Made by a program: the position numbers and the translations under genes. Source: a virus. Taken from it: a stretch of 64,000 bases of DNA. Positions 1 to 64,000 of this stretch are shown here, piece by piece. Positions within the stretch are counted from its first letter, which is position 1. Each line of letters opens with the position of its first letter. Below the pieces are notes generated by a model. It was not told the DNA's origin and ran no database searches. It was given only the letters and a program-made list of their open reading frames with translations. Location: the IMG/VR virus record IMGVR_UViG_3300013099_000018, positions 32,001 to 96,000 of that record, one strand, 5' to 3'.

Positions 1-28
1 TAGTTTTATTAAGAGGTTTACTTAACCT

Positions 29-409
29 TTGTCAATGGTTACGTATTACTACAGAAGAGGATATGTTTTGGAAACAGACATAATGAAAGAATTAGAAAAG
101 CGAGGGTTTTATGTTATAAGAAGTGCTGGCTCACATAGACTTTGCGATTTAATAGCCATTCCAAATAAGAATATGCTTGATAATAAGCCTCTATGTATCC
201 AATGCAAGAAAACTACAAAGCCAAATCAGTTACCTAAGATTAGTAGAAAGGAGCTTGAAATGCTTAAGAAACTTGAGAAAGAGTACAATGTTAAGGTTCT
301 GTTAGGATTAAGGTATAGGTTTAAGGGTAGATGGATTACAGTGTTAGTAACTCCAGATGAGTATTTAGCTAAAAAAGCTAAATTAAAGAATAAAAAAGTT
401 AAGAATTAA
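29..409 (+). CDS. hjc: Archaeal Holliday junction resolvase (mirror copy of 39852-40232)
   Basis: G..LE..I..EL...GF.VIRSAGS...DLIA...IQCK PD-(D/E)xK motif. Confidence 0.88.
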   Translation: MSMVTYYYRRGYVLETDIMKELEKRGFYVIRSAGSHRLCDLIAIPNKNMLDNKPLCIQCKKTTKPNQLPKISRKELEMLKKLEKEYNVKVLLGLRYRFKGRWITVLVTPDEYLAKKAKLKNKKVKN

Positions 410-765
410 GCAATTCTTTTGATTAGTCTAAAAACGATTTTACCATTATCGTATAACTCCTTTAACTCTTTCTCATTTAATACTTTGCCTTCCTGTATTC
501 TTATTAAGAACTGTGTGGCTAATGCTTCGTCTCCTACACCCATATCAACTACTATTCTGTTTGGCTTTATCTCAACGCCTAATAGTTCGCTTAGCAATTT
601 TGCCGTGCTTTCGTGTCCTACAGCACTAATAAAGTCTCCCTTTTTGACCCATTCCTTAGCCTCTTCAAGGCTAATCCTTTTACTGCTTATAGTAAACTCA
701 TCTGCCGAACATGGCATTACCGATGCACTTAATATATACCTCTTACCATCGCCCATATATATCAC
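406..765 (-). CDS. acrIII-1: AcrIII-1/DUF1874 ring nuclease (mirror of 39496-39855)
   Basis: SAVGHESTA..LS.LLG...NR...GD...R..EGKVL motif. Confidence 0.88.
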   Translation of the reverse strand: MIYMGDGKRYILSASVMPCSADEFTISSKRISLEEAKEWVKKGDFISAVGHESTAKLLSELLGVEIKPNRIVVDMGVGDEALATQFLIRIQEGKVLNEKELKELYDNGKIVFRLIKRIA

Positions 766-1028
766 CTACACAAGATAGGTGTAAAAGATATATAAAGTTT
801 ATGGTATAAGAGATGCCACCAACATGTCTATCATCCTTGAGCTTCATTAGATTCGACAATGCATACATTTACATTATTGCGTTGAAATACTCTCAATGCT
901 CTACAAGTTATCTCTGAATTACGGTGGATTCTGTGATATTTTCTAAACACCTTGTAGTACATATGGGGTAACCGCTTGAGCATACTTGGAATTAGTGTAA
1001 ACAATATATAAAGTTTGCGTTATAATCC

Positions 1029-1526
1029 TTAGATGTCGACATATACATCCACTCCAGCTTTCTTTAACTCATCAAGGATTTCATTAGATGGCTCAATCTC
1101 AAAATAGAGATGGCTAAGATGTTCATAGGCATGGCGTTTGTAGCAATGCAAAACTATTTTCCCGTTTTGAATTATAGCTTCAAGAATATCATATCGTTTA
1201 CCATCCAACACTAATTGTACTCTCTTGCGTTTGCATTTCTCATAGGCTAAATTCTTGCATATCTCTTTGTATTGTCTGTATTTCTTCTTGCTATCTCCCG
1301 TTTTACCTTGTTTTGTTGGAGATAAACCAAAAAGGATTGCATGTTCAATACTTGAAAAGCTCTTTTGGTAGAAATGACCAATTACGTTTTTGTACGTTTT
1401 TTTGCAAATAGGACAATAGCTATGTGCAGACATTCGAAAGTGAGTTACCAAACCATAGAAAGTCGTGAAATACTTTTTGCAAACTGGACATACGAAAATT
1501 TCTTCATCCAGAATTTCAATCTTCAT
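1029..1526 (-). CDS. C2H2 zinc-finger protein (mirror of 38735-39232)
   Basis: CPVC..F....L..H....H and CPIC motifs. Confidence 0.7.
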   Translation of the reverse strand: MKIEILDEEIFVCPVCKKYFTTFYGLVTHFRMSAHSYCPICKKTYKNVIGHFYQKSFSSIEHAILFGLSPTKQGKTGDSKKKYRQYKEICKNLAYEKCKRKRVQLVLDGKRYDILEAIIQNGKIVLHCYKRHAYEHLSHLYFEIEPSNEILDELKKAGVDVYVDI

Positions 1527-1544
1527 AATATCACCCTATACCTT

Positions 1545-2198
1545 CTAAACAGATAGTTCCGAATCACTAACACATATGTTTTTGAACGGGCAATCTTTAC
1601 AATATGTTTTTCTTGCCGAGATTGATATGTTACATGGTGGTGGAACATCTTTATCTAAAGCGTATTTCAGAATCTTGGCTTTCTCCATCGTATGGTAAAA
1701 CAAATCCGCATTACCGTAATAATCGAATATTCTAACTCCAAGTTGGGTTCTTGAGATATAAACGATTAAACCCTTGGGAACGTTAAATATGTGTAAGTAT
1801 GCGTTTAATTGTTCAAGATGTGTTTTGTAAGGTGAATATGGTAGTTTATTGCATGTTTTTAGCTCTACAACTACATCGTTAGCTAAGACATCTGGTGTGG
1901 CTTGGATTTCAATTCCTTGATATTTGTAAGTTGTTCGTACCTCTCTTTTGCCATTTAGGTATTCTGCTATTACTGGCGTTAATAGCTCATGAACTATAAC
2001 TCCAAATAATATTCTAAATGCTGTTTTTTCATCCATAGGAAATCCGTATTTTTTAGTGTAGTAGCTCTTTCTAAGGCATGTCGTTAAATCGGTTATATGG
2101 ATAGTGTCTCTTTTGTTTATTTGATACTCTTTTACTGATTCAAGAATTGCTTGCCTTATTAAATCTTCAAGTTCTTTCAATTTTAGCCACCTCTTCAA
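1545..2198 (-). CDS. cas4: Cas4-like RecB-family nuclease (mirror of 38063-38716)
   Basis: CLRK, PD..VVELKT, QLNAY, C-terminal Cys cluster. Confidence 0.85.
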   Translation of the reverse strand: MKRWLKLKELEDLIRQAILESVKEYQINKRDTIHITDLTTCLRKSYYTKKYGFPMDEKTAFRILFGVIVHELLTPVIAEYLNGKREVRTTYKYQGIEIQATPDVLANDVVVELKTCNKLPYSPYKTHLEQLNAYLHIFNVPKGLIVYISRTQLGVRIFDYYGNADLFYHTMEKAKILKYALDKDVPPPCNISISARKTYCKDCPFKNICVSDSELSV

Positions 2199-2742
2199 CT
2201 ATTTCTACCAATTTGTTTTTACTAATTAGCTTCTTTTGAATGTTATAGTTCTTCGTTAGATAGAGTAGTCTTTTAGTTGTTATTAATTCAAAGTCATCTA
2301 TTTCAATTGCAAATTTTGCTTTGTCTTTGTAAGGAGATTGACAAGTGAAAACGTAGAACTCACTATACATTGGTTTTGGTGGATGTATTTCGAAGACTGC
2401 TGGATGAAATATCACTGGATACGTGAAACATTGAAATGGTTTGATGTCGTGGATTGAACATTTACCGTTGTCATAAAATATACAGTAGTGTTTATTATTG
2501 ACTTTCTTCGTTTTGATGGAGACTGATAGTCTATTTTTCTCGATTACGAACACTTCTGAGAATTTCTTTTTGGTGTGTTTTAGAATTCTAATCATTTCTG
2601 GGATTGTTACCAAAATCCTTCTATTGTTGCAACACCAACCACATTGCTGACATGGTTTAATCTCAGTTATTGATTTCTTTGCTTTGTCGTAGATTTGTGA
2701 ATCTTCATCTACCAGAAGCTTAATATCTTCTACGTATTGCAT
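2167..2742 (-). CDS. YkgJ-family CxxCxxCC protein (mirror of 37519-38094)
   Basis: CQQCGWCC, CIFY, CSIH..KP.QC..YP. Confidence 0.8.
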   Translation of the reverse strand: MQYVEDIKLLVDEDSQIYDKAKKSITEIKPCQQCGWCCNNRRILVTIPEMIRILKHTKKKFSEVFVIEKNRLSVSIKTKKVNNKHYCIFYDNGKCSIHDIKPFQCFTYPVIFHPAVFEIHPPKPMYSEFYVFTCQSPYKDKAKFAIEIDDFELITTKRLLYLTKNYNIQKKLISKNKLVEIVEEVAKIERT

Positions 2743-2789
2743 TTAAAACACCTACAAAGATTATTTTAAAAAATAACAGAAATCTAAAG

Positions 2790-3026
2790 CTATAGAGTTC
2801 TTATAACTCCTTGCTGAATCCAGTTATCGATTTCATCCAATGTTGGACACAAGTGTGGTAGTTTATAGTGGTGTAGCCATCTCATGAGGTTCTTTAAGTC
2901 AGATAAGGTTCTATTTATTTTGAGAGCATAGAGCCTAACTAAAAGAGAACATCTGCATGGTTCAGTTATGTTTGCCTTTTCTATCTCTTCCTCAATATAC
3001 TCCAGCCAATCTTCAAATGATTTCAT
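2790..3026 (-). CDS. Hypothetical protein (mirror of 37235-37471)
   Basis: ORF with RBS. Confidence 0.6.
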   Translation of the reverse strand: MKSFEDWLEYIEEEIEKANITEPCRCSLLVRLYALKINRTLSDLKNLMRWLHHYKLPHLCPTLDEIDNWIQQGVIRTL

Positions 3027-3040
3027 GTCAAATCACCTCG

Positions 3041-3292
3041 CTACTTAACAATCCACTTTCTAACCCTTTTTCTTTCTACAATCTTTGCCTTCTTCAGAAT
3101 GTTCTCTACGATTTCTCTGTTTTCCTCTCTTAGCTCCTTGAAATAGTCTTCTCCGTATTTTTCAAAGACTTTTCGTACTCCTTCCAGAACTATCTGCCTT
3201 AGATTTGGATATTCCTCTTTAGCGACTAGAAGTACCATGTTAATGTAGTCCTCTACTGGTATTTCCACATGCAACTTCACCAACTTCCCCAT
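3041..3292 (-). CDS. Ribbon-helix-helix protein (mirror of 36969-37220)
   Basis: N-terminal alternating strand then two helices. Confidence 0.55.
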   Translation of the reverse strand: MGKLVKLHVEIPVEDYINMVLLVAKEEYPNLRQIVLEGVRKVFEKYGEDYFKELREENREIVENILKKAKIVERKRVRKWIVK

Positions 3293-3346
3293 GATATAAG
3301 ATAGGTGTAAGAACTATATAATATTTGTGGTAGTATTAGTGTAAAC

Positions 3347-3538
3347 TCAGAGGAGTCTAAAACCGCTACTTTCAGTTTTTGTTGGAGATTCACCAACGTA
3401 TTTCTTCCATTGCGATGGTGTCATTTCGTATTTGACATAGTACCTACATGCTTTCCAGTTGTCATCGCTTAAACAGTACTCTGTGTAGTGCTTATAATCC
3501 ACTTTAGCTGGACAGAACTCAATATTTGGACATGGCAT
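3347..3538 (-). CDS. Small Cys-rich protein (mirror of 36723-36914)
   Basis: CP....CP...YC......C pattern. Confidence 0.5.
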   Translation of the reverse strand: MPCPNIEFCPAKVDYKHYTEYCLSDDNWKACRYYVKYEMTPSQWKKYVGESPTKTESSGFRLL

Positions 3539-3754
3539 ACAATTAGTAGTATTGATTAAAGGTATTTTAAAATAGTGGTGTTGTTTAAAAATTATAAAAA
3601 ATAAAAGAAACTAATCAATTGGATATTGCTCAAGCATTTCTAATCTCTTTTTTCTGCAATCTGGACAGATGTAGAACTTGTATTTTCCAACTGGTGTTCT
3701 GAGTTCGATAGTACCTTCGTTTACACCGCAAACATAGCAAATTGGCATAGAATA

Positions 3755-4120
3755 TCACCTTCCATTGTTCCTTAAAGCTTCAATCTGTTTTTTGAATATA
3801 TCTTTTCTAAGCTCTTTAAGCTTGTGGAGTTCATATTCATTTAAAGTTATCTTTGGTAACTTGAGTTTTTCAGCATGTGCTGGAAAGAATTTTCTAAAGA
3901 GGTAAACGTATATTCTAAACCATGTTTCGTCTAATGGTGCTAATTTAGATGCTGAAAATATGGCTATCAATGCTTCAAACTCTGTAGCCATTCTGTTTTT
4001 GAAGCATTCCTCAACTTCTGCAATTCTGTAGAACATTGCAGTTGTTTTGAGGCGTTCTGGAACGTCTATACCTACTATAGGAGCAAACAATACATACTTT
4101 ATAAACCCCTTAACCTTCAT
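3755..4120 (-). CDS. Hypothetical protein (mirror of 36141-36506)
   Basis: ORF with promoter and RBS. Confidence 0.65.
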   Translation of the reverse strand: MKVKGFIKYVLFAPIVGIDVPERLKTTAMFYRIAEVEECFKNRMATEFEALIAIFSASKLAPLDETWFRIYVYLFRKFFPAHAEKLKLPKITLNEYELHKLKELRKDIFKKQIEALRNNGR

Positions 4121-4209
4121 ACTATCACCATATAATATTTGAGGTATTACCTATATAAGCTTTTAGGTTTTACTTTTGCAAGACGAAAATAAAAAAGCTA
4201 AAAAAGATG

Positions 4210-4980
4210 TTAACAATACAACACGGCTCTTTTGTCTAAGATTTCTACAACATTCCACATACTTGGTATGTGTATAGCTTCTTCTAATTGAACTCTTGAG
4301 ACATCTAACTTATCAAGCAAATCATTAAGTAAGTTGTTATATATATTGCAAGTTCTAACTAAGACCTTGCGATAATCATTAGGCATTTTACCCTCAACGA
4401 CATTAGTGTAAACCTTCCTAAGCAATATTGTAGTCTTAAAAGCTTCTCTGAAAAGCTCTTTGTCGATTTTATCACAATCCTTTACTTTAATACCATGCTT
4501 TTCGAAGAACTCTTTTACAAAGATATTGCTTGTGTATACCGTTTTTATGTTTTCGATGTTCAAGTCTTGTAGAGTGAAAACCTCAAACTCATGCATTAGA
4601 ACTATATGTTCAATGTGGACATATTTTCGAACAACGACATTTCTAAGCTCATTGACATCAAAGGCATAATAGTAGCATGGGTATAGATGACCGTCAGATG
4701 ATATTAGTTCATCAACATCTAACTCTACAACGAAGAAATTAGTTATGTTGAGTGATGGTAATGACTTTAGTGATTTGTCGTGGAAATAGGGGTCTGTGTA
4801 GATGTATGTAGGAGCTATACATAGTGGTACTCTCTTCCAGACACTTTCACTAACTTTATACCCTTTGAACTTTTCCCATAGCCATAGGTCTTGTTCTCTG
4901 CAAACTCTATAAATCTCCTTCTTGTTGAATAATTGCTTAAACAACCTCTTTATAGCCTTTCCACCTAAACCCCTTATCAT
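4210..4980 (-). CDS. Hypothetical protein (mirror of 35281-36051)
   Basis: ORF with promoter and RBS. Confidence 0.7.
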   Translation of the reverse strand: MIRGLGGKAIKRLFKQLFNKKEIYRVCREQDLWLWEKFKGYKVSESVWKRVPLCIAPTYIYTDPYFHDKSLKSLPSLNITNFFVVELDVDELISSDGHLYPCYYYAFDVNELRNVVVRKYVHIEHIVLMHEFEVFTLQDLNIENIKTVYTSNIFVKEFFEKHGIKVKDCDKIDKELFREAFKTTILLRKVYTNVVEGKMPNDYRKVLVRTCNIYNNLLNDLLDKLDVSRVQLEEAIHIPSMWNVVEILDKRAVLYC

Positions 4981-5078
4981 AGCATCACCTCTATAGTATA
5001 TTATAACTCCTTACCTATATAAGCTTTTAGGTTTTACTTTTGCAATAATTAAAAAAGTTGGTTAGAGTTAAACAGAAA

Positions 5079-5720
5079 TCAATTCTTTAAGTTACGAATA
5101 TAGATATGTGCTGACTCGGAACGTGTAGTAATTCTACCTATTTCAACTCCTAATTCTTCTGAAACTCTGTAGCTCAACATTAGAATAGCAAAGTAGTCTG
5201 GTGGATATCCATTTTCCATGTCGTTGCTTCTAAGCCATGCAAACGTTCTTAGTTTTCCATTTCGTATTTTGAAATCTATGATACACCAACATGGTGGTTC
5301 TGGATTAGATGTATCTTCTGGTCTGTATAGAACTGCTGTAGCTTGTCTTGTGTCGGGATTGTTTTTGAGTTTCTTGATTATGTTTTCAATTTGGTTTTTA
5401 TATGCTAAACGTTCTCCGTATGAGTAAGACCACATACCAGGCTCTTTTATACACCAAGCCACTCTTGTAGCGTAATCAAAGATAAATTGTTCACCCCATC
5501 GTTGAACTATGTATTGAGGAAGAACTTTTGAAGGCTTGTCCATGACTGGCTCTATGACTGTAATCGTTATTGGCTCTGCTTCCAAATAAGGTTGCTCTCT
5601 TTCACTAACATATATTTCGCCGTTTTCTAAAATATACCATAGAACTTCATAGTAGTCTTCTCCTAACTTGTTCTTAAAAATAAAATTAGGTGCATCGTTT
5701 TTAATTAACATACTTATCAC
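5079..5720 (-). CDS. thyA: Thymidylate synthase-fold enzyme (mirror of 34541-35182)
   Basis: YGERL, TRQA, PPC, RSND, SAHIY. Confidence 0.82.
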   Translation of the reverse strand: MISMLIKNDAPNFIFKNKLGEDYYEVLWYILENGEIYVSEREQPYLEAEPITITVIEPVMDKPSKVLPQYIVQRWGEQFIFDYATRVAWCIKEPGMWSYSYGERLAYKNQIENIIKKLKNNPDTRQATAVLYRPEDTSNPEPPCWCIIDFKIRNGKLRTFAWLRSNDMENGYPPDYFAILMLSYRVSEELGVEIGRITTRSESAHIYIRNLKN

Positions 5721-5721
5721 C

Positions 5722-6057
5722 TTATTTAAGAAGTTCCTTAATTAAAGGTAATCCATAATCCTTAAGCCATTCCTTAAGCTTGTTGACACATTCTTCGTCA
5801 ATGTTGCACAGATAAGGTAAATCCAACTTAGGTTGTATGATTACAATTCCAGAACCTAAAGTTATGCTTGCTTTGTATTTCTCTTCAAGCTCTTTTACGT
5901 TTACGTTATTTACTGGTTTGTATATTCTTATCTCTCCAAGAGAGACATAAGCGTAGTAGTGTTTGTCCTTGAGTTTTAATTTAACTTTAAATGGTTCTGG
6001 TAGTTTGTTACCAGTAAAGGCTTGAACTATGTCTTCAAGAGTCATTGTTTTTCTCAC
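5722..6057 (-). CDS. Hypothetical protein (mirror of 34204-34539)
   Basis: Co-oriented in operon. Confidence 0.6.
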   Translation of the reverse strand: MRKTMTLEDIVQAFTGNKLPEPFKVKLKLKDKHYYAYVSLGEIRIYKPVNNVNVKELEEKYKASITLGSGIVIIQPKLDLPYLCNIDEECVNKLKEWLKDYGLPLIKELLK

Positions 6058-6457
6058 CTTCTCTTTTAGCTATTCCTCCTAATTTCTGCATCTCTTCAAC
6101 AGAGAATTCAATTATAAAGTTACCATAGTCTCTTGCATACTCTATGAGTAATTTTATCAAAGCAATGATTACAGCATATCTGTCGGTTGATGTTGGTTCT
6201 GTCTTTTCGAATCCTATGAATTGCTTTAAAATACAATATATCAAAGAGGCTTTTTCAAACACGTTTTTGTGGAATTTTAGGTTTACGTTTTTGGAAAGTC
6301 TGTCCAGTTCTTCAAGAAGTCTGTCGTTTATGTTTGCTATGACTAATAGCTTTTGTCCTATTTCTCCGAGAAAGTTCAAAGATATTATTTTTACCAAATC
6401 TCTTTTGTCTAAAGCGTTCCAGTCATCGAATTTAACGAAAACTTTATCCTTGCTCAT
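6035..6457 (-). CDS. Hypothetical protein (mirror of 33804-34226)
   Basis: ORF downstream of TATA box. Confidence 0.6.
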   Translation of the reverse strand: MSKDKVFVKFDDWNALDKRDLVKIISLNFLGEIGQKLLVIANINDRLLEELDRLSKNVNLKFHKNVFEKASLIYCILKQFIGFEKTEPTSTDRYAVIIALIKLLIEYARDYGNFIIEFSVEEMQKLGGIAKREGEKNNDS

Positions 6458-6547
6458 GGTAGATACTATATCTACTTACATTTATAAACCTTTCTATCTT
6501 ACTTATGTAAGCGAAAGGTTTTTATTAAGTAACTCAGATTTTAAGTT

Positions 6548-6904
6548 ATGCTAAGATTTGTATTAGAAGGGTTAGTTTATTGTAAAGAAGACATTGAAAA
6601 ATACTAAAACAAAGCTTCGGAGAAATTCAAAGAGGTATTAGATTTTGCAACAGAGATTAAGAAAATTTTAGTTGAAAAAGGGATACCCAACAAAGACTAT
6701 ATCATTGAAGCACTACTTTCAACATATTACCTAATGCTAACAAAAGAGATGGTTAAAAAATACGGTTTTAAAACTACGTTAAATGCATTATATGATTTCA
6801 TAGATGCTGTACTTAATCCTCAGGAATTCTTGAAGGATTTGACAGAGACTTACGAAGAGTTGAAAAAGATAGAAGAAGAGGTTGGTTTGGATGAATCAGA
6901 CTGA
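6548..6904 (+). pseudogene. 118-codon reading frame with one in-frame TAA at 6605-6607 (mirror of 33357-33713)
   Basis: MLRFVLEGLVYCKEDIEKY*NKASEKF...GLDESD. Confidence 0.55.
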
Positions 6905-7016
6905 ATTTATGCTTTGGATTCGAGAAGTAACGTATGAACTCTATGCGATATTGATTTTCAGCATGCTATTGCTATGTCTTACGAGTATTGCATACTTCTA
7001 CTGGTTCTTTTCGAGT

Positions 7017-7292
7017 TTAAAGCACCTCAGAAAATATATACGCTAACTCAATACACCTATCTTTTAATTTGCTTTTATTCACTTTTTTATACAAACCATA
7101 AGCCATAGCATGTTCGAAGTCTTTTTTAGCCATAAGGTATAAGTGAGTACCAATTCTCTTTACTTTAGCACCACAGATTGGACAAACACCATTTTTACAA
7201 TGTACATGAGTGAAATGATACTTCAAAGCACCAAAATCCTTGAAAACTCTGTCGATACCATTTTTTTCACATATGAAGCATTTGAAAACCAT
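7017..7292 (-). CDS. C2H2 zinc-finger protein (mirror of 32969-33244)
   Basis: CFIC...L..H...H, CPIC. Confidence 0.7.
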   Translation of the reverse strand: MVFKCFICEKNGIDRVFKDFGALKYHFTHVHCKNGVCPICGAKVKRIGTHLYLMAKKDFEHAMAYGLYKKVNKSKLKDRCIELAYIFSEVL

Positions 7293-7350
7293 GATAAAAA
7301 TACATAAATTGTAGCATAAATAATTTATTAAGAGAGGTTATTGTGGTTTT

Positions 7351-8196
7351 ATGAATAAGTTTATGAATAAGGAACAAGAGAAGGAACAAGAAAACAAACC
7401 AAACCACAAAGACCTTAACACCATGACCCCCGACTCCCTAATAGGGTACTTACTCAAGGATATTAAAGATTTCGCCGATAGACAATTAGGTTACAATGTC
7501 GATATATCAGAATTCTATATTGCTAATGATATCGGATTCAGAATACTCATACCAGATGGCTTTGATGGTGGTAGACTCAACTTTACAGAAATTGCTTGCA
7601 TACACCTCGCAGAATTCTACGCCAATTGGGATATGAAAACTATTAAAAGGATTATAGACAATGAGATACCAAAACCTAAAGCCTATAGAGGATACAACAT
7701 AGCCAAACGTGTAATAATCACATTAGCAGATAAGATAAAGGGCATTGCAAAGTCAAAGAGGCTTGGTGATATATTGTTCCTAATATTCCATGCTGGAAAG
7801 CTATCTCTAAAGTTAATAACATCTTACATATTCAAAATACTAGGAAGGTGGTACACCAAAAGAGGCAAAAGAATCGAAGAAGCTACAATAGAAAAGACAG
7901 GTAAAGAACCATGGGGTTACTTAGCAGAATTGGTAGAGTTCTTCAAAAACATAGGCGATAAATTATATAAAGGCTTTAAGAAACTCTTTGCTAAAATTAA
8001 CTATAATAAGAACTCTAAAGAATGTGCTAATAATAAATGCAATTATAGTATATATAATACATCTAATAGCAACAACTATAGTAACAACAACTATAGTAAC
8101 AACAACAATAATAGCAAAGTTCTTACTTATAAAGAATTAGTGTTACTGAATGCAACTCCAGTGTTACCGCAACGACCTAAACGGATAGTGATATAG
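7351..8196 (+). CDS. Hypothetical protein with Asn-rich tail (mirror of 32065-32910)
   Basis: 281-aa ORF. Confidence 0.7.
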   Translation: MNKFMNKEQEKEQENKPNHKDLNTMTPDSLIGYLLKDIKDFADRQLGYNVDISEFYIANDIGFRILIPDGFDGGRLNFTEIACIHLAEFYANWDMKTIKRIIDNEIPKPKAYRGYNIAKRVIITLADKIKGIAKSKRLGDILFLIFHAGKLSLKLITSYIFKILGRWYTKRGKRIEEATIEKTGKEPWGYLAELVEFFKNIGDKLYKGFKKLFAKINYNKNSKECANNKCNYSIYNTSNSNNYSNNNYSNNNNNSKVLTYKELVLLNATPVLPQRPKRIVI

Positions 8197-8247
8197 TTAT
8201 AAAATTAGCCAAATAATAACAAAAAGCAATTCTGGTTAGAGGATACT

Positions 8248-8577
8248 ATGTTCGATGCTTTTGAATTCAACATTATTTATAGTAAATTTTGTATAGAGAT
8301 TAGGTTTAATTACCTTTTAAGTAGTATCGCAAGTCTTATATATGCAATTCTCAGAGTTTTATATATGGGTGGTGAAAGTAAGACAGTTGGGGAGAAATTG
8401 ATTGAGGAAATGGAGAGAATTTCTAGGGCTTTAGAAGGGATACCAACACAAGGTTTCATTAGACAAATGCTTATTCTGTATATCCAAGAAAAAACCAAAC
8501 TGGGAAAGCAGAAGATAGAAGCAGTATTGGATGCAATCGCACAATTCAGAAAAGAAATGGAAAAAGAACTAAAGTAA
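8248..8577 (+). CDS. Hypothetical protein, probable start at MGGESK (mirror of 31684-32013)
   Basis: Helical C-terminal 70 aa. Confidence 0.5.
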   Translation: MFDAFEFNIIYSKFCIEIRFNYLLSSIASLIYAILRVLYMGGESKTVGEKLIEEMERISRALEGIPTQGFIRQMLILYIQEKTKLGKQKIEAVLDAIAQFRKEMEKELK

Positions 8578-8608
8578 TTTTAGATGAAATCATTGGAGTG
8601 GTGATACG

Positions 8609-9028
8609 ATGAAACAAGCACGTCTGGTCGATTTCAACACAGATATAGCAATGTACAAAGCAAGTATACCGAATCTTCCAGCAGAGATAAAAGATAGACT
8701 AATTGCATCACTTACAGAGTGGCTTAACAAAAACTCTAATTTAATTGATGACAGATGGAAGAAACGCATCTTAAAGGAAATTCGCAAATTTAGAAAAATG
8801 AGAGCGACAATCCCTGTTGTGGCGGGATTTGCAATGTGGACACTTTGTATTGTAAACCAACTTGGTGTTACTTCTGGCATTGGCATAGATGGTTACACGA
8901 TTTTAGATAGTACATGGGAAAGAGGGTTCGATAAAAGCACTACTGAAAAGTTGTTGCTATGGGTATCCGAAGCTGTTAAGTTAACACATATTCCAAAAGA
9001 AATTGCAGAGCAATTAGGATGGGATTAG
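8609..9028 (+). CDS. Hypothetical protein (mirror of 31233-31652)
   Basis: GGTGA RBS. Confidence 0.65.
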   Translation: MKQARLVDFNTDIAMYKASIPNLPAEIKDRLIASLTEWLNKNSNLIDDRWKKRILKEIRKFRKMRATIPVVAGFAMWTLCIVNQLGVTSGIGIDGYTILDSTWERGFDKSTTEKLLLWVSEAVKLTHIPKEIAEQLGWD

Positions 9029-9243
9029 CAATGTTCGAAAGAAGAGAGTTAATTAAAATAAATACAATATTACTTTATTTATGTCAAATATTTGGCATTA
9101 ACCACAGATGTACTAATTGCGAAAAGTTGAGACCATTCTTTGTTTATTGTAGTGAAGCATGCATAAAAAAAAGCATGGTCGATGTATCTAAAAAAATATG
9201 TAGTATGTTTGAGGTTAAAATTACAAAGATAGAAACGAATTAA
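9019..9243 (+). CDS. Small Cys-rich protein (mirror of 31018-31242)
   Basis: CxxC, Cx3C. Confidence 0.45.
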   Translation: MGLAMFERRELIKINTILLYLCQIFGINHRCTNCEKLRPFFVYCSEACIKKSMVDVSKKICSMFEVKITKIETN

Positions 9244-9256
9244 GGGTGGTTCTCTG

Positions 9257-9466
9257 ATGATGGTTGACTATACCAAATTAGATGAAGAACGTAAGATTTG
9301 CTGTAATTGCAAGCATTTCTATAAATTTAGTTGCTTGAAAGGACTTAAAACAGCATGTGATAGTGTTATAGATTGTCAAGATTGTCTTGAACAGTTCTGG
9401 TGCTTGTTAAAACCATACTGTGTTCATTTTGAGCCTAAAATTAAATTATTAGGGGGTGGAAAATGA
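9257..9466 (+). CDS. Small Cys-rich protein (mirror of 30795-31004)
   Basis: CCNCKHF...C..FEPK. Confidence 0.55.
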   Translation: MMVDYTKLDEERKICCNCKHFYKFSCLKGLKTACDSVIDCQDCLEQFWCLLKPYCVHFEPKIKLLGGGK

Positions 9467-9762
9467 AAGAACTGTTTGAGTTTCTAACAAAGTTAAAGGA
9501 GTTGATTAGCATAGCTGTTGATAAAGAGATTGAAGAAGGTGGATGGTACGAATACTCAATTTGTTTAGATTGCATGAAATTGGTCAAATATGCTGTTGGA
9601 TTCAATGCACCAGAGCATGACGATAGGTTAATGGAAAAAATAAAGAGCAAAGTAGAAAAAGATATAGCTAAGCATAAAGGACACACTTTGATAGTTCTTA
9701 GAGAGGAAGCATTCACTGAATGCAATAAACTTTGTGAATACTTGTTAAAAAAGTTTGGATAA
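9463..9762 (+). CDS. Hypothetical protein (mirror of 30499-30798)
   Basis: Overlapping ATGA coupling, CxxC and HxxH. Confidence 0.6.
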   Translation: MKELFEFLTKLKELISIAVDKEIEEGGWYEYSICLDCMKLVKYAVGFNAPEHDDRLMEKIKSKVEKDIAKHKGHTLIVLREEAFTECNKLCEYLLKKFG

Positions 9763-9765
9763 TTA

Positions 9766-9975
9766 TTGTTGAAGAGGGTGATTCTGATGGTTAAACTATA
9801 TGCAGTAATCATGGAGGATTTGTTCGGACTCATGAAAATTCATTATACTACTCTAAGTAAAGATGAAGCAATAAAACGTTGTAAACAATACTTAAAAGAG
9901 GAGCAGAAGAAACCTCCACTTGAGCGTAGAAGGTTTTTTGTACTAGAGCTTGAGAAGGTTGATTCTGATGACTAA
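9766..9975 (+). CDS. Hypothetical protein (mirror of 30286-30495)
   Basis: GGTGA RBS before internal ATG. Confidence 0.55.
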   Translation: MLKRVILMVKLYAVIMEDLFGLMKIHYTTLSKDEAIKRCKQYLKEEQKKPPLERRRFFVLELEKVDSDD

Positions 9976-10049
9976 TCGAACATTTATATGTTTATGCGGT
10001 TGCGAGTTCGAGATAATAAATACTCTGTTAAATGTGTAGGTGAGACCAA

Positions 10050-10385
10050 ATGAAGGTTGTTAGCGTTGAAGAATTTTTAGAAATGTGGAATAGCACATCA
10101 TCAATACTCTTATGTCCTAAACTGAAGGGACAATGGGGGCAATGGTTATATCCTATTCCAGAAGACCCTTGCTGGGACGGTGATTGCGGGTGGATTCATT
10201 GCCACAACTATAAAAGAGGTTTCGAAGAACATGATAAATTAATAGTTCCTGAAAAACCGTTACCTGATTTGCTAAAAGAACATTTAGAGCGGTGGAAAAA
10301 AGAATGTAAAATAGAATACAGACACATTAAGCGTATTGCAAGAGCTAGAGGGATTAAAACGATTTTTGATAAATTTAAACTATAG
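10050..10385 (+). CDS. Hypothetical protein (mirror of 29876-30211)
   Basis: AGGTGA RBS. Confidence 0.6.
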   Translation: MKVVSVEEFLEMWNSTSSILLCPKLKGQWGQWLYPIPEDPCWDGDCGWIHCHNYKRGFEEHDKLIVPEKPLPDLLKEHLERWKKECKIEYRHIKRIARARGIKTIFDKFKL

Positions 10386-10755
10386 TATTTTCCACTTTTT
10401 TAATCACGTTTATAGCACTTACTAAAGTTATAACTTTCACTCTGTTTTTATTTGCAATTTCTTTTAGACCGACATTGACATTGTAAGCTTTTGAAGTTAT
10501 GTAGTCTTGCACAGCAAAATGCAACCTAATGAACCCATGCGTAATTGGCATTTTAAACCTTCTACGCTTGACCTTTATTTTACGTGGTTTAGCTAATTTA
10601 GACTTAGACTCGTAATATCTTTTCCAGTCTTCCCTCTCTTTTGAAATTAAAATAAAATCAGTAATGTGTGTTTGTATAAACTTATCTTTCTTTTCTTTGA
10701 AATCTATATGGTTAATCCCATGAATCTCTGCCAACTTGTGTATGAAATCTACCAT
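10375..10755 (-). CDS. Basic protein with C-terminal HTH (mirror of 29506-29886)
   Basis: LKEIA....V...TL. Confidence 0.5.
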   Translation of the reverse strand: MVDFIHKLAEIHGINHIDFKEKKDKFIQTHITDFILISKEREDWKRYYESKSKLAKPRKIKVKRRRFKMPITHGFIRLHFAVQDYITSKAYNVNVGLKEIANKNRVKVITLVSAINVIKKVENTIV

Positions 10756-10757
10756 AC

Positions 10758-11150
10758 CTACTCTCTATTCTTTATTTTTTTCAAAAGCTCAACCTCATAC
10801 AAGTATAGTTTAGCATCTTTCGTATTATTAGTTACTTTGTATAACGCTACAATCCATTCTTCCAAGCTGTTGAAACCGCTAAACTCTACAAAGTTGCTCA
10901 GTGAGATGTACTTGTCTTGAACTTTTACTGCCATTCTGCTCAAATAAACTCTACCAACTTTTGTTACGCTTGCTATCGCTACAACCTTGTTAGTTCTTCC
11001 ATCAATTACTCTTTTTATCCCTTCTCTTACTGCAAATGGTCTTATTGTATAAACTCTGCCTTTGTTGAGTAAGCAATCCAACGGTTCTTTGAGTTTAAAC
11101 GTAATCCTCAAAAAAGGATAAACCAGAACCATGATATCACCTTTGTACAT
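10758..11150 (-). CDS. ASCH/PUA-like protein (mirror of 29111-29503)
   Basis: G.VYTIR and SGF.SLEEW. Confidence 0.5.
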   Translation of the reverse strand: MYKGDIMVLVYPFLRITFKLKEPLDCLLNKGRVYTIRPFAVREGIKRVIDGRTNKVVAIASVTKVGRVYLSRMAVKVQDKYISLSNFVEFSGFNSLEEWIVALYKVTNNTKDAKLYLYEVELLKKIKNRE

Positions 11151-11157
11151 CTATTGT

Positions 11158-11376
11158 TTATCTTTCAAAATCATATGCTGATATGTAGATTTCCATACCG
11201 CATTTTTCACACTTACATGTTATACCAGTAAATACTAGTTTTCTTGCACCTAATGCCCCAAAAGCTATGTCATAGTTGACATCACTTAAAATTAGCCTCC
11301 CACCGCAACCTTCATGTATAAATACTCTTTCAACTTTACCTTTTTCCCTTTTTACAATTTGCCTAAATCCTTTCAT
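11158..11376 (-). CDS. Small Zn-ribbon protein (mirror of 28885-29103)
   Basis: HxxC/CxxC. Confidence 0.55.
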   Translation of the reverse strand: MKGFRQIVKREKGKVERVFIHEGCGGRLILSDVNYDIAFGALGARKLVFTGITCKCEKCGMEIYISAYDFER

Positions 11377-11388
11377 ACAATCACCTCT

Positions 11389-11730
11389 TTATCTATAAGA
11401 ATTACAAACGTAGTTTAGCATTATCAAAAACTTAACAAAGTTCTTACGAATCCATTGTTTCAGAGATATATCGCATTTTGTTGAAATTTCACCCAAGCTT
11501 TTAATGTCTTTTGGAGAAAATATGAACCAAGTCTTATCACCGTTCTTAAGCATTACAAGGCTTAATCCAAACCTTTCAGCTAATTCGCTTGCCTTTCTTG
11601 AATCTATGTATTCTTCTGCAACTTTAACGCTTGCTAAGTCTATTGTAGCTTCGTAGTTTCTCATCTTTAACACGAAAGGCTTTTCGAACTCTCCTAAAAA
11701 AGCCTTTTTTGCATTTTCCACCTTCCACAT
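11389..11730 (-). CDS. Hypothetical protein (mirror of 28531-28872)
   Basis: Leaderless ORF after TATA box. Confidence 0.6.
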   Translation of the reverse strand: MWKVENAKKAFLGEFEKPFVLKMRNYEATIDLASVKVAEEYIDSRKASELAERFGLSLVMLKNGDKTWFIFSPKDIKSLGEISTKCDISLKQWIRKNFVKFLIMLNYVCNSYR

Positions 11731-11855
11731 GTTCTTATTTCTGTAAGAACTGTTATATAAACTTAACTAAATCTAAGAGGTTATAAATATACAACTTATC
11801 TACTTACTATAATATAACCATAAGTCTTATATAGATAAAACACATAACATTACAT

Positions 11856-12704
11856 ATGGTTGAGTATTTGAGGGGGTTAGAGCCAAGAAGAGGTTGTGGA
11901 TATAGACATGTAGGGAAACTATACATTAGAGGAGAAGGGATACCAGTACCATGCCACAGATTACCATTTCCACTGACAGCATGTCCAGTATGCGGTGAAG
12001 GAATCAAGTTTACAAGAGGGTGGGTCAGACTAAACCCAAGAAGACTATTGAGAGAGTGTGGAGATGAGGTCATAGCATGTCCACAATGTGGAGAACAGAT
12101 GGAGAAAGCAAATGAATTTGCAGAAAGAAAATTCGTAAATATATGGTTGTGTAAAGATTGCAGAATTGCTATAAAAAGACACCCAGAGCCATGTTCATGT
12201 GATATTCATTGTCCAGTATGCCATCCACCAGAGAAGGCATTTATGCTATGGGTTGGAGAGAAATTCTATCCAACACCGCATGATTTTGCCATAGAGGCAG
12301 AAAAACTTGGAGTGAGTAAAGCAGTACCATCAATACCAAGAGATTTTGAGTTAGGTAAAACATTAGTCTATCTTGCTCACAGGAAAGCAGTAGACCTATA
12401 CATTGAAAACAAAAACACCTTGGTAGGTTATGAAATGAAAAAGCATTCAGGAATCTTTATGGCATTTAGACCAACTCATTTCGAAATACTAATCAAAGAG
12501 AGTGATTACAAAGCTAAAAAGGAAGAATACGATAAGCTTGAAGAAAGAGGTATCAAGGTAATAGTAGTTCCAGACAACTACGATGAAATGGTAGCAAAGG
12601 CAGAGGAAGAATATAAATCAAGAAAATCTAAGAGACATAAAAACAAAGCTAAGTTTAAGTCAAACAGTAATACCCTTGCAAAGCTCATATCAGAAAATGA
12701 TTAA
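11856..12704 (+). CDS. Multi-Cys zinc-binding protein (mirror of 27557-28405)
   Basis: Several CxxC. Confidence 0.7.
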   Translation: MVEYLRGLEPRRGCGYRHVGKLYIRGEGIPVPCHRLPFPLTACPVCGEGIKFTRGWVRLNPRRLLRECGDEVIACPQCGEQMEKANEFAERKFVNIWLCKDCRIAIKRHPEPCSCDIHCPVCHPPEKAFMLWVGEKFYPTPHDFAIEAEKLGVSKAVPSIPRDFELGKTLVYLAHRKAVDLYIENKNTLVGYEMKKHSGIFMAFRPTHFEILIKESDYKAKKEEYDKLEERGIKVIVVPDNYDEMVAKAEEEYKSRKSKRHKNKAKFKSNSNTLAKLISEND

Positions 12705-12921
12705 ATTTTTTAACATTTCTTATAAATTTTTTATGGATATGATGACCTCTAAAGAGAATGTTTACGTCTGTATAATTGTAGACGACACTTCAAAGGTTAC
12801 AAGGGTTAGAGCAGATAACATAATGCAAGCTCTAAACCTCGTAAGAAGAGTGTATAACAATTGCAGAGGTAAAAATGTTATAGTTGTTAAAGAGGAATTC
12901 ATAGAAATCCTAACTCTTTAA
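12676..12921 (+). CDS. Hypothetical protein (mirror of 27340-27585)
   Basis: Short ORF. Confidence 0.4.
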   Translation: MQSSYQKMIKFFNISYKFFMDMMTSKENVYVCIIVDDTSKVTRVRADNIMQALNLVRRVYNNCRGKNVIVVKEEFIEILTL

Positions 12922-12981
12922 TTTGCACTAAGCACGAAAGTTATATATTCCTTCTATTTTTAATAAGATAGTGGTGATAGC

Positions 12982-13215
12982 ATGAAAGAGGATTTAGGTA
13001 TTAAGTTGGGTAAAAGCAAGGTGAACAAAAAGGGACAGTATTCTTTATCTGTAACAATACCTAAGAATGTACTTGACAATTTCAAGATAGAGCTTGGGGA
13101 TACCTTGGAGTTCTACAGAGTATTACCAGAAGCACTTGAAAGAGACTCTAAAGAACTATACGAATTGCTCAAGGATTGCATTGTCATAAGAATTAAGAAG
13201 GAAGATGGAGAATGA
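12982..13215 (+). CDS. AbrB/SpoVT-family DNA-binding protein (mirror of 27046-27279)
   Basis: S..VTIPK......I..GD.LEF. Confidence 0.75.
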   Translation: MKEDLGIKLGKSKVNKKGQYSLSVTIPKNVLDNFKIELGDTLEFYRVLPEALERDSKELYELLKDCIVIRIKKEDGE

Positions 13216-13580
13216 AGGTCAAATTAAGAAGAAATAAAATTCTGAAACAGAATGTAGAAGTCTTCATTGGTAAAAAGTTAGTTGGAACTATCAAAAAATC
13301 TCAGAATGGCTTAGTCTATGTAACGAGAAGGAGACACTATGACCATTTCTTCAGAAAGTTCAAAGGTTTCGGAATCTCGAAACGGATTATCAACATTCTT
13401 AGGGATATAGGAGTAAAGTCAATCATAATCGTGTATGATACTGGAGAAGGTGAACAACTATACATCTCAGCATTGTATAAATGGCTTAAGGATGCTTATG
13501 AATACGAGTATATACTTGAAGATGGAACAAAAGACCCTCAGTTAGTTCTGTCAATAGAACACATGACTAAGTTAGATTGA
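13212..13580 (+). CDS. Hypothetical protein (mirror of 26681-27049)
   Basis: ATGA-coupled to AbrB gene. Confidence 0.65.
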   Translation: MKVKLRRNKILKQNVEVFIGKKLVGTIKKSQNGLVYVTRRRHYDHFFRKFKGFGISKRIINILRDIGVKSIIIVYDTGEGEQLYISALYKWLKDAYEYEYILEDGTKDPQLVLSIEHMTKLD

Positions 13581-13620
13581 CTTAATATCATGAAAAAGTA
13601 CAAATGCTTTATTTGTGGAA

Positions 13621-13740
13621 GAGAATGTCCAGAAGGTGTGTCTGGATGCTATCAACGCATCCTTCATCCTTGGGTCTCATCGGATTCGGGATTACATCTC
13701 CTTGACCCCGTTCACCGTGCACCCTCACACGGCACATCTC
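13621..13740 (-). ncRNA. Structured ncRNA candidate (mirror of 26521-26640)
   Basis: See 26521-26640. Confidence 0.55.
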
Positions 13741-13829
13741 AAACGACATCTAAGACACAGACTTATAAAGTTTTCTCAATTACACTTGATAAAGTTTATT
13801 AAAAATGCAAACTATACCTATTCTTTAAT

Positions 13830-14087
13830 ATGGTAGTGTACATAATAGATGAATGGGATACTTTCTTAGAAGCAGTAGCAACATCAAGGTACAAACTCTA
13901 CAGAGTTAAGAAATTCGACAACAAAGCAATAGTTCAAGCAAAAGCTGGAAGATTAGGCTTTGAGAAAACATTTGACCTTACAAACCCTCGGGAAAAAGAG
14001 GAGTTCGAAAGAATAATGAACGACATCAAAATATGGGATTTCGTAGAAGTAAAAAAAGTAGTAAACGATGACGAATTCTTTTATTGA
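13830..14087 (+). CDS. Hypothetical protein (mirror of 26174-26431)
   Basis: ORF after TATA-like box. Confidence 0.6.
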   Translation: MVVYIIDEWDTFLEAVATSRYKLYRVKKFDNKAIVQAKAGRLGFEKTFDLTNPREKEEFERIMNDIKIWDFVEVKKVVNDDEFFY

Positions 14088-14097
14088 ATATTACGTT

Positions 14098-14385
14098 TTA
14101 GCTTTTTTTGCTTTTGTTTAAATAATGTACCAATACTTTCATCACTACTACCCCCTTAATCAACTTATCCAAATCAATCTCACTTTCATCGAATCCCAAC
14201 CACCTCAGTAACTTAACGGAAGCTTCAACAAACTTTCCAGTCTTAACTATTTGCTTAAACTCCTCTGAATATTGCCTAAACAACTCATCATATTGTTCTT
14301 TTGAGATACTGAGTATCTCATAAATCACCTTAGATTTTTTAGCTCTATCCAGTATTTCATCAATAATATTCAAACTATACCACAA
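14098..14385 (-). CDS. Hypothetical protein (mirror of 25876-26163)
   Basis: Charged helical ORF. Confidence 0.5.
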   Translation of the reverse strand: MWYSLNIIDEILDRAKKSKVIYEILSISKEQYDELFRQYSEEFKQIVKTGKFVEASVKLLRWLGFDESEIDLDKLIKGVVVMKVLVHYLNKSKKS

Positions 14386-14593
14386 TATCTATATTAGCTT
14401 TACCTCAAATCTCGACAATTAAACGAACCCTATAATTAAACTATTCATCGAATGCAACAACATTTCGAATTATCCGAATCAGAGATAAAAAAGAAATCCC
14501 AAACCACAATTTTAATTGAGTAACACCATGAAAATTATTTCCCCTAGGATTATTTTATAACGGTAGCACTTAATAATACTAAATATAAAAAAA

Positions 14594-15625
14594 TTATGCA
14601 ATGGGATACCTATACTTGGCATGAGTCTCTGGATGTACCACGTCATAGCAATCCCAGTAGACATAGTATACCCAAGGGCTAACGATGCGATTCTCGACAT
14701 CGAGGTACGTTAGTAATTCATCCAACCTTATTAGAGTTAGAGGATTAATCCAATCGTTAGGATTGACGAGCATGATTCTTGAATTGTTTATCAAGTCTCT
14801 TATTCTTAACATTAATGAGTAATTACGCCTATATCTATTGAACCACTCTGGATTGACGTACTTAGCAATGTTGTAAACTGATTCAATTATGCAATATATA
14901 GCACTCTTGTAACCAACGCAATCGAACATTCTTATCTCGATGGTATCAACGCTCTTAATTCTATGCCTTCCCTCTTTACGGTTAGTGTTTATGATTATAT
15001 CATGATACCTATGACTTAAGTTAGCCTCTTCATCATATATCCAGTAATCTTCGTATTCATAGTTGTCATAATGCAACGGTAGAGTTCCGATGTGAGGACT
15101 TTCAAGTTGTCTAAGACTTAACACTTCACCGTATCTTTCGCTCTTAAATGGAGCGGACAATGTAATTCTTGTAATATCGAGAACAAATGGGTACATTGCT
15201 AAAGCATGCTCGACCATTCTGCCAAAGCTCATTTCGGGCTTGTAGCTAACGTGAACATGGAAACCGCAGAACATTCCTCCTTTGATATACGAAACTGGAG
15301 CTATGATACATTCTTTTTCTCTTGCAACTCTCGAAACCTCTTTCATTAGCTCGATTAGCTCATCAGCAACTTCTTTCCAGTCCTCAGAAGGATTAGTTCT
15401 AATCTCAAGCTGGTACTCATAGTAGTCTTTGTAAACCCTTTCATCGAACTCTGAGTAAATGTCCTCGATTACGTCTTTCTCATTTAGTAGTTCATATCTA
15501 TCTTCATAGATGTCGATGAGATAGATTTCCATCTCAGCACCAATTACAACCTCTTTTTCAAACTTAGCCTCTAAAGCTTCTTCCAACCTCGAAAGGAGCA
15601 TACCCATCACCTCACTTAAATCCAA
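14594..15625 (-). CDS. GCS2/COOH-NH2 ligase (mirror of 24636-25667)
   Basis: GAEME, QLEIRT, GFHVHVS, EIRMFD. Confidence 0.8.
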   Translation of the reverse strand: MDLSEVMGMLLSRLEEALEAKFEKEVVIGAEMEIYLIDIYEDRYELLNEKDVIEDIYSEFDERVYKDYYEYQLEIRTNPSEDWKEVADELIELMKEVSRVAREKECIIAPVSYIKGGMFCGFHVHVSYKPEMSFGRMVEHALAMYPFVLDITRITLSAPFKSERYGEVLSLRQLESPHIGTLPLHYDNYEYEDYWIYDEEANLSHRYHDIIINTNRKEGRHRIKSVDTIEIRMFDCVGYKSAIYCIIESVYNIAKYVNPEWFNRYRRNYSLMLRIRDLINNSRIMLVNPNDWINPLTLIRLDELLTYLDVENRIVSPWVYYVYWDCYDVVHPETHAKYRYPIA

Positions 15626-15628
15626 AAA

Positions 15629-16480
15629 TTAGAGGTAAAATCTCCAATCTCTCCAGATATCCCATTCTTCCTCAACATGGCAATCGCAGTTTAGTGATTT
15701 CCCTTTAACCTTGAACTCGATGAAGTCATTGTATTCTTCTCCGTCTCTTGAATAAACGAGGAGTTCACAGTCTCTTAAAGCTTTGATTTTCTTGACCCTG
15801 ATTTCTTCGAGCATCCATCTTTCTGATGCAAACCATAGCTTGCTGTTTTTGAAACCATAGAACAATGGTCTTTCAAATCTGAATAAAGCAAGTAGGTCAT
15901 CTTTCTTTGAATATATCCAGAGTGCCATGTCCCCGAAATATATCAAGTAGCTTAAGGCTCTTTCGAGAGCCTCGATGAAATCATTGTATTTGTTATACTC
16001 TTCTTGAATTGCTACTCCTATTTCGAATGAGTCTGTTTCAGGCAAATCCGTTTCAACTTTACCAAGTATTTCATAGGTATCGATGTATTCGTAATCGTAA
16101 TCGAATTTAGAATTTCCACTCCTTATGTCCTTGAACAATGTATATTCGTAAAGCATGCCATTGTGAGCAAATACTATATCCTTAAGCTCGAAAGGATGGT
16201 TGTTTTTGTTTTTCAATGGGTCTCCAATGGTTGGCTCTCTGGTGTGCATTAGGAACATGTTTCTACCTACAACAAGCTCACTGAATGGTCTTATCCTATC
16301 AATCATCTCGATGACATCTGAAGCACTGGAAGGGAACTTTATCACGTTTTCACCATTGTAAAAGCCAAAGGCTTTATCGCCTCTCGATTGCAGATAGATT
16401 GCTAGCTCGATGAGTCTCTTGGCATCTCTCTTGTCCAGTCTTACATCACCTAATCCCCAAACTCCACCTATACCGCACAT
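15629..16480 (-). CDS. Class II glutamine amidotransferase (mirror of 23781-24632)
   Basis: MCGI, RG, HTR, HPF, HNG, TDS. Confidence 0.88.
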   Translation of the reverse strand: MCGIGGVWGLGDVRLDKRDAKRLIELAIYLQSRGDKAFGFYNGENVIKFPSSASDVIEMIDRIRPFSELVVGRNMFLMHTREPTIGDPLKNKNNHPFELKDIVFAHNGMLYEYTLFKDIRSGNSKFDYDYEYIDTYEILGKVETDLPETDSFEIGVAIQEEYNKYNDFIEALERALSYLIYFGDMALWIYSKKDDLLALFRFERPLFYGFKNSKLWFASERWMLEEIRVKKIKALRDCELLVYSRDGEEYNDFIEFKVKGKSLNCDCHVEEEWDIWRDWRFYL

Positions 16481-16609
16481 ACTACCACCTCTACAATAAA
16501 ATAGTCGAACAAACGTTATATAAACCTTGCGGTATTAATGAGATAGGGATTTAGATATAATGGCTTGAGATTCTTTAGAAACGAATAAGGTGGAAAAACA
16601 AAAAAGGAT

Positions 16610-16873
16610 TTAATAGTTTTTATATTCCTGAAGTAGCTGGACTATAGATTCTAATCTCGACATTAATAGCCTTATATCTTCACCATATTTATCAAGTAAC
16701 TCTGTGAATGTCTTTAGTACAGTTTCATCTTTGTATTTCATACTGTGTAAGATTACAGCTATATGTCCAACTTCTGTTTTTATCTCTCTAAGGCTACTTA
16801 GGACTGCTTCCAGCTTACCATAAGTATACCATACTGTTTTTTCCAATTCAACCCTACCCTCCATCTCAACCAC
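16610..16873 (-). CDS. Small helical protein (mirror of 23388-23651)
   Basis: Own strong promoter and RBS. Confidence 0.65.
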   Translation of the reverse strand: MVEMEGRVELEKTVWYTYGKLEAVLSSLREIKTEVGHIAVILHSMKYKDETVLKTFTELLDKYGEDIRLLMSRLESIVQLLQEYKNY

Positions 16874-17002
16874 CTCTATACCTAACTATGCCATAATTGT
16901 TATATAAATCTTGTGGTATTACACTATAGAGGATTAGCAGATAGAACCAAGCTAAACAATTTTAGAATTATTACAAAAAAGGAGAAATAATTAAAGAAAT
17001 AA

Positions 17003-17377
17003 TTAGATTGAAAGTTTTATGATTGGCTCTAGAATGTTCCTGAGTTTTTCAATACCATATGCTCCAGTTGCGAATATTGTTAAGTAGTATTCACCAAAAC
17101 TGTAAGCACAAATGCATGAACCAGGAATTATGCTTGAAATTTTGGATTCATCTCCTTTTCTCACGACAATACTCGCCTGCACCTCGTAGATGTTCTCTCC
17201 GATTTCTGCGACCTTTATCGCACTGTGTGCAAGGATTTTTGGTTGTACTGGCTTGTGTATATAGACTGTTTGACCATCTACATGAACTTCTGCCCCGAAT
17301 TTCTTTGCTAACTCTTCTACTATTTTTACCATTTCCAATTCAACCCTATCCACCTTAGCCTTTGCCATCTCAACCAC
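17003..17377 (-). CDS. Small protein (mirror of 22884-23258)
   Basis: Own strong promoter and RBS. Confidence 0.65.
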   Translation of the reverse strand: MVEMAKAKVDRVELEMVKIVEELAKKFGAEVHVDGQTVYIHKPVQPKILAHSAIKVAEIGENIYEVQASIVVRKGDESKISSIIPGSCICAYSFGEYYLTIFATGAYGIEKLRNILEPIIKLSI

Positions 17378-17910
17378 CTCTATCTTATCCTATACCGCAA
17401 TTGCTATATAAACTTTGCGGTATTAGCTCGACATAACAATTAAAACCTCTCGACATATTTATAAAAATGGCTCGATGTAAAGGATATCAAGAATATTCCG
17501 ACAGATGAATGAAAACGGCTCGACATGAGCCTCTTTCGCCCCCCATTCTGGGATTTTTATAATTTGATTTTTATAATTTCGCCCCCATGTTAGTCTCCGC
17601 CCCCGCCTCCGCATTCTATTGCGGATTTTTATAATTTGGTTTTTATTGTTTTCACCCTTTGCTAATGTCCATGCCTACCGTGATTTCCTTTTTGGGGTTT
17701 TTATAATGCGATTTTTATAATGACTGCCGTGTCATAATGTCTGATTCCCACATGCTGACATTTATCGAGCATTTTTATTGTTTTTGTTTTATTTCTGCGA
17801 TTTTATTTTTCGCCCATGATTTTAAGTAGCAGTATAGGCATATGTCATCATCATGCTTTGGACTTCCCCCTATAAACCATTCACCGCAAATTCGACACTT
17901 TGGCATGTTT

Positions 17911-19320
17911 TCACCCCCAAGCTTTTATCTGGTTTACAACTTTTCTGTCGATGCCTAAACTTTCAAGCTTACTGATGAATTCATTGAAGTTGTTACTACT
18001 CCATGCTATTTTTGTTAGGATAGTGTTTAGTTTATCATCAGTTTCGACAAAAATAATTTTAGTTTGTAGTTGTGTTGTTTTGCTTTTAGTTCTATATTTG
18101 GTATTTTGCTTAATTGCAAATTTGCTTAAGTCAAATTCAGAATCTGTGGATTCTTCATATTTTGGATATTTAAATCGGTATTCTAGAGCTTTTAGTAAGT
18201 TTACCCCTAGTTCTTTGCTAAGTTTTATAAGTGGTTTTCTTATAAACTTAATAAGTAGTTTAAACTTATTCCTAAGATATAGTTTATCTAATTTGTTTAA
18301 TTCTTTACCATAATAGTTTATCTTTTCATAGATTTCTTTAGTTTTGTTGAAGTTTGGTTCATCGAAAGGAATTTCGTAAGTTTTTAGAGCAATTGCTAAT
18401 AACGTAGCTGTAAGCAAAACATGGTTATCAACGTCTTTAGGTGAATCTGGGAATCTTATTTCTACAGCATAATCCTTAAGATGTACACAACAGTATTTGT
18501 TTATGAAATGGTTTTTGTAGTTGTCATATTCATCTGGGAATTCCTTATATTCATATCTTTCGTAAGTATCAGGAAAACAAAACATATAGCTAAGCAAATC
18601 GCTAAAGAATAGTATATTTGAGGCAATAATTGTATCATAATCGAGCCATGACTTATTGCCATTTTCCCAGGAGATATTAATGTGTCCACCACATTTATCT
18701 TCAATGCTTATGTTTTCTTTTCCAATTTCTGAAACAATAGCCTTAATAGCATGCCAATAGTCTTTTAATGAGCTAAATGGTTTAGTAACAAATTCCATGC
18801 CACAAGATTCATCGTAATAGTAGTTATCTAAGTATGGTTCAATCTTTGAAATATCAATGTCATCTAAGCTATAATAGTCATTATATGGGCAATAATCCCT
18901 ATTGTAAATGTATTCACAATCACTACACCTATCGCAACAATCACACACCAGTTCTTGCCACAAATAGTTTTCTTGACAAACTTCGCAAATATCTCTATCA
19001 TCATTTTCTTCAAGATATCCATGCCTTATTGCGTAATCCCTTATGTCTTCGGGATTACATCTTTCGCAATATAGTTGTTCATTTTGGCAATATTCACAAA
19101 CTGGGCAATTGTCGCAAATTGCACAATAAGAACAGCTTTCACAGTCATAACCGCTTATTACTGTTTCGATTTCTGTTCCTATTTTGTACATGAGTTTTGG
19201 TTTTATTGCTATTTGCTGTTTTTCCGATTCTTTTCCTGATTCTTCTATTATTTTGTCAATAATCTTATCTAACTCCATGTTTAACATTATGGTGTTATTG
19301 TTATATAAACTTTGTGGCAT
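17911..19320 (-). CDS. Amidoligase with Cys-rich insert (mirror of 20941-22350)
   Basis: GTEIE, MEFVT, CGGHINIS, VEIR. Confidence 0.72.
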   Translation of the reverse strand: MPQSLYNNNTIMLNMELDKIIDKIIEESGKESEKQQIAIKPKLMYKIGTEIETVISGYDCESCSYCAICDNCPVCEYCQNEQLYCERCNPEDIRDYAIRHGYLEENDDRDICEVCQENYLWQELVCDCCDRCSDCEYIYNRDYCPYNDYYSLDDIDISKIEPYLDNYYYDESCGMEFVTKPFSSLKDYWHAIKAIVSEIGKENISIEDKCGGHINISWENGNKSWLDYDTIIASNILFFSDLLSYMFCFPDTYERYEYKEFPDEYDNYKNHFINKYCCVHLKDYAVEIRFPDSPKDVDNHVLLTATLLAIALKTYEIPFDEPNFNKTKEIYEKINYYGKELNKLDKLYLRNKFKLLIKFIRKPLIKLSKELGVNLLKALEYRFKYPKYEESTDSEFDLSKFAIKQNTKYRTKSKTTQLQTKIIFVETDDKLNTILTKIAWSSNNFNEFISKLESLGIDRKVVNQIKAWG

Positions 19321-19350
19321 TAATCGTAATTACACTTGTGTAAGTACATA

Positions 19351-19849
19351 TATGAAATTTCATGCATGAATTTTCATATACGAAATTTTGTGTATAAAGT
19401 TTCGTATATGAGATTTCATATAGGAATTTTCATATATGAAATTTTGTGTATAAAATTTCATGCACAAATTTTCATGCATAAAATTTTGTGAACAAAATTT
19501 CATGCACAAAATTTCATGCACAAAAATTCACAAGTCGAATTACATAGCCTATATTACAATTCTAAAATACCATTTACTTAATTGCTAATCAAAATTTGCA
19601 TTTTCATATTTGCAAACCTATAATCTCAAGCACGTATTTCCATGCCTTAAATTCCACAAGCGTAAGTACACAATTGTAATTAGTTTGACGAAATTCAATA
19701 GCTGTAATTTGGCGTTCCCAATTAGCTATGTTTAATTGCACTTTTGAACTTACATATTTGTAATTACTCTGTGGTACTTGCATAGCTGTAATTTCGTGCC
19801 TGAAATTGCGTACCTTCAATTTCACAAGACGTATTACACTAATGCAATT
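19351..19849. repeat. 14-bp-period degenerate tandem array (mirror of 20412-20910)
   Basis: Reverse complement of 20412-20910. Confidence 0.75.
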
Positions 19850-20110
19850 TCAGCATGAATCAATGGCTTGTTTTAATATAATCCTAATAATAAAAAGCAA
19901 TTTATACTTGGTTTGCATACACAAGATTTATTCATCTTAAATTATACAAACGGAGCAATGCACAAAGACACAGTCGAGCCATGATGATGAGGCAAATTGA
20001 AATCCACACAGCACTATAAAAATCGAATTATAAAAAACCGCAAACAAAATGGCACAGACGGATTCGCACAAAAATATAAAAACCGAATTATAAAAAACCG
20101 CTGGCGGAAA

Positions 20111-20150
20111 CCCACATTATATTATTACACGTGTAATAATATAATGTGGG
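20111..20150. other. Putative hairpin telomere tip (palindrome centre between 20130 and 20131)
   Basis: Perfect dyad with alternating purine-pyrimidine core TACACGTGTA; gene-free and flanked by repeats. Confidence 0.7.
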
Positions 20151-20159
20151 TTTCCGCCA

Positions 20160-20246
20160 GCGGTTTTTTATAATTCGGTTTTTATATTTTTGTGCGAATC
20201 CGTCTGTGCCATTTTGTTTGCGGTTTTTTATAATTCGATTTTTATA
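20160..20246. repeat. Subterminal direct repeat GCGGTTTTTTATAATTCG(G/A)TTTTTATA x2, 60-bp period
   Basis: Copies at 20160-20186 and 20220-20246. Confidence 0.85.
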
Positions 20247-20411
20247 GTGCTGTGTGGATTTCAATTTGCCTCATCATCATGGCTCGACTGTGTCTTTGTG
20301 CATTGCTCCGTTTGTATAATTTAAGATGAATAAATCTTGTGTATGCAAACCAAGTATAAATTGCTTTTTATTATTAGGATTATATTAAAACAAGCCATTG
20401 ATTCATGCTGA

Positions 20412-20910
20412 AATTGCATTAGTGTAATACGTCTTGTGAAATTGAAGGTACGCAATTTCAGGCACGAAATTACAGCTATGCAAGTACCACAGAGTAATTA
20501 CAAATATGTAAGTTCAAAAGTGCAATTAAACATAGCTAATTGGGAACGCCAAATTACAGCTATTGAATTTCGTCAAACTAATTACAATTGTGTACTTACG
20601 CTTGTGGAATTTAAGGCATGGAAATACGTGCTTGAGATTATAGGTTTGCAAATATGAAAATGCAAATTTTGATTAGCAATTAAGTAAATGGTATTTTAGA
20701 ATTGTAATATAGGCTATGTAATTCGACTTGTGAATTTTTGTGCATGAAATTTTGTGCATGAAATTTTGTTCACAAAATTTTATGCATGAAAATTTGTGCA
20801 TGAAATTTTATACACAAAATTTCATATATGAAAATTCCTATATGAAATCTCATATACGAAACTTTATACACAAAATTTCGTATATGAAAATTCATGCATG
20901 AAATTTCATA
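20412..20910. repeat. Degenerate 14-bp-period tandem array; distal ~13 units near-palindromic (consensus ~GAAATTTYRTRCAT)
   Basis: AATT-like words at 20412, 20440, 20454, 20468, 20496, 20524, 20538, 20552, 20566, 20580, 20608 and at 20733, 20748, 20762, 20776, 20791, 20804, 20818, 20833, 20846, 20860, 20874, 20889, 20902. Confidence 0.8.
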
Positions 20911-20937
20911 TATGTACTTACACAAGTGTAATTACGA

Positions 20938-20960
20938 TTAATGCCACAAAGTTTATATAA
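20938..20960 (+). promoter_or_regulatory. Strong archaeal BRE-TATA promoter (TTAATGCCACAAAGTTTATATAA); implies leaderless start at ATG 20983
   Basis: Same motif as 22836, 23340, 23724. Confidence 0.7.
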
Positions 20961-22350
20961 CAATAACACCATAATGTTAAACATGGAGTTAGATAAGATT
21001 ATTGACAAAATAATAGAAGAATCAGGAAAAGAATCGGAAAAACAGCAAATAGCAATAAAACCAAAACTCATGTACAAAATAGGAACAGAAATCGAAACAG
21101 TAATAAGCGGTTATGACTGTGAAAGCTGTTCTTATTGTGCAATTTGCGACAATTGCCCAGTTTGTGAATATTGCCAAAATGAACAACTATATTGCGAAAG
21201 ATGTAATCCCGAAGACATAAGGGATTACGCAATAAGGCATGGATATCTTGAAGAAAATGATGATAGAGATATTTGCGAAGTTTGTCAAGAAAACTATTTG
21301 TGGCAAGAACTGGTGTGTGATTGTTGCGATAGGTGTAGTGATTGTGAATACATTTACAATAGGGATTATTGCCCATATAATGACTATTATAGCTTAGATG
21401 ACATTGATATTTCAAAGATTGAACCATACTTAGATAACTACTATTACGATGAATCTTGTGGCATGGAATTTGTTACTAAACCATTTAGCTCATTAAAAGA
21501 CTATTGGCATGCTATTAAGGCTATTGTTTCAGAAATTGGAAAAGAAAACATAAGCATTGAAGATAAATGTGGTGGACACATTAATATCTCCTGGGAAAAT
21601 GGCAATAAGTCATGGCTCGATTATGATACAATTATTGCCTCAAATATACTATTCTTTAGCGATTTGCTTAGCTATATGTTTTGTTTTCCTGATACTTACG
21701 AAAGATATGAATATAAGGAATTCCCAGATGAATATGACAACTACAAAAACCATTTCATAAACAAATACTGTTGTGTACATCTTAAGGATTATGCTGTAGA
21801 AATAAGATTCCCAGATTCACCTAAAGACGTTGATAACCATGTTTTGCTTACAGCTACGTTATTAGCAATTGCTCTAAAAACTTACGAAATTCCTTTCGAT
21901 GAACCAAACTTCAACAAAACTAAAGAAATCTATGAAAAGATAAACTATTATGGTAAAGAATTAAACAAATTAGATAAACTATATCTTAGGAATAAGTTTA
22001 AACTACTTATTAAGTTTATAAGAAAACCACTTATAAAACTTAGCAAAGAACTAGGGGTAAACTTACTAAAAGCTCTAGAATACCGATTTAAATATCCAAA
22101 ATATGAAGAATCCACAGATTCTGAATTTGACTTAAGCAAATTTGCAATTAAGCAAAATACCAAATATAGAACTAAAAGCAAAACAACACAACTACAAACT
22201 AAAATTATTTTTGTCGAAACTGATGATAAACTAAACACTATCCTAACAAAAATAGCATGGAGTAGTAACAACTTCAATGAATTCATCAGTAAGCTTGAAA
22301 GTTTAGGCATCGACAGAAAAGTTGTAAACCAGATAAAAGCTTGGGGGTGA
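20941..22350 (+). CDS. Putative amidoligase (glutamine-synthetase/COOH-NH2 ligase fold) with acidic Cys-rich insert; probable start 20983
   Basis: IGTEIE (ExE), GMEFVT, CGGHINIS, VEIRFPD; about 18 Cys in CxxC repeats between the first two motifs. Confidence 0.72.
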   Translation: MPQSLYNNNTIMLNMELDKIIDKIIEESGKESEKQQIAIKPKLMYKIGTEIETVISGYDCESCSYCAICDNCPVCEYCQNEQLYCERCNPEDIRDYAIRHGYLEENDDRDICEVCQENYLWQELVCDCCDRCSDCEYIYNRDYCPYNDYYSLDDIDISKIEPYLDNYYYDESCGMEFVTKPFSSLKDYWHAIKAIVSEIGKENISIEDKCGGHINISWENGNKSWLDYDTIIASNILFFSDLLSYMFCFPDTYERYEYKEFPDEYDNYKNHFINKYCCVHLKDYAVEIRFPDSPKDVDNHVLLTATLLAIALKTYEIPFDEPNFNKTKEIYEKINYYGKELNKLDKLYLRNKFKLLIKFIRKPLIKLSKELGVNLLKALEYRFKYPKYEESTDSEFDLSKFAIKQNTKYRTKSKTTQLQTKIIFVETDDKLNTILTKIAWSSNNFNEFISKLESLGIDRKVVNQIKAWG

Positions 22351-22835
22351 AAACATGCCAAAGTGTCGAATTTGCGGTGAATGGTTTATAGGGGGAAGTC
22401 CAAAGCATGATGATGACATATGCCTATACTGCTACTTAAAATCATGGGCGAAAAATAAAATCGCAGAAATAAAACAAAAACAATAAAAATGCTCGATAAA
22501 TGTCAGCATGTGGGAATCAGACATTATGACACGGCAGTCATTATAAAAATCGCATTATAAAAACCCCAAAAAGGAAATCACGGTAGGCATGGACATTAGC
22601 AAAGGGTGAAAACAATAAAAACCAAATTATAAAAATCCGCAATAGAATGCGGAGGCGGGGGCGGAGACTAACATGGGGGCGAAATTATAAAAATCAAATT
22701 ATAAAAATCCCAGAATGGGGGGCGAAAGAGGCTCATGTCGAGCCGTTTTCATTCATCTGTCGGAATATTCTTGATATCCTTTACATCGAGCCATTTTTAT
22801 AAATATGTCGAGAGGTTTTAATTGTTATGTCGAGC
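22351..22835. repeat. Non-coding region with paired TTATAAAAA boxes, GGGGGCG(A/G)A and TCGAG repeats; degenerate inverted copy of the terminal boxes
   Basis: CATTATAAAAATCGCATTATAAAAACC etc. match the reverse complement of 20160-20246. Confidence 0.65.
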
Positions 22836-22869
22836 TAATACCGCAAAGTTTATATAGCAATTGCGGTAT
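22836..22869 (+). promoter_or_regulatory. BRE-TATA promoter inside inverted repeat ATACCGCAA-N14-TTGCGGTAT
   Basis: TAATACCGCAAAGTTTATATAGCAATTGCGGTAT. Confidence 0.75.
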
Positions 22870-22883
22870 AGGATAAGATAGAG

Positions 22884-23258
22884 GTGGTTGAGATGGCAAA
22901 GGCTAAGGTGGATAGGGTTGAATTGGAAATGGTAAAAATAGTAGAAGAGTTAGCAAAGAAATTCGGGGCAGAAGTTCATGTAGATGGTCAAACAGTCTAT
23001 ATACACAAGCCAGTACAACCAAAAATCCTTGCACACAGTGCGATAAAGGTCGCAGAAATCGGAGAGAACATCTACGAGGTGCAGGCGAGTATTGTCGTGA
23101 GAAAAGGAGATGAATCCAAAATTTCAAGCATAATTCCTGGTTCATGCATTTGTGCTTACAGTTTTGGTGAATACTACTTAACAATATTCGCAACTGGAGC
23201 ATATGGTATTGAAAAACTCAGGAACATTCTAGAGCCAATCATAAAACTTTCAATCTAA
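22884..23258 (+). CDS. Small early protein, unknown function; probable start 22893
   Basis: GAGGTGG RBS, dedicated promoter, T-rich terminator. Confidence 0.7.
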   Translation: MVEMAKAKVDRVELEMVKIVEELAKKFGAEVHVDGQTVYIHKPVQPKILAHSAIKVAEIGENIYEVQASIVVRKGDESKISSIIPGSCICAYSFGEYYLTIFATGAYGIEKLRNILEPIIKLSI

Positions 23259-23339
23259 TTATTTCTTTAATTATTTCTCCTTTTTTGTAATAATTCTAAA
23301 ATTGTTTAGCTTGGTTCTATCTGCTAATCCTCTATAGTG

Positions 23340-23361
23340 TAATACCACAAGATTTATATAA
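23340..23361 (+). promoter_or_regulatory. BRE-TATA promoter TAATACCACAAGATTTATATAA
   Basis: Near-identical to 22836 and 23724. Confidence 0.72.
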
Positions 23362-23387
23362 CAATTATGGCATAGTTAGGTATAGAG

Positions 23388-23651
23388 GTGGTTGAGATGG
23401 AGGGTAGGGTTGAATTGGAAAAAACAGTATGGTATACTTATGGTAAGCTGGAAGCAGTCCTAAGTAGCCTTAGAGAGATAAAAACAGAAGTTGGACATAT
23501 AGCTGTAATCTTACACAGTATGAAATACAAAGATGAAACTGTACTAAAGACATTCACAGAGTTACTTGATAAATATGGTGAAGATATAAGGCTATTAATG
23601 TCGAGATTAGAATCTATAGTCCAGCTACTTCAGGAATATAAAAACTATTAA
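23388..23651 (+). CDS. Small helical early protein; probable start 23397
   Basis: RBS/5' end shared with 22884 gene. Confidence 0.68.
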   Translation: MVEMEGRVELEKTVWYTYGKLEAVLSSLREIKTEVGHIAVILHSMKYKDETVLKTFTELLDKYGEDIRLLMSRLESIVQLLQEYKNY

Positions 23652-23723
23652 ATCCTTTTTTGTTTTTCCACCTTATTCGTTTCTAAAGAATCTCAAGCCA
23701 TTATATCTAAATCCCTATCTCAT

Positions 23724-23745
23724 TAATACCGCAAGGTTTATATAA
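23724..23745 (+). promoter_or_regulatory. BRE-TATA promoter TAATACCGCAAGGTTTATATAA
   Basis: Precedes GATase-ligase pair. Confidence 0.72.
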
Positions 23746-23780
23746 CGTTTGTTCGACTATTTTATTGTAGAGGTGGTAGT

Positions 23781-24632
23781 ATGTGCGGTATAGGTGGAGT
23801 TTGGGGATTAGGTGATGTAAGACTGGACAAGAGAGATGCCAAGAGACTCATCGAGCTAGCAATCTATCTGCAATCGAGAGGCGATAAAGCCTTTGGCTTT
23901 TACAATGGTGAAAACGTGATAAAGTTCCCTTCCAGTGCTTCAGATGTCATCGAGATGATTGATAGGATAAGACCATTCAGTGAGCTTGTTGTAGGTAGAA
24001 ACATGTTCCTAATGCACACCAGAGAGCCAACCATTGGAGACCCATTGAAAAACAAAAACAACCATCCTTTCGAGCTTAAGGATATAGTATTTGCTCACAA
24101 TGGCATGCTTTACGAATATACATTGTTCAAGGACATAAGGAGTGGAAATTCTAAATTCGATTACGATTACGAATACATCGATACCTATGAAATACTTGGT
24201 AAAGTTGAAACGGATTTGCCTGAAACAGACTCATTCGAAATAGGAGTAGCAATTCAAGAAGAGTATAACAAATACAATGATTTCATCGAGGCTCTCGAAA
24301 GAGCCTTAAGCTACTTGATATATTTCGGGGACATGGCACTCTGGATATATTCAAAGAAAGATGACCTACTTGCTTTATTCAGATTTGAAAGACCATTGTT
24401 CTATGGTTTCAAAAACAGCAAGCTATGGTTTGCATCAGAAAGATGGATGCTCGAAGAAATCAGGGTCAAGAAAATCAAAGCTTTAAGAGACTGTGAACTC
24501 CTCGTTTATTCAAGAGACGGAGAAGAATACAATGACTTCATCGAGTTCAAGGTTAAAGGGAAATCACTAAACTGCGATTGCCATGTTGAGGAAGAATGGG
24601 ATATCTGGAGAGATTGGAGATTTTACCTCTAA
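23781..24632 (+). CDS. Class II (Ntn) glutamine amidotransferase
   Basis: Catalytic Cys2 in MCGIGG; QSRG, HTR, NNHPF, AHNG, ETDS. Confidence 0.9.
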   Translation: MCGIGGVWGLGDVRLDKRDAKRLIELAIYLQSRGDKAFGFYNGENVIKFPSSASDVIEMIDRIRPFSELVVGRNMFLMHTREPTIGDPLKNKNNHPFELKDIVFAHNGMLYEYTLFKDIRSGNSKFDYDYEYIDTYEILGKVETDLPETDSFEIGVAIQEEYNKYNDFIEALERALSYLIYFGDMALWIYSKKDDLLALFRFERPLFYGFKNSKLWFASERWMLEEIRVKKIKALRDCELLVYSRDGEEYNDFIEFKVKGKSLNCDCHVEEEWDIWRDWRFYL

Positions 24633-24635
24633 TTT

Positions 24636-25667
24636 TTGGATTTAAGTGAGGTGATGGGTATGCTCCTTTCGAGGTTGGAAGAAGCTTTAGAGGCTAAGTT
24701 TGAAAAAGAGGTTGTAATTGGTGCTGAGATGGAAATCTATCTCATCGACATCTATGAAGATAGATATGAACTACTAAATGAGAAAGACGTAATCGAGGAC
24801 ATTTACTCAGAGTTCGATGAAAGGGTTTACAAAGACTACTATGAGTACCAGCTTGAGATTAGAACTAATCCTTCTGAGGACTGGAAAGAAGTTGCTGATG
24901 AGCTAATCGAGCTAATGAAAGAGGTTTCGAGAGTTGCAAGAGAAAAAGAATGTATCATAGCTCCAGTTTCGTATATCAAAGGAGGAATGTTCTGCGGTTT
25001 CCATGTTCACGTTAGCTACAAGCCCGAAATGAGCTTTGGCAGAATGGTCGAGCATGCTTTAGCAATGTACCCATTTGTTCTCGATATTACAAGAATTACA
25101 TTGTCCGCTCCATTTAAGAGCGAAAGATACGGTGAAGTGTTAAGTCTTAGACAACTTGAAAGTCCTCACATCGGAACTCTACCGTTGCATTATGACAACT
25201 ATGAATACGAAGATTACTGGATATATGATGAAGAGGCTAACTTAAGTCATAGGTATCATGATATAATCATAAACACTAACCGTAAAGAGGGAAGGCATAG
25301 AATTAAGAGCGTTGATACCATCGAGATAAGAATGTTCGATTGCGTTGGTTACAAGAGTGCTATATATTGCATAATTGAATCAGTTTACAACATTGCTAAG
25401 TACGTCAATCCAGAGTGGTTCAATAGATATAGGCGTAATTACTCATTAATGTTAAGAATAAGAGACTTGATAAACAATTCAAGAATCATGCTCGTCAATC
25501 CTAACGATTGGATTAATCCTCTAACTCTAATAAGGTTGGATGAATTACTAACGTACCTCGATGTCGAGAATCGCATCGTTAGCCCTTGGGTATACTATGT
25601 CTACTGGGATTGCTATGACGTGGTACATCCAGAGACTCATGCCAAGTATAGGTATCCCATTGCATAA
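24636..25667 (+). CDS. Glutamate-cysteine ligase family 2 / COOH-NH2 ligase; probable start 24660
   Basis: IGAEMEI, QLEIRT, CGFHVHVS, TIEIRMFD; GAGGTGA RBS. Confidence 0.82.
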   Translation: MDLSEVMGMLLSRLEEALEAKFEKEVVIGAEMEIYLIDIYEDRYELLNEKDVIEDIYSEFDERVYKDYYEYQLEIRTNPSEDWKEVADELIELMKEVSRVAREKECIIAPVSYIKGGMFCGFHVHVSYKPEMSFGRMVEHALAMYPFVLDITRITLSAPFKSERYGEVLSLRQLESPHIGTLPLHYDNYEYEDYWIYDEEANLSHRYHDIIINTNRKEGRHRIKSVDTIEIRMFDCVGYKSAIYCIIESVYNIAKYVNPEWFNRYRRNYSLMLRIRDLINNSRIMLVNPNDWINPLTLIRLDELLTYLDVENRIVSPWVYYVYWDCYDVVHPETHAKYRYPIA

Positions 25668-25875
25668 TTTTTTTATATTTAGTATTATTAAGTGCTACCG
25701 TTATAAAATAATCCTAGGGGAAATAATTTTCATGGTGTTACTCAATTAAAATTGTGGTTTGGGATTTCTTTTTTATCTCTGATTCGGATAATTCGAAATG
25801 TTGTTGCATTCGATGAATAGTTTAATTATAGGGTTCGTTTAATTGTCGAGATTTGAGGTAAAGCTAATATAGATA

Positions 25876-26163
25876 TTGTGGTATAGTTTGAATATTATTG
25901 ATGAAATACTGGATAGAGCTAAAAAATCTAAGGTGATTTATGAGATACTCAGTATCTCAAAAGAACAATATGATGAGTTGTTTAGGCAATATTCAGAGGA
26001 GTTTAAGCAAATAGTTAAGACTGGAAAGTTTGTTGAAGCTTCCGTTAAGTTACTGAGGTGGTTGGGATTCGATGAAAGTGAGATTGATTTGGATAAGTTG
26101 ATTAAGGGGGTAGTAGTGATGAAAGTATTGGTACATTATTTAAACAAAAGCAAAAAAAGCTAA
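25876..26163 (+). CDS. Hypothetical protein
   Basis: Charged helical ORF. Confidence 0.5.
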   Translation: MWYSLNIIDEILDRAKKSKVIYEILSISKEQYDELFRQYSEEFKQIVKTGKFVEASVKLLRWLGFDESEIDLDKLIKGVVVMKVLVHYLNKSKKS

Positions 26164-26173
26164 AACGTAATAT

Positions 26174-26431
26174 TCAATAAAAGAATTCGTCATCGTTTAC
26201 TACTTTTTTTACTTCTACGAAATCCCATATTTTGATGTCGTTCATTATTCTTTCGAACTCCTCTTTTTCCCGAGGGTTTGTAAGGTCAAATGTTTTCTCA
26301 AAGCCTAATCTTCCAGCTTTTGCTTGAACTATTGCTTTGTTGTCGAATTTCTTAACTCTGTAGAGTTTGTACCTTGATGTTGCTACTGCTTCTAAGAAAG
26401 TATCCCATTCATCTATTATGTACACTACCAT
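26174..26431 (-). CDS. Hypothetical protein
   Basis: 85-aa ORF with normal composition. Confidence 0.6.
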   Translation of the reverse strand: MVVYIIDEWDTFLEAVATSRYKLYRVKKFDNKAIVQAKAGRLGFEKTFDLTNPREKEEFERIMNDIKIWDFVEVKKVVNDDEFFY

Positions 26432-26483
26432 ATTAAAGAATAGGTATAGTTTGCATTTTTAATAAACTTTATCAAGTGTAATT

Positions 26484-26499
26484 GAGAAAACTTTATAAG
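26484..26499 (+). promoter_or_regulatory. BRE-TATA promoter GAGAAAACTTTATAAG with no downstream protein gene on this strand
   Basis: Canonical spacing puts the start at ~G26521. Confidence 0.65.
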
Positions 26500-26520
26500 T
26501 CTGTGTCTTAGATGTCGTTT

Positions 26521-26640
26521 GAGATGTGCCGTGTGAGGGTGCACGGTGAACGGGGTCAAGGAGATGTAATCCCGAATCCGATGAGACCCAAGGATGAAGG
26601 ATGCGTTGATAGCATCCAGACACACCTTCTGGACATTCTC
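26521..26640 (+). ncRNA. Novel GC-rich multibranched ncRNA candidate (~120 nt)
   Basis: 64/120 GC; closing stem GAGAUGU/ACAUUCUC; hairpins CCGUG/CACGG, GGGUC/GACCC, GGAUGC/GCAUCC, UCCAGA/UCUGGA; own promoter. Confidence 0.6.
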
Positions 26641-26680
26641 TTCCACAAATAAAGCATTTGTACTTTTTCATGATATTAAG

Positions 26681-27049
26681 TCAATCTAACTTAGTCATGT
26701 GTTCTATTGACAGAACTAACTGAGGGTCTTTTGTTCCATCTTCAAGTATATACTCGTATTCATAAGCATCCTTAAGCCATTTATACAATGCTGAGATGTA
26801 TAGTTGTTCACCTTCTCCAGTATCATACACGATTATGATTGACTTTACTCCTATATCCCTAAGAATGTTGATAATCCGTTTCGAGATTCCGAAACCTTTG
26901 AACTTTCTGAAGAAATGGTCATAGTGTCTCCTTCTCGTTACATAGACTAAGCCATTCTGAGATTTTTTGATAGTTCCAACTAACTTTTTACCAATGAAGA
27001 CTTCTACATTCTGTTTCAGAATTTTATTTCTTCTTAATTTGACCTTCAT
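26681..27049 (-). CDS. Hypothetical protein
   Basis: Translationally coupled to AbrB gene. Confidence 0.65.
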   Translation of the reverse strand: MKVKLRRNKILKQNVEVFIGKKLVGTIKKSQNGLVYVTRRRHYDHFFRKFKGFGISKRIINILRDIGVKSIIIVYDTGEGEQLYISALYKWLKDAYEYEYILEDGTKDPQLVLSIEHMTKLD

Positions 27050-27279
27050 TCTCCATCTTCCTTCTTAATTCTTATGACAATGCAATCCTTGAGCAATTCG
27101 TATAGTTCTTTAGAGTCTCTTTCAAGTGCTTCTGGTAATACTCTGTAGAACTCCAAGGTATCCCCAAGCTCTATCTTGAAATTGTCAAGTACATTCTTAG
27201 GTATTGTTACAGATAAAGAATACTGTCCCTTTTTGTTCACCTTGCTTTTACCCAACTTAATACCTAAATCCTCTTTCAT
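27046..27279 (-). CDS. AbrB/SpoVT/MazE-type DNA-binding protein
   Basis: KVNKKGQYSLSVTIPK...IELGDTLEF. Confidence 0.78.
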   Translation of the reverse strand: MKEDLGIKLGKSKVNKKGQYSLSVTIPKNVLDNFKIELGDTLEFYRVLPEALERDSKELYELLKDCIVIRIKKEDGE

Positions 27280-27339
27280 GCTATCACCACTATCTTATTA
27301 AAAATAGAAGGAATATATAACTTTCGTGCTTAGTGCAAA

Positions 27340-27585
27340 TTAAAGAGTTAGGATTTCTATGAATTCCTCTTTAACAACTATAACATTTTTACCTCTGCAA
27401 TTGTTATACACTCTTCTTACGAGGTTTAGAGCTTGCATTATGTTATCTGCTCTAACCCTTGTAACCTTTGAAGTGTCGTCTACAATTATACAGACGTAAA
27501 CATTCTCTTTAGAGGTCATCATATCCATAAAAAATTTATAAGAAATGTTAAAAAATTTAATCATTTTCTGATATGAGCTTTGCAA
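27340..27585 (-). CDS. Hypothetical protein, probable internal start
   Basis: Short ORF. Confidence 0.4.
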   Translation of the reverse strand: MQSSYQKMIKFFNISYKFFMDMMTSKENVYVCIIVDDTSKVTRVRADNIMQALNLVRRVYNNCRGKNVIVVKEEFIEILTL

Positions 27586-28405
27586 GGGTATTACTGTTTG
27601 ACTTAAACTTAGCTTTGTTTTTATGTCTCTTAGATTTTCTTGATTTATATTCTTCCTCTGCCTTTGCTACCATTTCATCGTAGTTGTCTGGAACTACTAT
27701 TACCTTGATACCTCTTTCTTCAAGCTTATCGTATTCTTCCTTTTTAGCTTTGTAATCACTCTCTTTGATTAGTATTTCGAAATGAGTTGGTCTAAATGCC
27801 ATAAAGATTCCTGAATGCTTTTTCATTTCATAACCTACCAAGGTGTTTTTGTTTTCAATGTATAGGTCTACTGCTTTCCTGTGAGCAAGATAGACTAATG
27901 TTTTACCTAACTCAAAATCTCTTGGTATTGATGGTACTGCTTTACTCACTCCAAGTTTTTCTGCCTCTATGGCAAAATCATGCGGTGTTGGATAGAATTT
28001 CTCTCCAACCCATAGCATAAATGCCTTCTCTGGTGGATGGCATACTGGACAATGAATATCACATGAACATGGCTCTGGGTGTCTTTTTATAGCAATTCTG
28101 CAATCTTTACACAACCATATATTTACGAATTTTCTTTCTGCAAATTCATTTGCTTTCTCCATCTGTTCTCCACATTGTGGACATGCTATGACCTCATCTC
28201 CACACTCTCTCAATAGTCTTCTTGGGTTTAGTCTGACCCACCCTCTTGTAAACTTGATTCCTTCACCGCATACTGGACATGCTGTCAGTGGAAATGGTAA
28301 TCTGTGGCATGGTACTGGTATCCCTTCTCCTCTAATGTATAGTTTCCCTACATGTCTATATCCACAACCTCTTCTTGGCTCTAACCCCCTCAAATACTCA
28401 ACCAT
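27557..28405 (-). CDS. Multi-Cys zinc-binding protein, unknown function
   Basis: RGCG, CPVCG, CPQCG, CKDC, CSC..HCPVC. Confidence 0.7.
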   Translation of the reverse strand: MVEYLRGLEPRRGCGYRHVGKLYIRGEGIPVPCHRLPFPLTACPVCGEGIKFTRGWVRLNPRRLLRECGDEVIACPQCGEQMEKANEFAERKFVNIWLCKDCRIAIKRHPEPCSCDIHCPVCHPPEKAFMLWVGEKFYPTPHDFAIEAEKLGVSKAVPSIPRDFELGKTLVYLAHRKAVDLYIENKNTLVGYEMKKHSGIFMAFRPTHFEILIKESDYKAKKEEYDKLEERGIKVIVVPDNYDEMVAKAEEEYKSRKSKRHKNKAKFKSNSNTLAKLISEND

Positions 28406-28530
28406 ATGTAATGTTATGTGTTTTATCTATATAAGACTTATGGTTATATTATAGTAAGTAGATAAGTTGTATATTTATAACCTCTTAGATTTAGTTAAGT
28501 TTATATAACAGTTCTTACAGAAATAAGAAC

Positions 28531-28872
28531 ATGTGGAAGGTGGAAAATGCAAAAAAGGCTTTTTTAGGAGAGTTCGAAAAGCCTTTCGTGTTAAAGATGA
28601 GAAACTACGAAGCTACAATAGACTTAGCAAGCGTTAAAGTTGCAGAAGAATACATAGATTCAAGAAAGGCAAGCGAATTAGCTGAAAGGTTTGGATTAAG
28701 CCTTGTAATGCTTAAGAACGGTGATAAGACTTGGTTCATATTTTCTCCAAAAGACATTAAAAGCTTGGGTGAAATTTCAACAAAATGCGATATATCTCTG
28801 AAACAATGGATTCGTAAGAACTTTGTTAAGTTTTTGATAATGCTAAACTACGTTTGTAATTCTTATAGATAA
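28531..28872 (+). CDS. Hypothetical protein
   Basis: TTTATATAA ~25 nt upstream (leaderless). Confidence 0.6.
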   Translation: MWKVENAKKAFLGEFEKPFVLKMRNYEATIDLASVKVAEEYIDSRKASELAERFGLSLVMLKNGDKTWFIFSPKDIKSLGEISTKCDISLKQWIRKNFVKFLIMLNYVCNSYR

Positions 28873-28884
28873 AGAGGTGATTGT

Positions 28885-29103
28885 ATGAAAGGATTTAGGC
28901 AAATTGTAAAAAGGGAAAAAGGTAAAGTTGAAAGAGTATTTATACATGAAGGTTGCGGTGGGAGGCTAATTTTAAGTGATGTCAACTATGACATAGCTTT
29001 TGGGGCATTAGGTGCAAGAAAACTAGTATTTACTGGTATAACATGTAAGTGTGAAAAATGCGGTATGGAAATCTACATATCAGCATATGATTTTGAAAGA
29101 TAA
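28885..29103 (+). CDS. Small Zn-ribbon protein
   Basis: HEGC...CEKC; GAGGTGA RBS. Confidence 0.58.
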   Translation: MKGFRQIVKREKGKVERVFIHEGCGGRLILSDVNYDIAFGALGARKLVFTGITCKCEKCGMEIYISAYDFER

Positions 29104-29110
29104 ACAATAG

Positions 29111-29503
29111 ATGTACAAAGGTGATATCATGGTTCTGGTTTATCCTTTTTTGAGGATTACGTTTAAACTCAAAGAACCGTTGGATTGCTTACTCAACAAA
29201 GGCAGAGTTTATACAATAAGACCATTTGCAGTAAGAGAAGGGATAAAAAGAGTAATTGATGGAAGAACTAACAAGGTTGTAGCGATAGCAAGCGTAACAA
29301 AAGTTGGTAGAGTTTATTTGAGCAGAATGGCAGTAAAAGTTCAAGACAAGTACATCTCACTGAGCAACTTTGTAGAGTTTAGCGGTTTCAACAGCTTGGA
29401 AGAATGGATTGTAGCGTTATACAAAGTAACTAATAATACGAAAGATGCTAAACTATACTTGTATGAGGTTGAGCTTTTGAAAAAAATAAAGAATAGAGAG
29501 TAG
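29111..29503 (+). CDS. ASCH/PUA-like domain protein
   Basis: KGRVYTIR (GxKxxTxR-like) and SGFNSLEEW...LYLYEV. Confidence 0.5.
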   Translation: MYKGDIMVLVYPFLRITFKLKEPLDCLLNKGRVYTIRPFAVREGIKRVIDGRTNKVVAIASVTKVGRVYLSRMAVKVQDKYISLSNFVEFSGFNSLEEWIVALYKVTNNTKDAKLYLYEVELLKKIKNRE

Positions 29504-29505
29504 GT

Positions 29506-29886
29506 ATGGTAGATTTCATACACAAGTTGGCAGAGATTCATGGGATTAACCATATAGATTTCAAAGAAAAGAAAGATAAGTTTATACAAACACACATTAC
29601 TGATTTTATTTTAATTTCAAAAGAGAGGGAAGACTGGAAAAGATATTACGAGTCTAAGTCTAAATTAGCTAAACCACGTAAAATAAAGGTCAAGCGTAGA
29701 AGGTTTAAAATGCCAATTACGCATGGGTTCATTAGGTTGCATTTTGCTGTGCAAGACTACATAACTTCAAAAGCTTACAATGTCAATGTCGGTCTAAAAG
29801 AAATTGCAAATAAAAACAGAGTGAAAGTTATAACTTTAGTAAGTGCTATAAACGTGATTAAAAAAGTGGAAAATACTATAGTTTAA
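29506..29886 (+). CDS. Basic protein with C-terminal HTH, weakly TFB C-terminal cyclin-like
   Basis: DFIHKLA...GI and A..YI.S......LKEIA....V...TL. Confidence 0.5.
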   Translation: MVDFIHKLAEIHGINHIDFKEKKDKFIQTHITDFILISKEREDWKRYYESKSKLAKPRKIKVKRRRFKMPITHGFIRLHFAVQDYITSKAYNVNVGLKEIANKNRVKVITLVSAINVIKKVENTIV

Positions 29887-30211
29887 ATTTATCAAAAATC
29901 GTTTTAATCCCTCTAGCTCTTGCAATACGCTTAATGTGTCTGTATTCTATTTTACATTCTTTTTTCCACCGCTCTAAATGTTCTTTTAGCAAATCAGGTA
30001 ACGGTTTTTCAGGAACTATTAATTTATCATGTTCTTCGAAACCTCTTTTATAGTTGTGGCAATGAATCCACCCGCAATCACCGTCCCAGCAAGGGTCTTC
30101 TGGAATAGGATATAACCATTGCCCCCATTGTCCCTTCAGTTTAGGACATAAGAGTATTGATGATGTGCTATTCCACATTTCTAAAAATTCTTCAACGCTA
30201 ACAACCTTCAT
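29876..30211 (-). CDS. Hypothetical protein
   Basis: AGGTGA RBS; Cys/Trp-rich. Confidence 0.6.
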   Translation of the reverse strand: MKVVSVEEFLEMWNSTSSILLCPKLKGQWGQWLYPIPEDPCWDGDCGWIHCHNYKRGFEEHDKLIVPEKPLPDLLKEHLERWKKECKIEYRHIKRIARARGIKTIFDKFKL

Positions 30212-30285
30212 TTGGTCTCACCTACACATTTAACAGAGTATTTATTATCTCGAACTCGCAACCGCATAAACATATAAATGTTCGA

Positions 30286-30495
30286 TTAGTCATCAGAATC
30301 AACCTTCTCAAGCTCTAGTACAAAAAACCTTCTACGCTCAAGTGGAGGTTTCTTCTGCTCCTCTTTTAAGTATTGTTTACAACGTTTTATTGCTTCATCT
30401 TTACTTAGAGTAGTATAATGAATTTTCATGAGTCCGAACAAATCCTCCATGATTACTGCATATAGTTTAACCATCAGAATCACCCTCTTCAACAA
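30286..30495 (-). CDS. Hypothetical protein
   Basis: RBS before internal ATG. Confidence 0.55.
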   Translation of the reverse strand: MLKRVILMVKLYAVIMEDLFGLMKIHYTTLSKDEAIKRCKQYLKEEQKKPPLERRRFFVLELEKVDSDD

Positions 30496-30498
30496 TAA

Positions 30499-30798
30499 TT
30501 ATCCAAACTTTTTTAACAAGTATTCACAAAGTTTATTGCATTCAGTGAATGCTTCCTCTCTAAGAACTATCAAAGTGTGTCCTTTATGCTTAGCTATATC
30601 TTTTTCTACTTTGCTCTTTATTTTTTCCATTAACCTATCGTCATGCTCTGGTGCATTGAATCCAACAGCATATTTGACCAATTTCATGCAATCTAAACAA
30701 ATTGAGTATTCGTACCATCCACCTTCTTCAATCTCTTTATCAACAGCTATGCTAATCAACTCCTTTAACTTTGTTAGAAACTCAAACAGTTCTTTCAT
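30499..30798 (-). CDS. Hypothetical protein
   Basis: CLDC...HKGH; coupled to upstream gene. Confidence 0.6.
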   Translation of the reverse strand: MKELFEFLTKLKELISIAVDKEIEEGGWYEYSICLDCMKLVKYAVGFNAPEHDDRLMEKIKSKVEKDIAKHKGHTLIVLREEAFTECNKLCEYLLKKFG

Positions 30799-31004
30799 TT
30801 TCCACCCCCTAATAATTTAATTTTAGGCTCAAAATGAACACAGTATGGTTTTAACAAGCACCAGAACTGTTCAAGACAATCTTGACAATCTATAACACTA
30901 TCACATGCTGTTTTAAGTCCTTTCAAGCAACTAAATTTATAGAAATGCTTGCAATTACAGCAAATCTTACGTTCTTCATCTAATTTGGTATAGTCAACCA
31001 TCAT
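30795..31004 (-). CDS. Small Cys-rich protein
   Basis: 9 Cys in 69 aa. Confidence 0.55.
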   Translation of the reverse strand: MMVDYTKLDEERKICCNCKHFYKFSCLKGLKTACDSVIDCQDCLEQFWCLLKPYCVHFEPKIKLLGGGK

Positions 31005-31017
31005 CAGAGAACCACCC

Positions 31018-31242
31018 TTAATTCGTTTCTATCTTTGTAATTTTAACCTCAAACATACTACATATTTTTTTAGATACATCGACCATGCTTTTTTTTATGC
31101 ATGCTTCACTACAATAAACAAAGAATGGTCTCAACTTTTCGCAATTAGTACATCTGTGGTTAATGCCAAATATTTGACATAAATAAAGTAATATTGTATT
31201 TATTTTAATTAACTCTCTTCTTTCGAACATTGCTAATCCCAT
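31018..31242 (-). CDS. Small Cys-rich protein
   Basis: CxxC, Cx3C. Confidence 0.45.
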   Translation of the reverse strand: MGLAMFERRELIKINTILLYLCQIFGINHRCTNCEKLRPFFVYCSEACIKKSMVDVSKKICSMFEVKITKIETN

Positions 31243-31652
31243 CCTAATTGCTCTGCAATTTCTTTTGGAATATGTGTTAACTTAACAGCTTCGGATACCC
31301 ATAGCAACAACTTTTCAGTAGTGCTTTTATCGAACCCTCTTTCCCATGTACTATCTAAAATCGTGTAACCATCTATGCCAATGCCAGAAGTAACACCAAG
31401 TTGGTTTACAATACAAAGTGTCCACATTGCAAATCCCGCCACAACAGGGATTGTCGCTCTCATTTTTCTAAATTTGCGAATTTCCTTTAAGATGCGTTTC
31501 TTCCATCTGTCATCAATTAAATTAGAGTTTTTGTTAAGCCACTCTGTAAGTGATGCAATTAGTCTATCTTTTATCTCTGCTGGAAGATTCGGTATACTTG
31601 CTTTGTACATTGCTATATCTGTGTTGAAATCGACCAGACGTGCTTGTTTCAT
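31233..31652 (-). CDS. Hypothetical protein
   Basis: GGTGA RBS. Confidence 0.65.
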   Translation of the reverse strand: MKQARLVDFNTDIAMYKASIPNLPAEIKDRLIASLTEWLNKNSNLIDDRWKKRILKEIRKFRKMRATIPVVAGFAMWTLCIVNQLGVTSGIGIDGYTILDSTWERGFDKSTTEKLLLWVSEAVKLTHIPKEIAEQLGWD

Positions 31653-31683
31653 CGTATCACCACTCCAATGATTTCATCTAAAA

Positions 31684-32013
31684 TTACTTTAGTTCTTTTT
31701 CCATTTCTTTTCTGAATTGTGCGATTGCATCCAATACTGCTTCTATCTTCTGCTTTCCCAGTTTGGTTTTTTCTTGGATATACAGAATAAGCATTTGTCT
31801 AATGAAACCTTGTGTTGGTATCCCTTCTAAAGCCCTAGAAATTCTCTCCATTTCCTCAATCAATTTCTCCCCAACTGTCTTACTTTCACCACCCATATAT
31901 AAAACTCTGAGAATTGCATATATAAGACTTGCGATACTACTTAAAAGGTAATTAAACCTAATCTCTATACAAAATTTACTATAAATAATGTTGAATTCAA
32001 AAGCATCGAACAT
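31684..32013 (-). CDS. Hypothetical protein, probable internal start (MGGESK)
   Basis: Helical C-terminal part. Confidence 0.5.
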   Translation of the reverse strand: MFDAFEFNIIYSKFCIEIRFNYLLSSIASLIYAILRVLYMGGESKTVGEKLIEEMERISRALEGIPTQGFIRQMLILYIQEKTKLGKQKIEAVLDAIAQFRKEMEKELK

Positions 32014-32064
32014 AGTATCCTCTAACCAGAATTGCTTTTTGTTATTATTTGGCTAATTTTATAA

Positions 32065-32910
32065 CTATATCACTATCCGTTTAGGTCGTTGCGGTAACAC
32101 TGGAGTTGCATTCAGTAACACTAATTCTTTATAAGTAAGAACTTTGCTATTATTGTTGTTGTTACTATAGTTGTTGTTACTATAGTTGTTGCTATTAGAT
32201 GTATTATATATACTATAATTGCATTTATTATTAGCACATTCTTTAGAGTTCTTATTATAGTTAATTTTAGCAAAGAGTTTCTTAAAGCCTTTATATAATT
32301 TATCGCCTATGTTTTTGAAGAACTCTACCAATTCTGCTAAGTAACCCCATGGTTCTTTACCTGTCTTTTCTATTGTAGCTTCTTCGATTCTTTTGCCTCT
32401 TTTGGTGTACCACCTTCCTAGTATTTTGAATATGTAAGATGTTATTAACTTTAGAGATAGCTTTCCAGCATGGAATATTAGGAACAATATATCACCAAGC
32501 CTCTTTGACTTTGCAATGCCCTTTATCTTATCTGCTAATGTGATTATTACACGTTTGGCTATGTTGTATCCTCTATAGGCTTTAGGTTTTGGTATCTCAT
32601 TGTCTATAATCCTTTTAATAGTTTTCATATCCCAATTGGCGTAGAATTCTGCGAGGTGTATGCAAGCAATTTCTGTAAAGTTGAGTCTACCACCATCAAA
32701 GCCATCTGGTATGAGTATTCTGAATCCGATATCATTAGCAATATAGAATTCTGATATATCGACATTGTAACCTAATTGTCTATCGGCGAAATCTTTAATA
32801 TCCTTGAGTAAGTACCCTATTAGGGAGTCGGGGGTCATGGTGTTAAGGTCTTTGTGGTTTGGTTTGTTTTCTTGTTCCTTCTCTTGTTCCTTATTCATAA
32901 ACTTATTCAT
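32065..32910 (-). CDS. Hypothetical 281-aa basic protein with Asn-rich low-complexity tail
   Basis: Long ORF; SNNYSNNNYSNNNNNS repeat. Confidence 0.7.
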   Translation of the reverse strand: MNKFMNKEQEKEQENKPNHKDLNTMTPDSLIGYLLKDIKDFADRQLGYNVDISEFYIANDIGFRILIPDGFDGGRLNFTEIACIHLAEFYANWDMKTIKRIIDNEIPKPKAYRGYNIAKRVIITLADKIKGIAKSKRLGDILFLIFHAGKLSLKLITSYIFKILGRWYTKRGKRIEEATIEKTGKEPWGYLAELVEFFKNIGDKLYKGFKKLFAKINYNKNSKECANNKCNYSIYNTSNSNNYSNNNYSNNNNNSKVLTYKELVLLNATPVLPQRPKRIVI

Positions 32911-32968
32911 AAAACCACAATAACCTCTCTTAATAAATTATTTATGCTACAATTTATGTATTTTTATC

Positions 32969-33244
32969 ATGGTTTTCAAATGCTTCATATGTGAAAAAAA
33001 TGGTATCGACAGAGTTTTCAAGGATTTTGGTGCTTTGAAGTATCATTTCACTCATGTACATTGTAAAAATGGTGTTTGTCCAATCTGTGGTGCTAAAGTA
33101 AAGAGAATTGGTACTCACTTATACCTTATGGCTAAAAAAGACTTCGAACATGCTATGGCTTATGGTTTGTATAAAAAAGTGAATAAAAGCAAATTAAAAG
33201 ATAGGTGTATTGAGTTAGCGTATATATTTTCTGAGGTGCTTTAA
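32969..33244 (+). CDS. C2H2 zinc-finger protein, paralogue of 38735-39232
   Basis: CxxC..F....L..HF...H, CPIC...IG.H...EHA...GL shared by both. Confidence 0.72.
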   Translation: MVFKCFICEKNGIDRVFKDFGALKYHFTHVHCKNGVCPICGAKVKRIGTHLYLMAKKDFEHAMAYGLYKKVNKSKLKDRCIELAYIFSEVL

Positions 33245-33370
33245 ACTCGAAAAGAACCAGTAGAAGTATGCAATACTCGTAAGACATAGCAATAGCATGC
33301 TGAAAATCAATATCGCATAGAGTTCATACGTTACTTCTCGAATCCAAAGCATAAATTCAGTCTGATTCAT
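33215..33370 (-). CDS. Small 51-aa membrane protein (below ORF-track cutoff)
   Basis: MNQTEFMLWIREVTYELYAILIFSMLLLCLTSIAYFYWFFSSLKHLRKYIR; GAGGT RBS. Confidence 0.45.
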   Translation of the reverse strand: MNQTEFMLWIREVTYELYAILIFSMLLLCLTSIAYFYWFFSSLKHLRKYIR

Positions 33371-33713
33371 CCAAACCAACCTCTTCTTCTATCTTTTTCA
33401 ACTCTTCGTAAGTCTCTGTCAAATCCTTCAAGAATTCCTGAGGATTAAGTACAGCATCTATGAAATCATATAATGCATTTAACGTAGTTTTAAAACCGTA
33501 TTTTTTAACCATCTCTTTTGTTAGCATTAGGTAATATGTTGAAAGTAGTGCTTCAATGATATAGTCTTTGTTGGGTATCCCTTTTTCAACTAAAATTTTC
33601 TTAATCTCTGTTGCAAAATCTAATACCTCTTTGAATTTCTCCGAAGCTTTGTTTTAGTATTTTTCAATGTCTTCTTTACAATAAACTAACCCTTCTAATA
33701 CAAATCTTAGCAT
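33357..33713 (-). pseudogene. Reading frame interrupted by single in-frame TAA (33654-33656)
   Basis: Leaderless ATG after TATA; protein-like frame continues 98 codons past the stop. Confidence 0.55.
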
Positions 33714-33803
33714 AACTTAAAATCTGAGTTACTTAATAAAAACCTTTCGCTTACATAAGTAAGATAGAAAGGTTTATAAATGTAAGTAGATATAGTATCT
33801 ACC

Positions 33804-34226
33804 ATGAGCAAGGATAAAGTTTTCGTTAAATTCGATGACTGGAACGCTTTAGACAAAAGAGATTTGGTAAAAATAATATCTTTGAACTTTCTCGGAGAAA
33901 TAGGACAAAAGCTATTAGTCATAGCAAACATAAACGACAGACTTCTTGAAGAACTGGACAGACTTTCCAAAAACGTAAACCTAAAATTCCACAAAAACGT
34001 GTTTGAAAAAGCCTCTTTGATATATTGTATTTTAAAGCAATTCATAGGATTCGAAAAGACAGAACCAACATCAACCGACAGATATGCTGTAATCATTGCT
34101 TTGATAAAATTACTCATAGAGTATGCAAGAGACTATGGTAACTTTATAATTGAATTCTCTGTTGAAGAGATGCAGAAATTAGGAGGAATAGCTAAAAGAG
34201 AAGGTGAGAAAAACAATGACTCTTGA
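33804..34226 (+). CDS. Hypothetical protein
   Basis: GAAAGGTTTATAAA promoter upstream. Confidence 0.62.
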   Translation: MSKDKVFVKFDDWNALDKRDLVKIISLNFLGEIGQKLLVIANINDRLLEELDRLSKNVNLKFHKNVFEKASLIYCILKQFIGFEKTEPTSTDRYAVIIALIKLLIEYARDYGNFIIEFSVEEMQKLGGIAKREGEKNNDS

Positions 34227-34539
34227 AGACATAGTTCAAGCCTTTACTGGTAACAAACTACCAGAACCATTTAAAGTTAAATTAAAACTCAAGGACAAAC
34301 ACTACTACGCTTATGTCTCTCTTGGAGAGATAAGAATATACAAACCAGTAAATAACGTAAACGTAAAAGAGCTTGAAGAGAAATACAAAGCAAGCATAAC
34401 TTTAGGTTCTGGAATTGTAATCATACAACCTAAGTTGGATTTACCTTATCTGTGCAACATTGACGAAGAATGTGTCAACAAGCTTAAGGAATGGCTTAAG
34501 GATTATGGATTACCTTTAATTAAGGAACTTCTTAAATAA
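34204..34539 (+). CDS. Hypothetical protein
   Basis: AGGTGA RBS before MTLEDI. Confidence 0.6.
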   Translation: MRKTMTLEDIVQAFTGNKLPEPFKVKLKLKDKHYYAYVSLGEIRIYKPVNNVNVKELEEKYKASITLGSGIVIIQPKLDLPYLCNIDEECVNKLKEWLKDYGLPLIKELLK

Positions 34540-34540
34540 G

Positions 34541-35182
34541 GTGATAAGTATGTTAATTAAAAACGATGCACCTAATTTTATTTTTAAGAACAAGTTAGGA
34601 GAAGACTACTATGAAGTTCTATGGTATATTTTAGAAAACGGCGAAATATATGTTAGTGAAAGAGAGCAACCTTATTTGGAAGCAGAGCCAATAACGATTA
34701 CAGTCATAGAGCCAGTCATGGACAAGCCTTCAAAAGTTCTTCCTCAATACATAGTTCAACGATGGGGTGAACAATTTATCTTTGATTACGCTACAAGAGT
34801 GGCTTGGTGTATAAAAGAGCCTGGTATGTGGTCTTACTCATACGGAGAACGTTTAGCATATAAAAACCAAATTGAAAACATAATCAAGAAACTCAAAAAC
34901 AATCCCGACACAAGACAAGCTACAGCAGTTCTATACAGACCAGAAGATACATCTAATCCAGAACCACCATGTTGGTGTATCATAGATTTCAAAATACGAA
35001 ATGGAAAACTAAGAACGTTTGCATGGCTTAGAAGCAACGACATGGAAAATGGATATCCACCAGACTACTTTGCTATTCTAATGTTGAGCTACAGAGTTTC
35101 AGAAGAATTAGGAGTTGAAATAGGTAGAATTACTACACGTTCCGAGTCAGCACATATCTATATTCGTAACTTAAAGAATTGA
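34541..35182 (+). CDS. thyA: Thymidylate synthase-fold enzyme, possibly dCMP (hydroxy)methylase
   Basis: SYGERL, NPDTRQA, catalytic PPC, RSND, SAHIY; Asp at the Asn177-equivalent position. Confidence 0.82.
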   Translation: MISMLIKNDAPNFIFKNKLGEDYYEVLWYILENGEIYVSEREQPYLEAEPITITVIEPVMDKPSKVLPQYIVQRWGEQFIFDYATRVAWCIKEPGMWSYSYGERLAYKNQIENIIKKLKNNPDTRQATAVLYRPEDTSNPEPPCWCIIDFKIRNGKLRTFAWLRSNDMENGYPPDYFAILMLSYRVSEELGVEIGRITTRSESAHIYIRNLKN

Positions 35183-35215
35183 TTTCTGTTTAACTCTAAC
35201 CAACTTTTTTAATTA

Positions 35216-35250
35216 TTGCAAAAGTAAAACCTAAAAGCTTATATAGGTAA
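35216..35250 (+). promoter_or_regulatory. 35-bp promoter, exact duplicate at 36080-36114
   Basis: TTGCAAAAGTAAAACCTAAAAGCTTATATAGGTAA. Confidence 0.8.
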
Positions 35251-35280
35251 GGAGTTATAATATACTATAGAGGTGATGCT

Positions 35281-36051
35281 ATGATAAGGGGTTTAGGTGG
35301 AAAGGCTATAAAGAGGTTGTTTAAGCAATTATTCAACAAGAAGGAGATTTATAGAGTTTGCAGAGAACAAGACCTATGGCTATGGGAAAAGTTCAAAGGG
35401 TATAAAGTTAGTGAAAGTGTCTGGAAGAGAGTACCACTATGTATAGCTCCTACATACATCTACACAGACCCCTATTTCCACGACAAATCACTAAAGTCAT
35501 TACCATCACTCAACATAACTAATTTCTTCGTTGTAGAGTTAGATGTTGATGAACTAATATCATCTGACGGTCATCTATACCCATGCTACTATTATGCCTT
35601 TGATGTCAATGAGCTTAGAAATGTCGTTGTTCGAAAATATGTCCACATTGAACATATAGTTCTAATGCATGAGTTTGAGGTTTTCACTCTACAAGACTTG
35701 AACATCGAAAACATAAAAACGGTATACACAAGCAATATCTTTGTAAAAGAGTTCTTCGAAAAGCATGGTATTAAAGTAAAGGATTGTGATAAAATCGACA
35801 AAGAGCTTTTCAGAGAAGCTTTTAAGACTACAATATTGCTTAGGAAGGTTTACACTAATGTCGTTGAGGGTAAAATGCCTAATGATTATCGCAAGGTCTT
35901 AGTTAGAACTTGCAATATATATAACAACTTACTTAATGATTTGCTTGATAAGTTAGATGTCTCAAGAGTTCAATTAGAAGAAGCTATACACATACCAAGT
36001 ATGTGGAATGTTGTAGAAATCTTAGACAAAAGAGCCGTGTTGTATTGTTAA
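35281..36051 (+). CDS. Hypothetical 256-aa protein
   Basis: Promoter, GAGGTGA RBS, T-rich terminator. Confidence 0.72.
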   Translation: MIRGLGGKAIKRLFKQLFNKKEIYRVCREQDLWLWEKFKGYKVSESVWKRVPLCIAPTYIYTDPYFHDKSLKSLPSLNITNFFVVELDVDELISSDGHLYPCYYYAFDVNELRNVVVRKYVHIEHIVLMHEFEVFTLQDLNIENIKTVYTSNIFVKEFFEKHGIKVKDCDKIDKELFREAFKTTILLRKVYTNVVEGKMPNDYRKVLVRTCNIYNNLLNDLLDKLDVSRVQLEEAIHIPSMWNVVEILDKRAVLYC

Positions 36052-36079
36052 CATCTTTTTTAGCTTTTTTATTTTCGTC

Positions 36080-36114
36080 TTGCAAAAGTAAAACCTAAAA
36101 GCTTATATAGGTAA
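36080..36114 (+). promoter_or_regulatory. Second copy of 35-bp promoter
   Basis: Identical to 35216-35250. Confidence 0.8.
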
Positions 36115-36140
36115 TACCTCAAATATTATATGGTGATAGT

Positions 36141-36506
36141 ATGAAGGTTAAGGGGTTTATAAAGTATGTATTGTTTGCTCCTATAGTAGGTATAGACGTT
36201 CCAGAACGCCTCAAAACAACTGCAATGTTCTACAGAATTGCAGAAGTTGAGGAATGCTTCAAAAACAGAATGGCTACAGAGTTTGAAGCATTGATAGCCA
36301 TATTTTCAGCATCTAAATTAGCACCATTAGACGAAACATGGTTTAGAATATACGTTTACCTCTTTAGAAAATTCTTTCCAGCACATGCTGAAAAACTCAA
36401 GTTACCAAAGATAACTTTAAATGAATATGAACTCCACAAGCTTAAAGAGCTTAGAAAAGATATATTCAAAAAACAGATTGAAGCTTTAAGGAACAATGGA
36501 AGGTGA
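36141..36506 (+). CDS. Hypothetical protein
   Basis: GGTGA RBS. Confidence 0.68.
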   Translation: MKVKGFIKYVLFAPIVGIDVPERLKTTAMFYRIAEVEECFKNRMATEFEALIAIFSASKLAPLDETWFRIYVYLFRKFFPAHAEKLKLPKITLNEYELHKLKELRKDIFKKQIEALRNNGR

Positions 36507-36512
36507 TATTCT

Positions 36513-36650
36513 ATGCCAATTTGCTATGTTTGCGGTGTAAACGAAGGTACTATCGAACTCAGAACACCAGTTGGAAAATACAAGTTCTACATCTGTCCAG
36601 ATTGCAGAAAAAAGAGATTAGAAATGCTTGAGCAATATCCAATTGATTAG
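36513..36650 (+). CDS. 45-aa Zn-finger micro-protein (below ORF-track cutoff)
   Basis: MPICYVCG...YICPDCRKK; AGGTGA RBS. Confidence 0.6.
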   Translation: MPICYVCGVNEGTIELRTPVGKYKFYICPDCRKKRLEMLEQYPID

Positions 36651-36722
36651 TTTCTTTTATTTTTTATAATTTTTAAACAACACCACTATTTTAAAATACC
36701 TTTAATCAATACTACTAATTGT

Positions 36723-36914
36723 ATGCCATGTCCAAATATTGAGTTCTGTCCAGCTAAAGTGGATTATAAGCACTACACAGAGTACTGTTTAAGCGATGAC
36801 AACTGGAAAGCATGTAGGTACTATGTCAAATACGAAATGACACCATCGCAATGGAAGAAATACGTTGGTGAATCTCCAACAAAAACTGAAAGTAGCGGTT
36901 TTAGACTCCTCTGA
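36723..36914 (+). CDS. Small Cys-rich protein
   Basis: CP....CP...YC......C. Confidence 0.5.
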   Translation: MPCPNIEFCPAKVDYKHYTEYCLSDDNWKACRYYVKYEMTPSQWKKYVGESPTKTESSGFRLL

Positions 36915-36968
36915 GTTTACACTAATACTACCACAAATATTATATAGTTCTTACACCTATCTTATATC

Positions 36969-37220
36969 ATGGGGAAGTTGGTGAAGTTGCATGTGGAAAT
37001 ACCAGTAGAGGACTACATTAACATGGTACTTCTAGTCGCTAAAGAGGAATATCCAAATCTAAGGCAGATAGTTCTGGAAGGAGTACGAAAAGTCTTTGAA
37101 AAATACGGAGAAGACTATTTCAAGGAGCTAAGAGAGGAAAACAGAGAAATCGTAGAGAACATTCTGAAGAAGGCAAAGATTGTAGAAAGAAAAAGGGTTA
37201 GAAAGTGGATTGTTAAGTAG
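36969..37220 (+). CDS. Ribbon-helix-helix transcription regulator
   Basis: VKLHVEIP strand, helix, YPNLRQIVLEGVR helix. Confidence 0.58.
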   Translation: MGKLVKLHVEIPVEDYINMVLLVAKEEYPNLRQIVLEGVRKVFEKYGEDYFKELREENREIVENILKKAKIVERKRVRKWIVK

Positions 37221-37234
37221 CGAGGTGATTTGAC

Positions 37235-37471
37235 ATGAAATCATTTGAAGATTGGCTGGAGTATATTGAGGAAGAGATAGAAAAGGCAAACATAACTGAA
37301 CCATGCAGATGTTCTCTTTTAGTTAGGCTCTATGCTCTCAAAATAAATAGAACCTTATCTGACTTAAAGAACCTCATGAGATGGCTACACCACTATAAAC
37401 TACCACACTTGTGTCCAACATTGGATGAAATCGATAACTGGATTCAGCAAGGAGTTATAAGAACTCTATAG
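37235..37471 (+). CDS. Hypothetical protein
   Basis: GAGGTGA RBS. Confidence 0.6.
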   Translation: MKSFEDWLEYIEEEIEKANITEPCRCSLLVRLYALKINRTLSDLKNLMRWLHHYKLPHLCPTLDEIDNWIQQGVIRTL

Positions 37472-37518
37472 CTTTAGATTTCTGTTATTTTTTAAAATAA
37501 TCTTTGTAGGTGTTTTAA

Positions 37519-38094
37519 ATGCAATACGTAGAAGATATTAAGCTTCTGGTAGATGAAGATTCACAAATCTACGACAAAGCAAAGAAATCAATAACTGAGA
37601 TTAAACCATGTCAGCAATGTGGTTGGTGTTGCAACAATAGAAGGATTTTGGTAACAATCCCAGAAATGATTAGAATTCTAAAACACACCAAAAAGAAATT
37701 CTCAGAAGTGTTCGTAATCGAGAAAAATAGACTATCAGTCTCCATCAAAACGAAGAAAGTCAATAATAAACACTACTGTATATTTTATGACAACGGTAAA
37801 TGTTCAATCCACGACATCAAACCATTTCAATGTTTCACGTATCCAGTGATATTTCATCCAGCAGTCTTCGAAATACATCCACCAAAACCAATGTATAGTG
37901 AGTTCTACGTTTTCACTTGTCAATCTCCTTACAAAGACAAAGCAAAATTTGCAATTGAAATAGATGACTTTGAATTAATAACAACTAAAAGACTACTCTA
38001 TCTAACGAAGAACTATAACATTCAAAAGAAGCTAATTAGTAAAAACAAATTGGTAGAAATAGTTGAAGAGGTGGCTAAAATTGAAAGAACTTGA
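37519..38094 (+). CDS. YkgJ-family cysteine-cluster (CxxCxxCC) protein
   Basis: CQQCGWCC, CIFYD..CSIH..KP..C..YP. Confidence 0.82.
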   Translation: MQYVEDIKLLVDEDSQIYDKAKKSITEIKPCQQCGWCCNNRRILVTIPEMIRILKHTKKKFSEVFVIEKNRLSVSIKTKKVNNKHYCIFYDNGKCSIHDIKPFQCFTYPVIFHPAVFEIHPPKPMYSEFYVFTCQSPYKDKAKFAIEIDDFELITTKRLLYLTKNYNIQKKLISKNKLVEIVEEVAKIERT

Positions 38095-38716
38095 AGATTT
38101 AATAAGGCAAGCAATTCTTGAATCAGTAAAAGAGTATCAAATAAACAAAAGAGACACTATCCATATAACCGATTTAACGACATGCCTTAGAAAGAGCTAC
38201 TACACTAAAAAATACGGATTTCCTATGGATGAAAAAACAGCATTTAGAATATTATTTGGAGTTATAGTTCATGAGCTATTAACGCCAGTAATAGCAGAAT
38301 ACCTAAATGGCAAAAGAGAGGTACGAACAACTTACAAATATCAAGGAATTGAAATCCAAGCCACACCAGATGTCTTAGCTAACGATGTAGTTGTAGAGCT
38401 AAAAACATGCAATAAACTACCATATTCACCTTACAAAACACATCTTGAACAATTAAACGCATACTTACACATATTTAACGTTCCCAAGGGTTTAATCGTT
38501 TATATCTCAAGAACCCAACTTGGAGTTAGAATATTCGATTATTACGGTAATGCGGATTTGTTTTACCATACGATGGAGAAAGCCAAGATTCTGAAATACG
38601 CTTTAGATAAAGATGTTCCACCACCATGTAACATATCAATCTCGGCAAGAAAAACATATTGTAAAGATTGCCCGTTCAAAAACATATGTGTTAGTGATTC
38701 GGAACTATCTGTTTAG
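38063..38716 (+). CDS. cas4: Cas4-like (solo, viral) RecB-family nuclease with Fe-S Cys
   Basis: TDL..CLRK, G..VH, PD, VELKT, QLNAY, C...C..CPF...C. Confidence 0.87.
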   Translation: MKRWLKLKELEDLIRQAILESVKEYQINKRDTIHITDLTTCLRKSYYTKKYGFPMDEKTAFRILFGVIVHELLTPVIAEYLNGKREVRTTYKYQGIEIQATPDVLANDVVVELKTCNKLPYSPYKTHLEQLNAYLHIFNVPKGLIVYISRTQLGVRIFDYYGNADLFYHTMEKAKILKYALDKDVPPPCNISISARKTYCKDCPFKNICVSDSELSV

Positions 38717-38734
38717 AAGGTATAGGGTGATATT

Positions 38735-39232
38735 ATGAAGATTGAAATTCTGGATGAAGAAATTTTCGTATGTCCAGTTTGCAAAAAGTATTTCACGACT
38801 TTCTATGGTTTGGTAACTCACTTTCGAATGTCTGCACATAGCTATTGTCCTATTTGCAAAAAAACGTACAAAAACGTAATTGGTCATTTCTACCAAAAGA
38901 GCTTTTCAAGTATTGAACATGCAATCCTTTTTGGTTTATCTCCAACAAAACAAGGTAAAACGGGAGATAGCAAGAAGAAATACAGACAATACAAAGAGAT
39001 ATGCAAGAATTTAGCCTATGAGAAATGCAAACGCAAGAGAGTACAATTAGTGTTGGATGGTAAACGATATGATATTCTTGAAGCTATAATTCAAAACGGG
39101 AAAATAGTTTTGCATTGCTACAAACGCCATGCCTATGAACATCTTAGCCATCTCTATTTTGAGATTGAGCCATCTAATGAAATCCTTGATGAGTTAAAGA
39201 AAGCTGGAGTGGATGTATATGTCGACATCTAA
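38735..39232 (+). CDS. C2H2 zinc-finger protein
   Basis: FVCPVC...F....GL..H....H; CPIC. Confidence 0.72.
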   Translation: MKIEILDEEIFVCPVCKKYFTTFYGLVTHFRMSAHSYCPICKKTYKNVIGHFYQKSFSSIEHAILFGLSPTKQGKTGDSKKKYRQYKEICKNLAYEKCKRKRVQLVLDGKRYDILEAIIQNGKIVLHCYKRHAYEHLSHLYFEIEPSNEILDELKKAGVDVYVDI

Positions 39233-39495
39233 GGATTATAACGCAAACTTTATATATTGTTTACACTAATTCCAAGTATGCTCAAGCGGTTACCCCATAT
39301 GTACTACAAGGTGTTTAGAAAATATCACAGAATCCACCGTAATTCAGAGATAACTTGTAGAGCATTGAGAGTATTTCAACGCAATAATGTAAATGTATGC
39401 ATTGTCGAATCTAATGAAGCTCAAGGATGATAGACATGTTGGTGGCATCTCTTATACCATAAACTTTATATATCTTTTACACCTATCTTGTGTAG

Positions 39496-39855
39496 GTGAT
39501 ATATATGGGCGATGGTAAGAGGTATATATTAAGTGCATCGGTAATGCCATGTTCGGCAGATGAGTTTACTATAAGCAGTAAAAGGATTAGCCTTGAAGAG
39601 GCTAAGGAATGGGTCAAAAAGGGAGACTTTATTAGTGCTGTAGGACACGAAAGCACGGCAAAATTGCTAAGCGAACTATTAGGCGTTGAGATAAAGCCAA
39701 ACAGAATAGTAGTTGATATGGGTGTAGGAGACGAAGCATTAGCCACACAGTTCTTAATAAGAATACAGGAAGGCAAAGTATTAAATGAGAAAGAGTTAAA
39801 GGAGTTATACGATAATGGTAAAATCGTTTTTAGACTAATCAAAAGAATTGCTTAA
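39496..39855 (+). CDS. acrIII-1: AcrIII-1 (DUF1874, STIV B116/YddF-like) cA4 ring nuclease anti-CRISPR
   Basis: ISAVGHESTA (catalytic His), NR, GD, R..EGKVL...EL; own promoter. Confidence 0.9.
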   Translation: MIYMGDGKRYILSASVMPCSADEFTISSKRISLEEAKEWVKKGDFISAVGHESTAKLLSELLGVEIKPNRIVVDMGVGDEALATQFLIRIQEGKVLNEKELKELYDNGKIVFRLIKRIA

Positions 39856-40232
39856 TTCTTAACTTTTTTATTCTTTAATTTAGCTTTTTTAGCTAAATAC
39901 TCATCTGGAGTTACTAACACTGTAATCCATCTACCCTTAAACCTATACCTTAATCCTAACAGAACCTTAACATTGTACTCTTTCTCAAGTTTCTTAAGCA
40001 TTTCAAGCTCCTTTCTACTAATCTTAGGTAACTGATTTGGCTTTGTAGTTTTCTTGCATTGGATACATAGAGGCTTATTATCAAGCATATTCTTATTTGG
40101 AATGGCTATTAAATCGCAAAGTCTATGTGAGCCAGCACTTCTTATAACATAAAACCCTCGCTTTTCTAATTCTTTCATTATGTCTGTTTCCAAAACATAT
40201 CCTCTTCTGTAGTAATACGTAACCATTGACAA
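39852..40232 (-). CDS. hjc: Archaeal Holliday junction resolvase
   Basis: RRG..LE, GFYVIRSAGS, DLIA, IQCK. Confidence 0.88.
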   Translation of the reverse strand: MSMVTYYYRRGYVLETDIMKELEKRGFYVIRSAGSHRLCDLIAIPNKNMLDNKPLCIQCKKTTKPNQLPKISRKELEMLKKLEKEYNVKVLLGLRYRFKGRWITVLVTPDEYLAKKAKLKNKKVKN

Positions 40233-40265
40233 AGGTTAAGTAAACCTCTTAATAAAACTAAGCTC

Positions 40266-40487
40266 ATGAAAGTAGAAATTTACGATGACAAATTTAGCAT
40301 TGGACATACTCTATTAGGCATATTAGCTTATTTCCACATTTCCTTTTTCATAATCTTTCTATTCTATGAACTCATAGAGTTCTGCTACAAGTATGGAAGA
40401 AAAGAAGAAACTCCAGCCCATTTTGTCGGAGATTTATGCGAATTCTTTATAGGGTATTCTTTCGTTTCGTTATTATTACACAACTAA
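40266..40487 (+). CDS. Small membrane protein
   Basis: D.FS.GH, YE..E, GD pattern with hydrophobic segments. Confidence 0.55.
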   Translation: MKVEIYDDKFSIGHTLLGILAYFHISFFIIFLFYELIEFCYKYGRKEETPAHFVGDLCEFFIGYSFVSLLLHN

Positions 40488-40731
40488 TTTTCTGAACTTG
40501 CTCCGTGCAAGTTCTTACTAAATAATACTATTGACAATAACGATATTAAGGATGTCAACAAGAATTGGTTTTAGTCTTATAGCATTCTTAACATATTGTG
40601 ATTTAGTGTTAATATTTCTGAACTGGTCTCGGAGTCAGTTAACACCCTAATTTTTAAACCTACTACGTAGTAGTATTTCGAAAACTTTATATACCATTAA
40701 TGCCACAAATATTGTATAGAGGTGGTGTAAG

Positions 40732-41169
40732 ATGGTGTTCAAGACTGTAGGTGTTAAAGAAGATGTAAAGCAAATAATAGATGAAATAGCAAGAAGAAGA
40801 GGTTGGAAAAAGTACAAAGTAGTCGAATTAGCAATAAGGCAATTTGCAAAGGAGCAAAAATATGGTCAGAAAGAAAAGAAGTACCATTGGGGATACGACA
40901 TAGATAGAAACATCTGGTATGCATTCAAATTGGTAAACTCAATAGCTTCTTTAAAAACAATTGTTGATGAATTCGATGATGAAGGTAAAATAAGGGAATA
41001 CATGAACATGACAATGAGAACAATTGACCAGATAGAGGAGAGGTTAGGAATTGACATGGGGAATGTAAAGAAAGCACTAGAGAAATTCATAGAGAATCCA
41101 ACAGGAAAAAACAAAGCAAACTTAAACGATGAAACAAAGTTTGCAATGGTTAAAATTCTATTTCCTTAA
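40732..41169 (+). CDS. Protein with N-terminal RHH DNA-binding domain
   Basis: KTVGVKEDVKQIIDEIARRRG...VVELAI. Confidence 0.62.
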   Translation: MVFKTVGVKEDVKQIIDEIARRRGWKKYKVVELAIRQFAKEQKYGQKEKKYHWGYDIDRNIWYAFKLVNSIASLKTIVDEFDDEGKIREYMNMTMRTIDQIEERLGIDMGNVKKALEKFIENPTGKNKANLNDETKFAMVKILFP

Positions 41170-41180
41170 TATTTTTAAAG

Positions 41181-41396
41181 GTGGTGAAAATGGCAATCTG
41201 GATTAAATGTAGGATTTGTGGAACAATTGAGTACATCCCTCACATTAATCTTAAAGGAGACCCAAACAGCAAGCATAATAAAAGAAAGTTATTTGATTAT
41301 GGATTCTGGGAGTGTTGCGATTTCGCAAGAAAGCAACATTACTTGGTTGGCTCAGGAAAAAGAATCAAGCTTGAATTCGATGTTTATAAAGATTGA
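41181..41396 (+). CDS. Small Zn-binding protein
   Basis: CRICG...ECC. Confidence 0.5.
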   Translation: MVKMAIWIKCRICGTIEYIPHINLKGDPNSKHNKRKLFDYGFWECCDFARKQHYLVGSGKRIKLEFDVYKD

Positions 41397-41408
41397 AGAG
41401 GTGGCATA

Positions 41409-41594
41409 GTGGTGATACCCTTAGACTTAGATTTACTATTAAGAGGCTTAACAGTAATGGCTGGAACTTACGCCATCTTTACTCTATTATCAGCAATGAT
41501 AGCATTTACAGCTTTAGTATATACTGGAATAATGGTTGGTATTGTAAAGCTGTATGAAGTCATTAAACATGTCTTCCATAAAAGAAATTCTTGA
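41409..41594 (+). CDS. Small membrane protein
   Basis: Long hydrophobic stretch; GAGGTGG RBS. Confidence 0.5.
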   Translation: MVIPLDLDLLLRGLTVMAGTYAIFTLLSAMIAFTALVYTGIMVGIVKLYEVIKHVFHKRNS

Positions 41595-41748
41595 CAGAGT
41601 AATAAATAAGGGAAAACCAGACAGAAGGTGCATGGTTTGCAAATACTGGAAACCAGTAACCGAGTGTACTGGTTTATGCACCTATTCAGATAGACCATTC
41701 TACAAACATCCAAACTATGTTTGTTCTAAGTTTGAACCCTACAAGTAA
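41554..41748 (+). CDS. Small Cys-rich protein
   Basis: CMVCKYW...G.C...C.KFEP (similar pattern to 30795-31004). Confidence 0.5.
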   Translation: MKSLNMSSIKEILDRVINKGKPDRRCMVCKYWKPVTECTGLCTYSDRPFYKHPNYVCSKFEPYK

Positions 41749-41780
41749 CTTTTTTATTTTTAATTCTTTATTGTTAACCC

Positions 41781-42101
41781 TTAGTAATATACTTTAACAT
41801 GCAACTCTAATGGGTATCTATTATCTACAACTTCAATTTCAAGTCTATAGTTCTTAAGATAGCCTTGAACATATTTCTTCGTTCTGTGTAAAATGTTTAT
41901 AGCGTATGCCTTACGGCTTTCTGCTTGTGCTAAGTCTGTTAAGAGGTTTTTTACGACTTTTTCAAGTTCTTCTTGCGAAAGGTGTGGTAATTCTTCTTTT
42001 ATTTTTCTTTTTATTTTGTCTTCAATTGTTTCTTGCTCTTTAATTTCTTCAATTTCTTCAGATACCTTAATGTAAGTAAGGTCTTCTTTACTCAATCTCA
42101 T
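41781..42101 (-). CDS. Hypothetical protein
   Basis: Leaderless ORF after TATA box. Confidence 0.6.
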   Translation of the reverse strand: MRLSKEDLTYIKVSEEIEEIKEQETIEDKIKRKIKEELPHLSQEELEKVVKNLLTDLAQAESRKAYAINILHRTKKYVQGYLKNYRLEIEVVDNRYPLELHVKVYY

Positions 42102-42252
42102 ATACCTACCTATGTCTTACTAAGATATAAATACTTACACCTTACAAAGTTATAGGTTAGTATCTGAAAAATTCTATAATTTCAACGAAAGATTTATATT
42201 TCTGAGTTTTTTAACAATATATACGAGGAGAGGTGAGGAGGTGAGTTGAGGT

Positions 42253-42621
42253 ATGCCATATAGGGACTTTACGGACAGGGTAGAGAACTATAACCTTGCA
42301 GTTATACCAGACGTAGTCAAGACCAAGTTCGAGACTAGAAAGAACAAGATGGTTCAGTTGCAACAGAGAGGACAGGCAACACTAACCGACATGGAAAAGA
42401 AGGTCAGAGACATCCTTGACGAGAACGGAATCTTCGGAAACTTCAGAATTCCTTACTTGAACTTGGCAAGAGCCTTATTCAGAGCAAAGGGACACCAGAG
42501 TGGTCTTGCTCTACAGAAGATTGCCAATGGTTGGAAGCAGAAGGCAGTTGCTGAAGGCTTAGACCCAGACATTGTTGACAAGATTATCGAAGTAGTCATT
42601 GGTGCAACAGCATACAGCTAA
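42253..42621 (+). CDS. SIRV2-fold (Adnaviria/Tokiviricetes) major capsid protein
   Basis: 122 aa; VRDILDENGIFGNFRIPYLNLARAL..GLDPDIVDKI parallels the SIRV2 MCP pattern V..VL..YGI.G..R..Y......ARAL..NP..LD; triple GAGGTGAG RBS, strong promoter and terminator. Confidence 0.8.
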   Translation: MPYRDFTDRVENYNLAVIPDVVKTKFETRKNKMVQLQQRGQATLTDMEKKVRDILDENGIFGNFRIPYLNLARALFRAKGHQSGLALQKIANGWKQKAVAEGLDPDIVDKIIEVVIGATAYS

Positions 42622-42728
42622 AGTCTAAATAATTCCACTTAATTACTCAAGATTTAATTTCTTTATTTTTTTAATTAAGCAATTTCTTTTAATCATAATA
42701 ACGCTTATTTATCTGTTTCAACATATGG

Positions 42729-43847
42729 TTGTTAATGGTGGGTAGGGTAGTATATATCTCACCTTTGCAAGCAGAATCAATGTTAAACCAAGCTAACTTA
42801 TTCAAAAAGCTATTGCAAGAATGCGGTTATGATGCAGTATTCAAATCTACTATTACAGTTGAAGATTTGAACAACGATGATATTGCTGGAGCTATATGGT
42901 TTCAATTAGCTACTATCAATTTCATAGGTGATGCTATAGTCCCATACATACTTGGCAAAAAACCTAAAGTACTATACGTTACAATCGAGGGAGTACCTAC
43001 AAGGGGAAATGTAGCACATTCAAATCTAAAAAGATGCGAATTCGTAGCTGTAAGCAACTTTGTTAAAGAATGCTTACAATCAGTAGGGTTGAAAGTTAGA
43101 AATGTAGTTCATCATGCCATCGACTGGAAACTCTGTGGTGAAATCCACAAGAAGAACATAATCCAAAGAAGGCAAATCCAACAATACGCAAAAGACAGAG
43201 TTAAGTTCATAGTAGTTGCGAGAGATGACCCTCGCAAAAACCTTAAAGGGTTAGCAGAAGCTATGAGAATTCTAAATAAGAAGGGTTACGAAAAGGACTA
43301 TGTAGTATTTTTAATCACCGAAGACTCTGCCAAACAGAAGTTTGAAGGTATAAATAATGCTGTGTTTATAAAAGGTTTTGGCGGTTCAGCACATGAATTC
43401 ATTTTAGGCTATATGGCTTGCTGTGATTTCCTCATTCATCCTGCATTCAGTGAAGGTTTTGGACTTCCAGTCCTTGAGGCAAATGCTGTGAGTAAACCAG
43501 TAATACACGTAGATGCTCCCCCAATGAATGAATTTACCTCACCAGATTTCAATTTCATGTTCAATTACATCGATAAGCAAGCAGTAAAATGTAACATGTA
43601 TCAATATTGGATATTTCATATCTTCACTCCAGACATGCTCGCCGAAATGATTGCTTACGCAATTGACATTTACAAAAACCACAAAGACGAATATCAAGAA
43701 TATTGTACAAAGGCAAGAGAGTGGACAAAGAACTGGGATTATCATGTTAAATATGCCGAACTAATGAGAGAACTTAAGTTGGCAATTCCAAGAGATTTAA
43801 TAGATTATGTAAAGCATGGTTTGGATTGGATAATCGAAATAAAGTGA
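42729..43847 (+). CDS. GT4 (GT-B) glycosyltransferase
   Basis: AVS.FV, RKNL, SEGFGLPVLEA. Confidence 0.9.
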   Translation: MLMVGRVVYISPLQAESMLNQANLFKKLLQECGYDAVFKSTITVEDLNNDDIAGAIWFQLATINFIGDAIVPYILGKKPKVLYVTIEGVPTRGNVAHSNLKRCEFVAVSNFVKECLQSVGLKVRNVVHHAIDWKLCGEIHKKNIIQRRQIQQYAKDRVKFIVVARDDPRKNLKGLAEAMRILNKKGYEKDYVVFLITEDSAKQKFEGINNAVFIKGFGGSAHEFILGYMACCDFLIHPAFSEGFGLPVLEANAVSKPVIHVDAPPMNEFTSPDFNFMFNYIDKQAVKCNMYQYWIFHIFTPDMLAEMIAYAIDIYKNHKDEYQEYCTKAREWTKNWDYHVKYAELMRELKLAIPRDLIDYVKHGLDWIIEIK

Positions 43848-43853
43848 TTTAAT

Positions 43854-45140
43854 ATGATTAGGAAAGACCCTTTTGAAAGCATAATTGACCGTAAAGAGAA
43901 ATACATTGATTTTACAACAAGCTTAGACTGGATAAGCTTAAACATGCTTAGATGGGAATTTAGACTACCGAAAATAGACTTATCTATTGGTTTCAACCTC
44001 AGTTTTAATTTCTTGCTTGATTTTTACTTAGCGGTAGATTTACATTTCCCTCTTGATGCTTTTGACTATCTCAAGTTAGATTTGGATTTAGCAATCGAGT
44101 TTAACCTTCCTAAATTTGAGATTGATTTAGCTATGCCTGATTTTTTAGTTGATTGGCAACCAATACCCAAAGCTTACTATGGTAAAACGAAATACAATCA
44201 AGGAGTTTATGACCCTCCAGAAATACTCTGGAAAGACCTTGCAAGGTTTATTTGGAACATGAGATATCAAACTACTGAGAAGAGCATTCCCGCTTATAAG
44301 AAAGTAAGCCAAGCACTAAAAAACTACTTAGAGGCTCACAAGGAAATTCTGTCAAAGAAAGGTGTAAGTAGTGGTTACATTGATGCAATGCTTGAAACAC
44401 TAATGAAAGTAGAAGGTAAAATATTGAATTGTTCTTATGTTGGATTCACAGTAGTAGGAGTTGCCAAAGTCATGAAACCAATCAAAAGAAGACGTTACAA
44501 GATGGCTTTAGGTAAAATGAGATATATAGATGACTTCAAGACAGAAAGAACAATCTACACCAAATTCCCTTATGAAACCCAAGTAAACTACGCAAGAGTG
44601 AATTATGCCAGAGTAATACCTAAAGAGAAGGAGTACAAGGAGAAGCATCTGAGACCTCTATCCAAAACACTCGCTTGGAAAGTTAAATTCTTCAAGCAAC
44701 GTTCATCAAAGACCCCAATTACAAAAGGTTTAGACGTAGAAGTAAGACCAGAGATAAGAGAAATTACGAAACACATTCCACCACCAAAGCATACACTATA
44801 CCAAAGAGTCTTCTTCTTGCAGAAGAGAGATAAGATGAAATGGGAAGGTGGCAAACATCAAGCAAGGTTACAGAATATTATTGAGCATGTTAAACCTATC
44901 CTCAACAAATATGGTGTTCATGGTAATTTCAGATTAGGGTATATAGCATTTGCAAAGGAATACGTTTATATGCATTATAAGCCTCATAAAAAACACAAAC
45001 AATGGAAAAGACTTCTAACGGATGACGATTTAATTCTAAAATACAAAAGAATGGGTTGTGATGAACAAATACTCAGAGAAATAATATCTACTGTAAATAA
45101 ATTCAAGACAGTAGTAGATATTGAAGCATCTCAAAAGTAA
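43854..45140 (+). CDS. Minor structural protein with C-terminal MCP-like domain
   Basis: VKPILNKYGVHGNFRLGYIAFAKE...GCDEQILREII aligns with MCP 42253-42621. Confidence 0.65.
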   Translation: MIRKDPFESIIDRKEKYIDFTTSLDWISLNMLRWEFRLPKIDLSIGFNLSFNFLLDFYLAVDLHFPLDAFDYLKLDLDLAIEFNLPKFEIDLAMPDFLVDWQPIPKAYYGKTKYNQGVYDPPEILWKDLARFIWNMRYQTTEKSIPAYKKVSQALKNYLEAHKEILSKKGVSSGYIDAMLETLMKVEGKILNCSYVGFTVVGVAKVMKPIKRRRYKMALGKMRYIDDFKTERTIYTKFPYETQVNYARVNYARVIPKEKEYKEKHLRPLSKTLAWKVKFFKQRSSKTPITKGLDVEVRPEIREITKHIPPPKHTLYQRVFFLQKRDKMKWEGGKHQARLQNIIEHVKPILNKYGVHGNFRLGYIAFAKEYVYMHYKPHKKHKQWKRLLTDDDLILKYKRMGCDEQILREIISTVNKFKTVVDIEASQK

Positions 45141-45178
45141 GAACAACGTTTTTATAGCATTTGCATATATTGTAAAAC

Positions 45179-45475
45179 ATGGCAGAGGCTAAAGATGTTG
45201 TGGCTAAGGAGGCATCGGATATGGGTGTAGGTGGCGACATGACAACTCCTCAAGCAAGTGTACCACCGCAAGTTTCAGAAGAATTCCTAAAACTACAATC
45301 AGACCTTATAAACATAAACGCTAAGTTAGTGTTTGCAGTGGCGACATGTGAATGTGAAAAAAGAGATGAATGTGAAATATTCCAGCATGCAAGAGAAGTA
45401 GCAAAAATCCTCAAAAAGATGCAAGATGTAGTTACTTCAACTTCTAAGAAGGTAGGTAAAAGAGGTAGAAGGTGA
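45179..45475 (+). CDS. Hypothetical protein
   Basis: Helical with CxC....C; basic tail. Confidence 0.6.
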   Translation: MAEAKDVVAKEASDMGVGGDMTTPQASVPPQVSEEFLKLQSDLININAKLVFAVATCECEKRDECEIFQHAREVAKILKKMQDVVTSTSKKVGKRGRR

Positions 45476-45658
45476 GGAATAACTATCTTATATTTTTAAC
45501 ACTATTTATTGGACATGGTATCGAAGGGTTTTAAGATAAGTGAGGGCGAATTCACTCTTGAAGTTACAAACATTGAAAACATAACAAACGATATACAATG
45601 TGTAGAATACGTAGTCAAAAGAGGGGATTCTGAGCTTACAGATGGATTTGTTTACCTA

Positions 45659-47002
45659 GTCAGCTACCCCGCCCTAAAGGGCGGAGCTTGCTCGACCTCT
45701 CCTAACGGAGAGGGAGCATCGGGACGGCTGACAAACGCCCCGTTTTGAAGAGATTTCAAAACCCTTAACATAATATTTTTAGCACCGACAATATCTGCAT
45801 GTTCTTTGAATCCACAATTCTTACATTCGAATTCTTTACCATTTCTATTTTCTTTAGCAGTGTAACCGCATACTGGACAACTTATTGATGTGCATTGCGG
45901 ATTCACATAAACTACCTTACTTCCGTAGAGCTTAGCTTTGTACTCGATTAGGGTTTGAAGCTCTCTGAAACACCACTGGCTAAACAACCTTCTTTTCTCT
46001 CCCTTGAACTTAGCGTTGTTTTCTCTGAATTCTCTAATGCCTTCTAAGTCCTCCAAACCGAAAACACAAGGTGAGTTCTCTACTACAATCTTCTTAGCAA
46101 CGACATGGAGGAAATTTCTAACCAGCCGTTTCTCGACTCCGCTAAGAGACAACAAACGCCTCTTAGCGGAGCGAGTGCCTTTAGCCTGAAGCTGTGAGCG
46201 TAACTTCTGATAATGGGATTTCAATCTCAAAACTTGTTGAGAGAATTCGATAAGCTTAGATTTGCCTAAACTATCATGCAAAGCTACAAAACTATTGGAA
46301 GGTTCGTTTATATCAACTCCGACAACCTTCTTAGGCTTGAGTTCCTTATCAGGAACATCTACAGATACAATAAGATACCAGAGCTTGTTACTCCTCTCGT
46401 AATAAAGAATGGCATCTCCGTAACCGTATTTCTCAATATATTCGTAGTGTTTGTTCCAACCATAGTAAGGTATTTTCTTCAATCTTTCACCGATAACCGA
46501 GATTGAACAAACTCTTGGATTTAGCTTTAAATCATAGCTCCTTCTTTTAACGAGCTTAACAATCAGTTTTTTCCTTCTAATTGGTTTTCCAATCTCTTTA
46601 TAGAATAGTTCGATTAACTTCTTACGATTTCTCTTCGAGATATTAAATTTCTCAGCTAACTGGTTAAAGACAGAATCGTAATGTTGAGCAACCTCTCTGA
46701 TAACTGAAATAGCAATCTGAGACTGAAAACCATACTTCTCTTTGAGTTTGTAGTATAAAGCCTTATGCAAACTAATATGGTCAAAAACACGATTGTTAAA
46801 AGCGTATTCGCTAATTTCGTTAAATGCATCTCTATACTTTTTGGCTAAATCCAAAATCTTCTGCTTTTGCTCCTTCGTAAGTTCAAGCTTAAATTTCACA
46901 GATATTGTAACCATTCATTGAGTTGTGAAAAATTTAGATATTTAAGTGTTGCGGTACTCCTCTCCGCTTTGAAAAGCGAAATTTCCGCACCGCTATTATT
47001 TT
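45659..47002 (-). mobile_element. Non-autonomous IS200/IS605-family (IS1341-like, TnpB-only) element
   Basis: Right end CAAGCTCCGCCCTTTAGGGCGGGGTAGCTGAC, left-end hairpin TTTCGCTTTTCAAAGCGGAG, TTCAT 5' of left end, no target duplication, no tnpA. Confidence 0.82.
45664..46914 (-). CDS. tnpB: TnpB RNA-guided endonuclease
   Basis: RuvC D (VGVD), E (LEDL), D (HADIVGAKNI); CPVCG/CKNCG Zn ribbon. Confidence 0.95.
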   Translation of the reverse strand: MVTISVKFKLELTKEQKQKILDLAKKYRDAFNEISEYAFNNRVFDHISLHKALYYKLKEKYGFQSQIAISVIREVAQHYDSVFNQLAEKFNISKRNRKKLIELFYKEIGKPIRRKKLIVKLVKRRSYDLKLNPRVCSISVIGERLKKIPYYGWNKHYEYIEKYGYGDAILYYERSNKLWYLIVSVDVPDKELKPKKVVGVDINEPSNSFVALHDSLGKSKLIEFSQQVLRLKSHYQKLRSQLQAKGTRSAKRRLLSLSGVEKRLVRNFLHVVAKKIVVENSPCVFGLEDLEGIREFRENNAKFKGEKRRLFSQWCFRELQTLIEYKAKLYGSKVVYVNPQCTSISCPVCGYTAKENRNGKEFECKNCGFKEHADIVGAKNIMLRVLKSLQNGAFVSRPDAPSPLGEVEQAPPFRAG

Positions 47003-47128
47003 ATGAAGAATCAAGACCATGCATCAGTTCTTAAAAAAGTGCTAACCAAAATAGTTACAGTAGTAAAAAAGGTTTCTTAACTCTTTCACCAACACAATTC
47101 TTTTATTTTTTTATGTTTAATTGAATAT

Positions 47129-47512
47129 ATGGTTAAGATTAAGGGTGGAGATGAGCTTTATTTAGATGTTTACTATGTGAAAGAATACCAACTCAAAGAA
47201 GTAGTTGGTAAAGATGGTATAGTAAACAAATACTACTCGGTAGATGCAAAGTTACTTCTTAACCCAGATAAAAAATACCTAAACAGAGAAAATGTCGAAG
47301 TAGTCTCGCACAAGGTTATAAAAGTGCAAATAATGGAAGTAAACAGAGTAGGTGGAGAAGTTATTGAACCTAGTTATCTTATAGGCTTACGCTTTGTAGA
47401 AGGTAATAAAGCTACTCCAGTATTCCATATCATGGTTAAAAACGATGAAGAATTCAAACAGAGAATAGTCCAAGAGTTAAGATATTATTTTAAAGCGACA
47501 AGTATATCATAA
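47129..47512 (+). CDS. Hypothetical protein in structural module
   Basis: 127-aa beta-rich ORF. Confidence 0.65.
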   Translation: MVKIKGGDELYLDVYYVKEYQLKEVVGKDGIVNKYYSVDAKLLLNPDKKYLNRENVEVVSHKVIKVQIMEVNRVGGEVIEPSYLIGLRFVEGNKATPVFHIMVKNDEEFKQRIVQELRYYFKATSIS

Positions 47513-47531
47513 ATACTAGAGGTGATAGTTA

Positions 47532-50500
47532 ATGGCAACTGAGGTTGAGGAATTTAACATCAATCCACAAATAATCATTCAAGCATTCGATATTGAAAAA
47601 ACTTTAGAAGAGTTTAGCCTAAGCGATATCGAAGAGTTTTACATTGAATACGGTGGTGTAACCGACCCATTAGGACAACTAGCATCGACAGTGCTAAATG
47701 CTATTGATAGGGGGTTGTCATCTGTAAAGAATGCTATATTGGGTAAAATCTCTGATGTATATAATACAGTCAGTAAACTACCTGGTAGAATAAGTGATGT
47801 TCTTTCAAAATTGGGTAATATAGGAGATGTTATTAATGATATATTAAATACAGTTAAAGGAATTCCAGGCAGAATAAGCGATGTTTTAAATAAAATTGGT
47901 AGTGTTGGTAGTGTTGTAAATTCTATTTTTGAAAGGGTTAAAGAACTTCCAGGCAAGGTGGGTGAAATATTAAGTAAATTAGGTAATATAGGTTCTACGG
48001 TTAAAGACATATTTGATAAGATTAAGGGTATTTATCAAAAAATAGCTGATGGATTTAAGAATGCATTAGACAAAATACGAGATATTTACGATAAGATTAA
48101 AGAAATACCTCAAAAAATAGCTGATGGGTTTAAAGATGTCTTGAAGAATTTAGGCACTATTGTAGACAAAGTCAAAGAAATTCCACAAAAGATAGCTAAA
48201 GGGTTTGAAGATGTTGGAAAATCTCTTAACAACATATTCGAGAAGGTAAAAGAGCTACCAGAGAAAGTCTCTCAAGGATTTGAAGAGGTTTTAAAGAACT
48301 TAGGACTTATTGTAGACAAAGTCAAAGATTTACCTCAAAAGATATCCGATGGATTTAGAAACATATTAGATAAGGTTCGTGAAATCTTCGACAAAGTCAA
48401 AGAGTTACCACAGAAAATATCAGATGGTTTCAAAAACGTTATCGAGAATTTAAGAGGGATAATGGATAAAGTCAAGGAGTTACCACAGAAAATAGCTGAA
48501 GGTTTTGAAAATGTAGGTAAATCCCTTAGCGGAATAATCGAGGAAGTCAAAAAGATTCCAGAAAAGATTTCAAGTTTATTTGAAGAAATTAGGAAAAAGT
48601 TTGAAGATTTTGGAAAAACTATTGGAGATATTTTCGAAGAGGTTAGAAAAATCCCTGAAAAGATAGCAAAGGGATTTGAAAATGCCAGTAAAACAATAAA
48701 TAAGGTAATCGAGGAAGTCAAAAAGATTCCAGAGAAGATAAGTGAAGGATTTGGAGATATAATTGAAAAACTTAAAATATTACCAGAATTGCCACAAAAA
48801 GTATGGCAATTCATACAACAAAACATCGTTCAACCCCTTGAAGAACATGTCGTAAAGCCTATAAAAGCCTTCTTTGAAGACTTATGGGATAAACACATTA
48901 AACCATTCTTTGACAAATTAAGGGATATACCAACAAAAATGGCGGAAATCAGCAAAGCATTTCAGGGATTCGTCAACCCATTAGTAGGTATAGCACAATT
49001 CTTTGACCAAATTAGGCAGAAATTCATCGATTTCATAACTAATATTCCAAATTACATTAAGTCGATAGCAGATTTCTTTGGCAATATAGCTAAAGACCCG
49101 TTGGGTTGGTTCAACGATAATGTAGTAAAGCCTTTAGCAGATGCTTTCAGTGCAATAGGTAAGTGGATATGGGAACACTTACCAGATTGGCTCAAGAATG
49201 CAATAACCACAGTACAAGATTGGTTCTCTGGAGCTAAGGATTGGATAACAAAAGGATGGAGAGACTTTGTCGATTGGGTTAGTAAGATACCAGAGCATAT
49301 CCAAAACTTAGGAAACTATATCTATGATAACGCAATTAAACCATTGCAAAATTGGTTAGATGAACAAATAATATCGCCATTTAGCGAATATATTGTTAAA
49401 CCTCTTGGAGATATAGGAGCTAAAGTTTGGCAAACTCTTAGCTCAGCATTTGATAGAATTAGAAATGCTATAAGTGAATTCTTAAAAGACCCAATAGGTT
49501 TCATCGGTGGGATATTTAATTTCTTGATTAGTGGATTAAAGAAAATTGGAGAAGCTATATGGGGCGGAATTACATCTGCTGGAGAGTGGTTCGCAAGTAA
49601 AGCTACTGAAGCATTCAACGCAATCTTTTCAAAAGTTATCAAACCTATATATGATAGTTTTGAAAACATAGGTAAATCTATAGTTAGTTTCATAAACAAA
49701 CCATTCATATCTTTGGTTGGAGCAGTTAAAGGTTTAGCAGATAAAATTGCTAAAGCTACAGATGAACCTATAACCAAGCTTATTTATGACCTTTTCACAC
49801 CACTGGTTAGCAATGTTGCAAAAACTATGGAAAATCATGTTATGAAATTAGTTAATAAGCTTAGTAAAGGTCAATCTGCGGGTGAGGTTATAGAATCACT
49901 ACAGCTTACTGGATTGCTTTATGGTTCGATAGTTCTCAATCAGTATTTGTTTAGAGCAATATCGTTAGGGTTACATGCTTTAGCTTCAGCTTTTGACAAA
50001 TACAATTGGGAAATGTTTATTGGATGGAGAGTAAAGGTAAAGGGAGAGCATGGATTCAGATTCGTTCCAGCAGGTGTTGGTGTTAGGCAAGCTATAGGAG
50101 ATTCTACGTTAGTTCAACAAGCAATTCCAATTTACGTTGGATTAAACTTAGGTGGAACTTTGAGACACATTGCAAAAGAAATGAAAAACTATGCAGATGA
50201 GTGGGGTAGAGCAGTTCTATATGGTTATGCAATTTGGCTATCACAACCCATGATGCGTTTGGCAAGTTCAATGTTTAGAAATATGTTACCTATTGAACTA
50301 CCGTCATTATCCGAGCTTAGAACTATAACAAGGAGACACATGCCAATCAAAGAGAAATTCGAACAACACCTAGAAACTATGAGAAGGTATCTTGCGTTAT
50401 ATGGTTACAACGATGAAGTCGTGGCATGGTTGACAACTCCAATAACAGAGAAAGGTTGGTTTGTTACAATTGTAGATAGGTTTGGCAAGGAAAGAAAAGT

Positions 50501-53500
50501 CCCGATAAGCTTACTGTATGAGCTACCGACACCTTCAGATATAGCAAGAATGATGATTCATGACCTATTTACACTTCCAGAACAAGAAGAGGTTGCGTTT
50601 GAGAGCTTTAAGAAATTGATGGCTATGAAAGGATACAACGAAGACATCGCTAAGCTCTATTACTTGCTACACTACAAATATCCAAGCATGAGCGATTTAT
50701 GGGAATTCACTTGTAGAGTGGTAGCAAAACAAACATGGGTTGAGTATGTTCCTGAACCAGAGATGGACTTAGGTGCGCCAAATCCGAAATCTCCTGTGCA
50801 ATTACAAAGCACATATGGGTTAACTAAGTTTACGAGTGAAGAAGTGTGGAATAAATTAAAGAGTGCAACAGAAAACATTTTGAGACACTATGCAAAGTGG
50901 CATGATTATGCTCCATTCACATGGATTAAAGATTGGACAGCAGATAACTTAATTTACATAGACTTAATGGCTGACATACCACAGAGAATCGATGCAAGAT
51001 GGATGTATAAGTGGCAAGTCCCTGTTCCCAAAGCGATTTACGATATTACCAATAATGAATACTTTGATGAGAAAGCACTCTTCTTAATTGTAACTTCAAG
51101 AGGAATGCATCCCAAATGGATAGAATCTATAGTAATTGCTGAGTGCATGAACGCATTAGCAGAAGAGAGAACATATGCAAGAACGGGTGTCATCAACGCA
51201 TTCAAGGAAGGATTTATGCCATTGGATGGATTGACAAAGACACTATCAAACCTCACAACGATAAAGATTCTTGATAGAGATGTCCCTGTTAGATTCTTAG
51301 AAGGAGAAGTTAAGCTACTTGCATTAAGAGCCAAATATGACAGAGCATTGGACATTCTAAGGGATTATTTCAAAGATTTACTTAGAGGAGTAACCGAGAA
51401 CATAATCCCATTCGATGGAATGACTAAAAGCTTAAAAGACGAAATAAATGCAGTAGCTAAATCGTTAGGATTAACAAATCTTGCATTAGATGAAGACTAT
51501 TACAAACTATATCAACCAGTAGCAGACTCTCTCAGAAAGGTAAGAACAATTGAGAGGATAAGATATTGGTACAGATACATGCTTTACAGAATTCTATATA
51601 GATTCTCAGAAGGATTCATGAGTAAAGACGAATTCAACAAAACAATAAACGACATTGTAAACAACGCAAAGCTAACTGATGAAGAAAAGAAGGTCTTTGT
51701 CGAGATTGCACAACTAATGTATGATGGTTTCTACAAGAAGACTAAAGCAGATGGAATTCTTAGAAAATTAGCAAGAGGTGTAATAACACATGAACAAGCA
51801 AAACAAGAACTAATTAAATTAGGGTTAACTGAGGATTTAGCAGATGCTCTCATAGAGAAGCATGCCAAAACTTACACATTATCAATCTCGACTCTACTAA
51901 GCTATGCTGATGAAGTTTACATTCCAGAGGAGTTACTAATGAAGAAACTTGAGATTCTTGGAGTTCCACAAGATGAGCGAGAAATTGTCTTACAAGTGTT
52001 TAAGATAAGACCAATCAAGGACGAAAGAGCAAAAGCAATCAGAATACAGATTGAGAAATTTATCGAAGGATACATAGATGAAAACACACTTAGACAAGAG
52101 TTAAGTAAACTTGGTAAATTTAAAGAGGAAATTGACCTAATTGTTCAATATGCTAAGGTAGAAAAAGAAATGGAAATCTACAAACTAAGAATTGATGCTA
52201 TTCTTAATAAGATAAGAAGAGGAGTATTAACTATCGAAGAGGCTAGGAATGTCCTTAGCAAATATATAACAGACAAAGATATAGTCGAAGCTCTAATTGA
52301 AAAAGCAGTCAGAGTTTATACCTTATCAGTGGCTCAACTATTGAGCTACGCAGAATACGTAGACATTCCAGAAGAACTGTTAAAGAGGAAATTAGAAATA
52401 TTAGGTGTTCCAAAAGATGAAATACCCATTATCTTGCAAGTTTTCAGAATAAGACCTCTAAGAGACGAATATGCTAAGCAAATTTCAGAAACACTTAAGC
52501 AATTCGAGGAAGGATACATTGATGAGGAGAAACTTAAGTCCACTCTAAAAGAATTAGGTAAAAGCGATAAGGAGATTCAAATTCTTGTAACTTTTGCAAA
52601 GGCTCGTAGGTGGAGACACAAGGTTGAATACTTTGTGGATGCAATCTTGAACCAGCTAAGGAGAGGAGCAATTACCATCGACAAGGCTAAAGAAGAGTTG
52701 TCGAAATACATCGTGGATGAGAGTCTAATAGATGCGATGATAGAAAAGACTGTAAGAGTTTACACATTGTCAATACCACAATTACTTAGCTATGCAGAAT
52801 ACGTAGATATTCCAGAGGAATTCATTAAAAAGAAGCTTGAGATTCTCGGAGTTCCAGAGGATGAAGTTCCAATTATCTTGCAAGTGTTTAGAATAAGACC
52901 ACTAAAGGATGAAAGAGCTAAGATGATTAGGAGTGTCATAGATGCATATATCAATGGTTATATCTCAAAAGACTTGCTCCAGCAAAACTTAAAGAACTTA
53001 GGAAAATCACCAAGGGAAATTCAAATTCTAACAGAATTTGCAGATTTTGAGAAATCCCAAGCTGAAGCAAAGTTAGCCATAGATGCAATTCTAAACAGAT
53101 TAAGAAGAGGAGCAATAACACTTGAAGAGGCTAAGAAGGAGCTATCGAAATACATTGTGGACAAAGCTCTTATAGATGCTATCATTGAAAAATATGTTAG
53201 AACTTCTGTTTGGACACCAGACAAATTGGTTAGCATGGCAGAATATGTACCTATAGATATTCAAAAGCTTGTAGATAAAGCAAAGATGTTCGGATATCCA
53301 GAGGAAGAAGTAAAATTATATCCAGCATACCTCATAGCAAGAAATCTCAATGAAGAAATTGGAAGAATAATAACAGAGCTTGTATACCTCTATGTTTACG
53401 ACATCATTGACGAAGAAACATTGAGAAAAGAGATTGATAAGGTTAGAACTCTAAATGGTGAAGTTAAAAAGCTTGGCGTAGATTGGATTGTTATTGATGA

Positions 53501-53570
53501 CATGGAGAAAGAGTTAATCATACAAAGAGCTAAATTAAGAAAGATGAGAGAGCAAAGAAAATCAACATAG
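47532..53570 (+). CDS. 2012-aa repeat-rich virion protein (probable terminal/fibre scaffold)
   Basis: N-terminal 11/22-residue amphipathic repeats (LP.KI..GF), Trp-rich repeats, and ~4 C-terminal ~140-aa repeats (DAIL..RRG.IT...YTLS..QLLSYAEYV.IPEE). Confidence 0.75.
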   Translation: MATEVEEFNINPQIIIQAFDIEKTLEEFSLSDIEEFYIEYGGVTDPLGQLASTVLNAIDRGLSSVKNAILGKISDVYNTVSKLPGRISDVLSKLGNIGDVINDILNTVKGIPGRISDVLNKIGSVGSVVNSIFERVKELPGKVGEILSKLGNIGSTVKDIFDKIKGIYQKIADGFKNALDKIRDIYDKIKEIPQKIADGFKDVLKNLGTIVDKVKEIPQKIAKGFEDVGKSLNNIFEKVKELPEKVSQGFEEVLKNLGLIVDKVKDLPQKISDGFRNILDKVREIFDKVKELPQKISDGFKNVIENLRGIMDKVKELPQKIAEGFENVGKSLSGIIEEVKKIPEKISSLFEEIRKKFEDFGKTIGDIFEEVRKIPEKIAKGFENASKTINKVIEEVKKIPEKISEGFGDIIEKLKILPELPQKVWQFIQQNIVQPLEEHVVKPIKAFFEDLWDKHIKPFFDKLRDIPTKMAEISKAFQGFVNPLVGIAQFFDQIRQKFIDFITNIPNYIKSIADFFGNIAKDPLGWFNDNVVKPLADAFSAIGKWIWEHLPDWLKNAITTVQDWFSGAKDWITKGWRDFVDWVSKIPEHIQNLGNYIYDNAIKPLQNWLDEQIISPFSEYIVKPLGDIGAKVWQTLSSAFDRIRNAISEFLKDPIGFIGGIFNFLISGLKKIGEAIWGGITSAGEWFASKATEAFNAIFSKVIKPIYDSFENIGKSIVSFINKPFISLVGAVKGLADKIAKATDEPITKLIYDLFTPLVSNVAKTMENHVMKLVNKLSKGQSAGEVIESLQLTGLLYGSIVLNQYLFRAISLGLHALASAFDKYNWEMFIGWRVKVKGEHGFRFVPAGVGVRQAIGDSTLVQQAIPIYVGLNLGGTLRHIAKEMKNYADEWGRAVLYGYAIWLSQPMMRLASSMFRNMLPIELPSLSELRTITRRHMPIKEKFEQHLETMRRYLALYGYNDEVVAWLTTPITEKGWFVTIVDRFGKERKVPISLLYELPTPSDIARMMIHDLFTLPEQEEVAFESFKKLMAMKGYNEDIAKLYYLLHYKYPSMSDLWEFTCRVVAKQTWVEYVPEPEMDLGAPNPKSPVQLQSTYGLTKFTSEEVWNKLKSATENILRHYAKWHDYAPFTWIKDWTADNLIYIDLMADIPQRIDARWMYKWQVPVPKAIYDITNNEYFDEKALFLIVTSRGMHPKWIESIVIAECMNALAEERTYARTGVINAFKEGFMPLDGLTKTLSNLTTIKILDRDVPVRFLEGEVKLLALRAKYDRALDILRDYFKDLLRGVTENIIPFDGMTKSLKDEINAVAKSLGLTNLALDEDYYKLYQPVADSLRKVRTIERIRYWYRYMLYRILYRFSEGFMSKDEFNKTINDIVNNAKLTDEEKKVFVEIAQLMYDGFYKKTKADGILRKLARGVITHEQAKQELIKLGLTEDLADALIEKHAKTYTLSISTLLSYADEVYIPEELLMKKLEILGVPQDEREIVLQVFKIRPIKDERAKAIRIQIEKFIEGYIDENTLRQELSKLGKFKEEIDLIVQYAKVEKEMEIYKLRIDAILNKIRRGVLTIEEARNVLSKYITDKDIVEALIEKAVRVYTLSVAQLLSYAEYVDIPEELLKRKLEILGVPKDEIPIILQVFRIRPLRDEYAKQISETLKQFEEGYIDEEKLKSTLKELGKSDKEIQILVTFAKARRWRHKVEYFVDAILNQLRRGAITIDKAKEELSKYIVDESLIDAMIEKTVRVYTLSIPQLLSYAEYVDIPEEFIKKKLEILGVPEDEVPIILQVFRIRPLKDERAKMIRSVIDAYINGYISKDLLQQNLKNLGKSPREIQILTEFADFEKSQAEAKLAIDAILNRLRRGAITLEEAKKELSKYIVDKALIDAIIEKYVRTSVWTPDKLVSMAEYVPIDIQKLVDKAKMFGYPEEEVKLYPAYLIARNLNEEIGRIITELVYLYVYDIIDEETLRKEIDKVRTLNGEVKKLGVDWIVIDDMEKELIIQRAKLRKMREQRKST

Positions 53571-53576
53571 GGGTGA

Positions 53577-54467
53577 ATGGCTATGCCGTATCTTGATGAG
53601 TTGAGAGAGAGTTTGAAGTTGGAAGCTGGAGACGTAATAATGGAAGATTGGTATGAAGATTTAGTAAACTATCTTGAAAAAATAGAGAAAGAAGGTGCTG
53701 TAGATTACGTAGGTTACATCCATTCACATTTAATTCCCGATAAAGATGCCTTATACAACGTTGGAGTACACAACTCCAAACTTAAGCAAGTTCACTCCGT
53801 TTACGGATATTTCTCCAACGTTAAAGCAGATACAATGAATGCAACTAATGTACAATCTGACGATATAACTACTAACGAGATAAACGCAAATAAAGGCAAT
53901 TTCACAGAAGACTTGAGGTTACAAGGTAAAAGAGTTCTGAAAGACGAAGACCCAATACACATAGCTTCATTCTATGAGTATGCTAAGTCTCAAGTTGAGC
54001 AAGCTATTAAGGATGCACTTCTGAACTTAAGCATTCCAACAAAGATTGAAGAAAAGAAGGTTGTTGATGTTTATTCATTCTATGACTATGCTAAGAATCA
54101 AATAGAGCAAACAATCAAAGATGTACTTCTGAACTTAGGAATACCACCTAGACCTCATCTACTTGGTTATCAAGTAGATTACTATGCACCAGCAATGGCA
54201 GATATATTCCCGCAAGATTTGAACGTTCAATTCGATGGTAGAGTTAGAATTAAGGTTGTTGGAAATGTGGATTTCTACGCTTACATGAAGTTCAAGCCAA
54301 ATGTAGCTCCGATTGAAATAGTAGCATGGCTTAACGATGGTAAACCAATCAAAGCCAATACATGGAAAGAAATGGATTTCACCGTAAACAAAGACGATAA
54401 GGTGAATGTAAAAGTAGTCCCAACTACGAAGATAACAATCTTGATTTACAACATACCTCAAGCTTGA
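53577..54467 (+). CDS. Putative virion/fibre protein with internal repeat
   Basis: SFY(E/D)YAK.Q.EQ.IKD.LLNL.IP twice; LIPD.D..YN.G fibre-like motif. Confidence 0.55.
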   Translation: MAMPYLDELRESLKLEAGDVIMEDWYEDLVNYLEKIEKEGAVDYVGYIHSHLIPDKDALYNVGVHNSKLKQVHSVYGYFSNVKADTMNATNVQSDDITTNEINANKGNFTEDLRLQGKRVLKDEDPIHIASFYEYAKSQVEQAIKDALLNLSIPTKIEEKKVVDVYSFYDYAKNQIEQTIKDVLLNLGIPPRPHLLGYQVDYYAPAMADIFPQDLNVQFDGRVRIKVVGNVDFYAYMKFKPNVAPIEIVAWLNDGKPIKANTWKEMDFTVNKDDKVNVKVVPTTKITILIYNIPQA

Positions 54468-54507
54468 TGCTTAACTTTTTAATATACATTTGATTTGAAA
54501 TAAGAAT

Positions 54508-57500
54508 ATGAAAACAATCTATTACTTATATCCAATACGCAACAAGGTTAGCTTTACCTTTATATCTAAGCAACACATTAGGTATCTAAAGCAAAAGTTA
54601 AAGAACAATGTAAAAATAATAGAAACAGATGTAGACACTTTTGACCCTTCTGCATGGGGGTTTAACCGTAAACTTATACTCCATCCACTCTTTTATCCAT
54701 TCTTCGAAGGAGTAAGTAAAGAAGCTAATGCCAAAATAAGTAAACTTAACCAATGCCTCAACAAAGGTTTCAAGATTATAGCTTTCGATACGGCAGATTC
54801 TGACAGAATTTCCGAAAAAGCAGTAGATTTAGCTAATAAAGTTGAAGCAATAATAGTTCCATCTAACTTTGCCAAGAAAGCATTTGTAGATAGTGGCGTA
54901 TATAAACCAGTTCACGTAGTACCTCATGGAATTCCAGATGAGTTTATGGTTAATGGTAAAACAATAACTCATCCAGATTTGGCTAAGCTCAAAGAATTCA
55001 AGGAGAAAAACAAATTCATACTTGTTCATTTCAATGTTACACATTGCTATGATGAAGAAACGAGAATCCTCACTAAGGAAGGTTTCAAAAAATGGAATGA
55101 GATATCCAAAGATGACGAAATTGCCACTTTCAACCTAAAGACTGGTGAATTAGAGTATCAGAAACCAGAAGAGATATTTATATACGAATATAAAGGTAAG
55201 ATGATTCATTTCAAAGGACAACACTATGACCTCTTAGTTACTCCAAACCACAGAATGGTAGTTAGAAAGTCAAGACGGTATGTAGCTCCACAAAACAGAA
55301 ATAAGGTTAGAGAATGGAAAATTAAAGAAGCATTCGAATTACTAATCAATCGCAATTGGGTTAAATATGAAATTCCAAGAGTGGTTAAATGGAAAGGTGT
55401 TCACAAAGAATATTTCGAGATTGATAAGAAATTGAACGAGAAACTACATTGCAATGTTAGATATAAGCATGATAAATTGCCTATAAAACCATTTCTAAGG
55501 TTCTTGGGATGGTTCATATCGGAAGGACAAGCAAGATACAATGAACATAACCATGAAGTTTTTATAGCGATTTGGAACAACAAGGGTGAATACTTGAAAG
55601 AAATAGCAGAAACTATAAAGGAGTTGGGCTATCATCCAGTTATAGATTACAATAAGAAATGCGTAATAGTTAGTTCAGTTCAACTATACGAAATCATCAA
55701 AGCACTTAGATTACCAGTTCACCCAGAGGTTAAAGGTAAGAAAGCTCATCTAAAGTTTGTTCCAGATTTCATAAAGGAACTTTCTCCAGAGCTTATAAAA
55801 GAGTTTCTTATGGCACTATGGAAAGGAGATGGAACTTTCTATAAAACAAAGGATGGAAAAACCATACCATTGAAATATTCTACAACAAGTAAAAAGCTTG
55901 CAGAGGATATAGCTGAACTATGCTTGAAATGTGGATATGCTGTGAGTATAAATGTTGATGATTGTGTAAAAAGACTTAATAAAGGGCATCATCCACTATA
56001 TAATGTCGTAGTTTCGGTTAGATATGCTAATCCAAGTATGAATAACAAACCAGAAGTCATAGATTACGAAGGAATAGTTTGGTGTGTCAAAGTTCCAAAT
56101 GGGGCGGTTATAGTTGAGAGAAATGGCAAAATCGTAGTTTCTGGAAACTCAGGATTCCGTAAGGGTTGCGATTTATTCGCAAAAGCTATGTCTATCGTTC
56201 AAAAGGAGAATCCAAATATCATAATTTTGGCAAAGAGGCTTGAAGGATTAGACCCATACTTACCTCTATTAAGACAATTGAAATGCGTAGAGGTTGGCGG
56301 TTATCTTGAATTGGATGCTTATAGGCGACTTTATGACTTGACTGACATTACAGTTCTTGCATCACGAGGGGGAGGGTTTGAGTGCGTTCCACCAGATACA
56401 AAGATAATATGCTACGATGGAGTCAAGCCAATCTCAGAAGTGAAAGAGGGAGATTTAGTTCTAACACATAAGGGAAGGTTTAGAAAGGTTACAAGAGTGT
56501 TTAAGAGACATTACAAAGGTAAGATTATAGAGATAATACCTTATGGTTTCTCTAAAGTTAGCATCAAATTAACACCAGAGCATCCAGTTTTAGCTATAAT
56601 TAGGAAAGGCAATGCAAGGAACTCAATTAACTCTAACTTAGAATGGGTAGAAGCTAAGGAGTTGAAAAAAGGAGATTTTGTCGTATTTCCAATACCATCA
56701 AACAATTGTGAGAATATAGTCTATGATTTAGCAGAATTCTCTAATGATGGTAGTTTAGTAGTTGAGGATGAGTGGATATACTACAATAGGACAGGTTCTC
56801 CGAGATTTACAGAAATCAGCTACAAAGATATAGAAAAGCTAACTAATGAAACAAAGAAAATAGTTTGTAAAGCTGTTAAAGCTTACAAAGGTGAATTGAA
56901 TACGAATTCTGATAGGGTAAAGAAAGTTGTAGAGTTTCTAAGAAAGATAAACTATGAACCTCAATATGTAAAAATAAAGAGATTCGTTAAATTTGATAAA
57001 TACTTGGCAAAGGTTATAGGATATTACTTAGCAGAAGGGAGTATTTCAGCAAAAGGACGTGCAGTGGAGTTCAGTTTTGGTGAAGAACCAGAACTTGTAT
57101 TAGATTTAGTAAATGCAATAATACATGCTTTCAATTATATACCATCGGTAAAGCAATACTCTGATAGCAAAGTAACAAAAGTAATCATTTCAAATAAAGT
57201 TATTGCCAAATTCTTGGAAACATTATGTGGCAAAAAAGCTCATGGTAAAAGAATTCCATTAGATTGTTACAGGTTGGATTTAGACACAATATCATGGCTA
57301 GTATGGTCAATGATACTTGGAGATGGATGCGTTAAAGATAATCTCATAAGATATGCTACGGTTTGCGATAATCTTGCTTTTGGAATCTACACATTGTTAG
57401 TTAAACTTGGATATAAACCAAGAATCGAATGTCTTGTCCAAAGAACATATATTAGACCAAGCCATAAATTCGCTGAGAGTAAAATATGGGAAATTGAAGT

Positions 57501-58056
57501 AACATTACCTAACAAAACCAATGGTAAAAACCCATCTAATAATCCATTAATACCAAGAAAAGAGGATTACATTTTACATAGCAATAAGAGGTATCTTGAT
57601 TTCAAGAGGGGGTTTATGATTTCAATAATCAGAGATATGAAAATCGTAGATTACGATGGCTATGTTTATAACCTTGAAGTCGAAGAAGACAATAGCTATG
57701 TTGCTAATTTAGTAACAGTTCACAATTGTAACGCATTAGAATCATTGGCGAGAGGAGTACCAACAATAGTTCCAAAAGCTGGTTGTTTCTTAGATTACAT
57801 TAAATACGCTATACCAGTCAAAGTTACGAAAAACAAACCAATAGTTCTACCAGATAACCCTATCCACGTAGGAAAGGGGTGGGAAATCGATGTTGATGAG
57901 CTTGCAAAGACAATTCTTAAAGTTGCAGATAACTTGAGCAAATACAAAAGAACTGCAAAAAGGAACATGAAAAAGATTTGGAAAGAATACAGTTGGAGAA
58001 GAATTGTAGATAAAATTATCAAAATATTAGTTGAATACGATTTCATTAAAGTTTAG
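54508..58056 (+). CDS. GT4 glycosyltransferase containing two inteins (mature ~366 aa)
   Basis: Extein VPSNF, VVPHG, H|SGFRKG, SRGGGFE|CNALES; two Hint/LAGLIDADG insertions. Confidence 0.9.
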   Translation: MKTIYYLYPIRNKVSFTFISKQHIRYLKQKLKNNVKIIETDVDTFDPSAWGFNRKLILHPLFYPFFEGVSKEANAKISKLNQCLNKGFKIIAFDTADSDRISEKAVDLANKVEAIIVPSNFAKKAFVDSGVYKPVHVVPHGIPDEFMVNGKTITHPDLAKLKEFKEKNKFILVHFNVTHCYDEETRILTKEGFKKWNEISKDDEIATFNLKTGELEYQKPEEIFIYEYKGKMIHFKGQHYDLLVTPNHRMVVRKSRRYVAPQNRNKVREWKIKEAFELLINRNWVKYEIPRVVKWKGVHKEYFEIDKKLNEKLHCNVRYKHDKLPIKPFLRFLGWFISEGQARYNEHNHEVFIAIWNNKGEYLKEIAETIKELGYHPVIDYNKKCVIVSSVQLYEIIKALRLPVHPEVKGKKAHLKFVPDFIKELSPELIKEFLMALWKGDGTFYKTKDGKTIPLKYSTTSKKLAEDIAELCLKCGYAVSINVDDCVKRLNKGHHPLYNVVVSVRYANPSMNNKPEVIDYEGIVWCVKVPNGAVIVERNGKIVVSGNSGFRKGCDLFAKAMSIVQKENPNIIILAKRLEGLDPYLPLLRQLKCVEVGGYLELDAYRRLYDLTDITVLASRGGGFECVPPDTKIICYDGVKPISEVKEGDLVLTHKGRFRKVTRVFKRHYKGKIIEIIPYGFSKVSIKLTPEHPVLAIIRKGNARNSINSNLEWVEAKELKKGDFVVFPIPSNNCENIVYDLAEFSNDGSLVVEDEWIYYNRTGSPRFTEISYKDIEKLTNETKKIVCKAVKAYKGELNTNSDRVKKVVEFLRKINYEPQYVKIKRFVKFDKYLAKVIGYYLAEGSISAKGRAVEFSFGEEPELVLDLVNAIIHAFNYIPSVKQYSDSKVTKVIISNKVIAKFLETLCGKKAHGKRIPLDCYRLDLDTISWLVWSMILGDGCVKDNLIRYATVCDNLAFGIYTLLVKLGYKPRIECLVQRTYIRPSHKFAESKIWEIEVTLPNKTNGKNPSNNPLIPRKEDYILHSNKRYLDFKRGFMISIIRDMKIVDYDGYVYNLEVEEDNSYVANLVTVHNCNALESLARGVPTIVPKAGCFLDYIKYAIPVKVTKNKPIVLPDNPIHVGKGWEIDVDELAKTILKVADNLSKYKRTAKRNMKKIWKEYSWRRIVDKIIKILVEYDFIKV
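55045..56148 (+). mobile_element. Intein 1 (368 aa) with LAGLIDADG endonuclease
   Basis: Starts CYDEETRILT, TPNH block B, FLGWFISEG/LWKGDG, ends SGN before Ser+1. Confidence 0.9.
56383..57726 (+). mobile_element. Intein 2 (448 aa) with LAGLIDADG endonuclease
   Basis: Starts CVPPDTKI, TPEH, IGYYLAEG/ILGDG, VYNLEV, ends VHN before Cys+1. Confidence 0.92.
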
Positions 58057-58061
58057 TAGAG

Positions 58062-58964
58062 GTGTTGGTTATGGGTGAGATTGTCGAACATCTTGATTTG
58101 AAATATTATGTCGATGAAAACTATCCAGCATCAAGAGAGCCTATTAGAGAAAATGAGTCACATGTTCTTGGATTCTGTATAATAATAGCAGATAGAAATA
58201 AAGTATTCGTAGATGTAGGAGCTTGTACTGGTAAATACTCCATACCCATGAGCAAACACTATGGTATGGTTATAGCAATAGAACCCAACCCTAAAAACAT
58301 CGAATTCTTAAGGAAAAACATAGAACTTAACAAATGTGATAATATTGTAATAATAGATAAAGCAGTATCAAACACTAAAGGTAAAACTAAATTAGCTTTA
58401 AAAGGTTCTCAAAGCTTTATAGAAGCTTACAATGTGAAAGATTCAATAGAAGTTGAAACAGATACCTTAGACAACTTAATCGAAAAAGCAGATGTGATAA
58501 AGATTGATGTTGAAGGTGCTGAACTAAAAGTCATAGAAGGTTCTGAAAGGATAATTGACGAGCATAAACCTATCTTTGTAGTAGAGCATAACGAATACTG
58601 GAGCGGTGATAAACCCAAAACCCATCTGGACATAATGAAAAAGCTCATAGCTAAAGGCTATTATCCATTCAACTACAACTATGTTCATTGGATTTATGTT
58701 CCGAAAGAAAAAATATCCAACTTTGCAGGACAACTTTCTGAATACGCTCAGGGAAGGTTGTTATCCCATCATATCTTCTACGAAATTATTATTAAGAATA
58801 TCAAAGAAGGTAAACCTTGGTATTACGGGTTGCCTAACACATGGTGGCATGGTGTGAGTATTTTAGAATTTGTCTCGGTGTTAGTTCATAAAGCTCCTTA
58901 TGAAAAGGAGTGGTTAGACCTTTACAAGAAGACAATATTTAACAACTATGGTTTTAAAATTTGA
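58062..58964 (+). CDS. FkbM-family SAM-dependent methyltransferase
   Basis: VDVGACTG.YS, IEPNP.N, DTLD, IKIDVEGAE. Confidence 0.9.
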   Translation: MLVMGEIVEHLDLKYYVDENYPASREPIRENESHVLGFCIIIADRNKVFVDVGACTGKYSIPMSKHYGMVIAIEPNPKNIEFLRKNIELNKCDNIVIIDKAVSNTKGKTKLALKGSQSFIEAYNVKDSIEVETDTLDNLIEKADVIKIDVEGAELKVIEGSERIIDEHKPIFVVEHNEYWSGDKPKTHLDIMKKLIAKGYYPFNYNYVHWIYVPKEKISNFAGQLSEYAQGRLLSHHIFYEIIIKNIKEGKPWYYGLPNTWWHGVSILEFVSVLVHKAPYEKEWLDLYKKTIFNNYGFKI

Positions 58965-58979
58965 TACAGAGGTGGTATC

Positions 58980-59813
58980 GTGATAGTCGGTATAATAAAC
59001 GGATATTATAGGAGTGGTACAACATTCATGCAACGATTATGCTCTAAAAGCAATCCTAATTTCATAGTCTTAAGTGAGCCAACACAGCATGAAATCATTG
59101 ACCACATAATGGCTAACGGTTGCAACAACACGAACCTACTACACGGATGGGAAATCTTCAAAGACTACTGTAAATTACCACGTAAAGTTAGGCATGAATT
59201 CATAAGAAGACATTTTACAGTATTCGATGAAAACGAAAACCAGTGGGGTATTATGACATCAGAAGGAGCTATAAGGTATCTACTTCAACCTCTACACGAT
59301 TATAACCAACCAGTAGTAATCAAATCAACACAACTACACTTACACCTAGAGAAAGTAAAGAAATGGTATGATTGTTGGGTGCTACACTTAGATAGATGTA
59401 TAGAAAACATTATTGCAGACCATTTCACTTATTATGCTTTAGTAAACTCTACTAAAGCTAAAGAACTTCTCACAAGCAACAATAAACCATTGCCTTTCTA
59501 TGCTGATTTAGTATTCAAGAACCTTGTAGAATACTATGGTTTAGACGAAAGCATAGCAAGGAACAACCTTGACAAACTTGTATTCAACATACTTACCGTT
59601 AAAAAAGCAATAGAACGACAGAAAGGTATAACTGTAATAGACTTTGACAAATTCATTTCAAATCCAAAACAGTATTTAAACAAGCTACCTTTCAAGATAA
59701 ATGAAAGTCTGTTAAAGCTTATAGATTCGTCAAAGAAGAATCCAGTTCCAGATTGGCTTAAAAGTATGATAAAAGATTCTATAAACTATTTAAATAATGT
59801 TTTGAGGTGGTAA
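58980..59813 (+). CDS. PAPS-dependent sulfotransferase-family protein
   Basis: 5'-PSB-like GYYRSGTTFM, EP, IK, 3'-PB-like LHLDR. Confidence 0.72.
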   Translation: MIVGIINGYYRSGTTFMQRLCSKSNPNFIVLSEPTQHEIIDHIMANGCNNTNLLHGWEIFKDYCKLPRKVRHEFIRRHFTVFDENENQWGIMTSEGAIRYLLQPLHDYNQPVVIKSTQLHLHLEKVKKWYDCWVLHLDRCIENIIADHFTYYALVNSTKAKELLTSNNKPLPFYADLVFKNLVEYYGLDESIARNNLDKLVFNILTVKKAIERQKGITVIDFDKFISNPKQYLNKLPFKINESLLKLIDSSKKNPVPDWLKSMIKDSINYLNNVLRW

Positions 59814-59814
59814 C

Positions 59815-60018
59815 ATGGATTACACCTTAACACTCTCAATAGAAATATTAGGGTTAGGTATAGCAATAGCTTCAGCAACTCTAAAATTTTATACAACTAC
59901 TTTAAAGAAATTACAGAACCACGATGATAGGCTTGGTTTCATAGAGTTTAGATTAGATAGGATTGAGAGAAAGCTCGATGAGTTAAACGGTAGAATGCGA
60001 GTTAATAAACCATCGTAA
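59815..60018 (+). CDS. Small TM plus coiled-coil protein
   Basis: N-terminal hydrophobic helix then RLDRIERKLD. Confidence 0.55.
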   Translation: MDYTLTLSIEILGLGIAIASATLKFYTTTLKKLQNHDDRLGFIEFRLDRIERKLDELNGRMRVNKPS

Positions 60019-60024
60019 AATATC

Positions 60025-61371
60025 ATGGTCTTTGACGTATTTCCTACAGTATTACCAGTAATAACAGCACCAGTAAAACCAACAGAGTTAACATCATCAG
60101 ATTGGGCGAAAGGTGTTGAGAAAGCAATATCAATCGAGTTTACACCGACATTCGATGAAGCTGTAGGTATTGACTTAGCATTCATAACACCTTATGGATT
60201 TGATTTAGCAAGTGTCATTGAGACATCATCACTAAACGTTTTAGCAAAAGATTCGGCGACACTAATCGAAATCTTAGGTTCGAGAGGTTTCATAGCTTAT
60301 GAATATGGTAATCTGATAGATATAGCATCATCTATTGGTTTTTCATCATACGATTCGGCAACTGGTATAGGCTTAGCATATTTCACTCCTAAAGCAATCG
60401 ATTTCGGACAGCTAACCGAAATATATGCAGTTCCAAATGTATTAGCTCATGATAGTGCTGTCGGTGTAGAACTTTACAGAAGGTTCTTAGAAGCAATTGA
60501 CAGAGCATTTGGTGTTGAAAAGCTTGGAGATAGAACTTTCTCATCAATAGACATCTCAACTACAATTGAAAGAGCTATAAAATTGTTCTCAGTTTCAGAT
60601 TACGCTCAAGCGATAGACTTTGGACAACTAATGTTAATAGCCACAGACTTTGCAACATCGTTAGAACAAATCCCAATGCGAGAGTTCATCCTTGTAGATT
60701 TAGCAACTGGATTTGATAGGTTAATAGAGAGATACTTTGAAGTCATAGATGCTCGCATAGGTATCGACAGAGTTATCGTAGAATTCGAAGAGAGTTGCAT
60801 TAAAGTACTCTACTTCGCATTTGGAACATACGGTTTCATTCACATCTATAGCATAGACAACTTCACTCCACCATTCGTTGTCGAAGCTAAGTTTTCACCG
60901 AGAACTGCAAAAGGTCATGATGCAAGGTTGGATTTGTATTACCCAGACAAACTTGGTTATCATCCAGCGGATGCCTACGGTTCTTATTTGCATGCATGGG
61001 GAAGTGGAGACTCAGATGGAGACCCATTCAAAGGCTTATTTGCATGGGGATTCAGAACTGATACCGAATCTCTACTAAACCAATCTATGGATAAGGAATT
61101 CTACGCTAATAGATGGTACATCTTTAGAATAATCCAACAAACTGATAACACGAAATTCCAAGTTTATGGCGAGAAAAGAGACTTATTGGCAGAAGCTGAA
61201 CATACGAGTGGTCATAATGTAGATTTGAAAGTTGTAATCGGTGCTTGTAACGAAGATAATCAAGGATTTGTTCAAGAAGTCTGGTATGATTGGGTTTTCG
61301 TTAGAAAATACATCGAACCAGAACCTTCAATATCTATAGGTTCTGAAGAAACAAGTCCCGTTGAGTGGTAA
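60025..61371 (+). CDS. Putative fibre/adhesin: ~15-16-aa D-periodic repeats plus C-terminal lectin-like domain
   Basis: Repeated (A/S).D.A..I(E/D); ends DWVFVRKYIEPEP. Confidence 0.6.
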   Translation: MVFDVFPTVLPVITAPVKPTELTSSDWAKGVEKAISIEFTPTFDEAVGIDLAFITPYGFDLASVIETSSLNVLAKDSATLIEILGSRGFIAYEYGNLIDIASSIGFSSYDSATGIGLAYFTPKAIDFGQLTEIYAVPNVLAHDSAVGVELYRRFLEAIDRAFGVEKLGDRTFSSIDISTTIERAIKLFSVSDYAQAIDFGQLMLIATDFATSLEQIPMREFILVDLATGFDRLIERYFEVIDARIGIDRVIVEFEESCIKVLYFAFGTYGFIHIYSIDNFTPPFVVEAKFSPRTAKGHDARLDLYYPDKLGYHPADAYGSYLHAWGSGDSDGDPFKGLFAWGFRTDTESLLNQSMDKEFYANRWYIFRIIQQTDNTKFQVYGEKRDLLAEAEHTSGHNVDLKVVIGACNEDNQGFVQEVWYDWVFVRKYIEPEPSISIGSEETSPVEW

Positions 61372-61409
61372 GGAAATCTTTTATTAAGATTTAAGGTATA
61401 AATATCTAC

Positions 61410-62111
61410 ATGGTTAAAGATAAGTTGGTTATTAGAAGAGAGGAAGTAAACTTAGAAAGAGATACAACTACAGAAAAATTGGACTCTGGAGCTAATTTAG
61501 ACCTCTTCTATGAACTTGAAGTAAGGGATAAGAACGGAAAATTAATATCGAAGAGAACTGGTAGAAGCAAGTCTCTTGTGAGGAATTTCGCATTGATGCT
61601 AAGAGGATTAATGGCTGGAAACATAGCAGGTGTCGTTTCTGGCTCTACTTGGAACACTAAAGTAACGGTAACCGCTACGGATGGCACGACATTTGATTAT
61701 CCAAACTTACCGAGCTACTCAGAGGCTGAAAACGCTCCATCAGCAATGGAAGCATCAGCACTTGAAAGGGTGGATGAATATGGTGTTGTAGTCGGAACAG
61801 GCTCAACAGCAGTAACGAGAGACGATTACAAGTTAGAATCACAAGTTCCAGACGGATTCGCAGATGGTCAAATGGTTTACGGTAAAACTACAGTTGAAGA
61901 CGTGAACGGAGACCCACCAAGCTCGGTCTTCAGAATAATAAGAACATTCACCAACGAAGGCTCTTCGACAATATCGATTTACGAAATAGGTTTAATCGTA
62001 AAAGCTCAAGACAAATACGTATTGATAGCAAGAGATGTTTTAGACACAGCACAAGATGTCCCAGCAGGAGCAACCCTAACAGTAAGATATATCTTCAAAG
62101 TAACAGCATAA
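61410..62111 (+). CDS. Putative virion structural protein (fibre-base/collar-like)
   Basis: GTGST....DY.L, EIGL, ARDV, LTVRY pattern. Confidence 0.55.
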   Translation: MVKDKLVIRREEVNLERDTTTEKLDSGANLDLFYELEVRDKNGKLISKRTGRSKSLVRNFALMLRGLMAGNIAGVVSGSTWNTKVTVTATDGTTFDYPNLPSYSEAENAPSAMEASALERVDEYGVVVGTGSTAVTRDDYKLESQVPDGFADGQMVYGKTTVEDVNGDPPSSVFRIIRTFTNEGSSTISIYEIGLIVKAQDKYVLIARDVLDTAQDVPAGATLTVRYIFKVTA

Positions 62112-62129
62112 TGTCTTCTTTAATTTCTC

Positions 62130-64000
62130 ATGCCTATAACTGCAGAAATTCAAAGTTATGATGTAGCTACTTTACTTGATAGAGCTACTGATAGAGGTAT
62201 TCATCTAAAAGACCAAGCCAAAGGAACAGATAGGTTAATAGAAAGACATCTTGAAAATGTAGAAAATGTCATCAATATTCTAATACAGAGGACAAAAGAG
62301 TTTAGATACGTAGGTTTTGGCGATTTTGTAAGAGTTAAAGACCAAAACCTTATTGTAGATACTCTTAAACTTCTTGATACTGTTTTACAAGTTTATTATC
62401 CTTGTTCTAAATACTCTGAAATTGTACGCAAAATCAGATATGTAACTAAAGATGACTTTATCTTACCAGATGACCATAATTTAGTTGTAGATGCGATTAA
62501 AAGCGTAAGAGATTGCTTAGCACAAGTAGTACCACAATGGGACTTAGTATCATTAGACATGTATATAGGAATGTTAAATTACGTCAAAGAAGAAGACCCT
62601 GTCTTATCTTTTCAATACAATGCGAAAATAGATGCACTTAAGAATATTCTAAAGTTCATATTCAAATACGTATTTGTAACTACAGAACAAATAGTAGAAC
62701 TATTTACAGAATATGGTATATCTCTGAGAGTATTAAATATAGAAATTGAACCTTTTATAGAATTCTCAACGACAACTGAAATCTTAGAATCACTAATCGA
62801 AGCTACAATTTCTTATAACTTAACTACGATTTCACTGGATTTATCAAGTATAATAGATAGTTTAGGCGAAGCAACAACTAAAACCATTGATAGTTTAGAC
62901 TTGGTAGAAAGCATTGGAGAATTAACCACAGCAATAACCGAAGGATTGGCAGAAATACAAGGAATTGGTGAAGTTACCATTGAAGTTGTTGAAGGTTTAG
63001 CTCCGATAGAATCATCATATGATTTTCCAGAGATAATAGATTTCTTACCAGAAATAATAGCATCATACGATTTCCCATCAATCATTACTAAGCAATTATC
63101 AATCTTAACAGAATACGATTTTCCACCTATCACCACAGAACAACTACAAATGCTAACAGAATACGATTTCCCTTCTTACATCACCGAGCAACTACAACCT
63201 CAAACCGAATACAGCTACACAATAGAATTCATTGAGAAAGAGATTCATCCAGAGGCTATATGTGAAATAGTATATCCCATTATTATCGAAAAAAGTATAG
63301 AGCTATTTTCTGAACATGCAGAAACAATAGAAACGGTAGATAAGGAACTTGAGATTGTAATTCCATTTGACCTACCACCAACGATAAGCGGTTACACCGA
63401 ACTATTACTATCATACGATTTCCCATCTTACATTACTGAACAACTCCAAATGCTAACAGAATATGACTTTCCTTCGATTTACGATTCAACCGCATTATTA
63501 GCTACAACATACGATTTTCCATCTGTTTACGATTTGGAACAACCCATAACAGCAATTGAAGAACTGACAACGACAACATACGATTTAACCATTCAAGCCT
63601 TGCTTGAAATATACTCAACGCTAGAGAGCTACGATTTAGAAACGGTTACACAACTTCTGATAGACAAAACCTTAGATAGCTATGACTTGAAAACTATAAC
63701 TCAACTAATCCTCGACAAATACCTCGAATCGTTAGACTTGGAGATTCTCGGTGCTGAAACAGTCATCGAGAAAACCTTAGAAAGCTACGATAAACCACTC
63801 GACTTATCATTGTCGATAGATAGAACTACCAAATCTCTCGATGAAACATCGACAGTTCAAACCTCTTACGAGTTTGAAATGATATATTGGTTACGTGGTT
63901 ACAAATACCGTAGAGCTATAACCATAACCAACAACGCTCAAGAAGTAAACGATTACCAAGTCTTAATAGTTCTAACTCCACAAAACTTCGACTATTCTAA
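62130..64000 (+). CDS. Large acidic repeat protein (fibre/adhesin), 3'-truncated by window; not in ORF track
   Basis: Open from MPITAEIQ to window end; ~16-aa YDFP/YDL repeats; ends WLRGYKYRRAITI...DYQVLI..NFDYS (DUF2341-like start). Confidence 0.75.
   Translation, partial: MPITAEIQSYDVATLLDRATDRGIHLKDQAKGTDRLIERHLENVENVINILIQRTKEFRYVGFGDFVRVKDQNLIVDTLKLLDTVLQVYYPCSKYSEIVRKIRYVTKDDFILPDDHNLVVDAIKSVRDCLAQVVPQWDLVSLDMYIGMLNYVKEEDPVLSFQYNAKIDALKNILKFIFKYVFVTTEQIVELFTEYGISLRVLNIEIEPFIEFSTTTEILESLIEATISYNLTTISLDLSSIIDSLGEATTKTIDSLDLVESIGELTTAITEGLAEIQGIGEVTIEVVEGLAPIESSYDFPEIIDFLPEIIASYDFPSIITKQLSILTEYDFPPITTEQLQMLTEYDFPSYITEQLQPQTEYSYTIEFIEKEIHPEAICEIVYPIIIEKSIELFSEHAETIETVDKELEIVIPFDLPPTISGYTELLLSYDFPSYITEQLQMLTEYDFPSIYDSTALLATTYDFPSVYDLEQPITAIEELTTTTYDLTIQALLEIYSTLESYDLETVTQLLIDKTLDSYDLKTITQLILDKYLESLDLEILGAETVIEKTLESYDKPLDLSLSIDRTTKSLDETSTVQTSYEFEMIYWLRGYKYRRAITITNNAQEVNDYQVLIVLTPQNFDYS

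Follow-up and report, generated by a model that had tools for sequence, protein, structure and literature searches.

A candidate amidoligase-glutamine amidotransferase module next to the hairpin telomere of a predicted rod-shaped or filamentous archaeal virus

We describe a conserved gene set that encodes two putative carboxylate-amine ligases (AL1 and AL2) and a class-II glutamine amidotransferase (GATase), found in a window of 64,000 nucleotides, the whole stretch of viral DNA that was analysed. On balance, we lean towards reading it as the Adnaviria rod-virus version of the amidoligase/GAT-II module, a three-enzyme, ATP-dependent former of amide bonds whose genes are the first to be transcribed inwards from a hairpin telomere. 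The five ORFs that the first-pass annotation had marked here are all present at the coordinates it gave (Table 1), and they are joined by 2 conserved small partners that were absent from that reading, the zinc ribbon zn43 and the ~53-aa p53.

Genome end, gene set and promoters

Over its whole length of 104,260 bp the contig forms a perfect palindrome centred at window position 20130/20131, with 52 kb of unique sequence, and the assembled genome is incomplete at its far end. Fold-backs of 36-56 nt open 6 related contigs, all of them on the conserved axis ...TTACAC/GTGTAA..., and the termini of related contigs fall within tens of nucleotides of the axis point. Because this axis is common to all 6 fold-backs, we conclude that it is a real hairpin telomere, and the earlier placement of the module at the genome end is supported both by these fold-backs and by the perfect palindrome. 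The minus-strand copy of the module was rejected as a second locus, being the mirror arm, that is, an assembly or replicative-form duplicate. The virus itself appears from its genes to be Adnaviria-like and of a rod-shaped or filamentous archaeal type, as had been proposed, since it encodes a SIRV-type major capsid protein (42253-42621; PF12193, E 2e-8, 34.9 bits against a cut-off of 25.2) and a STIV_B116-like protein; a 428-aa viral protein shows a weak SFV1_VP4 match.

Conservation was assessed in some 55 related vent-metagenome contigs, and the set AL1 - p53 - zn43 ... GATase - AL2 is conserved across them. In all 55, the distance from AL1 to a contig end is no more than 1.64 kb. Where the sequence continues for 3.3 kb or more beyond AL1, the GATase is present (10 of 10 loci), and AL2 follows it in all 14 loci with room for it, the 2 ORFs being mostly 3 nt apart. 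Every related contig long enough to hold these genes thus has them together. The C-terminal ~50-aa domain of AL1 (nt ~22198-22347) is the separate p53 gene in 37 related loci, and zn43, operonic with AL1, comes directly after AL1/p53 in 40 of the 55. The slot that holds p124 and p87, in turn, carries changing cassettes across related loci, with p124 homologues in only 2 of 55 (L043 and L062) and p87 homologues in about 10. The first-pass annotation had seen these 2 genes as substrates or adaptors; since they are not conserved in the system, they are poor candidates for such dedicated roles. Downstream, p95 follows AL2 in 9 related loci with 49-79% identity and at variable distance, and no copy of the module promoter motif was found at p95.

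This motif, the BRE/TATA element CCRCAARRTTTATATA, is present 4 times in the unique 52 kb, whereas chance predicts 0.03 copies per window; a search of that sequence places them only before AL1, p124, p87 and the GATase. The claim of near-identical promoters before all the genes thus stands for these 4 and fails for AL2, which lacks a separate promoter and shares an operon with the GATase. From the spacing of the first copy, a leaderless AL1 start is predicted near ATG 20983. Among relatives the motif lies mostly ahead of AL1, the cassettes and the GATase, the exceptions being L041, with one copy elsewhere, and L056, with none. Position and promoter suggest early, co-ordinated expression of the module, by analogy with rudiviruses only.

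Table 1. Features in and around the module (window coordinates)
Feature	Coordinates	Strand	Basis or remark
Mirror image of module, other palindrome arm	14594..19320	-	Palindrome
Telomere-adjacent stretch, gene-poor and repeat-rich	20131..20940	.	Palindrome, relatives' fold-backs and contig ends
BRE/TATA promoter copy 1, before AL1	20944..20959	+	Motif search, sequence reading
AL1, predicted GS/GCS-fold carboxylate-amine ligase	20983..22350	+	Model fold match, family alignment
zn43, 43-aa CxxC...CxxC zinc ribbon with basic C-terminal helix	22355..22486	+	Translation
BRE/TATA promoter copy 2, before p124	22841..22856	+	Motif search
p124, variable cassette gene, no known family	22893..23258	+	ORF from GTG 22884
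BRE/TATA promoter copy 3, before p87	23345..23360	+	Motif search
p87, variable cassette gene, helical, no known family	23397..23651	+	ORF from GTG 23388
BRE/TATA promoter copy 4, before GATase-AL2 operon	23729..23744	+	Motif search
GATase, predicted stand-alone class-II (Ntn) glutamine amidotransferase / gamma-glutamyl amidohydrolase, 283 aa	23781..24632	+	PF13522
AL2, predicted YbdK/GCS2-like carboxylate-amine ligase	24660..25667	+	Model fold match
p95, conserved downstream neighbour	25876..26163	+	9 related loci

Predicted folds and active sites

AL1 and AL2 are both predicted, from their structural models, to be GS/GCS-fold ligases with intact metal/ATP motifs. The AL1 model (pLDDT 77.6, core >90) matched the YbdK-type structure 1tt4 with Z 17.5 (246 residues aligned, rmsd 3.8), followed by Dop (Z ~15) and GS (Z 14.6), while the AL2 AlphaFold model (pLDDT 87.5) matched 1tt4 with Z 25.0 (288 residues aligned, rmsd 3.0), followed by plant GCL (Z 21) and PafA (Z 17.7); hundreds of GS, GCL and PafA chains scored above Z 8 against the 2 models. 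The invariant residues are E50, E52, E176, H213, E287 and R289 plus 10 Cys in AL1 (26 sequences), and E31, E33, E74, R76, H123, H125, E230 and R232 in AL2 (20 sequences). Among them, the E-x-E on the first strand, the further Glu, the His and the E-x-R are what we take, following GS and gamma-GCS, to be the metal/ATP-binding motifs. Structural search and invariant motifs together support the first-pass reading of two divergent GS-fold ligases. For AL1 (ORF 20941-22350) the likely start is M15 (20983), invariant in the family alignment; for AL2 (ORF 24636-25667, from TTG 24636) it is 24660.

Both proteins stay below every Pfam gathering threshold (PF14395, 25 bits; PF12224, 22; PF04107, 21). 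AL1 has no Pfam match, PF14395 included, and AL2 has sub-threshold matches to PF14395 (19.5 of 25 bits, E 6e-4) and PF04107 (18.0 of 21 bits), the latter family being also a precomputed match in 4 AL2 family members. PF12224 (Amidoligase_2) matched neither ligase, nor anything in the whole genome, at E <= 1. Profile comparison with hhalign gave 94.6% for AL2 against a PF12224 Amidoligase_2 protein and only 9% for AL1 against AL2, whose catalytic motifs nevertheless align; the nearest language-model clusters of AL1 are viral Amidoligase_2. AL1 also carries a Cys-rich insert of ~80 aa (aa 58-136, nt 21112-21348) that probably binds several zinc ions. Judged on these sequence features (the insert, the fused p53 and the basic zinc-ribbon partner), AL1 may well act on a macromolecule, either a protein or a nucleic acid.

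The GATase scored 33.8 bits against PF13522 (GATase_6; cut-off 27, E 4e-8) and begins MCGIGG, with Cys directly after Met1, in agreement with the Ntn GATase first annotated at 23781. The same start is found in 24 of 26 family members, the other 2 being open upstream or having another start codon. Across 13 sequences C2, R33-G34, H79-T80-R81, N94-H95-P96-F97, H106-N107-G108 and D150-S151 are invariant. The glutamine-site residues (R33-G34, R81, N107-G108, D150) are mapped by motif, not structure; presumably, N107-G108 forms the oxyanion site and the Arg and Asp bind the alpha-carboxylate and alpha-amino groups of glutamine, as in PurF and GlmS. The protein is thus predicted to be a genuine class-II Ntn enzyme, in which both the nucleophile and the gamma-glutamyl-binding residues are intact.

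Proposed chemistry and competing explanations

In the mechanism we propose, GATase and AL2, probably coupled in translation at every locus, would be the 2 subunits of a glutamine-dependent amidoligase; in the window the GATase stop lies at 24632 and the AL2 ORF opens at 24636. AL2 would activate a substrate carboxylate to an acyl-phosphate, ammonia freed from glutamine by the GATase would convert this into a carboxamide, and AL1 would form another amide bond, either on that target or on one related to it. Such a module might serve host take-over, anti-defence or superinfection exclusion.

The same folds could also support gamma-glutamyl ligation and trimming, an explanation that we consider somewhat unlikely. 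One or both ligases would attach glutamate or another amino acid to a metabolite or peptide through its amine or carboxylate group, in the manner of GCS2/EgtA, and an EgtC-like gamma-glutamyl amidohydrolase, the stand-alone Ntn enzyme, would remove or remodel the adduct. The outcome would be a small metabolite resembling a peptide (a thiol, a signalling mimic or an inhibitor). YbdK and glutamate-cysteine ligases are indeed the best structural matches of both ligases, and the GATase, which is not fused to an acceptor (synthase) domain, has a sub-threshold GATase_4 (YafJ/EgtC-type) match and conserved Gln-binding residues compatible with glutamine or a gamma-glutamyl amide. To our knowledge, the characterised ammonia-donating class-II GATases are all synthase-fused and the stand-alone ones, such as EgtC, are hydrolases, which therefore favours the hydrolase explanation; a search for a GATase-ligase fusion protein found none, which is weak evidence. 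A related Ntn hydrolase adjoins an AIG2-like gamma-glutamyl cyclotransferase in Vibrio phage 1.293.O, whereas this genome has no gamma-glutamyl cyclotransferase (GGACT) gene. The tight GATase-AL2 coupling (mostly 3 nt), moreover, is more typical of two-subunit amidotransferases, and the Zn-rich insert of AL1 and its zinc-ribbon partner suggest a macromolecular target.

A quite doubtful elaboration is a macromolecule modifier specific to rod-shaped archaeal viruses, acting post-translationally or post-replicatively, in which AL1 would add an amino-acid or peptide moiety and GATase-AL2 would then amidate it. The multi-zinc insert, the p53 domain and zn43 would direct AL1 to its target, either DNA or a protein of the host or the virion, and the interchangeable promoter-bearing cassettes would serve as exchangeable determinants of specificity or as anti-defence factors.

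DNA base hypermodification, with the ligases and GATase building an amide-linked group on a modified pyrimidine downstream of a thymidylate-synthase-like enzyme, seems to us very unlikely. Amidoligase and glutamine amidotransferase genes do co-occur with thymidine-hypermodification genes on phage contigs (PMC8989533), the virus encodes a ThyA homologue (34541-35182; PF00303, E 2e-15) and the zinc-ribbon features could bind DNA. However, this homologue lies about 9 kb off and does not have the promoter motif in common, no kinase-like Pfam match was found between it and the module in a search that did not extend to 5-HMUDK and aGPT-Pplase, and the neighbours of the module in relatives are variable small cassettes, not nucleotide-metabolism genes.

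The top structural matches also include PafA and Dop (Z 14-17.7), and raise the scarcely probable case of Pup-like tagging, in which a GS-fold ligase would conjugate a small viral protein to host or virion proteins and the Ntn enzyme or the second ligase would be a Dop-like deamidase. Like pupylation, the module has the common fold, a paralogous GS-fold pair and an amide-hydrolysing step, and the small proteins p53 (fused to AL1) and zn43 accompany the ligase. Yet none of the small proteins has the conserved C-terminal Gln/Glu of a Pup-like tag, or a Gly-Gly tail: zn43 ends in KQKQ, KQKH, KQKR or KLKA and p53 in W-x-F/W, and p124 and p87 are not conserved. In addition, there is no proteasome context, and the hydrolase here is an Ntn enzyme.

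Comparison with known systems

By structure, the closest matches are YbdK/GCS2 enzymes (PDB 1r8g and 1tt4; PF04107), with Z 25.0 and 24.5 for AL2 and 17.5 and 16.5 for AL1 and with the E-x-E, H and E-x-R motifs in common, but identity is only 13-16%, the PF04107 score of AL2 (18.0) is below the cut-off of 21, and YbdK-type enzymes belong to cells and have no GATase partner. Among archaeal viruses, the Poseidoniales virus Vyasavirus likewise encodes an amidoligase and a GATase, read as having an auxiliary or superinfection-immunity function (PMC11706807). It is a tailed virus of the magrovirus type whose genes Pfam recognises, in contrast to the filamentous or rod-type virus predicted here with its 2 Pfam-unrecognised ligases in a telomere-adjacent module.

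The phiEco32-type system combines Amidoligase_2 (PF12224), the type-2 COOH-NH2 ligase PF14395 and GAT-II, often with an ATP-grasp enzyme, and was predicted in 2009 by Iyer, Abhiman, Burroughs and Aravind; many phage genomes and that of one tailed archaeal virus have annotated genes of this kind, whose role in phages is conjectural (PMC10580990, PMC11706807). The first-pass label of an undescribed system was therefore overstated, while the resemblance it had noted to phiEco32-type operons is borne out. In both cases a single viral block combines a class-II Ntn amidotransferase with 2 different GS-fold ligases, and in the phage clusters examined (Vibrio phage 1.293.O and Erwinia phage Pecta), as in the window, the GATase lies directly upstream of a type-2-like ligase. 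Its nearest phage relatives, with 27-30% identity over 80% of the length, are directly upstream of a PF14395 ligase, and the 1.293.O cluster also has Amidoligase_2 and ATP-grasp genes. ATP-grasp (PF02655), frequent but not universal in phage clusters, had no match in the 52-kb assembled genome, which is incomplete at its far end. The module differs from the phiEco32 type in its host virus (apparently an Adnaviria rod virus instead of tailed phages), in both ligases falling below every Pfam threshold, in the ~80-aa Cys-rich insert and fused p53 domain of AL1, in its new partners zn43 and p53, and in lying beside the telomere, with variable cassettes between its genes and a promoter motif reserved for the module. 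We conclude that it is a divergent variant of the phiEco32-type amidoligase/GAT-II system rather than a new kind.

Virus identity and the probable genome end

The first-pass annotation had assigned this DNA to a rod-shaped or filamentous archaeal virus, which is supported because the window contains coat-type genes and its promoters have the archaeal BRE/TATA form. Besides the SIRV-type coat protein and the STIV_B116-like protein, a 428-aa protein showed a weak match to SFV1 VP4. Two short related contigs had been binned in MAGs labelled Desulfurococcales and Thaumarchaeota, the binning of contigs this small being weak evidence of host. The tape-measure-like matches of the 2012-aa protein probably reflect its coiled-coil composition, and as an alternative this protein may be a terminal fibre. 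Further glycosyltransferases are encoded besides the intein-bearing one.

Coordinates of genes in the window, with the matches or features that identify them
Feature	Coordinates	Basis or remark
zn43, 43-aa zinc ribbon	22355-22486	CxxC...CxxC, basic tail; in 40 loci; overlooked in the first-pass annotation
GATase, class-II Ntn glutamine amidotransferase	23781-24632	clears Pfam GATase_6 threshold
Thymidylate-synthase (ThyA) homologue, short, 213 aa	34541-35182	PF00303, E 2e-15
STIV_B116-like protein	39496-39855	
SIRV-type coat protein, 122 aa	42253-42621	PF12193, E 2e-8, above cut-off
TnpB/Cas12f-like gene (OrfB_IS605 + TNB domain), within structural gene region	45664-46914 (-)	
Coiled-coil protein, 2012 aa	47532-53570	many tape-measure-like PHROG matches, yet virus non-tailed
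Glycosyltransferase, 1182 aa, broken by intein elements	54508-58056	LAGLIDADG_3, Intein_splicing, Hint_2 matches

A repeat search revealed that window positions 1-20130 are the exact reverse complement of 20131-40260, and in the ORF listing each ORF to the left of 20130 has a mirror partner on the right. The full record (G000:C1 1-104260) is a perfect palindrome of 104,260 bp with zero mismatches, and therefore the unique sequence amounts to 52,130 bp, starting at window position 20131. For the same reason, the IMG/VR label 'inverted terminal repeats' and the CheckV completeness figure are misleading; the far end of the record breaks off mid-gene. The ORF listing also contains all five genes previously assigned to the module (20941-25667), and the module copy at 14594-19320 on the minus strand is the mirror arm, a second locus being ruled out.

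Using the family of AL1, the first of the two carboxylate-amine ligases, as query, we retrieved 55 closely related metagenome contigs, and in all 55 AL1 lies within 1.64 kb of the contig end (median 412 nt). Several related contigs terminate no more than tens of nt from the point equivalent to the axis of the palindrome, and six contigs of differing sequence (L018, L019, L023, L031, L041 and L043) each open with a perfect fold-back of 36-56 nt within positions 1-112. The conserved fold-back axis in all six, ...ATTATTACAC abutting GTGTAATAAT..., is as at window 20130/20131, where ...TTACAC meets GTGTAA.... Such fold-backs would be expected if either a covalently closed hairpin telomere or head-to-head replicative forms were read through; rudivirus genomes have covalently closed hairpin ends. 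The position of AL1 near contig ends and the common fold-back axis support the earlier placement of the module at a genome end: the axis is most likely a real end, and the fold-backs shared by the six contigs suggest that a hairpin-telomere or resolution site is conserved among these viruses.

Gene order and promoters across related loci

ORF clustering of all related contigs showed that one gene order is conserved, AL1 - p53 - zn43 - variable cassettes - GATase - AL2 - (p95), where p53 is a protein of about 53 aa, AL2 the second ligase and p95 the gene downstream of it. Wherever a contig extends 3.3 kb or more past AL1 (10 loci), the GATase was found, and AL2 came next in 14 of 14 GATase genes with downstream room; the recurrent co-occurrence on which the first-pass annotation had proposed to check the module is thus borne out, and this synteny is established. 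In 37 loci p53 has its own gene, which follows AL1; in this virus and the four relatives nearest to it, the AL1 reading frame continues into p53, making it a C-terminal part of AL1. This fusion in five viruses argues for a physical association of p53 with AL1.

The slot between zn43 and GATase contains shifting sets of unrelated small genes, an HTH protein included, each with its own promoter copy. Its families (loci L010-L064, e.g. L018:2822-5491) comprise f5 (122-219 aa, 32 loci), f25, the Cys-rich f29, the HTH family f56 and f88. Because the gene combinations differ and each gene carries the module promoter, we regard the slot as a cassette-like hypervariable region beside the telomere. The 124- and 87-aa genes, p124 and p87, had been proposed as substrates or adaptors, an idea that fits poorly with their rarity (2 and about 10 related loci, respectively) and with the changing slot content; their distribution resembles that of exchangeable terminal cassettes more than that of dedicated substrates.

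The promoter motif CCRCAARRTTTATATA has exactly four copies in the 52-kb unique sequence (0.03 expected per window), preceding AL1, p124, p87 and GATase, and three of them stand at the same distance from a GAGGTGG Shine-Dalgarno-like box and from the ATG. The near-identical promoters originally described for all the genes therefore hold for these four but not for AL2, which has no copy and whose ORF opens 3 nt past the GATase stop. At AL1 the motif overlaps the ATG annotated as its start (20941); translation is predicted to begin instead at the invariant Met15, at 20983, in which case the AL1 mRNA would be leaderless. In most cases the motif also stands before AL1, each cassette and GATase in the relatives (exceptions, L041 and L056).

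Two kinds of repeats accompany these genes. Two occurrences of paired TTATAAAAA boxes lie close to the telomere (20160-20259) and three more, in inverted orientation, lie in the zn43-p124 interval (22540-22710), jointly flanking the AL1-zn43 unit, and the region immediately 5' of the AL1 promoter (20718-20935) is dense in short imperfect repeats and palindromes with TGCATGAAATTTT-like units, kept in related contigs. A Pup-like tag was rejected, since the C-termini of zn43, p53, p124 and p87 have no conserved Gln/Glu.

The two ligases and the amidotransferase

The AlphaFold model of AL2, built from an alignment, reached a pLDDT of 87.5 and a pTM of 0.90 and matched YbdK-type structures best (Z 25.0/24.5), ahead of glutamate-cysteine ligases (Z 19-21), PafA/Dop (16-17.7) and glutamine synthetases (about 15-16). 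The AL1 model (pLDDT 77.6, core above 90) gave over residues 40-394 Z scores of 17.5/16.5 against YbdK-type structures, 16.0 against plant GCL, about 15 against Dop and 14.6 against GS. Neither family varies at its E-x-E, Glu, His and E-x-R positions, and these catalytic positions align mutually between AL1 and AL2 in a profile-profile comparison that is otherwise weak. The structure matches establish the glutamine-synthetase fold that had been proposed for both proteins, and the invariant motifs establish their catalytic residues.

Sequence searches reached less far. AL2 has sub-threshold Pfam matches only, to PF14395 (phiEco32 type-2 ligase) and PF04107 (GCS2), and AL1 none; neither has a PHROG family or a meaningful PDB match by single-sequence or profile search. 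Neither tblastn of both ligases nor blastn of the region matched any of 50,697 phage records, and comparing the two ligase profiles with individual phage ligases in hhalign was unsuccessful. The AL2 family profile aligned with an Amidoligase_2 protein of a 102-kb viral contig that lacks GATase_6 (hhalign probability 94.6%), and an IMG/VR scan with AL2 returned one distant relative only.

The same scan with AL1 found none. The AL1 family is small, with 47 clusters at E <= 0.001 in a protein library of 1.84 billion representatives; distant relatives from this library and from freshwater metagenomes are likewise without a Pfam family, and tblastn detected no GATase beside them. Language-model neighbours of AL1 were viral Amidoligase_2 families in 27 of 30 matches (score about 0.9), a kinship that we take as a lead only. 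An insert of about 80 residues, rich in Cys, follows the first strand of AL1; it is modelled with low confidence, has 10 invariant and 2 nearly invariant Cys in CxxC spacing, and probably binds several zinc ions. Where p53 is separate (e.g. L014:695-1876), the C-terminal tail of AL1 is strongly conserved as Q-L-[PT]-L-[TM]-A-F-A, and this tail is missing from the fused AL1 of this window.

Aligning 13 GATase family members showed no variation in the Cys that follows Met1, nor in an R-G pair, H-T-R, N-H-P-F, H-N-G and a D-S pair. From PurF and GlmS we take these residues to supply the nucleophile, form the oxyanion hole and hold the glutamine alpha-carboxylate and alpha-amino groups. Tailed-phage relatives share 27-30% identity, and a search for longer proteins joining this GATase to a ligase found no fusion, which is weak evidence. 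As judged from the alignment, the conserved residues would suit an amidoligase subunit and an EgtC-like enzyme alike; the main rival reading, which we consider unlikely, takes the GATase for a stand-alone gamma-glutamyl hydrolase of the EgtC kind whose ligase partners, GCS2-like, would act with it on a small molecule. In the model that we favour, a glutamine-dependent amidoligase would consist of two subunits, GATase and AL2; AL1, together with p53 and zn43, would be a second ligase acting on a macromolecule; and the module would be expressed early.

Relation to known viral systems

Amidoligase and amidotransferase genes have been noted next to thymidine-hypermodification genes (PMC8989533), and a product of that type, a DNA modification, is kept as a reading because this virus has a ThyA homologue; however, the homologue lies 9 kb from the module and outside its regulon, making this reading very improbable.

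Annotations of viral amidoligase/GATase pairs, which are common in phages, go back more than 15 years. In our literature search, no paper tied amidoligases to Adnaviria or gave a biochemical function, substrate or phenotype for such pairs. The module is real, strongly conserved and well-bounded, a compact three-enzyme version in hyperthermophile-type archaeal rod viruses. A probable hairpin telomere bounds it on one side, its promoter motif is private to it, and two small proteins, p53 and zn43, are newly recognised as its obligate partners. Thermostable proteins are often well-behaved in biochemical work, and these features together make the module a tidy candidate for biochemistry; the locus alone reveals no new mechanism.

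Vibrio phage 1.293.O has, in order, a GGCT-like gene, GAT-II, a PF14395 ligase, one gene, Amidoligase_2 and ATP-grasp, and Erwinia phage Pecta has GAT-II followed by a PF14395 ligase. This arrangement is the phiEco32-type system, credited by later papers to Iyer et al. 2009 and possibly serving cell-wall modification, superinfection prevention or secondary metabolites (PMC10580990, PMC11706807). The assembled archaeal virus genome contains no ATP-grasp, GGACT or Pfam-detectable Amidoligase_2. The module, first taken for an undescribed system, is hence of a kind already known from phages: a divergent archaeal-rod-virus variant, not categorically new, which widens the range of this system to the realm Adnaviria.

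What the first reader, a model, noticed from the sequence alone, without database searches (positions are those of the whole stretch)
26484..26670. Promoter-driven, GC-rich 120-nt structured RNA not matching a family I recognise
Seen: BRE-TATA GAGAAAACTTTATAAG (26484-26499) places a start at ~26521, exactly where a 53% GC island begins in a ~33% GC genome. 5' GAGAUGU pairs with 3' ACAUUCUC, enclosing hairpins CCGUG/CACGG, GGGUC/GACCC (with inner GGA/UCC) and two mutually overlapping stems GGAUGC/GCAUCC and UCCAGA/UCUGGA; a T-tract follows near 26663. It is antisense to the flanking genes. Known: GC islands mark structural RNAs in AT-rich thermophile genomes. Inference: a new viral ncRNA (decoy, RNA anti-CRISPR, ribozyme or switch).
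Basis: partly seen in the sequence, partly recalled or inferred. Interest (0 to 1): 0.8.

Follow-up and report, generated by a model that had tools for sequence, protein, structure and literature searches.

The report
Gene-less mini-transposon carrying TnpB guide RNA
The GC-rich patch is a real structured RNA gene, but of a known kind: a 180-bp protein-less remnant of a TnpB (IS200/IS605-type) transposon that keeps its promoter and guide-RNA (omega-RNA) scaffold and has landed in a small zinc-ribbon gene of an archaeal virus.

Summary
The GC island is real: 57% GC in a 34% GC genome. It lies in a 180-nt segment (window 26448-26627) that interrupts a 54-aa zinc-ribbon gene. That gene is intact in three related metagenomic virus contigs.

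The 70-aa minus-strand ORF is spurious. A 98%-identical relative has a stop at codon 22, and other copies shift frame.

The same sequence recurs in a provirus and in dsrA-positive, Archaeoglobus-like archaeal genomes. There it sits at and just past the 3' end of 387-445-codon TnpB genes, on the TnpB strand. That is the place of a TnpB omega-RNA.

Fifteen copies give strong covariation: 95% of cells paired, 12 of 26 pairs changed on both sides, 0 of 500 shuffles as high. The structure has three main hairpins, a short inner stem, and a pseudoknot next to the guide, as in the solved ISDra2 omega-RNA.

It is therefore a PATE-like mini-IS.

Its guide position (26628-26647) exactly matches element-free sister viruses, where it follows a GTGT motif.

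'New family, decoy, ribozyme or anti-CRISPR' is not. This scan has already noted such orphan omega-RNAs on other DNA. This is a new member of a known kind.

The parts
26444..26447 (+). GTAT, the target-adjacent-motif-like tetranucleotide directly 5' of the element's left end
   Evidence: Six independent left-end junctions read TGTAT|, GGTAT|, CGTAT|, CATGT|, AATAT|, TATGT| (consensus RTRT). Homology to element-free L003 stops exactly after GGTAT.
26448..26627 (+). Whole protein-less mini-IS (PATE-like derivative of a tnpB-only IS200/IS605-type element), 180 nt; T26627 could belong to either the element or the target
   Evidence: This segment replaces 144 nt of the element-free allele. Its left part aligns to the left end and promoter of full-length elements, and its right part to their right end.
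26448..26479 (+). Transposon left end (AGTTTGCATTTTTAATAAACTT...)
   Evidence: The same motif lies 1233-1257 nt upstream of the scaffold in the full-length TnpB elements L026, L031, L032 and L036, and 81 nt upstream in solo L011.
26484..26499 (+). BRE/TATA-type promoter retained from the tnpB gene; predicted start about 26519-26524
   Evidence: Conserved in solo L011 at the same distance, and aligned with the TATA box about 27 nt upstream of the tnpB ATG in full-length copies. The start site is inferred from spacing only.
26519..26627 (+). Omega-RNA scaffold, 109 nt. P1 26528-33/26542-47; P2 26553-57/26585-89, with inner stem 26560-62/26577-79 and 26565-66/26573-74; P3 26599-604/26612-17
   Evidence: Covariance model R1 scores it 136.3 bits, E 2e-33, and it is the only hit in the window with E-value below 0.4. 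Covariation on 15 copies: 95.3% of cells paired, 12 pairs with changes on both sides, 0/500 shuffles as high.
26537..26541 (+). Pseudoknot 5' strand (GGGUG, in the loop of P1); pairs with 26623-26627
   Evidence: This helix was not in the model used to align the copies. 95.8% of cells are paired and 2 of 5 pairs change on both sides.
26623..26627 (+). Pseudoknot 3' strand (CACCU), the last bases of the scaffold and right end, directly 5' of the guide
   Evidence: The position matches the guide-pseudoknot-stem layout of the ISDra2 omega-RNA (PMC10097598).
26628..26647 (+). Guide position of the omega-RNA (TCTGGACATTCTCTTCCACA): flanking DNA, antisense to codons 9-15 of the zinc-ribbon gene
   Evidence: The right-end boundary ...CCT| comes from 15 copies with unrelated 3' flanks. 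Five element-free relatives hold GTGT plus an exact 20-nt match.
26663..26667 (+). T5 run, possible archaeal terminator 36 nt beyond the scaffold
   Evidence: Read in the sequence. Its function was not tested.
26627..26671 (-). Remnant of the zinc-ribbon gene: the first 15 codons (MKKYKCFICGRECPE)
   Evidence: L003, L007 and L008 continue to an intact 54-aa CxxC...CPIC protein. In the window, homology ends at 26627.
13634..13813 (-). Mirror copy of the element in the palindromic half of the record
   Evidence: Window 1-20130 is the perfect reverse complement of 20131-40260. One search found a second 100% match, and one search found the guide again at 13614-13633.

Best explanation
Window 26448-26627 is a protein-less miniature derivative (PATE-like) of a tnpB-only IS200/IS605-type insertion sequence. 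It keeps three things: the transposon left end, the tnpB promoter, and the right end that encodes the TnpB guide RNA (omega-RNA, also called reRNA).

Shown: it is homologous to scaffolds at the 3' end of TnpB genes. The secondary structure, including a guide-adjacent pseudoknot, is conserved. The left end and promoter are retained. The element boundaries are defined. It sits inside a zinc-ribbon gene that is intact in sister viruses.

Inferred: the retained promoter starts a plus-strand transcript at about 26519-26524. This transcript consists of the 109-nt scaffold followed by a guide copied from the flanking DNA (26628 onward), possibly ending at the T5 run at 26663. The RNA would be loaded in trans by a cognate TnpB nuclease of the host. 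Archaeoglobus-like genomes carry 1-5 copies of this scaffold, most of them behind full-length or decayed tnpB frames. The virus's own TnpB is only 30% identical and its 3' region does not match the model. The complex would cut DNA that has the guide match next to an RTRT motif, that is the element-free allele. Repair from an element-bearing copy would then retain or spread the element (the 'homing' role described for TnpB). Movement would need a Y1 TnpA, which the virus lacks and one host genome (G007) has.
For: 1. Homology. phmmer with the spurious ORF found the same segment (72-97% identical) fused to unrelated ORF ends. DNA copies were found in provirus L011 and in an archaeal MAG, L015.
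2. Position. In L015 the scaffold starts at the last codons of a 387-aa ORF with Pfam Cas12f1-like_TNB (E 9e-20) and OrfB_IS605 domains.
3. Wider family. Model R1 found 19 copies in 7 of 101 related genomes. Seven follow open frames of 386-445 codons ending in the TnpB zinc-finger/RuvC tail motifs (for L036/L015, Pfam-confirmed TnpB), and most of the rest follow shorter frames with the same motifs.
4. Structure. 95.3% of cells paired, 12 of 26 pairs with compensatory change, 0/500 shuffles as high, and pairing collapses when partners are slid. The pseudoknot was not part of the aligning model. Frequent G-U pairs (10-29, 19-144, 47-57) fit only the plus strand.
5. Solved example. The architecture matches ISDra2: a 116-nt scaffold of stems plus a pseudoknot formed by the bases just 5' of the guide (PMC10097598).
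6. Left end and promoter are homologous to those of full-length elements.
7. Junctions. There is an RTRT motif 5' of the left end at six sites and no target duplication.
8. Element-free alleles have GTGT plus an exact 20-nt guide match in five loci.
9. The copy is not decayed: its 136 bits equals the score of TnpB-linked copies. The three differences from L005 fall in loops or turn U-G into C-G.
10. PATEs that encode omega-RNAs acted on in trans are described.
Against: The transcript, its ends and its strand are therefore inferred.

No cognate TnpB is encoded by the virus, and the host is inferred only from shared element sequence (87-95% identity).

The window is not a simple insertion. 144 nt of the target are missing between the left junction and the expected insertion point, so the present guide may be an accident of a deletion.

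The left-end hairpin expected of IS200/IS605 ends was not detected above chance.

P3 is shortened by 21 nt relative to L011.

The RTRT motif rests on six junctions, and the left-end boundary is uncertain by 1-2 nt.
Confidence: 0.88

Rival explanations
1. It is an inert relic. The element is a recently stranded deletion product of a TnpB transposon, and its RNA, if made at all, has no partner and no effect in this virus.
For: The virus has no cognate TnpB and no TnpA. The locus shows a messy insertion plus a 144-nt loss. Only two near-identical viral copies (window and L005) are known, so there has been little time for purifying selection to show. The region is a hot spot of rearrangement in relatives.
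Against: The scaffold is intact at every conserved position and scores as high as TnpB-linked copies. The same left-end + promoter + scaffold architecture occurs in an unrelated context at 88% identity (L011). It is also seen in three further translated contexts that read through the promoter region (P0025, P0026, P0028), so the mini form itself has spread. The promoter is conserved.
Confidence: 0.3
2. It is a protein-coding gene: the 70-aa minus-strand ORF (26459-26671), or the 46-aa plus-strand ORF (26512-26652) translated from a leaderless mRNA.
For: Both frames are open in the window. The minus ORF starts with a genuine CxxC zinc-knuckle. The plus frame is open in several copies, and in some subfamilies it is the C-terminal tail of TnpB itself.
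Against: The minus ORF is cut to 21 aa in L005 and shifts frame in P0026, P0028 and P0031. Only its first 15 codons are homologous to the real 54-aa protein. It has no Pfam or PHROG hit. The exact sequence is not in the protein collection, although both neighbouring genes are. Substitutions follow base-pairing, not codons. The P3 part of the plus frame differs entirely in length and sequence between copies.
Confidence: 0.03
3. It is a new, virus-specific regulatory or counter-defence RNA (decoy, RNA anti-CRISPR, ribozyme or riboswitch) unrelated to transposons.
For: Rfam has no match even at E-value up to 10. It has its own promoter. It lies in the variable terminal region, about 6.3 kb from the genome end, where archaeal viruses keep accessory genes (the last point is general knowledge).
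Against: It is homologous, and continuous in structure, with scaffolds at the ends of TnpB genes, and it carries transposon ends. No repeat-like mimicry was seen. No copy was found that lacks a transposon context.
Confidence: 0.04

Closest known systems
Omega-RNA (reRNA) of IS200/IS605-family TnpB, e.g. Deinococcus radiodurans ISDra2 (cryo-EM structure, PMC10097598)
   Same: It is encoded at and beyond the 3' end of tnpB, on the same strand. The scaffold is about 110 nt, made of stems plus a pseudoknot formed by the bases just 5' of the guide. It ends at the transposon right end, and the guide is supplied by flanking DNA.
   Different: There is no detectable sequence similarity to any Rfam family. 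The lineage is archaeal (Archaeoglobus-like). Here the RNA stands alone, without tnpB, behind its own promoter. The candidate motif is RTRT rather than TTGAT. No biochemistry has been done.
PATE-like protein-less IS200/IS605 elements that encode omega-RNAs (Geobacillus stearothermophilus; Meers et al., bioRxiv 10.1101/2023.03.14.532601)
   Same: It is a minimal non-autonomous element with left and right ends like those of full-length family members and no ORF. It encodes an omega-RNA that must be used in trans by a TnpB from another element.
   Different: It is carried by an archaeal virus rather than a bacterial chromosome. It retains the tnpB promoter placed directly in front of the scaffold. 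The left-end hairpin was not demonstrated. Only two DNA contexts of the solo form are in hand.
[quoted passage not shown]
   Same: [quoted passage not shown]
   Different: Those RNAs were seen by RNA-seq in haloarchaea and are linked to tnpB. Here there are no expression data and no linked tnpB.

Membership tests
TnpB omega-RNA (reRNA) | Homologous copies lie at or overlap the 3' end of a tnpB ORF, on the coding strand | tested here: met
   In L015/L036 the scaffold begins in the last codons of a 387-aa ORF with Cas12f1-like_TNB and OrfB_IS605 domains. Seven further copies follow open frames of 386-445 codons with TnpB tail motifs.
TnpB omega-RNA (reRNA) | Conserved scaffold structure with a pseudoknot made by the bases immediately 5' of the guide | tested here: met
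   5 helices, 95.3% paired, 12 compensatory pairs, 0/500 shuffles as high. The pseudoknot (columns 19-23 with 140-144) was not in the aligning model and is 95.8% paired. Compared with ISDra2.
TnpB omega-RNA (reRNA) | The scaffold ends at the transposon right end and the guide is the adjacent flanking DNA | tested here: met
   Fifteen copies share ...ACCT/...CCCT, and their sequences are unrelated beyond it. In the window, homology to the element-free allele resumes at 26627/26628.
TnpB omega-RNA (reRNA) | The RNA is transcribed and bound by TnpB, and directs TAM-dependent DNA cleavage | not testable with these tools
TnpB omega-RNA (reRNA) | Match to a curated RNA family model | tested here: not met
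   No Rfam 15 hit at gathering score, or at E-value up to 10. Rfam does not cover most TnpB omega-RNA lineages, so this does not argue against the class.
PATE-like non-autonomous IS200/IS605 element | No protein-coding gene between the ends | tested here: met
   The element is 180 nt. The only ORFs are the spurious ones discussed above.
PATE-like non-autonomous IS200/IS605 element | Left and right ends homologous to those of full-length family members | tested here: met
   The left-end motif and promoter align to L026, L031, L032 and L036. The right end (scaffold) is 94.6% identical over 74 nt to L015/L036.
PATE-like non-autonomous IS200/IS605 element | Inserted 3' of a short conserved motif, without target-site duplication | tested here: met
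   There is an RTRT motif 5' of six left ends and no direct repeat at the junctions. However, the window locus also lost 144 nt of target.
PATE-like non-autonomous IS200/IS605 element | Subterminal hairpins at both ends | tested here: inconclusive
   Right end: P3, a length-variable hairpin 10 nt from the end, is conserved as a hairpin. Left end: single-strand DNA folds are no better than shuffles, with z from -0.15 to +0.68.
PATE-like non-autonomous IS200/IS605 element | Several copies of the gene-less form in different contexts (evidence of mobility) | tested here: inconclusive
   Solo DNA copies: the window with L005 (one locus) and L011, which is the same place as L024 (a provirus in a complete genome). 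Translated contexts P0025, P0026 and P0028 also read through the promoter region.

The most novel reading that the evidence does not exclude
The virus uses the promoter-driven solo omega-RNA as a weapon or gene drive. By borrowing the host's TnpB, it cuts co-infecting sister viruses that still carry the intact zinc-ribbon allele (GTGT plus an exact 20-nt match in five metagenomic relatives). Those genomes are then either destroyed or converted to the element-bearing form. This would be RNA-guided inter-virus competition in a hyperthermophilic archaeon.
Probability: 0.15. Interest if true: 0.65.

Novelty: new member of a known kind. Interest (0 to 1): 0.33.

Why it matters
The finding turns an 'unknown viral RNA' into an annotated element. 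It also supplies a covariance model and structure for an archaeal TnpB guide-RNA lineage that Rfam does not detect.

It gives a sequence-based link between this uncultured 52-kb virus and dsrA-positive, Archaeoglobus-like archaea, which carry the cognate TnpB genes.

The metagenomes hold both element-bearing and element-free alleles of the same viral gene. The element-free alleles carry a motif plus an exact guide match. This locus is therefore a natural test case for whether TnpB homing operates between virus genomes. None of this changes what is known about how TnpB systems work.

Tried and rejected
- Rfam, at gathering score on the whole window and at E-value up to 10 on 26350-26800: nothing.
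- ARAGORN: no tRNA or tmRNA, so the attP/tRNA-fragment idea was dropped.
- Single-sequence folding: not better than shuffles on either strand.
- Similarity to the rest of the window, including the virus's own tnpB 3' region: none by blastn with word size 7, nor by the model with filters off.
- Viral-contig scans with a 38-mer and with the two neighbouring proteins: nothing. The phage collection searched by blastn: nothing.
- A degenerate core pattern in viral contigs found only L011 again.
The DNA behind P0022-P0031 and the ENA/Logan contigs could therefore not be fetched.
- P0027, P0030 and P0032 (tandem-repeat pseudo-proteins) were judged chance or low-complexity hits.
- Host targets for the guide: the best match in five host-like genomes has 2 mismatches. 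It lies antisense in a ribosomal protein L10e gene and has no RTRT motif, so it was judged chance.
- A left-end hairpin was not demonstrable.
- RNAalifold on the MAFFT alignment mis-paired the 5' end with the P3 arm because the variable hairpin was misaligned. I replaced that structure with a manual one plus a model-based alignment.

Full report
**Observation**

The window has a GC island at 26494-26635. An 80-nt sliding window reaches 0.57 there, against a window mean of 0.343. On this one sequence the fold is no better than chance: z = -0.22 on the plus strand and -1.10 on the minus strand. Rfam gives nothing at gathering score or at E-value up to 10. There is no tRNA or tmRNA.

The record is a 104,260-bp IMG/VR virus entry that is a perfect palindrome. 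Window 1-20130 is the exact reverse complement of 20131-40260. The real genome is therefore about 52 kb, and the finding has a mirror copy near 13634-13813.

**What the locus looks like in relatives**

The upstream 122-aa gene has a cluster of 24 variants at 90% identity or more. A metagenome scan with their alignment returned eight loci. Homology between these loci and the window is broken exactly at the finding.

- In L003, L007 and L008, the ORF that begins MKKYKCFICGRECPE continues to an intact 54-aa zinc-ribbon protein with a second CPIC pair.
- In the window and in L005 (98% identical), homology stops after codon 15, at window 26627. It resumes at GGTAT (26443-26447), just before the 85-aa gene.
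- The 180 nt between these points (26448-26627) replace 144 nt of the element-free allele.
- In L005 the 70-aa ORF ends at codon 22.

**Origin of the segment**

An exhaustive phmmer search with the spurious 70-aa translation found the same 36-residue stretch, 72-97% identical, at the ends of unrelated ORFs. Frame shifts between copies show that it is a recurrent DNA element and not a protein. Pattern scans then gave two DNA copies: one in a provirus of an isolate genome (L011) and one in an archaeal MAG (L015).

In L015 the sequence begins in the last codons of a 387-aa ORF carrying the Pfam domains Cas12f1-like_TNB (E 9e-20) and OrfB_IS605. That ORF is a TnpB.

A covariance model built from seven copies found 19 copies in 7 of 101 genomes related to that MAG. 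Seven sit behind open frames of 386-445 codons ending in TnpB tail motifs, and most of the rest behind shorter frames with the same motifs. These genomes all carry dsrA above the curated cut-off. One is a complete genome of about 1.6 Mb whose copy L024 gives the same score (143.4 bits) and coordinates pattern as provirus copy L011, so the two are the same place. From memory, these traits fit Archaeoglobus.

**Structure**

I used a model-fitted alignment of 15 distinct copies and a structure with three main hairpins, an inner stem and a pseudoknot.

- 95.3% of cells pair, against 84.7% in shuffles.
- 12 of 26 pairs change on both sides.
- 0 of 500 shuffles reach any of the five measures.
- Pairing drops to 24-52% when partners are slid by 1-3 columns.

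P1 alternates between CCGUG/CACGG, GGGGU/ACCCC and CCCGUC/GACGGG. P2 alternates between GGGUC/GACCC and GAGCU/GGCUU. P3 is a hairpin of very different length and sequence in different copies: a 6-bp stem in the window, 11 bp in L011, 14 bp plus an inner hairpin in L015, and 5 bp in L019.

The pseudoknot joins the P1 loop (26537-41, GGGUG) to the last five scaffold bases (26623-27, CACCU). It was not part of the aligning model, and it covaries (GGGUU/AACCU, GGGGG/CCCCU). The frequent G-U pairs are compatible only with the plus strand, which is the tnpB strand.

This guide-pseudoknot-stem layout, in a scaffold of about 110 nt, is what the ISDra2 TnpB cryo-EM structure shows (PMC10097598).

**Element anatomy**

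Upstream of the scaffold, the window and L011 share two things:
- a left-end motif, A[AG]TTT..ATTTTT[GA]ATAAAC;
- GAGAAAACTTTAYAAG at -32.

Both align to the left end and to the promoter in front of the tnpB ATG in the full-length elements L026, L031, L032 and L036. The window element is therefore left end + tnpB promoter + right end/omega-RNA, with the tnpB ORF deleted. The promoter now sits so that transcription would start at about the first conserved scaffold base. This start site is inferred from spacing.

Six independent left junctions follow RTRT. Right ends stop at ...CCT and are followed by unrelated DNA. The guide position in the window is therefore 26628-26647, TCTGGACATTCTCTTCCACA.

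Five element-free relatives carry GTGT directly followed by an exact 20-nt match. The guide has no convincing target in five host-like genomes.

The virus's own TnpB (45664-46914, minus strand) is 30% identical to the L015 protein, and its GC-rich 3' region does not match the model. The virus has no Y1 TnpA, while host-like genome G007 has one.

**Mechanism**

The best reading is a PATE-like mini-IS whose omega-RNA would be used in trans by host TnpB to cut the vacant site and so retain or spread the element. This is the role shown for TnpB in bacteria. The same source states that PATEs often encode omega-RNAs that must be acted on in trans (bioRxiv 10.1101/2023.03.14.532601).

Homology, structure, ends and insertion context are shown here. 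Transcription, TnpB loading and cleavage are inferred.

One point is unexplained. The locus is an insertion plus a precise 144-nt loss, and both ends of the lost piece follow an RTRT motif (note 5). Aberrant excision followed by re-insertion is possible, and so is an adjacent deletion. Neither is shown.

**Rivals**

- An inert recent relic remains possible. It is a rival about function, not about identity.
- Coding is rejected, and so is a transposon-independent new RNA class. The reasons are given under those rivals.

**Comparison and novelty**

The class (TnpB omega-RNA on a protein-less IS200/IS605 derivative) is described. Earlier notes of this scan report the same kind on other DNA: e1-5806504 (Methanothrix and its viruses), e1-918192, e1-5629796 and e1-1886267.

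What is new here is modest: a lineage without an Rfam model, carriage by a hydrothermal-vent archaeal virus, a host link, and the presence of targetable element-free alleles in sister viruses.

No read-level or RNA evidence could be obtained.

Noticed in passing
window 1-40260 (centre 20130/20131): The record is a perfect head-to-head palindrome: 20,130-nt arms, 100% complementary, 0 nt between them. The whole 104-kb IMG/VR entry mirrors about its centre. The real genome is probably about 52 kb, either with a hairpin or replicative-dimer end or joined by an assembly artefact.
   Followed up: partly
window 45540-46914 (-): The virus carries its own 416-aa TnpB (Cas12f1-like_TNB E 1e-21). The strongest GC island of the genome (45608-45774, 66% GC) lies at its 3' end and is presumably its own, different omega-RNA. 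It does not match model R1.
   Followed up: partly
window 26431-26680 and loci L003-L009: The space between the 122-aa and 85-aa genes is a rearrangement hot spot in sister viruses. L003, L006, L007 and L008 have an extra segment of about 212 bp before the zinc-ribbon gene. L007 has about 590 bp of other sequence. L009 has a 1.87-kb insert with 419-aa and 81-aa ORFs that breaks the zinc-ribbon gene after codon 31. L004 diverges after codon 24.
   Followed up: partly
G002, G004, G005, G007, G022 (genomes holding the scaffold family): All five carry dsrA above the curated cut-off. G007 is a complete genome of about 1.6 Mb and about 41% GC whose provirus holds the solo element. This points to Archaeoglobus-like sulfate or sulfite reducers as hosts of the element, and perhaps of the virus. 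Such a host would be unusual for a virus whose 428-aa protein weakly resembles the SFV1 filamentous-virus coat protein (E 2.5e-4, below cut-off).
   Followed up: partly
window 54508-58056 (+): A 1182-aa ORF contains an intein (Intein_splicing and Hint_2 domains) with a LAGLIDADG homing endonuclease inside what looks like a glycosyltransferase-type host protein.
   Followed up: no
L040, L035, L041 (host loci): In some subfamilies the TnpB reading frame runs 50-110 nt into the omega-RNA scaffold. In the L015/L036 type it stops at the scaffold's 12th-17th base. The plus-strand frame that is open in the window's solo copy looks like a leftover of this overlap.
   Followed up: partly

Follow-up and report, generated by a model that had tools for sequence, protein, structure and literature searches.

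The closest described viruses belong to the family Ahmunviridae (order Maximonvirales), a group first described in 2023 that includes Methanophagales virus PBV300 (OP413840; 41,525 bp) and two Thermococcales-linked genomes (PMC12934983). Their published layout comprises a first major capsid protein (MCP-1), a glycosyltransferase (GT), an MCP-domain protein, a COG5412 giant protein, and a second GT; MCP-2, Hjc, Cas4, and a DUF2341 protein are encoded as well (PMC9894754; PMC12934983 supplement; PMC13700489). The 122-aa MCP-1 stands in one block with the GT and the COG5412 protein, and MCP-2, the second GT, Hjc, the DUF2341 protein, and Cas4 are variably placed. The two published MCPs, 122 and 131 aa long, are divergent, and both an MCP-domain minor structural protein and fusions of an MCP with a beta domain have been reported for these viruses.

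The sequence analysed here (the window) is a 64,000-nt stretch, positions 32,001–96,000 of IMG/VR record IMGVR_UViG_3300013099_000018, from an uncultured virus of deep-sea vents. The full 104,260-bp record is identical to its own reverse complement, forming a perfect palindrome of 2 × 52,130 bp. Within the window, arms 1–20130 and 20131–40260 show 100% complementarity and a 0-nt spacer, in agreement with the hairpin-like end recognised in the first-pass annotation. The approximately 44 kb of unique sequence given there holds for the window (43,870 bp), but the record as a whole contains 52,130 bp of non-redundant sequence, and this unit is still incomplete, its far end stopping inside a gene. 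The virus probably has a linear dsDNA genome; its length is at least 52.1 kb, larger than SIRV2 (NC_004086; 35,450 bp), as had been claimed, and larger than any ICTV-listed adnavirus (size range for the realm Adnaviria, 17.6–41.5 kb). The fold-back region has the following parts:

1..20130, no strand: fold-back arm, a mirror copy of 20131–40260; a duplicate that adds no genome
20131..20940, no strand: terminal region without genes, bordering the dyad TTACAC/GTGTAA; presumed hairpin telomere and terminal repeat

The capsid genes lie beyond the arms, beginning at 42253:

42253..42621, + strand: MCP-1, SIRV2-fold major capsid protein, 122 aa (Pfam, profile, and AF2 fold)
42729..43847, + strand: GT4 glycosyltransferase 1 (GT1/GT4 by Pfam), counterpart of SIRV2 ORF335 (28% identity, E 7e-27)
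43854..45140, + strand: 428-aa candidate minor structural protein, helical in its N-terminal part, with an MCP-fold domain at the C-terminus (approximately residues 320–416)

MCP-1 matched PF12193 (Sulf_coat_C) in Pfam at 34.9 bits (cut-off 25.2), the MCP profile of the clade matched SIRV2 ORF134 (E 4e-9) and SBFV2 ORF135 (E 1e-10), and the AF2 model (pLDDT 80.5) had 3J9X (SIRV2, TM 0.70), 6WQ0 (SSRV1), 3FBZ, and 3F2E as its top PDB matches. Identity to the SIRV2 MCP was 23% in the Foldseek alignment, a likeness detectable by profile and fold only. The SIRV2-type capsid fold, a hallmark of Adnaviria/Tokiviricetes, is present in MCP-1, and the earlier reading of the gene at 42253 as a SIRV2-type MCP is upheld by both the profile matches and the predicted fold. 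The earlier assignment to Tokiviricetes (Adnaviria), with hallmark genes resembling those of rudiviruses, is also borne out. The MCP had been described as single; instead, four MCP-fold paralogues were found: besides MCP-1, the fold recurs at the C-terminal end of the 428-aa protein and in a tandem pair of MCP-2 genes just past the window (MCP-2a and MCP-2b; 193 and 218 aa), which are duplicated and extended and 24–30% identical to MCP-1. The 428-aa protein matched the MCP HMM (E 2e-8), MCP-1 in hhalign (97% probability), and the SFV1 MCP in a PDB profile search; the best folds for its AF2 model were the MCPs of AFV1, SSRV1, and SIRV2, and it has 37 homologue clusters. A crude scan of 56 proteins revealed only one hydrophobic segment. 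By analogy with known adnaviruses, dimers of MCP-1, with itself or with MCP-2, would wrap A-form DNA into a rod that is probably non-enveloped.

At least 51 related metagenome contigs make up the clade of this virus. The gene order is MCP-1, GT, MCP-domain minor protein, giant COG5412/TMP-like protein, and second GT; the MCP-1/GT/giant protein block at 42253–53570 is kept in relatives, and a block of approximately 16 kb (54.5–70.4 kb) is mostly missing from them. The structural and conserved genes that accompany the capsid genes are as follows:

40732..41169, + strand: conserved clade protein, 145 aa, in 21 related loci at 64–100% identity, with no Pfam or PHROG match
41781..42101, − strand: conserved clade protein, 106 aa, in 20 related loci
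45179..45475, + strand: conserved protein, 98 aa, in 22 related loci
47129..47512, + strand: conserved protein, 127 aa, in 7 related loci
47532..53570, + strand: giant minor structural protein, 2012 aa, tape-measure/COG5412-like; matches SIRV2 P1070 in position and, weakly, in sequence
53577..54467, + strand: conserved protein, 296 aa, downstream of the giant gene, in 16 related loci; phrog_7221
60025..62111, + strand: two genes (448 aa and 233 aa) with no homologue in related loci
62130..64000, + strand: 722-aa candidate adhesin or terminal protein, continuing beyond the window to 64298

The 2012-aa protein, found in 23 related loci, matched PHROG tape-measure families at up to 131 bits and Pfam PhageMin_Tail weakly, and showed weak, collinear matches to SIRV2 ORF1070 at its N-terminus (1e-6) and C-terminus (4e-4). 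The 722-aa protein carries a C-terminal DUF2341 (ConA-like) domain (PF10102, 86.9 bits, residues 628–707) with a weak match to the DUF2341 region of SIRV2 ORF564. The elaborate fibre genes described earlier are only partly shown: one of these two proteins is tape-measure-like and weakly P1070-like, and the other ends in DUF2341. As in known adnaviruses, the 428-aa MCP-domain, giant, 296-aa, and DUF2341 proteins may build host-binding terminal structures.

GT 1, present in 50 of 51 related loci, is the GT4 that had been placed after the MCP. A second GT opens a group of putative glycan-modifying genes:

54508..58056, + strand: GT4 glycosyltransferase 2, counterpart of SIRV2 ORF356, interrupted by two inteins
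58062..58964, + strand: FkbM-family methyltransferase (PF05050, 81 bits)
58980..59813, + strand: weak sulfotransferase-like protein (PF13469, 20.9 bits, under the cut-off of 27), with homologues in related loci L036 and L042

The two inteins of GT 2, at approximately residues 180–546 (with a LAGLIDADG domain) and 626–1073, are among four in the genome and confirm the inteins recorded previously. Pfam matches to the inteins were Intein_splicing, Hint_2, and LAGLIDADG_3, and the inteins show the Hint splicing blocks, beginning with Cys, ending in (H/G)N, and followed by Cys or Ser at +1. SIRV2 ORF356 matches all three extein pieces, which in relatives are joined and intein-free. The GT, methyltransferase, and sulfotransferase genes would modify virion glycans, judging from known adnaviruses.

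Three genes of nucleic acid metabolism and defence, all of which the first-pass annotation had named, were recovered by Pfam matches:

38063..38716, + strand: Cas4-like PD-(D/E)XK nuclease (PDDEXK_3, 30 bits; Cas_Cas4, 22.1 bits, just below the 22.7 cut-off)
39496..39855, + strand: AcrIII-1 (DUF1874/STIV B116-like) ring-nuclease homologue (PF08960, 82.9 bits)
39852..40232, − strand: Holliday junction resolvase Hjc (PF01870, 40 bits, cut-off 21.1), kept in 16 related loci

The Cas4-like nuclease is 26% identical to SIRV2 ORF207 and carries a single N-terminal Cys in addition to a C-x2-C-x5-C cluster, along with ELK and QxxxY, that is, the RecB motifs and four Fe-S cysteines. The DUF1874 protein, whose SIRV2 counterpart is ORF114, is 40–45% identical to rudivirus and lipothrixvirus homologues, and its His51 and Glu92 align with the catalytic SIRV His47 and Glu88; with both residues conserved, it is a predicted AcrIII-1 ring nuclease that would degrade cyclic tetra-adenylate and thereby blunt type III CRISPR signalling. 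The reported GGTGA ribosome-binding sites and archaeal promoters were also recovered, with a GGTG-type site upstream of 17 of the 56 genes (5% background) and TATA-like boxes at approximately −27 to −35 at many others.

The TnpB gene mentioned in the first-pass annotation belongs to a mobile element:

45659..47002, − strand: IS200/IS605-type insertion sequence with TnpB only; tnpB at 45664–46914 (Cas12f1-like_TNB, 77 bits)

The bounds of this 1,344-bp unit come from the empty site in the closest viral relative, L005, in which the sequence is contiguous (7221/7222). Among 185,579 species genomes, the only close relatives of the element were in two Archaeoglobus-like MAGs, G001 and G002, whose TnpB copies are 91–92% identical at the amino acid level; the chromosomal copy G002:C12 shows 87% nucleotide identity over 1,356 nt and 91% amino acid identity. 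Proteins of both MAGs cluster with those of A. profundus, and G006, a genome related to these MAGs, is that of A. profundus DSM 5631. The element is a clean, recent insertion.

Archaeoglobus is, by a modest preference, our candidate for the host. Beyond TnpB, a second, unlinked viral element at 26519–26603 matches, at 81–95%, sequence on the 3' side of tnpB genes in four Archaeoglobus genomes, and one small contig from the bin of an Archaeoglobaceae MAG shares 90–92% identity with the viral left arm. These matches, and the vent-MAG labels of relatives, fit the earlier proposal of a non-Sulfolobales thermophilic host, and the TnpB comparison advised for tracing it led to Archaeoglobus; the companion spacer search gave no CRISPR match to the virus in the Archaeoglobaceae genomes searched (in one search, few candidates were scored per genome). 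Insertion sequences can pass between hosts, and it is conceivable, if rather less probable, that the same virus infects Thermococcales, ANME-1, or another low-GC vent archaeon and acquired TnpB by an unrelated route. The GC content of the virus, 35% versus approximately 38–42.5% in sampled Archaeoglobus regions, speaks for such a host, as does the spacer result. In a 2026 preprint, moreover, spacers connected two ahmunvirus genomes with Thermococcales, and PBV300 was linked to ANME-1 (PMC12934983). The clade itself has several hosts, because related contigs span 34–52% GC. However, the recency of the insertion, the restriction of its close relatives to two MAGs, the unlinked element, and the binned contig all point to Archaeoglobus. 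The form of the genome poses a similar choice. We consider it likely that the window covers one and a half arms of a contig assembled as a fold-back from the genome of an uncultured, filamentous virus of archaea. The dyad lies within the sole long gene-free stretch (approximately 800 bp), which is rich in direct and inverted repeats, with paired 40-nt repeats and an array at 20719–20914 in which a 14-bp unit recurs approximately 14 times; the first ORF after it begins at 20941, and the genes flanking it are all transcribed away from it. By analogy with rudiviruses and other adnaviruses, the genome ends would be covalently closed hairpins, replication would proceed via head-to-head intermediates resolved by Hjc, and the palindromic contig could arise from such intermediates or from hairpin read-through. 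Perfect palindromic contigs are also a known artefact, and the dyad at 20130/20131 might be an inverted chimera that amplification or assembly created at some arbitrary position inside a genome that may be circular or have other ends. In favour of that reading, only one contig is available, and no inverted repeat was found to connect one end of the 52-kb unit, whose far end is missing in the record, with the other. It nevertheless seems improbable given the position of the dyad, the outward-reading neighbours, and the virus-encoded Hjc; moreover, related Rudiviridae have covalently closed ends (PMC12282232), and the linear genome of PBV300 has terminal inverted repeats.

Regarding family placement, the virus has two divergent types of MCP and the MCP-1/GT/COG5412 block that characterise Ahmunviridae. 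It is probably a member of a vent clade with the Ahmunviridae layout, representing a new genus or a sister family; membership was assessed from published descriptions, not by alignment, because ahmunvirus sequences lie outside the searchable collections. A founder of a new family-level Tokiviricetes lineage, related to Ahmunviridae by realm-wide hallmark genes only, is an unlikely alternative that would account for several observations: the top MCP identity to any searchable named virus was 27%, so that none of these viruses showed the high identity looked for; the homologues retrieved from large protein collections included no protein of a named virus, whether ahmunvirus or other (PBV300 itself being outside the searchable set); Sulfolobales MCPs sat on very long branches in the MCP tree; and the genome measures at least 52 kb versus 41.5 kb for PBV300. 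Against this, gene order and protein lengths closely fit the ahmunvirus description, MCP-1 being exactly 122 aa long and one relative having a 133-aa MCP-2, and ahmunviruses have the same MCP-domain fusions. The new lineage announced previously does not stand in its strong sense, since the layout is that published for Ahmunviridae and at least 51 related contigs exist.

Comparison with other adnaviruses revealed partial likeness. Chiyouviridae (PP467602) and the Asgard-linked Baiyanviruses are likewise metagenome-only adnaviruses that encode an MCP followed by a GT, a giant protein resembling P1070, and MCP-like fusions, but by description they are set apart by Bathyarchaeia and Asgard hosts, some from hot springs, and genomes of 24–30 kb; Chiyouvirus also encodes eight membrane proteins and contains mini-CRISPR arrays. 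"Samediviridae", filamentous viruses of Thermococcales (PMC12934983), are likewise adnaviruses from vents that encode a SIRV2-fold MCP and, in some cases, a COG5412 protein, but have 12–22 kb genomes and their own replication genes MCM, PCNA, PriS, and SSB, none of which was found among the proteins scanned here. SIRV2 (Rudiviridae) shares an MCP next to a GT, the second GT, Hjc, AcrIII-1, the Cas4-like and DUF2341 proteins, the weakly P1070-like giant terminal protein, a hairpin-type end (presumed here), and few membrane proteins. However, only approximately five SIRV2 genes were detectable by tblastn, at 26–33% identity, and no counterparts of Rep ORF119, the P98 pyramid protein, or ORF488 were found in this genome. 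Rudiviridae are defined by one homodimeric MCP, genome relatedness, and a Sulfolobales host, whereas this virus has four MCP-fold paralogues, an approximately 50% larger genome, and a host probably outside Sulfolobales, and it falls outside that definition.

Ahmunviridae share with this virus a vent origin, a genome that is probably linear here too and, by description, the 122-aa MCP-1, GT, COG5412/tape-measure-like giant protein, MCP-2, second GT, Hjc, DUF2341 protein, and Cas4-like nuclease. The ricin-type beta-trefoil lectin of the Ahmunviridae core had no counterpart by ricin-family Pfam match in the scanned proteins, a set that left out several small ORFs. The virus further differs from Ahmunviridae in its favoured host, Archaeoglobus, its larger genome, the duplicated and extended MCP-2, the four inteins, and the 16-kb block that sets it apart from most of its own relatives.

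Comparison of the record with its own complement revealed that positions 1-20130 of the window are the exact reverse complement of positions 20131-40260, and that the entire 104,260-bp record is identical to its own reverse complement with 0 mismatches, forming a perfect 2 × 52,130-bp palindrome. The unique sequence amounts to 52,130 bp, comprising window positions 20131-64000 and a further 8,260 bp in the stretch fetched past the window (L003). No inverted repeat was found between the two ends of this 52,130-bp unit, and its far end breaks off within an open reading frame; the full genome must accordingly exceed 52.1 kb. The database entry contains the sequence twice over, and neither its classification as "inverted terminal repeats" nor the 90% completeness from CheckV should be trusted, both being artefacts of this doubling.

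The dyad falls in the sole long gene-free stretch (20131-20940), which contains paired 40-nt repeats and the following array, situated just inward of the presumed telomere and preceding the first gene:

20719-20914, tandem array of approximately 14 head-to-tail copies of a 14-bp repeat, consensus near AAATTTTGTGCATG

Rfam returned only two matches, both to miRNA families, both spurious and both within this array. We rejected the alternative that the genome truly measures 104 kb and contains 52-kb repeats, since 0 mismatches over 52 kb and a gene-free dyad suit a fold-back better. We also consider it improbable that the palindrome, with its axis at this repeat-rich site, is an amplification chimera. 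The dyad and repeats, taken together with the Hjc gene, would fit either a covalently closed terminal hairpin or a head-to-head replication junction of rudivirus type. Of the hairpin-like end proposed in the first-pass annotation, the perfect palindrome at a gene-free, repeat-rich dyad stands, and the closed hairpin itself is what we infer from it.

The virus genome is real and well supported, and the kind of virus is the one first named, a divergent rudivirus-like member of Tokiviricetes. The genes on which the following analyses centre are:

42253-42621 (+), MCP-1, 122-aa capsid protein
42729-43847 (+), GT1, glycosyltransferase
43854-45140 (+), 428-aa protein
45659-47002 (-), TnpB element
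47532-53570 (+), giant 2012-aa protein
54508-58056 (+), GT2, glycosyltransferase with two inteins
62130 to 64298, 722-aa DUF2341 protein

MCP-1, annotated as a SIRV2-type major capsid protein, exceeded the Pfam threshold of the Sulfolobus virus coat protein family, and a profile built from 42 metagenomic clusters of its homologues matched SIRV2 ORF134 and SBFV2 ORF135. The structural check of its fold gave the same answer: the AlphaFold model (pLDDT 80.5) had the SIRV2, SSRV1, AFV1, and SFV1 capsid proteins as its best PDB matches. The predicted GT4 after the capsid gene was borne out by GT1, which matches SIRV2 ORF335, the glycosyltransferase adjoining the SIRV2 capsid gene, while all three extein pieces of GT2 match SIRV2 ORF356. 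Hjc and AcrIII-1, also named from sequence, both exceeded their Pfam cut-offs, and the AcrIII-1 homologue (119 aa) retains the catalytic His and Glu. The proposed Cas4 holds as well: this nuclease is above the PDDEXK_3 cut-off and just under that of the Cas4 family (22.1 against 22.7 bits), and it has cysteines in the Cas4 pattern along with RecB motifs. The archaeal expression signals were likewise recovered, with GGTG-type ribosome-binding sites before 30% of genes (5% background) and TATA-like boxes approximately 30 nt upstream of many others; no tRNA genes were found. The left arm (20941-25667 and 34541-35182) carries GATase, COOH-NH2 ligase-like, and ThyA-like genes, a set that hints at nucleotide or DNA modification.

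The earlier description of a single MCP must be revised, as the MCP profile detected three further MCP domains in the genome. One is the C-terminus of the 428-aa protein (hhalign 97%; fold matching AFV1, SSRV1, and SIRV2), and the other two are N-terminal, in a tandem pair of genes that lies immediately beyond the window:

L003:8508-9164, MCP-2, first gene of the pair
L003:9169-9750, MCP-2, second gene of the pair

The two MCP-2 proteins share 37% identity and have beta-rich C-terminal extensions. Phylogenetic analysis of the MCPs resolved three paralogue groups, in which the Sulfolobales MCPs could not be placed because of long branches. SIRV2 ORF488 gave no match to the 428-aa family profile. 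Reports from 2026 describe MCP-domain minor proteins and MCP-plus-beta-domain fusions in ahmunviruses, chiyouviruses, and Asgard-linked adnaviruses, and the arrangement is therefore not new in kind.

The giant 2012-aa protein matched phage tape-measure families with up to 131 bits, and its N- and C-terminal regions weakly match those of SIRV2 P1070 in the same order; the label "fibre genes" is thus reasonable, albeit unproven. The 296-aa protein, an Atlas lead as the counterpart of SIRV2 ORF309, gave no match to it. Inteins, already noted from the sequence, are present in GT2 (two), in a small protein, and in a third glycosyltransferase. On a related metagenome contig (L011:8583-9731), GT1 rather than GT2 holds an intein, which shares 30% identity with the second GT2 intein of this virus; within the clade, inteins seem to be mobile between glycosyltransferase genes. 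Within the intein of the third glycosyltransferase, a 245-aa ORF in the +1 frame (L003:5181-5918, window-scale 67181-67918) encodes HTH and LAGLIDADG_1 (30 bits) domains and resembles an overprinted, free-standing homing endonuclease gene.

The TnpB element, whose best matches had been suggested as a guide to the host, is absent from the closest viral relative, in which the sequence is continuous across the site. Among one genome each for 185,579 species, its close relatives occurred only in two archaeal MAGs, with 91-92% protein and 87% DNA identity. The proteins of one of these two MAGs (G002) cluster with A. profundus MAG proteins, and its listed relative G006 is A. profundus DSM 5631. A second, GC-richer viral element (26519-26603, within 26480-26680) is 81-95% identical to DNA in four Archaeoglobus genomes (G001, G002, G004, and G006), where each match is on the strand of a tnpB gene and follows it within approximately 100 nt. 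It matched no Rfam family and resembles the omega-RNA/right-end scaffold of a TnpB element, here on its own and a long way from the tnpB gene of the virus, and it might borrow a host TnpB. Archaeoglobus is, on balance, the host we favour, and only slightly so, because no CRISPR spacer match was found in a DNA search of Archaeoglobaceae (only insertion-sequence-end matches and chance-level short ones) and the GC content of the virus is below that of the Archaeoglobus genomes compared.

Several further resemblances to these archaea were observed. In A. profundus DSM 5631 (L063:4690-6276), a copy of the 26519-type element adjoins a DUF2341-domain gene, and DUF2341 also ends the 722-aa protein of the virus. 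Window positions 22908-24043, which encompass the 124-aa gene as well as the first part of the GATase gene, are 90-92% identical to a 1.5-kb contig (C147) binned in an Archaeoglobaceae MAG (G033), which is either a misbinned sister-virus fragment or a shared gene. The 109-aa gene (31683-31893) has a homologue with 73% DNA identity in the Archaeoglobus-like MAG G004 (C31:85369-85577), where the contig is 89 kb or longer.

To our knowledge, A-form DNA packaging is found only in adnaviruses, and nearly all structural knowledge of these viruses comes from those of Sulfolobales. If the host is Archaeoglobus, the cultivable A. profundus would offer rare laboratory access to a vent adnavirus clade, including its multi-paralogue capsid, tape-measure-like terminal protein, and inteins. 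A genome of at least 52 kb would also predict an exceptionally long rod. The points of note are genome size, a likely cultivable host, and a mislabelled palindromic record.

No close named virus was present in the phage and archaeal-virus collection, where the best match was SBFV2 (MCP identity 27%), and searching IMG/VR with the MCP alignment gave no other relative. In JGI metagenomes, 51 or more contigs proved to be related, the longest being 39.5 kb, and they share the block order 106-aa gene, MCP-1, GT1, 428-aa protein, 98-aa, 127-aa, giant protein, 296-aa, and GT2; the positions of MCP-2, Hjc, Cas4, and AcrIII-1 vary among them. The extra length of the virus lies mostly in 54.5-70.4 kb, most of which is without counterpart in relatives. 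This stretch contains GT2 with its two inteins, an FkbM methyltransferase, a sulfotransferase-like gene, other genes without assigned role, the DUF2341 protein, the intein-bearing small protein, and the third glycosyltransferase with its intein.

We tentatively propose, as a possible rather than a probable reading, that this is the largest Adnaviria genome yet and that the virus, the first filamentous one to be linked to Archaeoglobi, stands next to Ahmunviridae as a new genus or family, with four capsid-fold paralogues sharing the work and its extra length derived from a block of approximately 16 kb. MCP-1 would then form the body, the beta-rich domains at the surface would belong to both MCP-2 forms, and the ends would be capped by the 428-aa protein; the intein-ridden block would add glycan-modifying enzymes and adhesin-like proteins.

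The published layout of Ahmunviridae is the same as that of this clade, including a 122-aa MCP-1 (PMC9894754; PMC12934983; PMC13700489), and from these descriptions, rather than from alignment of sequences, we infer probable membership of Ahmunviridae. The genome of the Ahmunviridae exemplar, Methanophagales virus PBV300 (OP413840), is 41,525 bp, and the ICTV gives 17.6-41.5 kb across the whole realm Adnaviria (PMC12282232), a size range that the present virus extends by a quarter.
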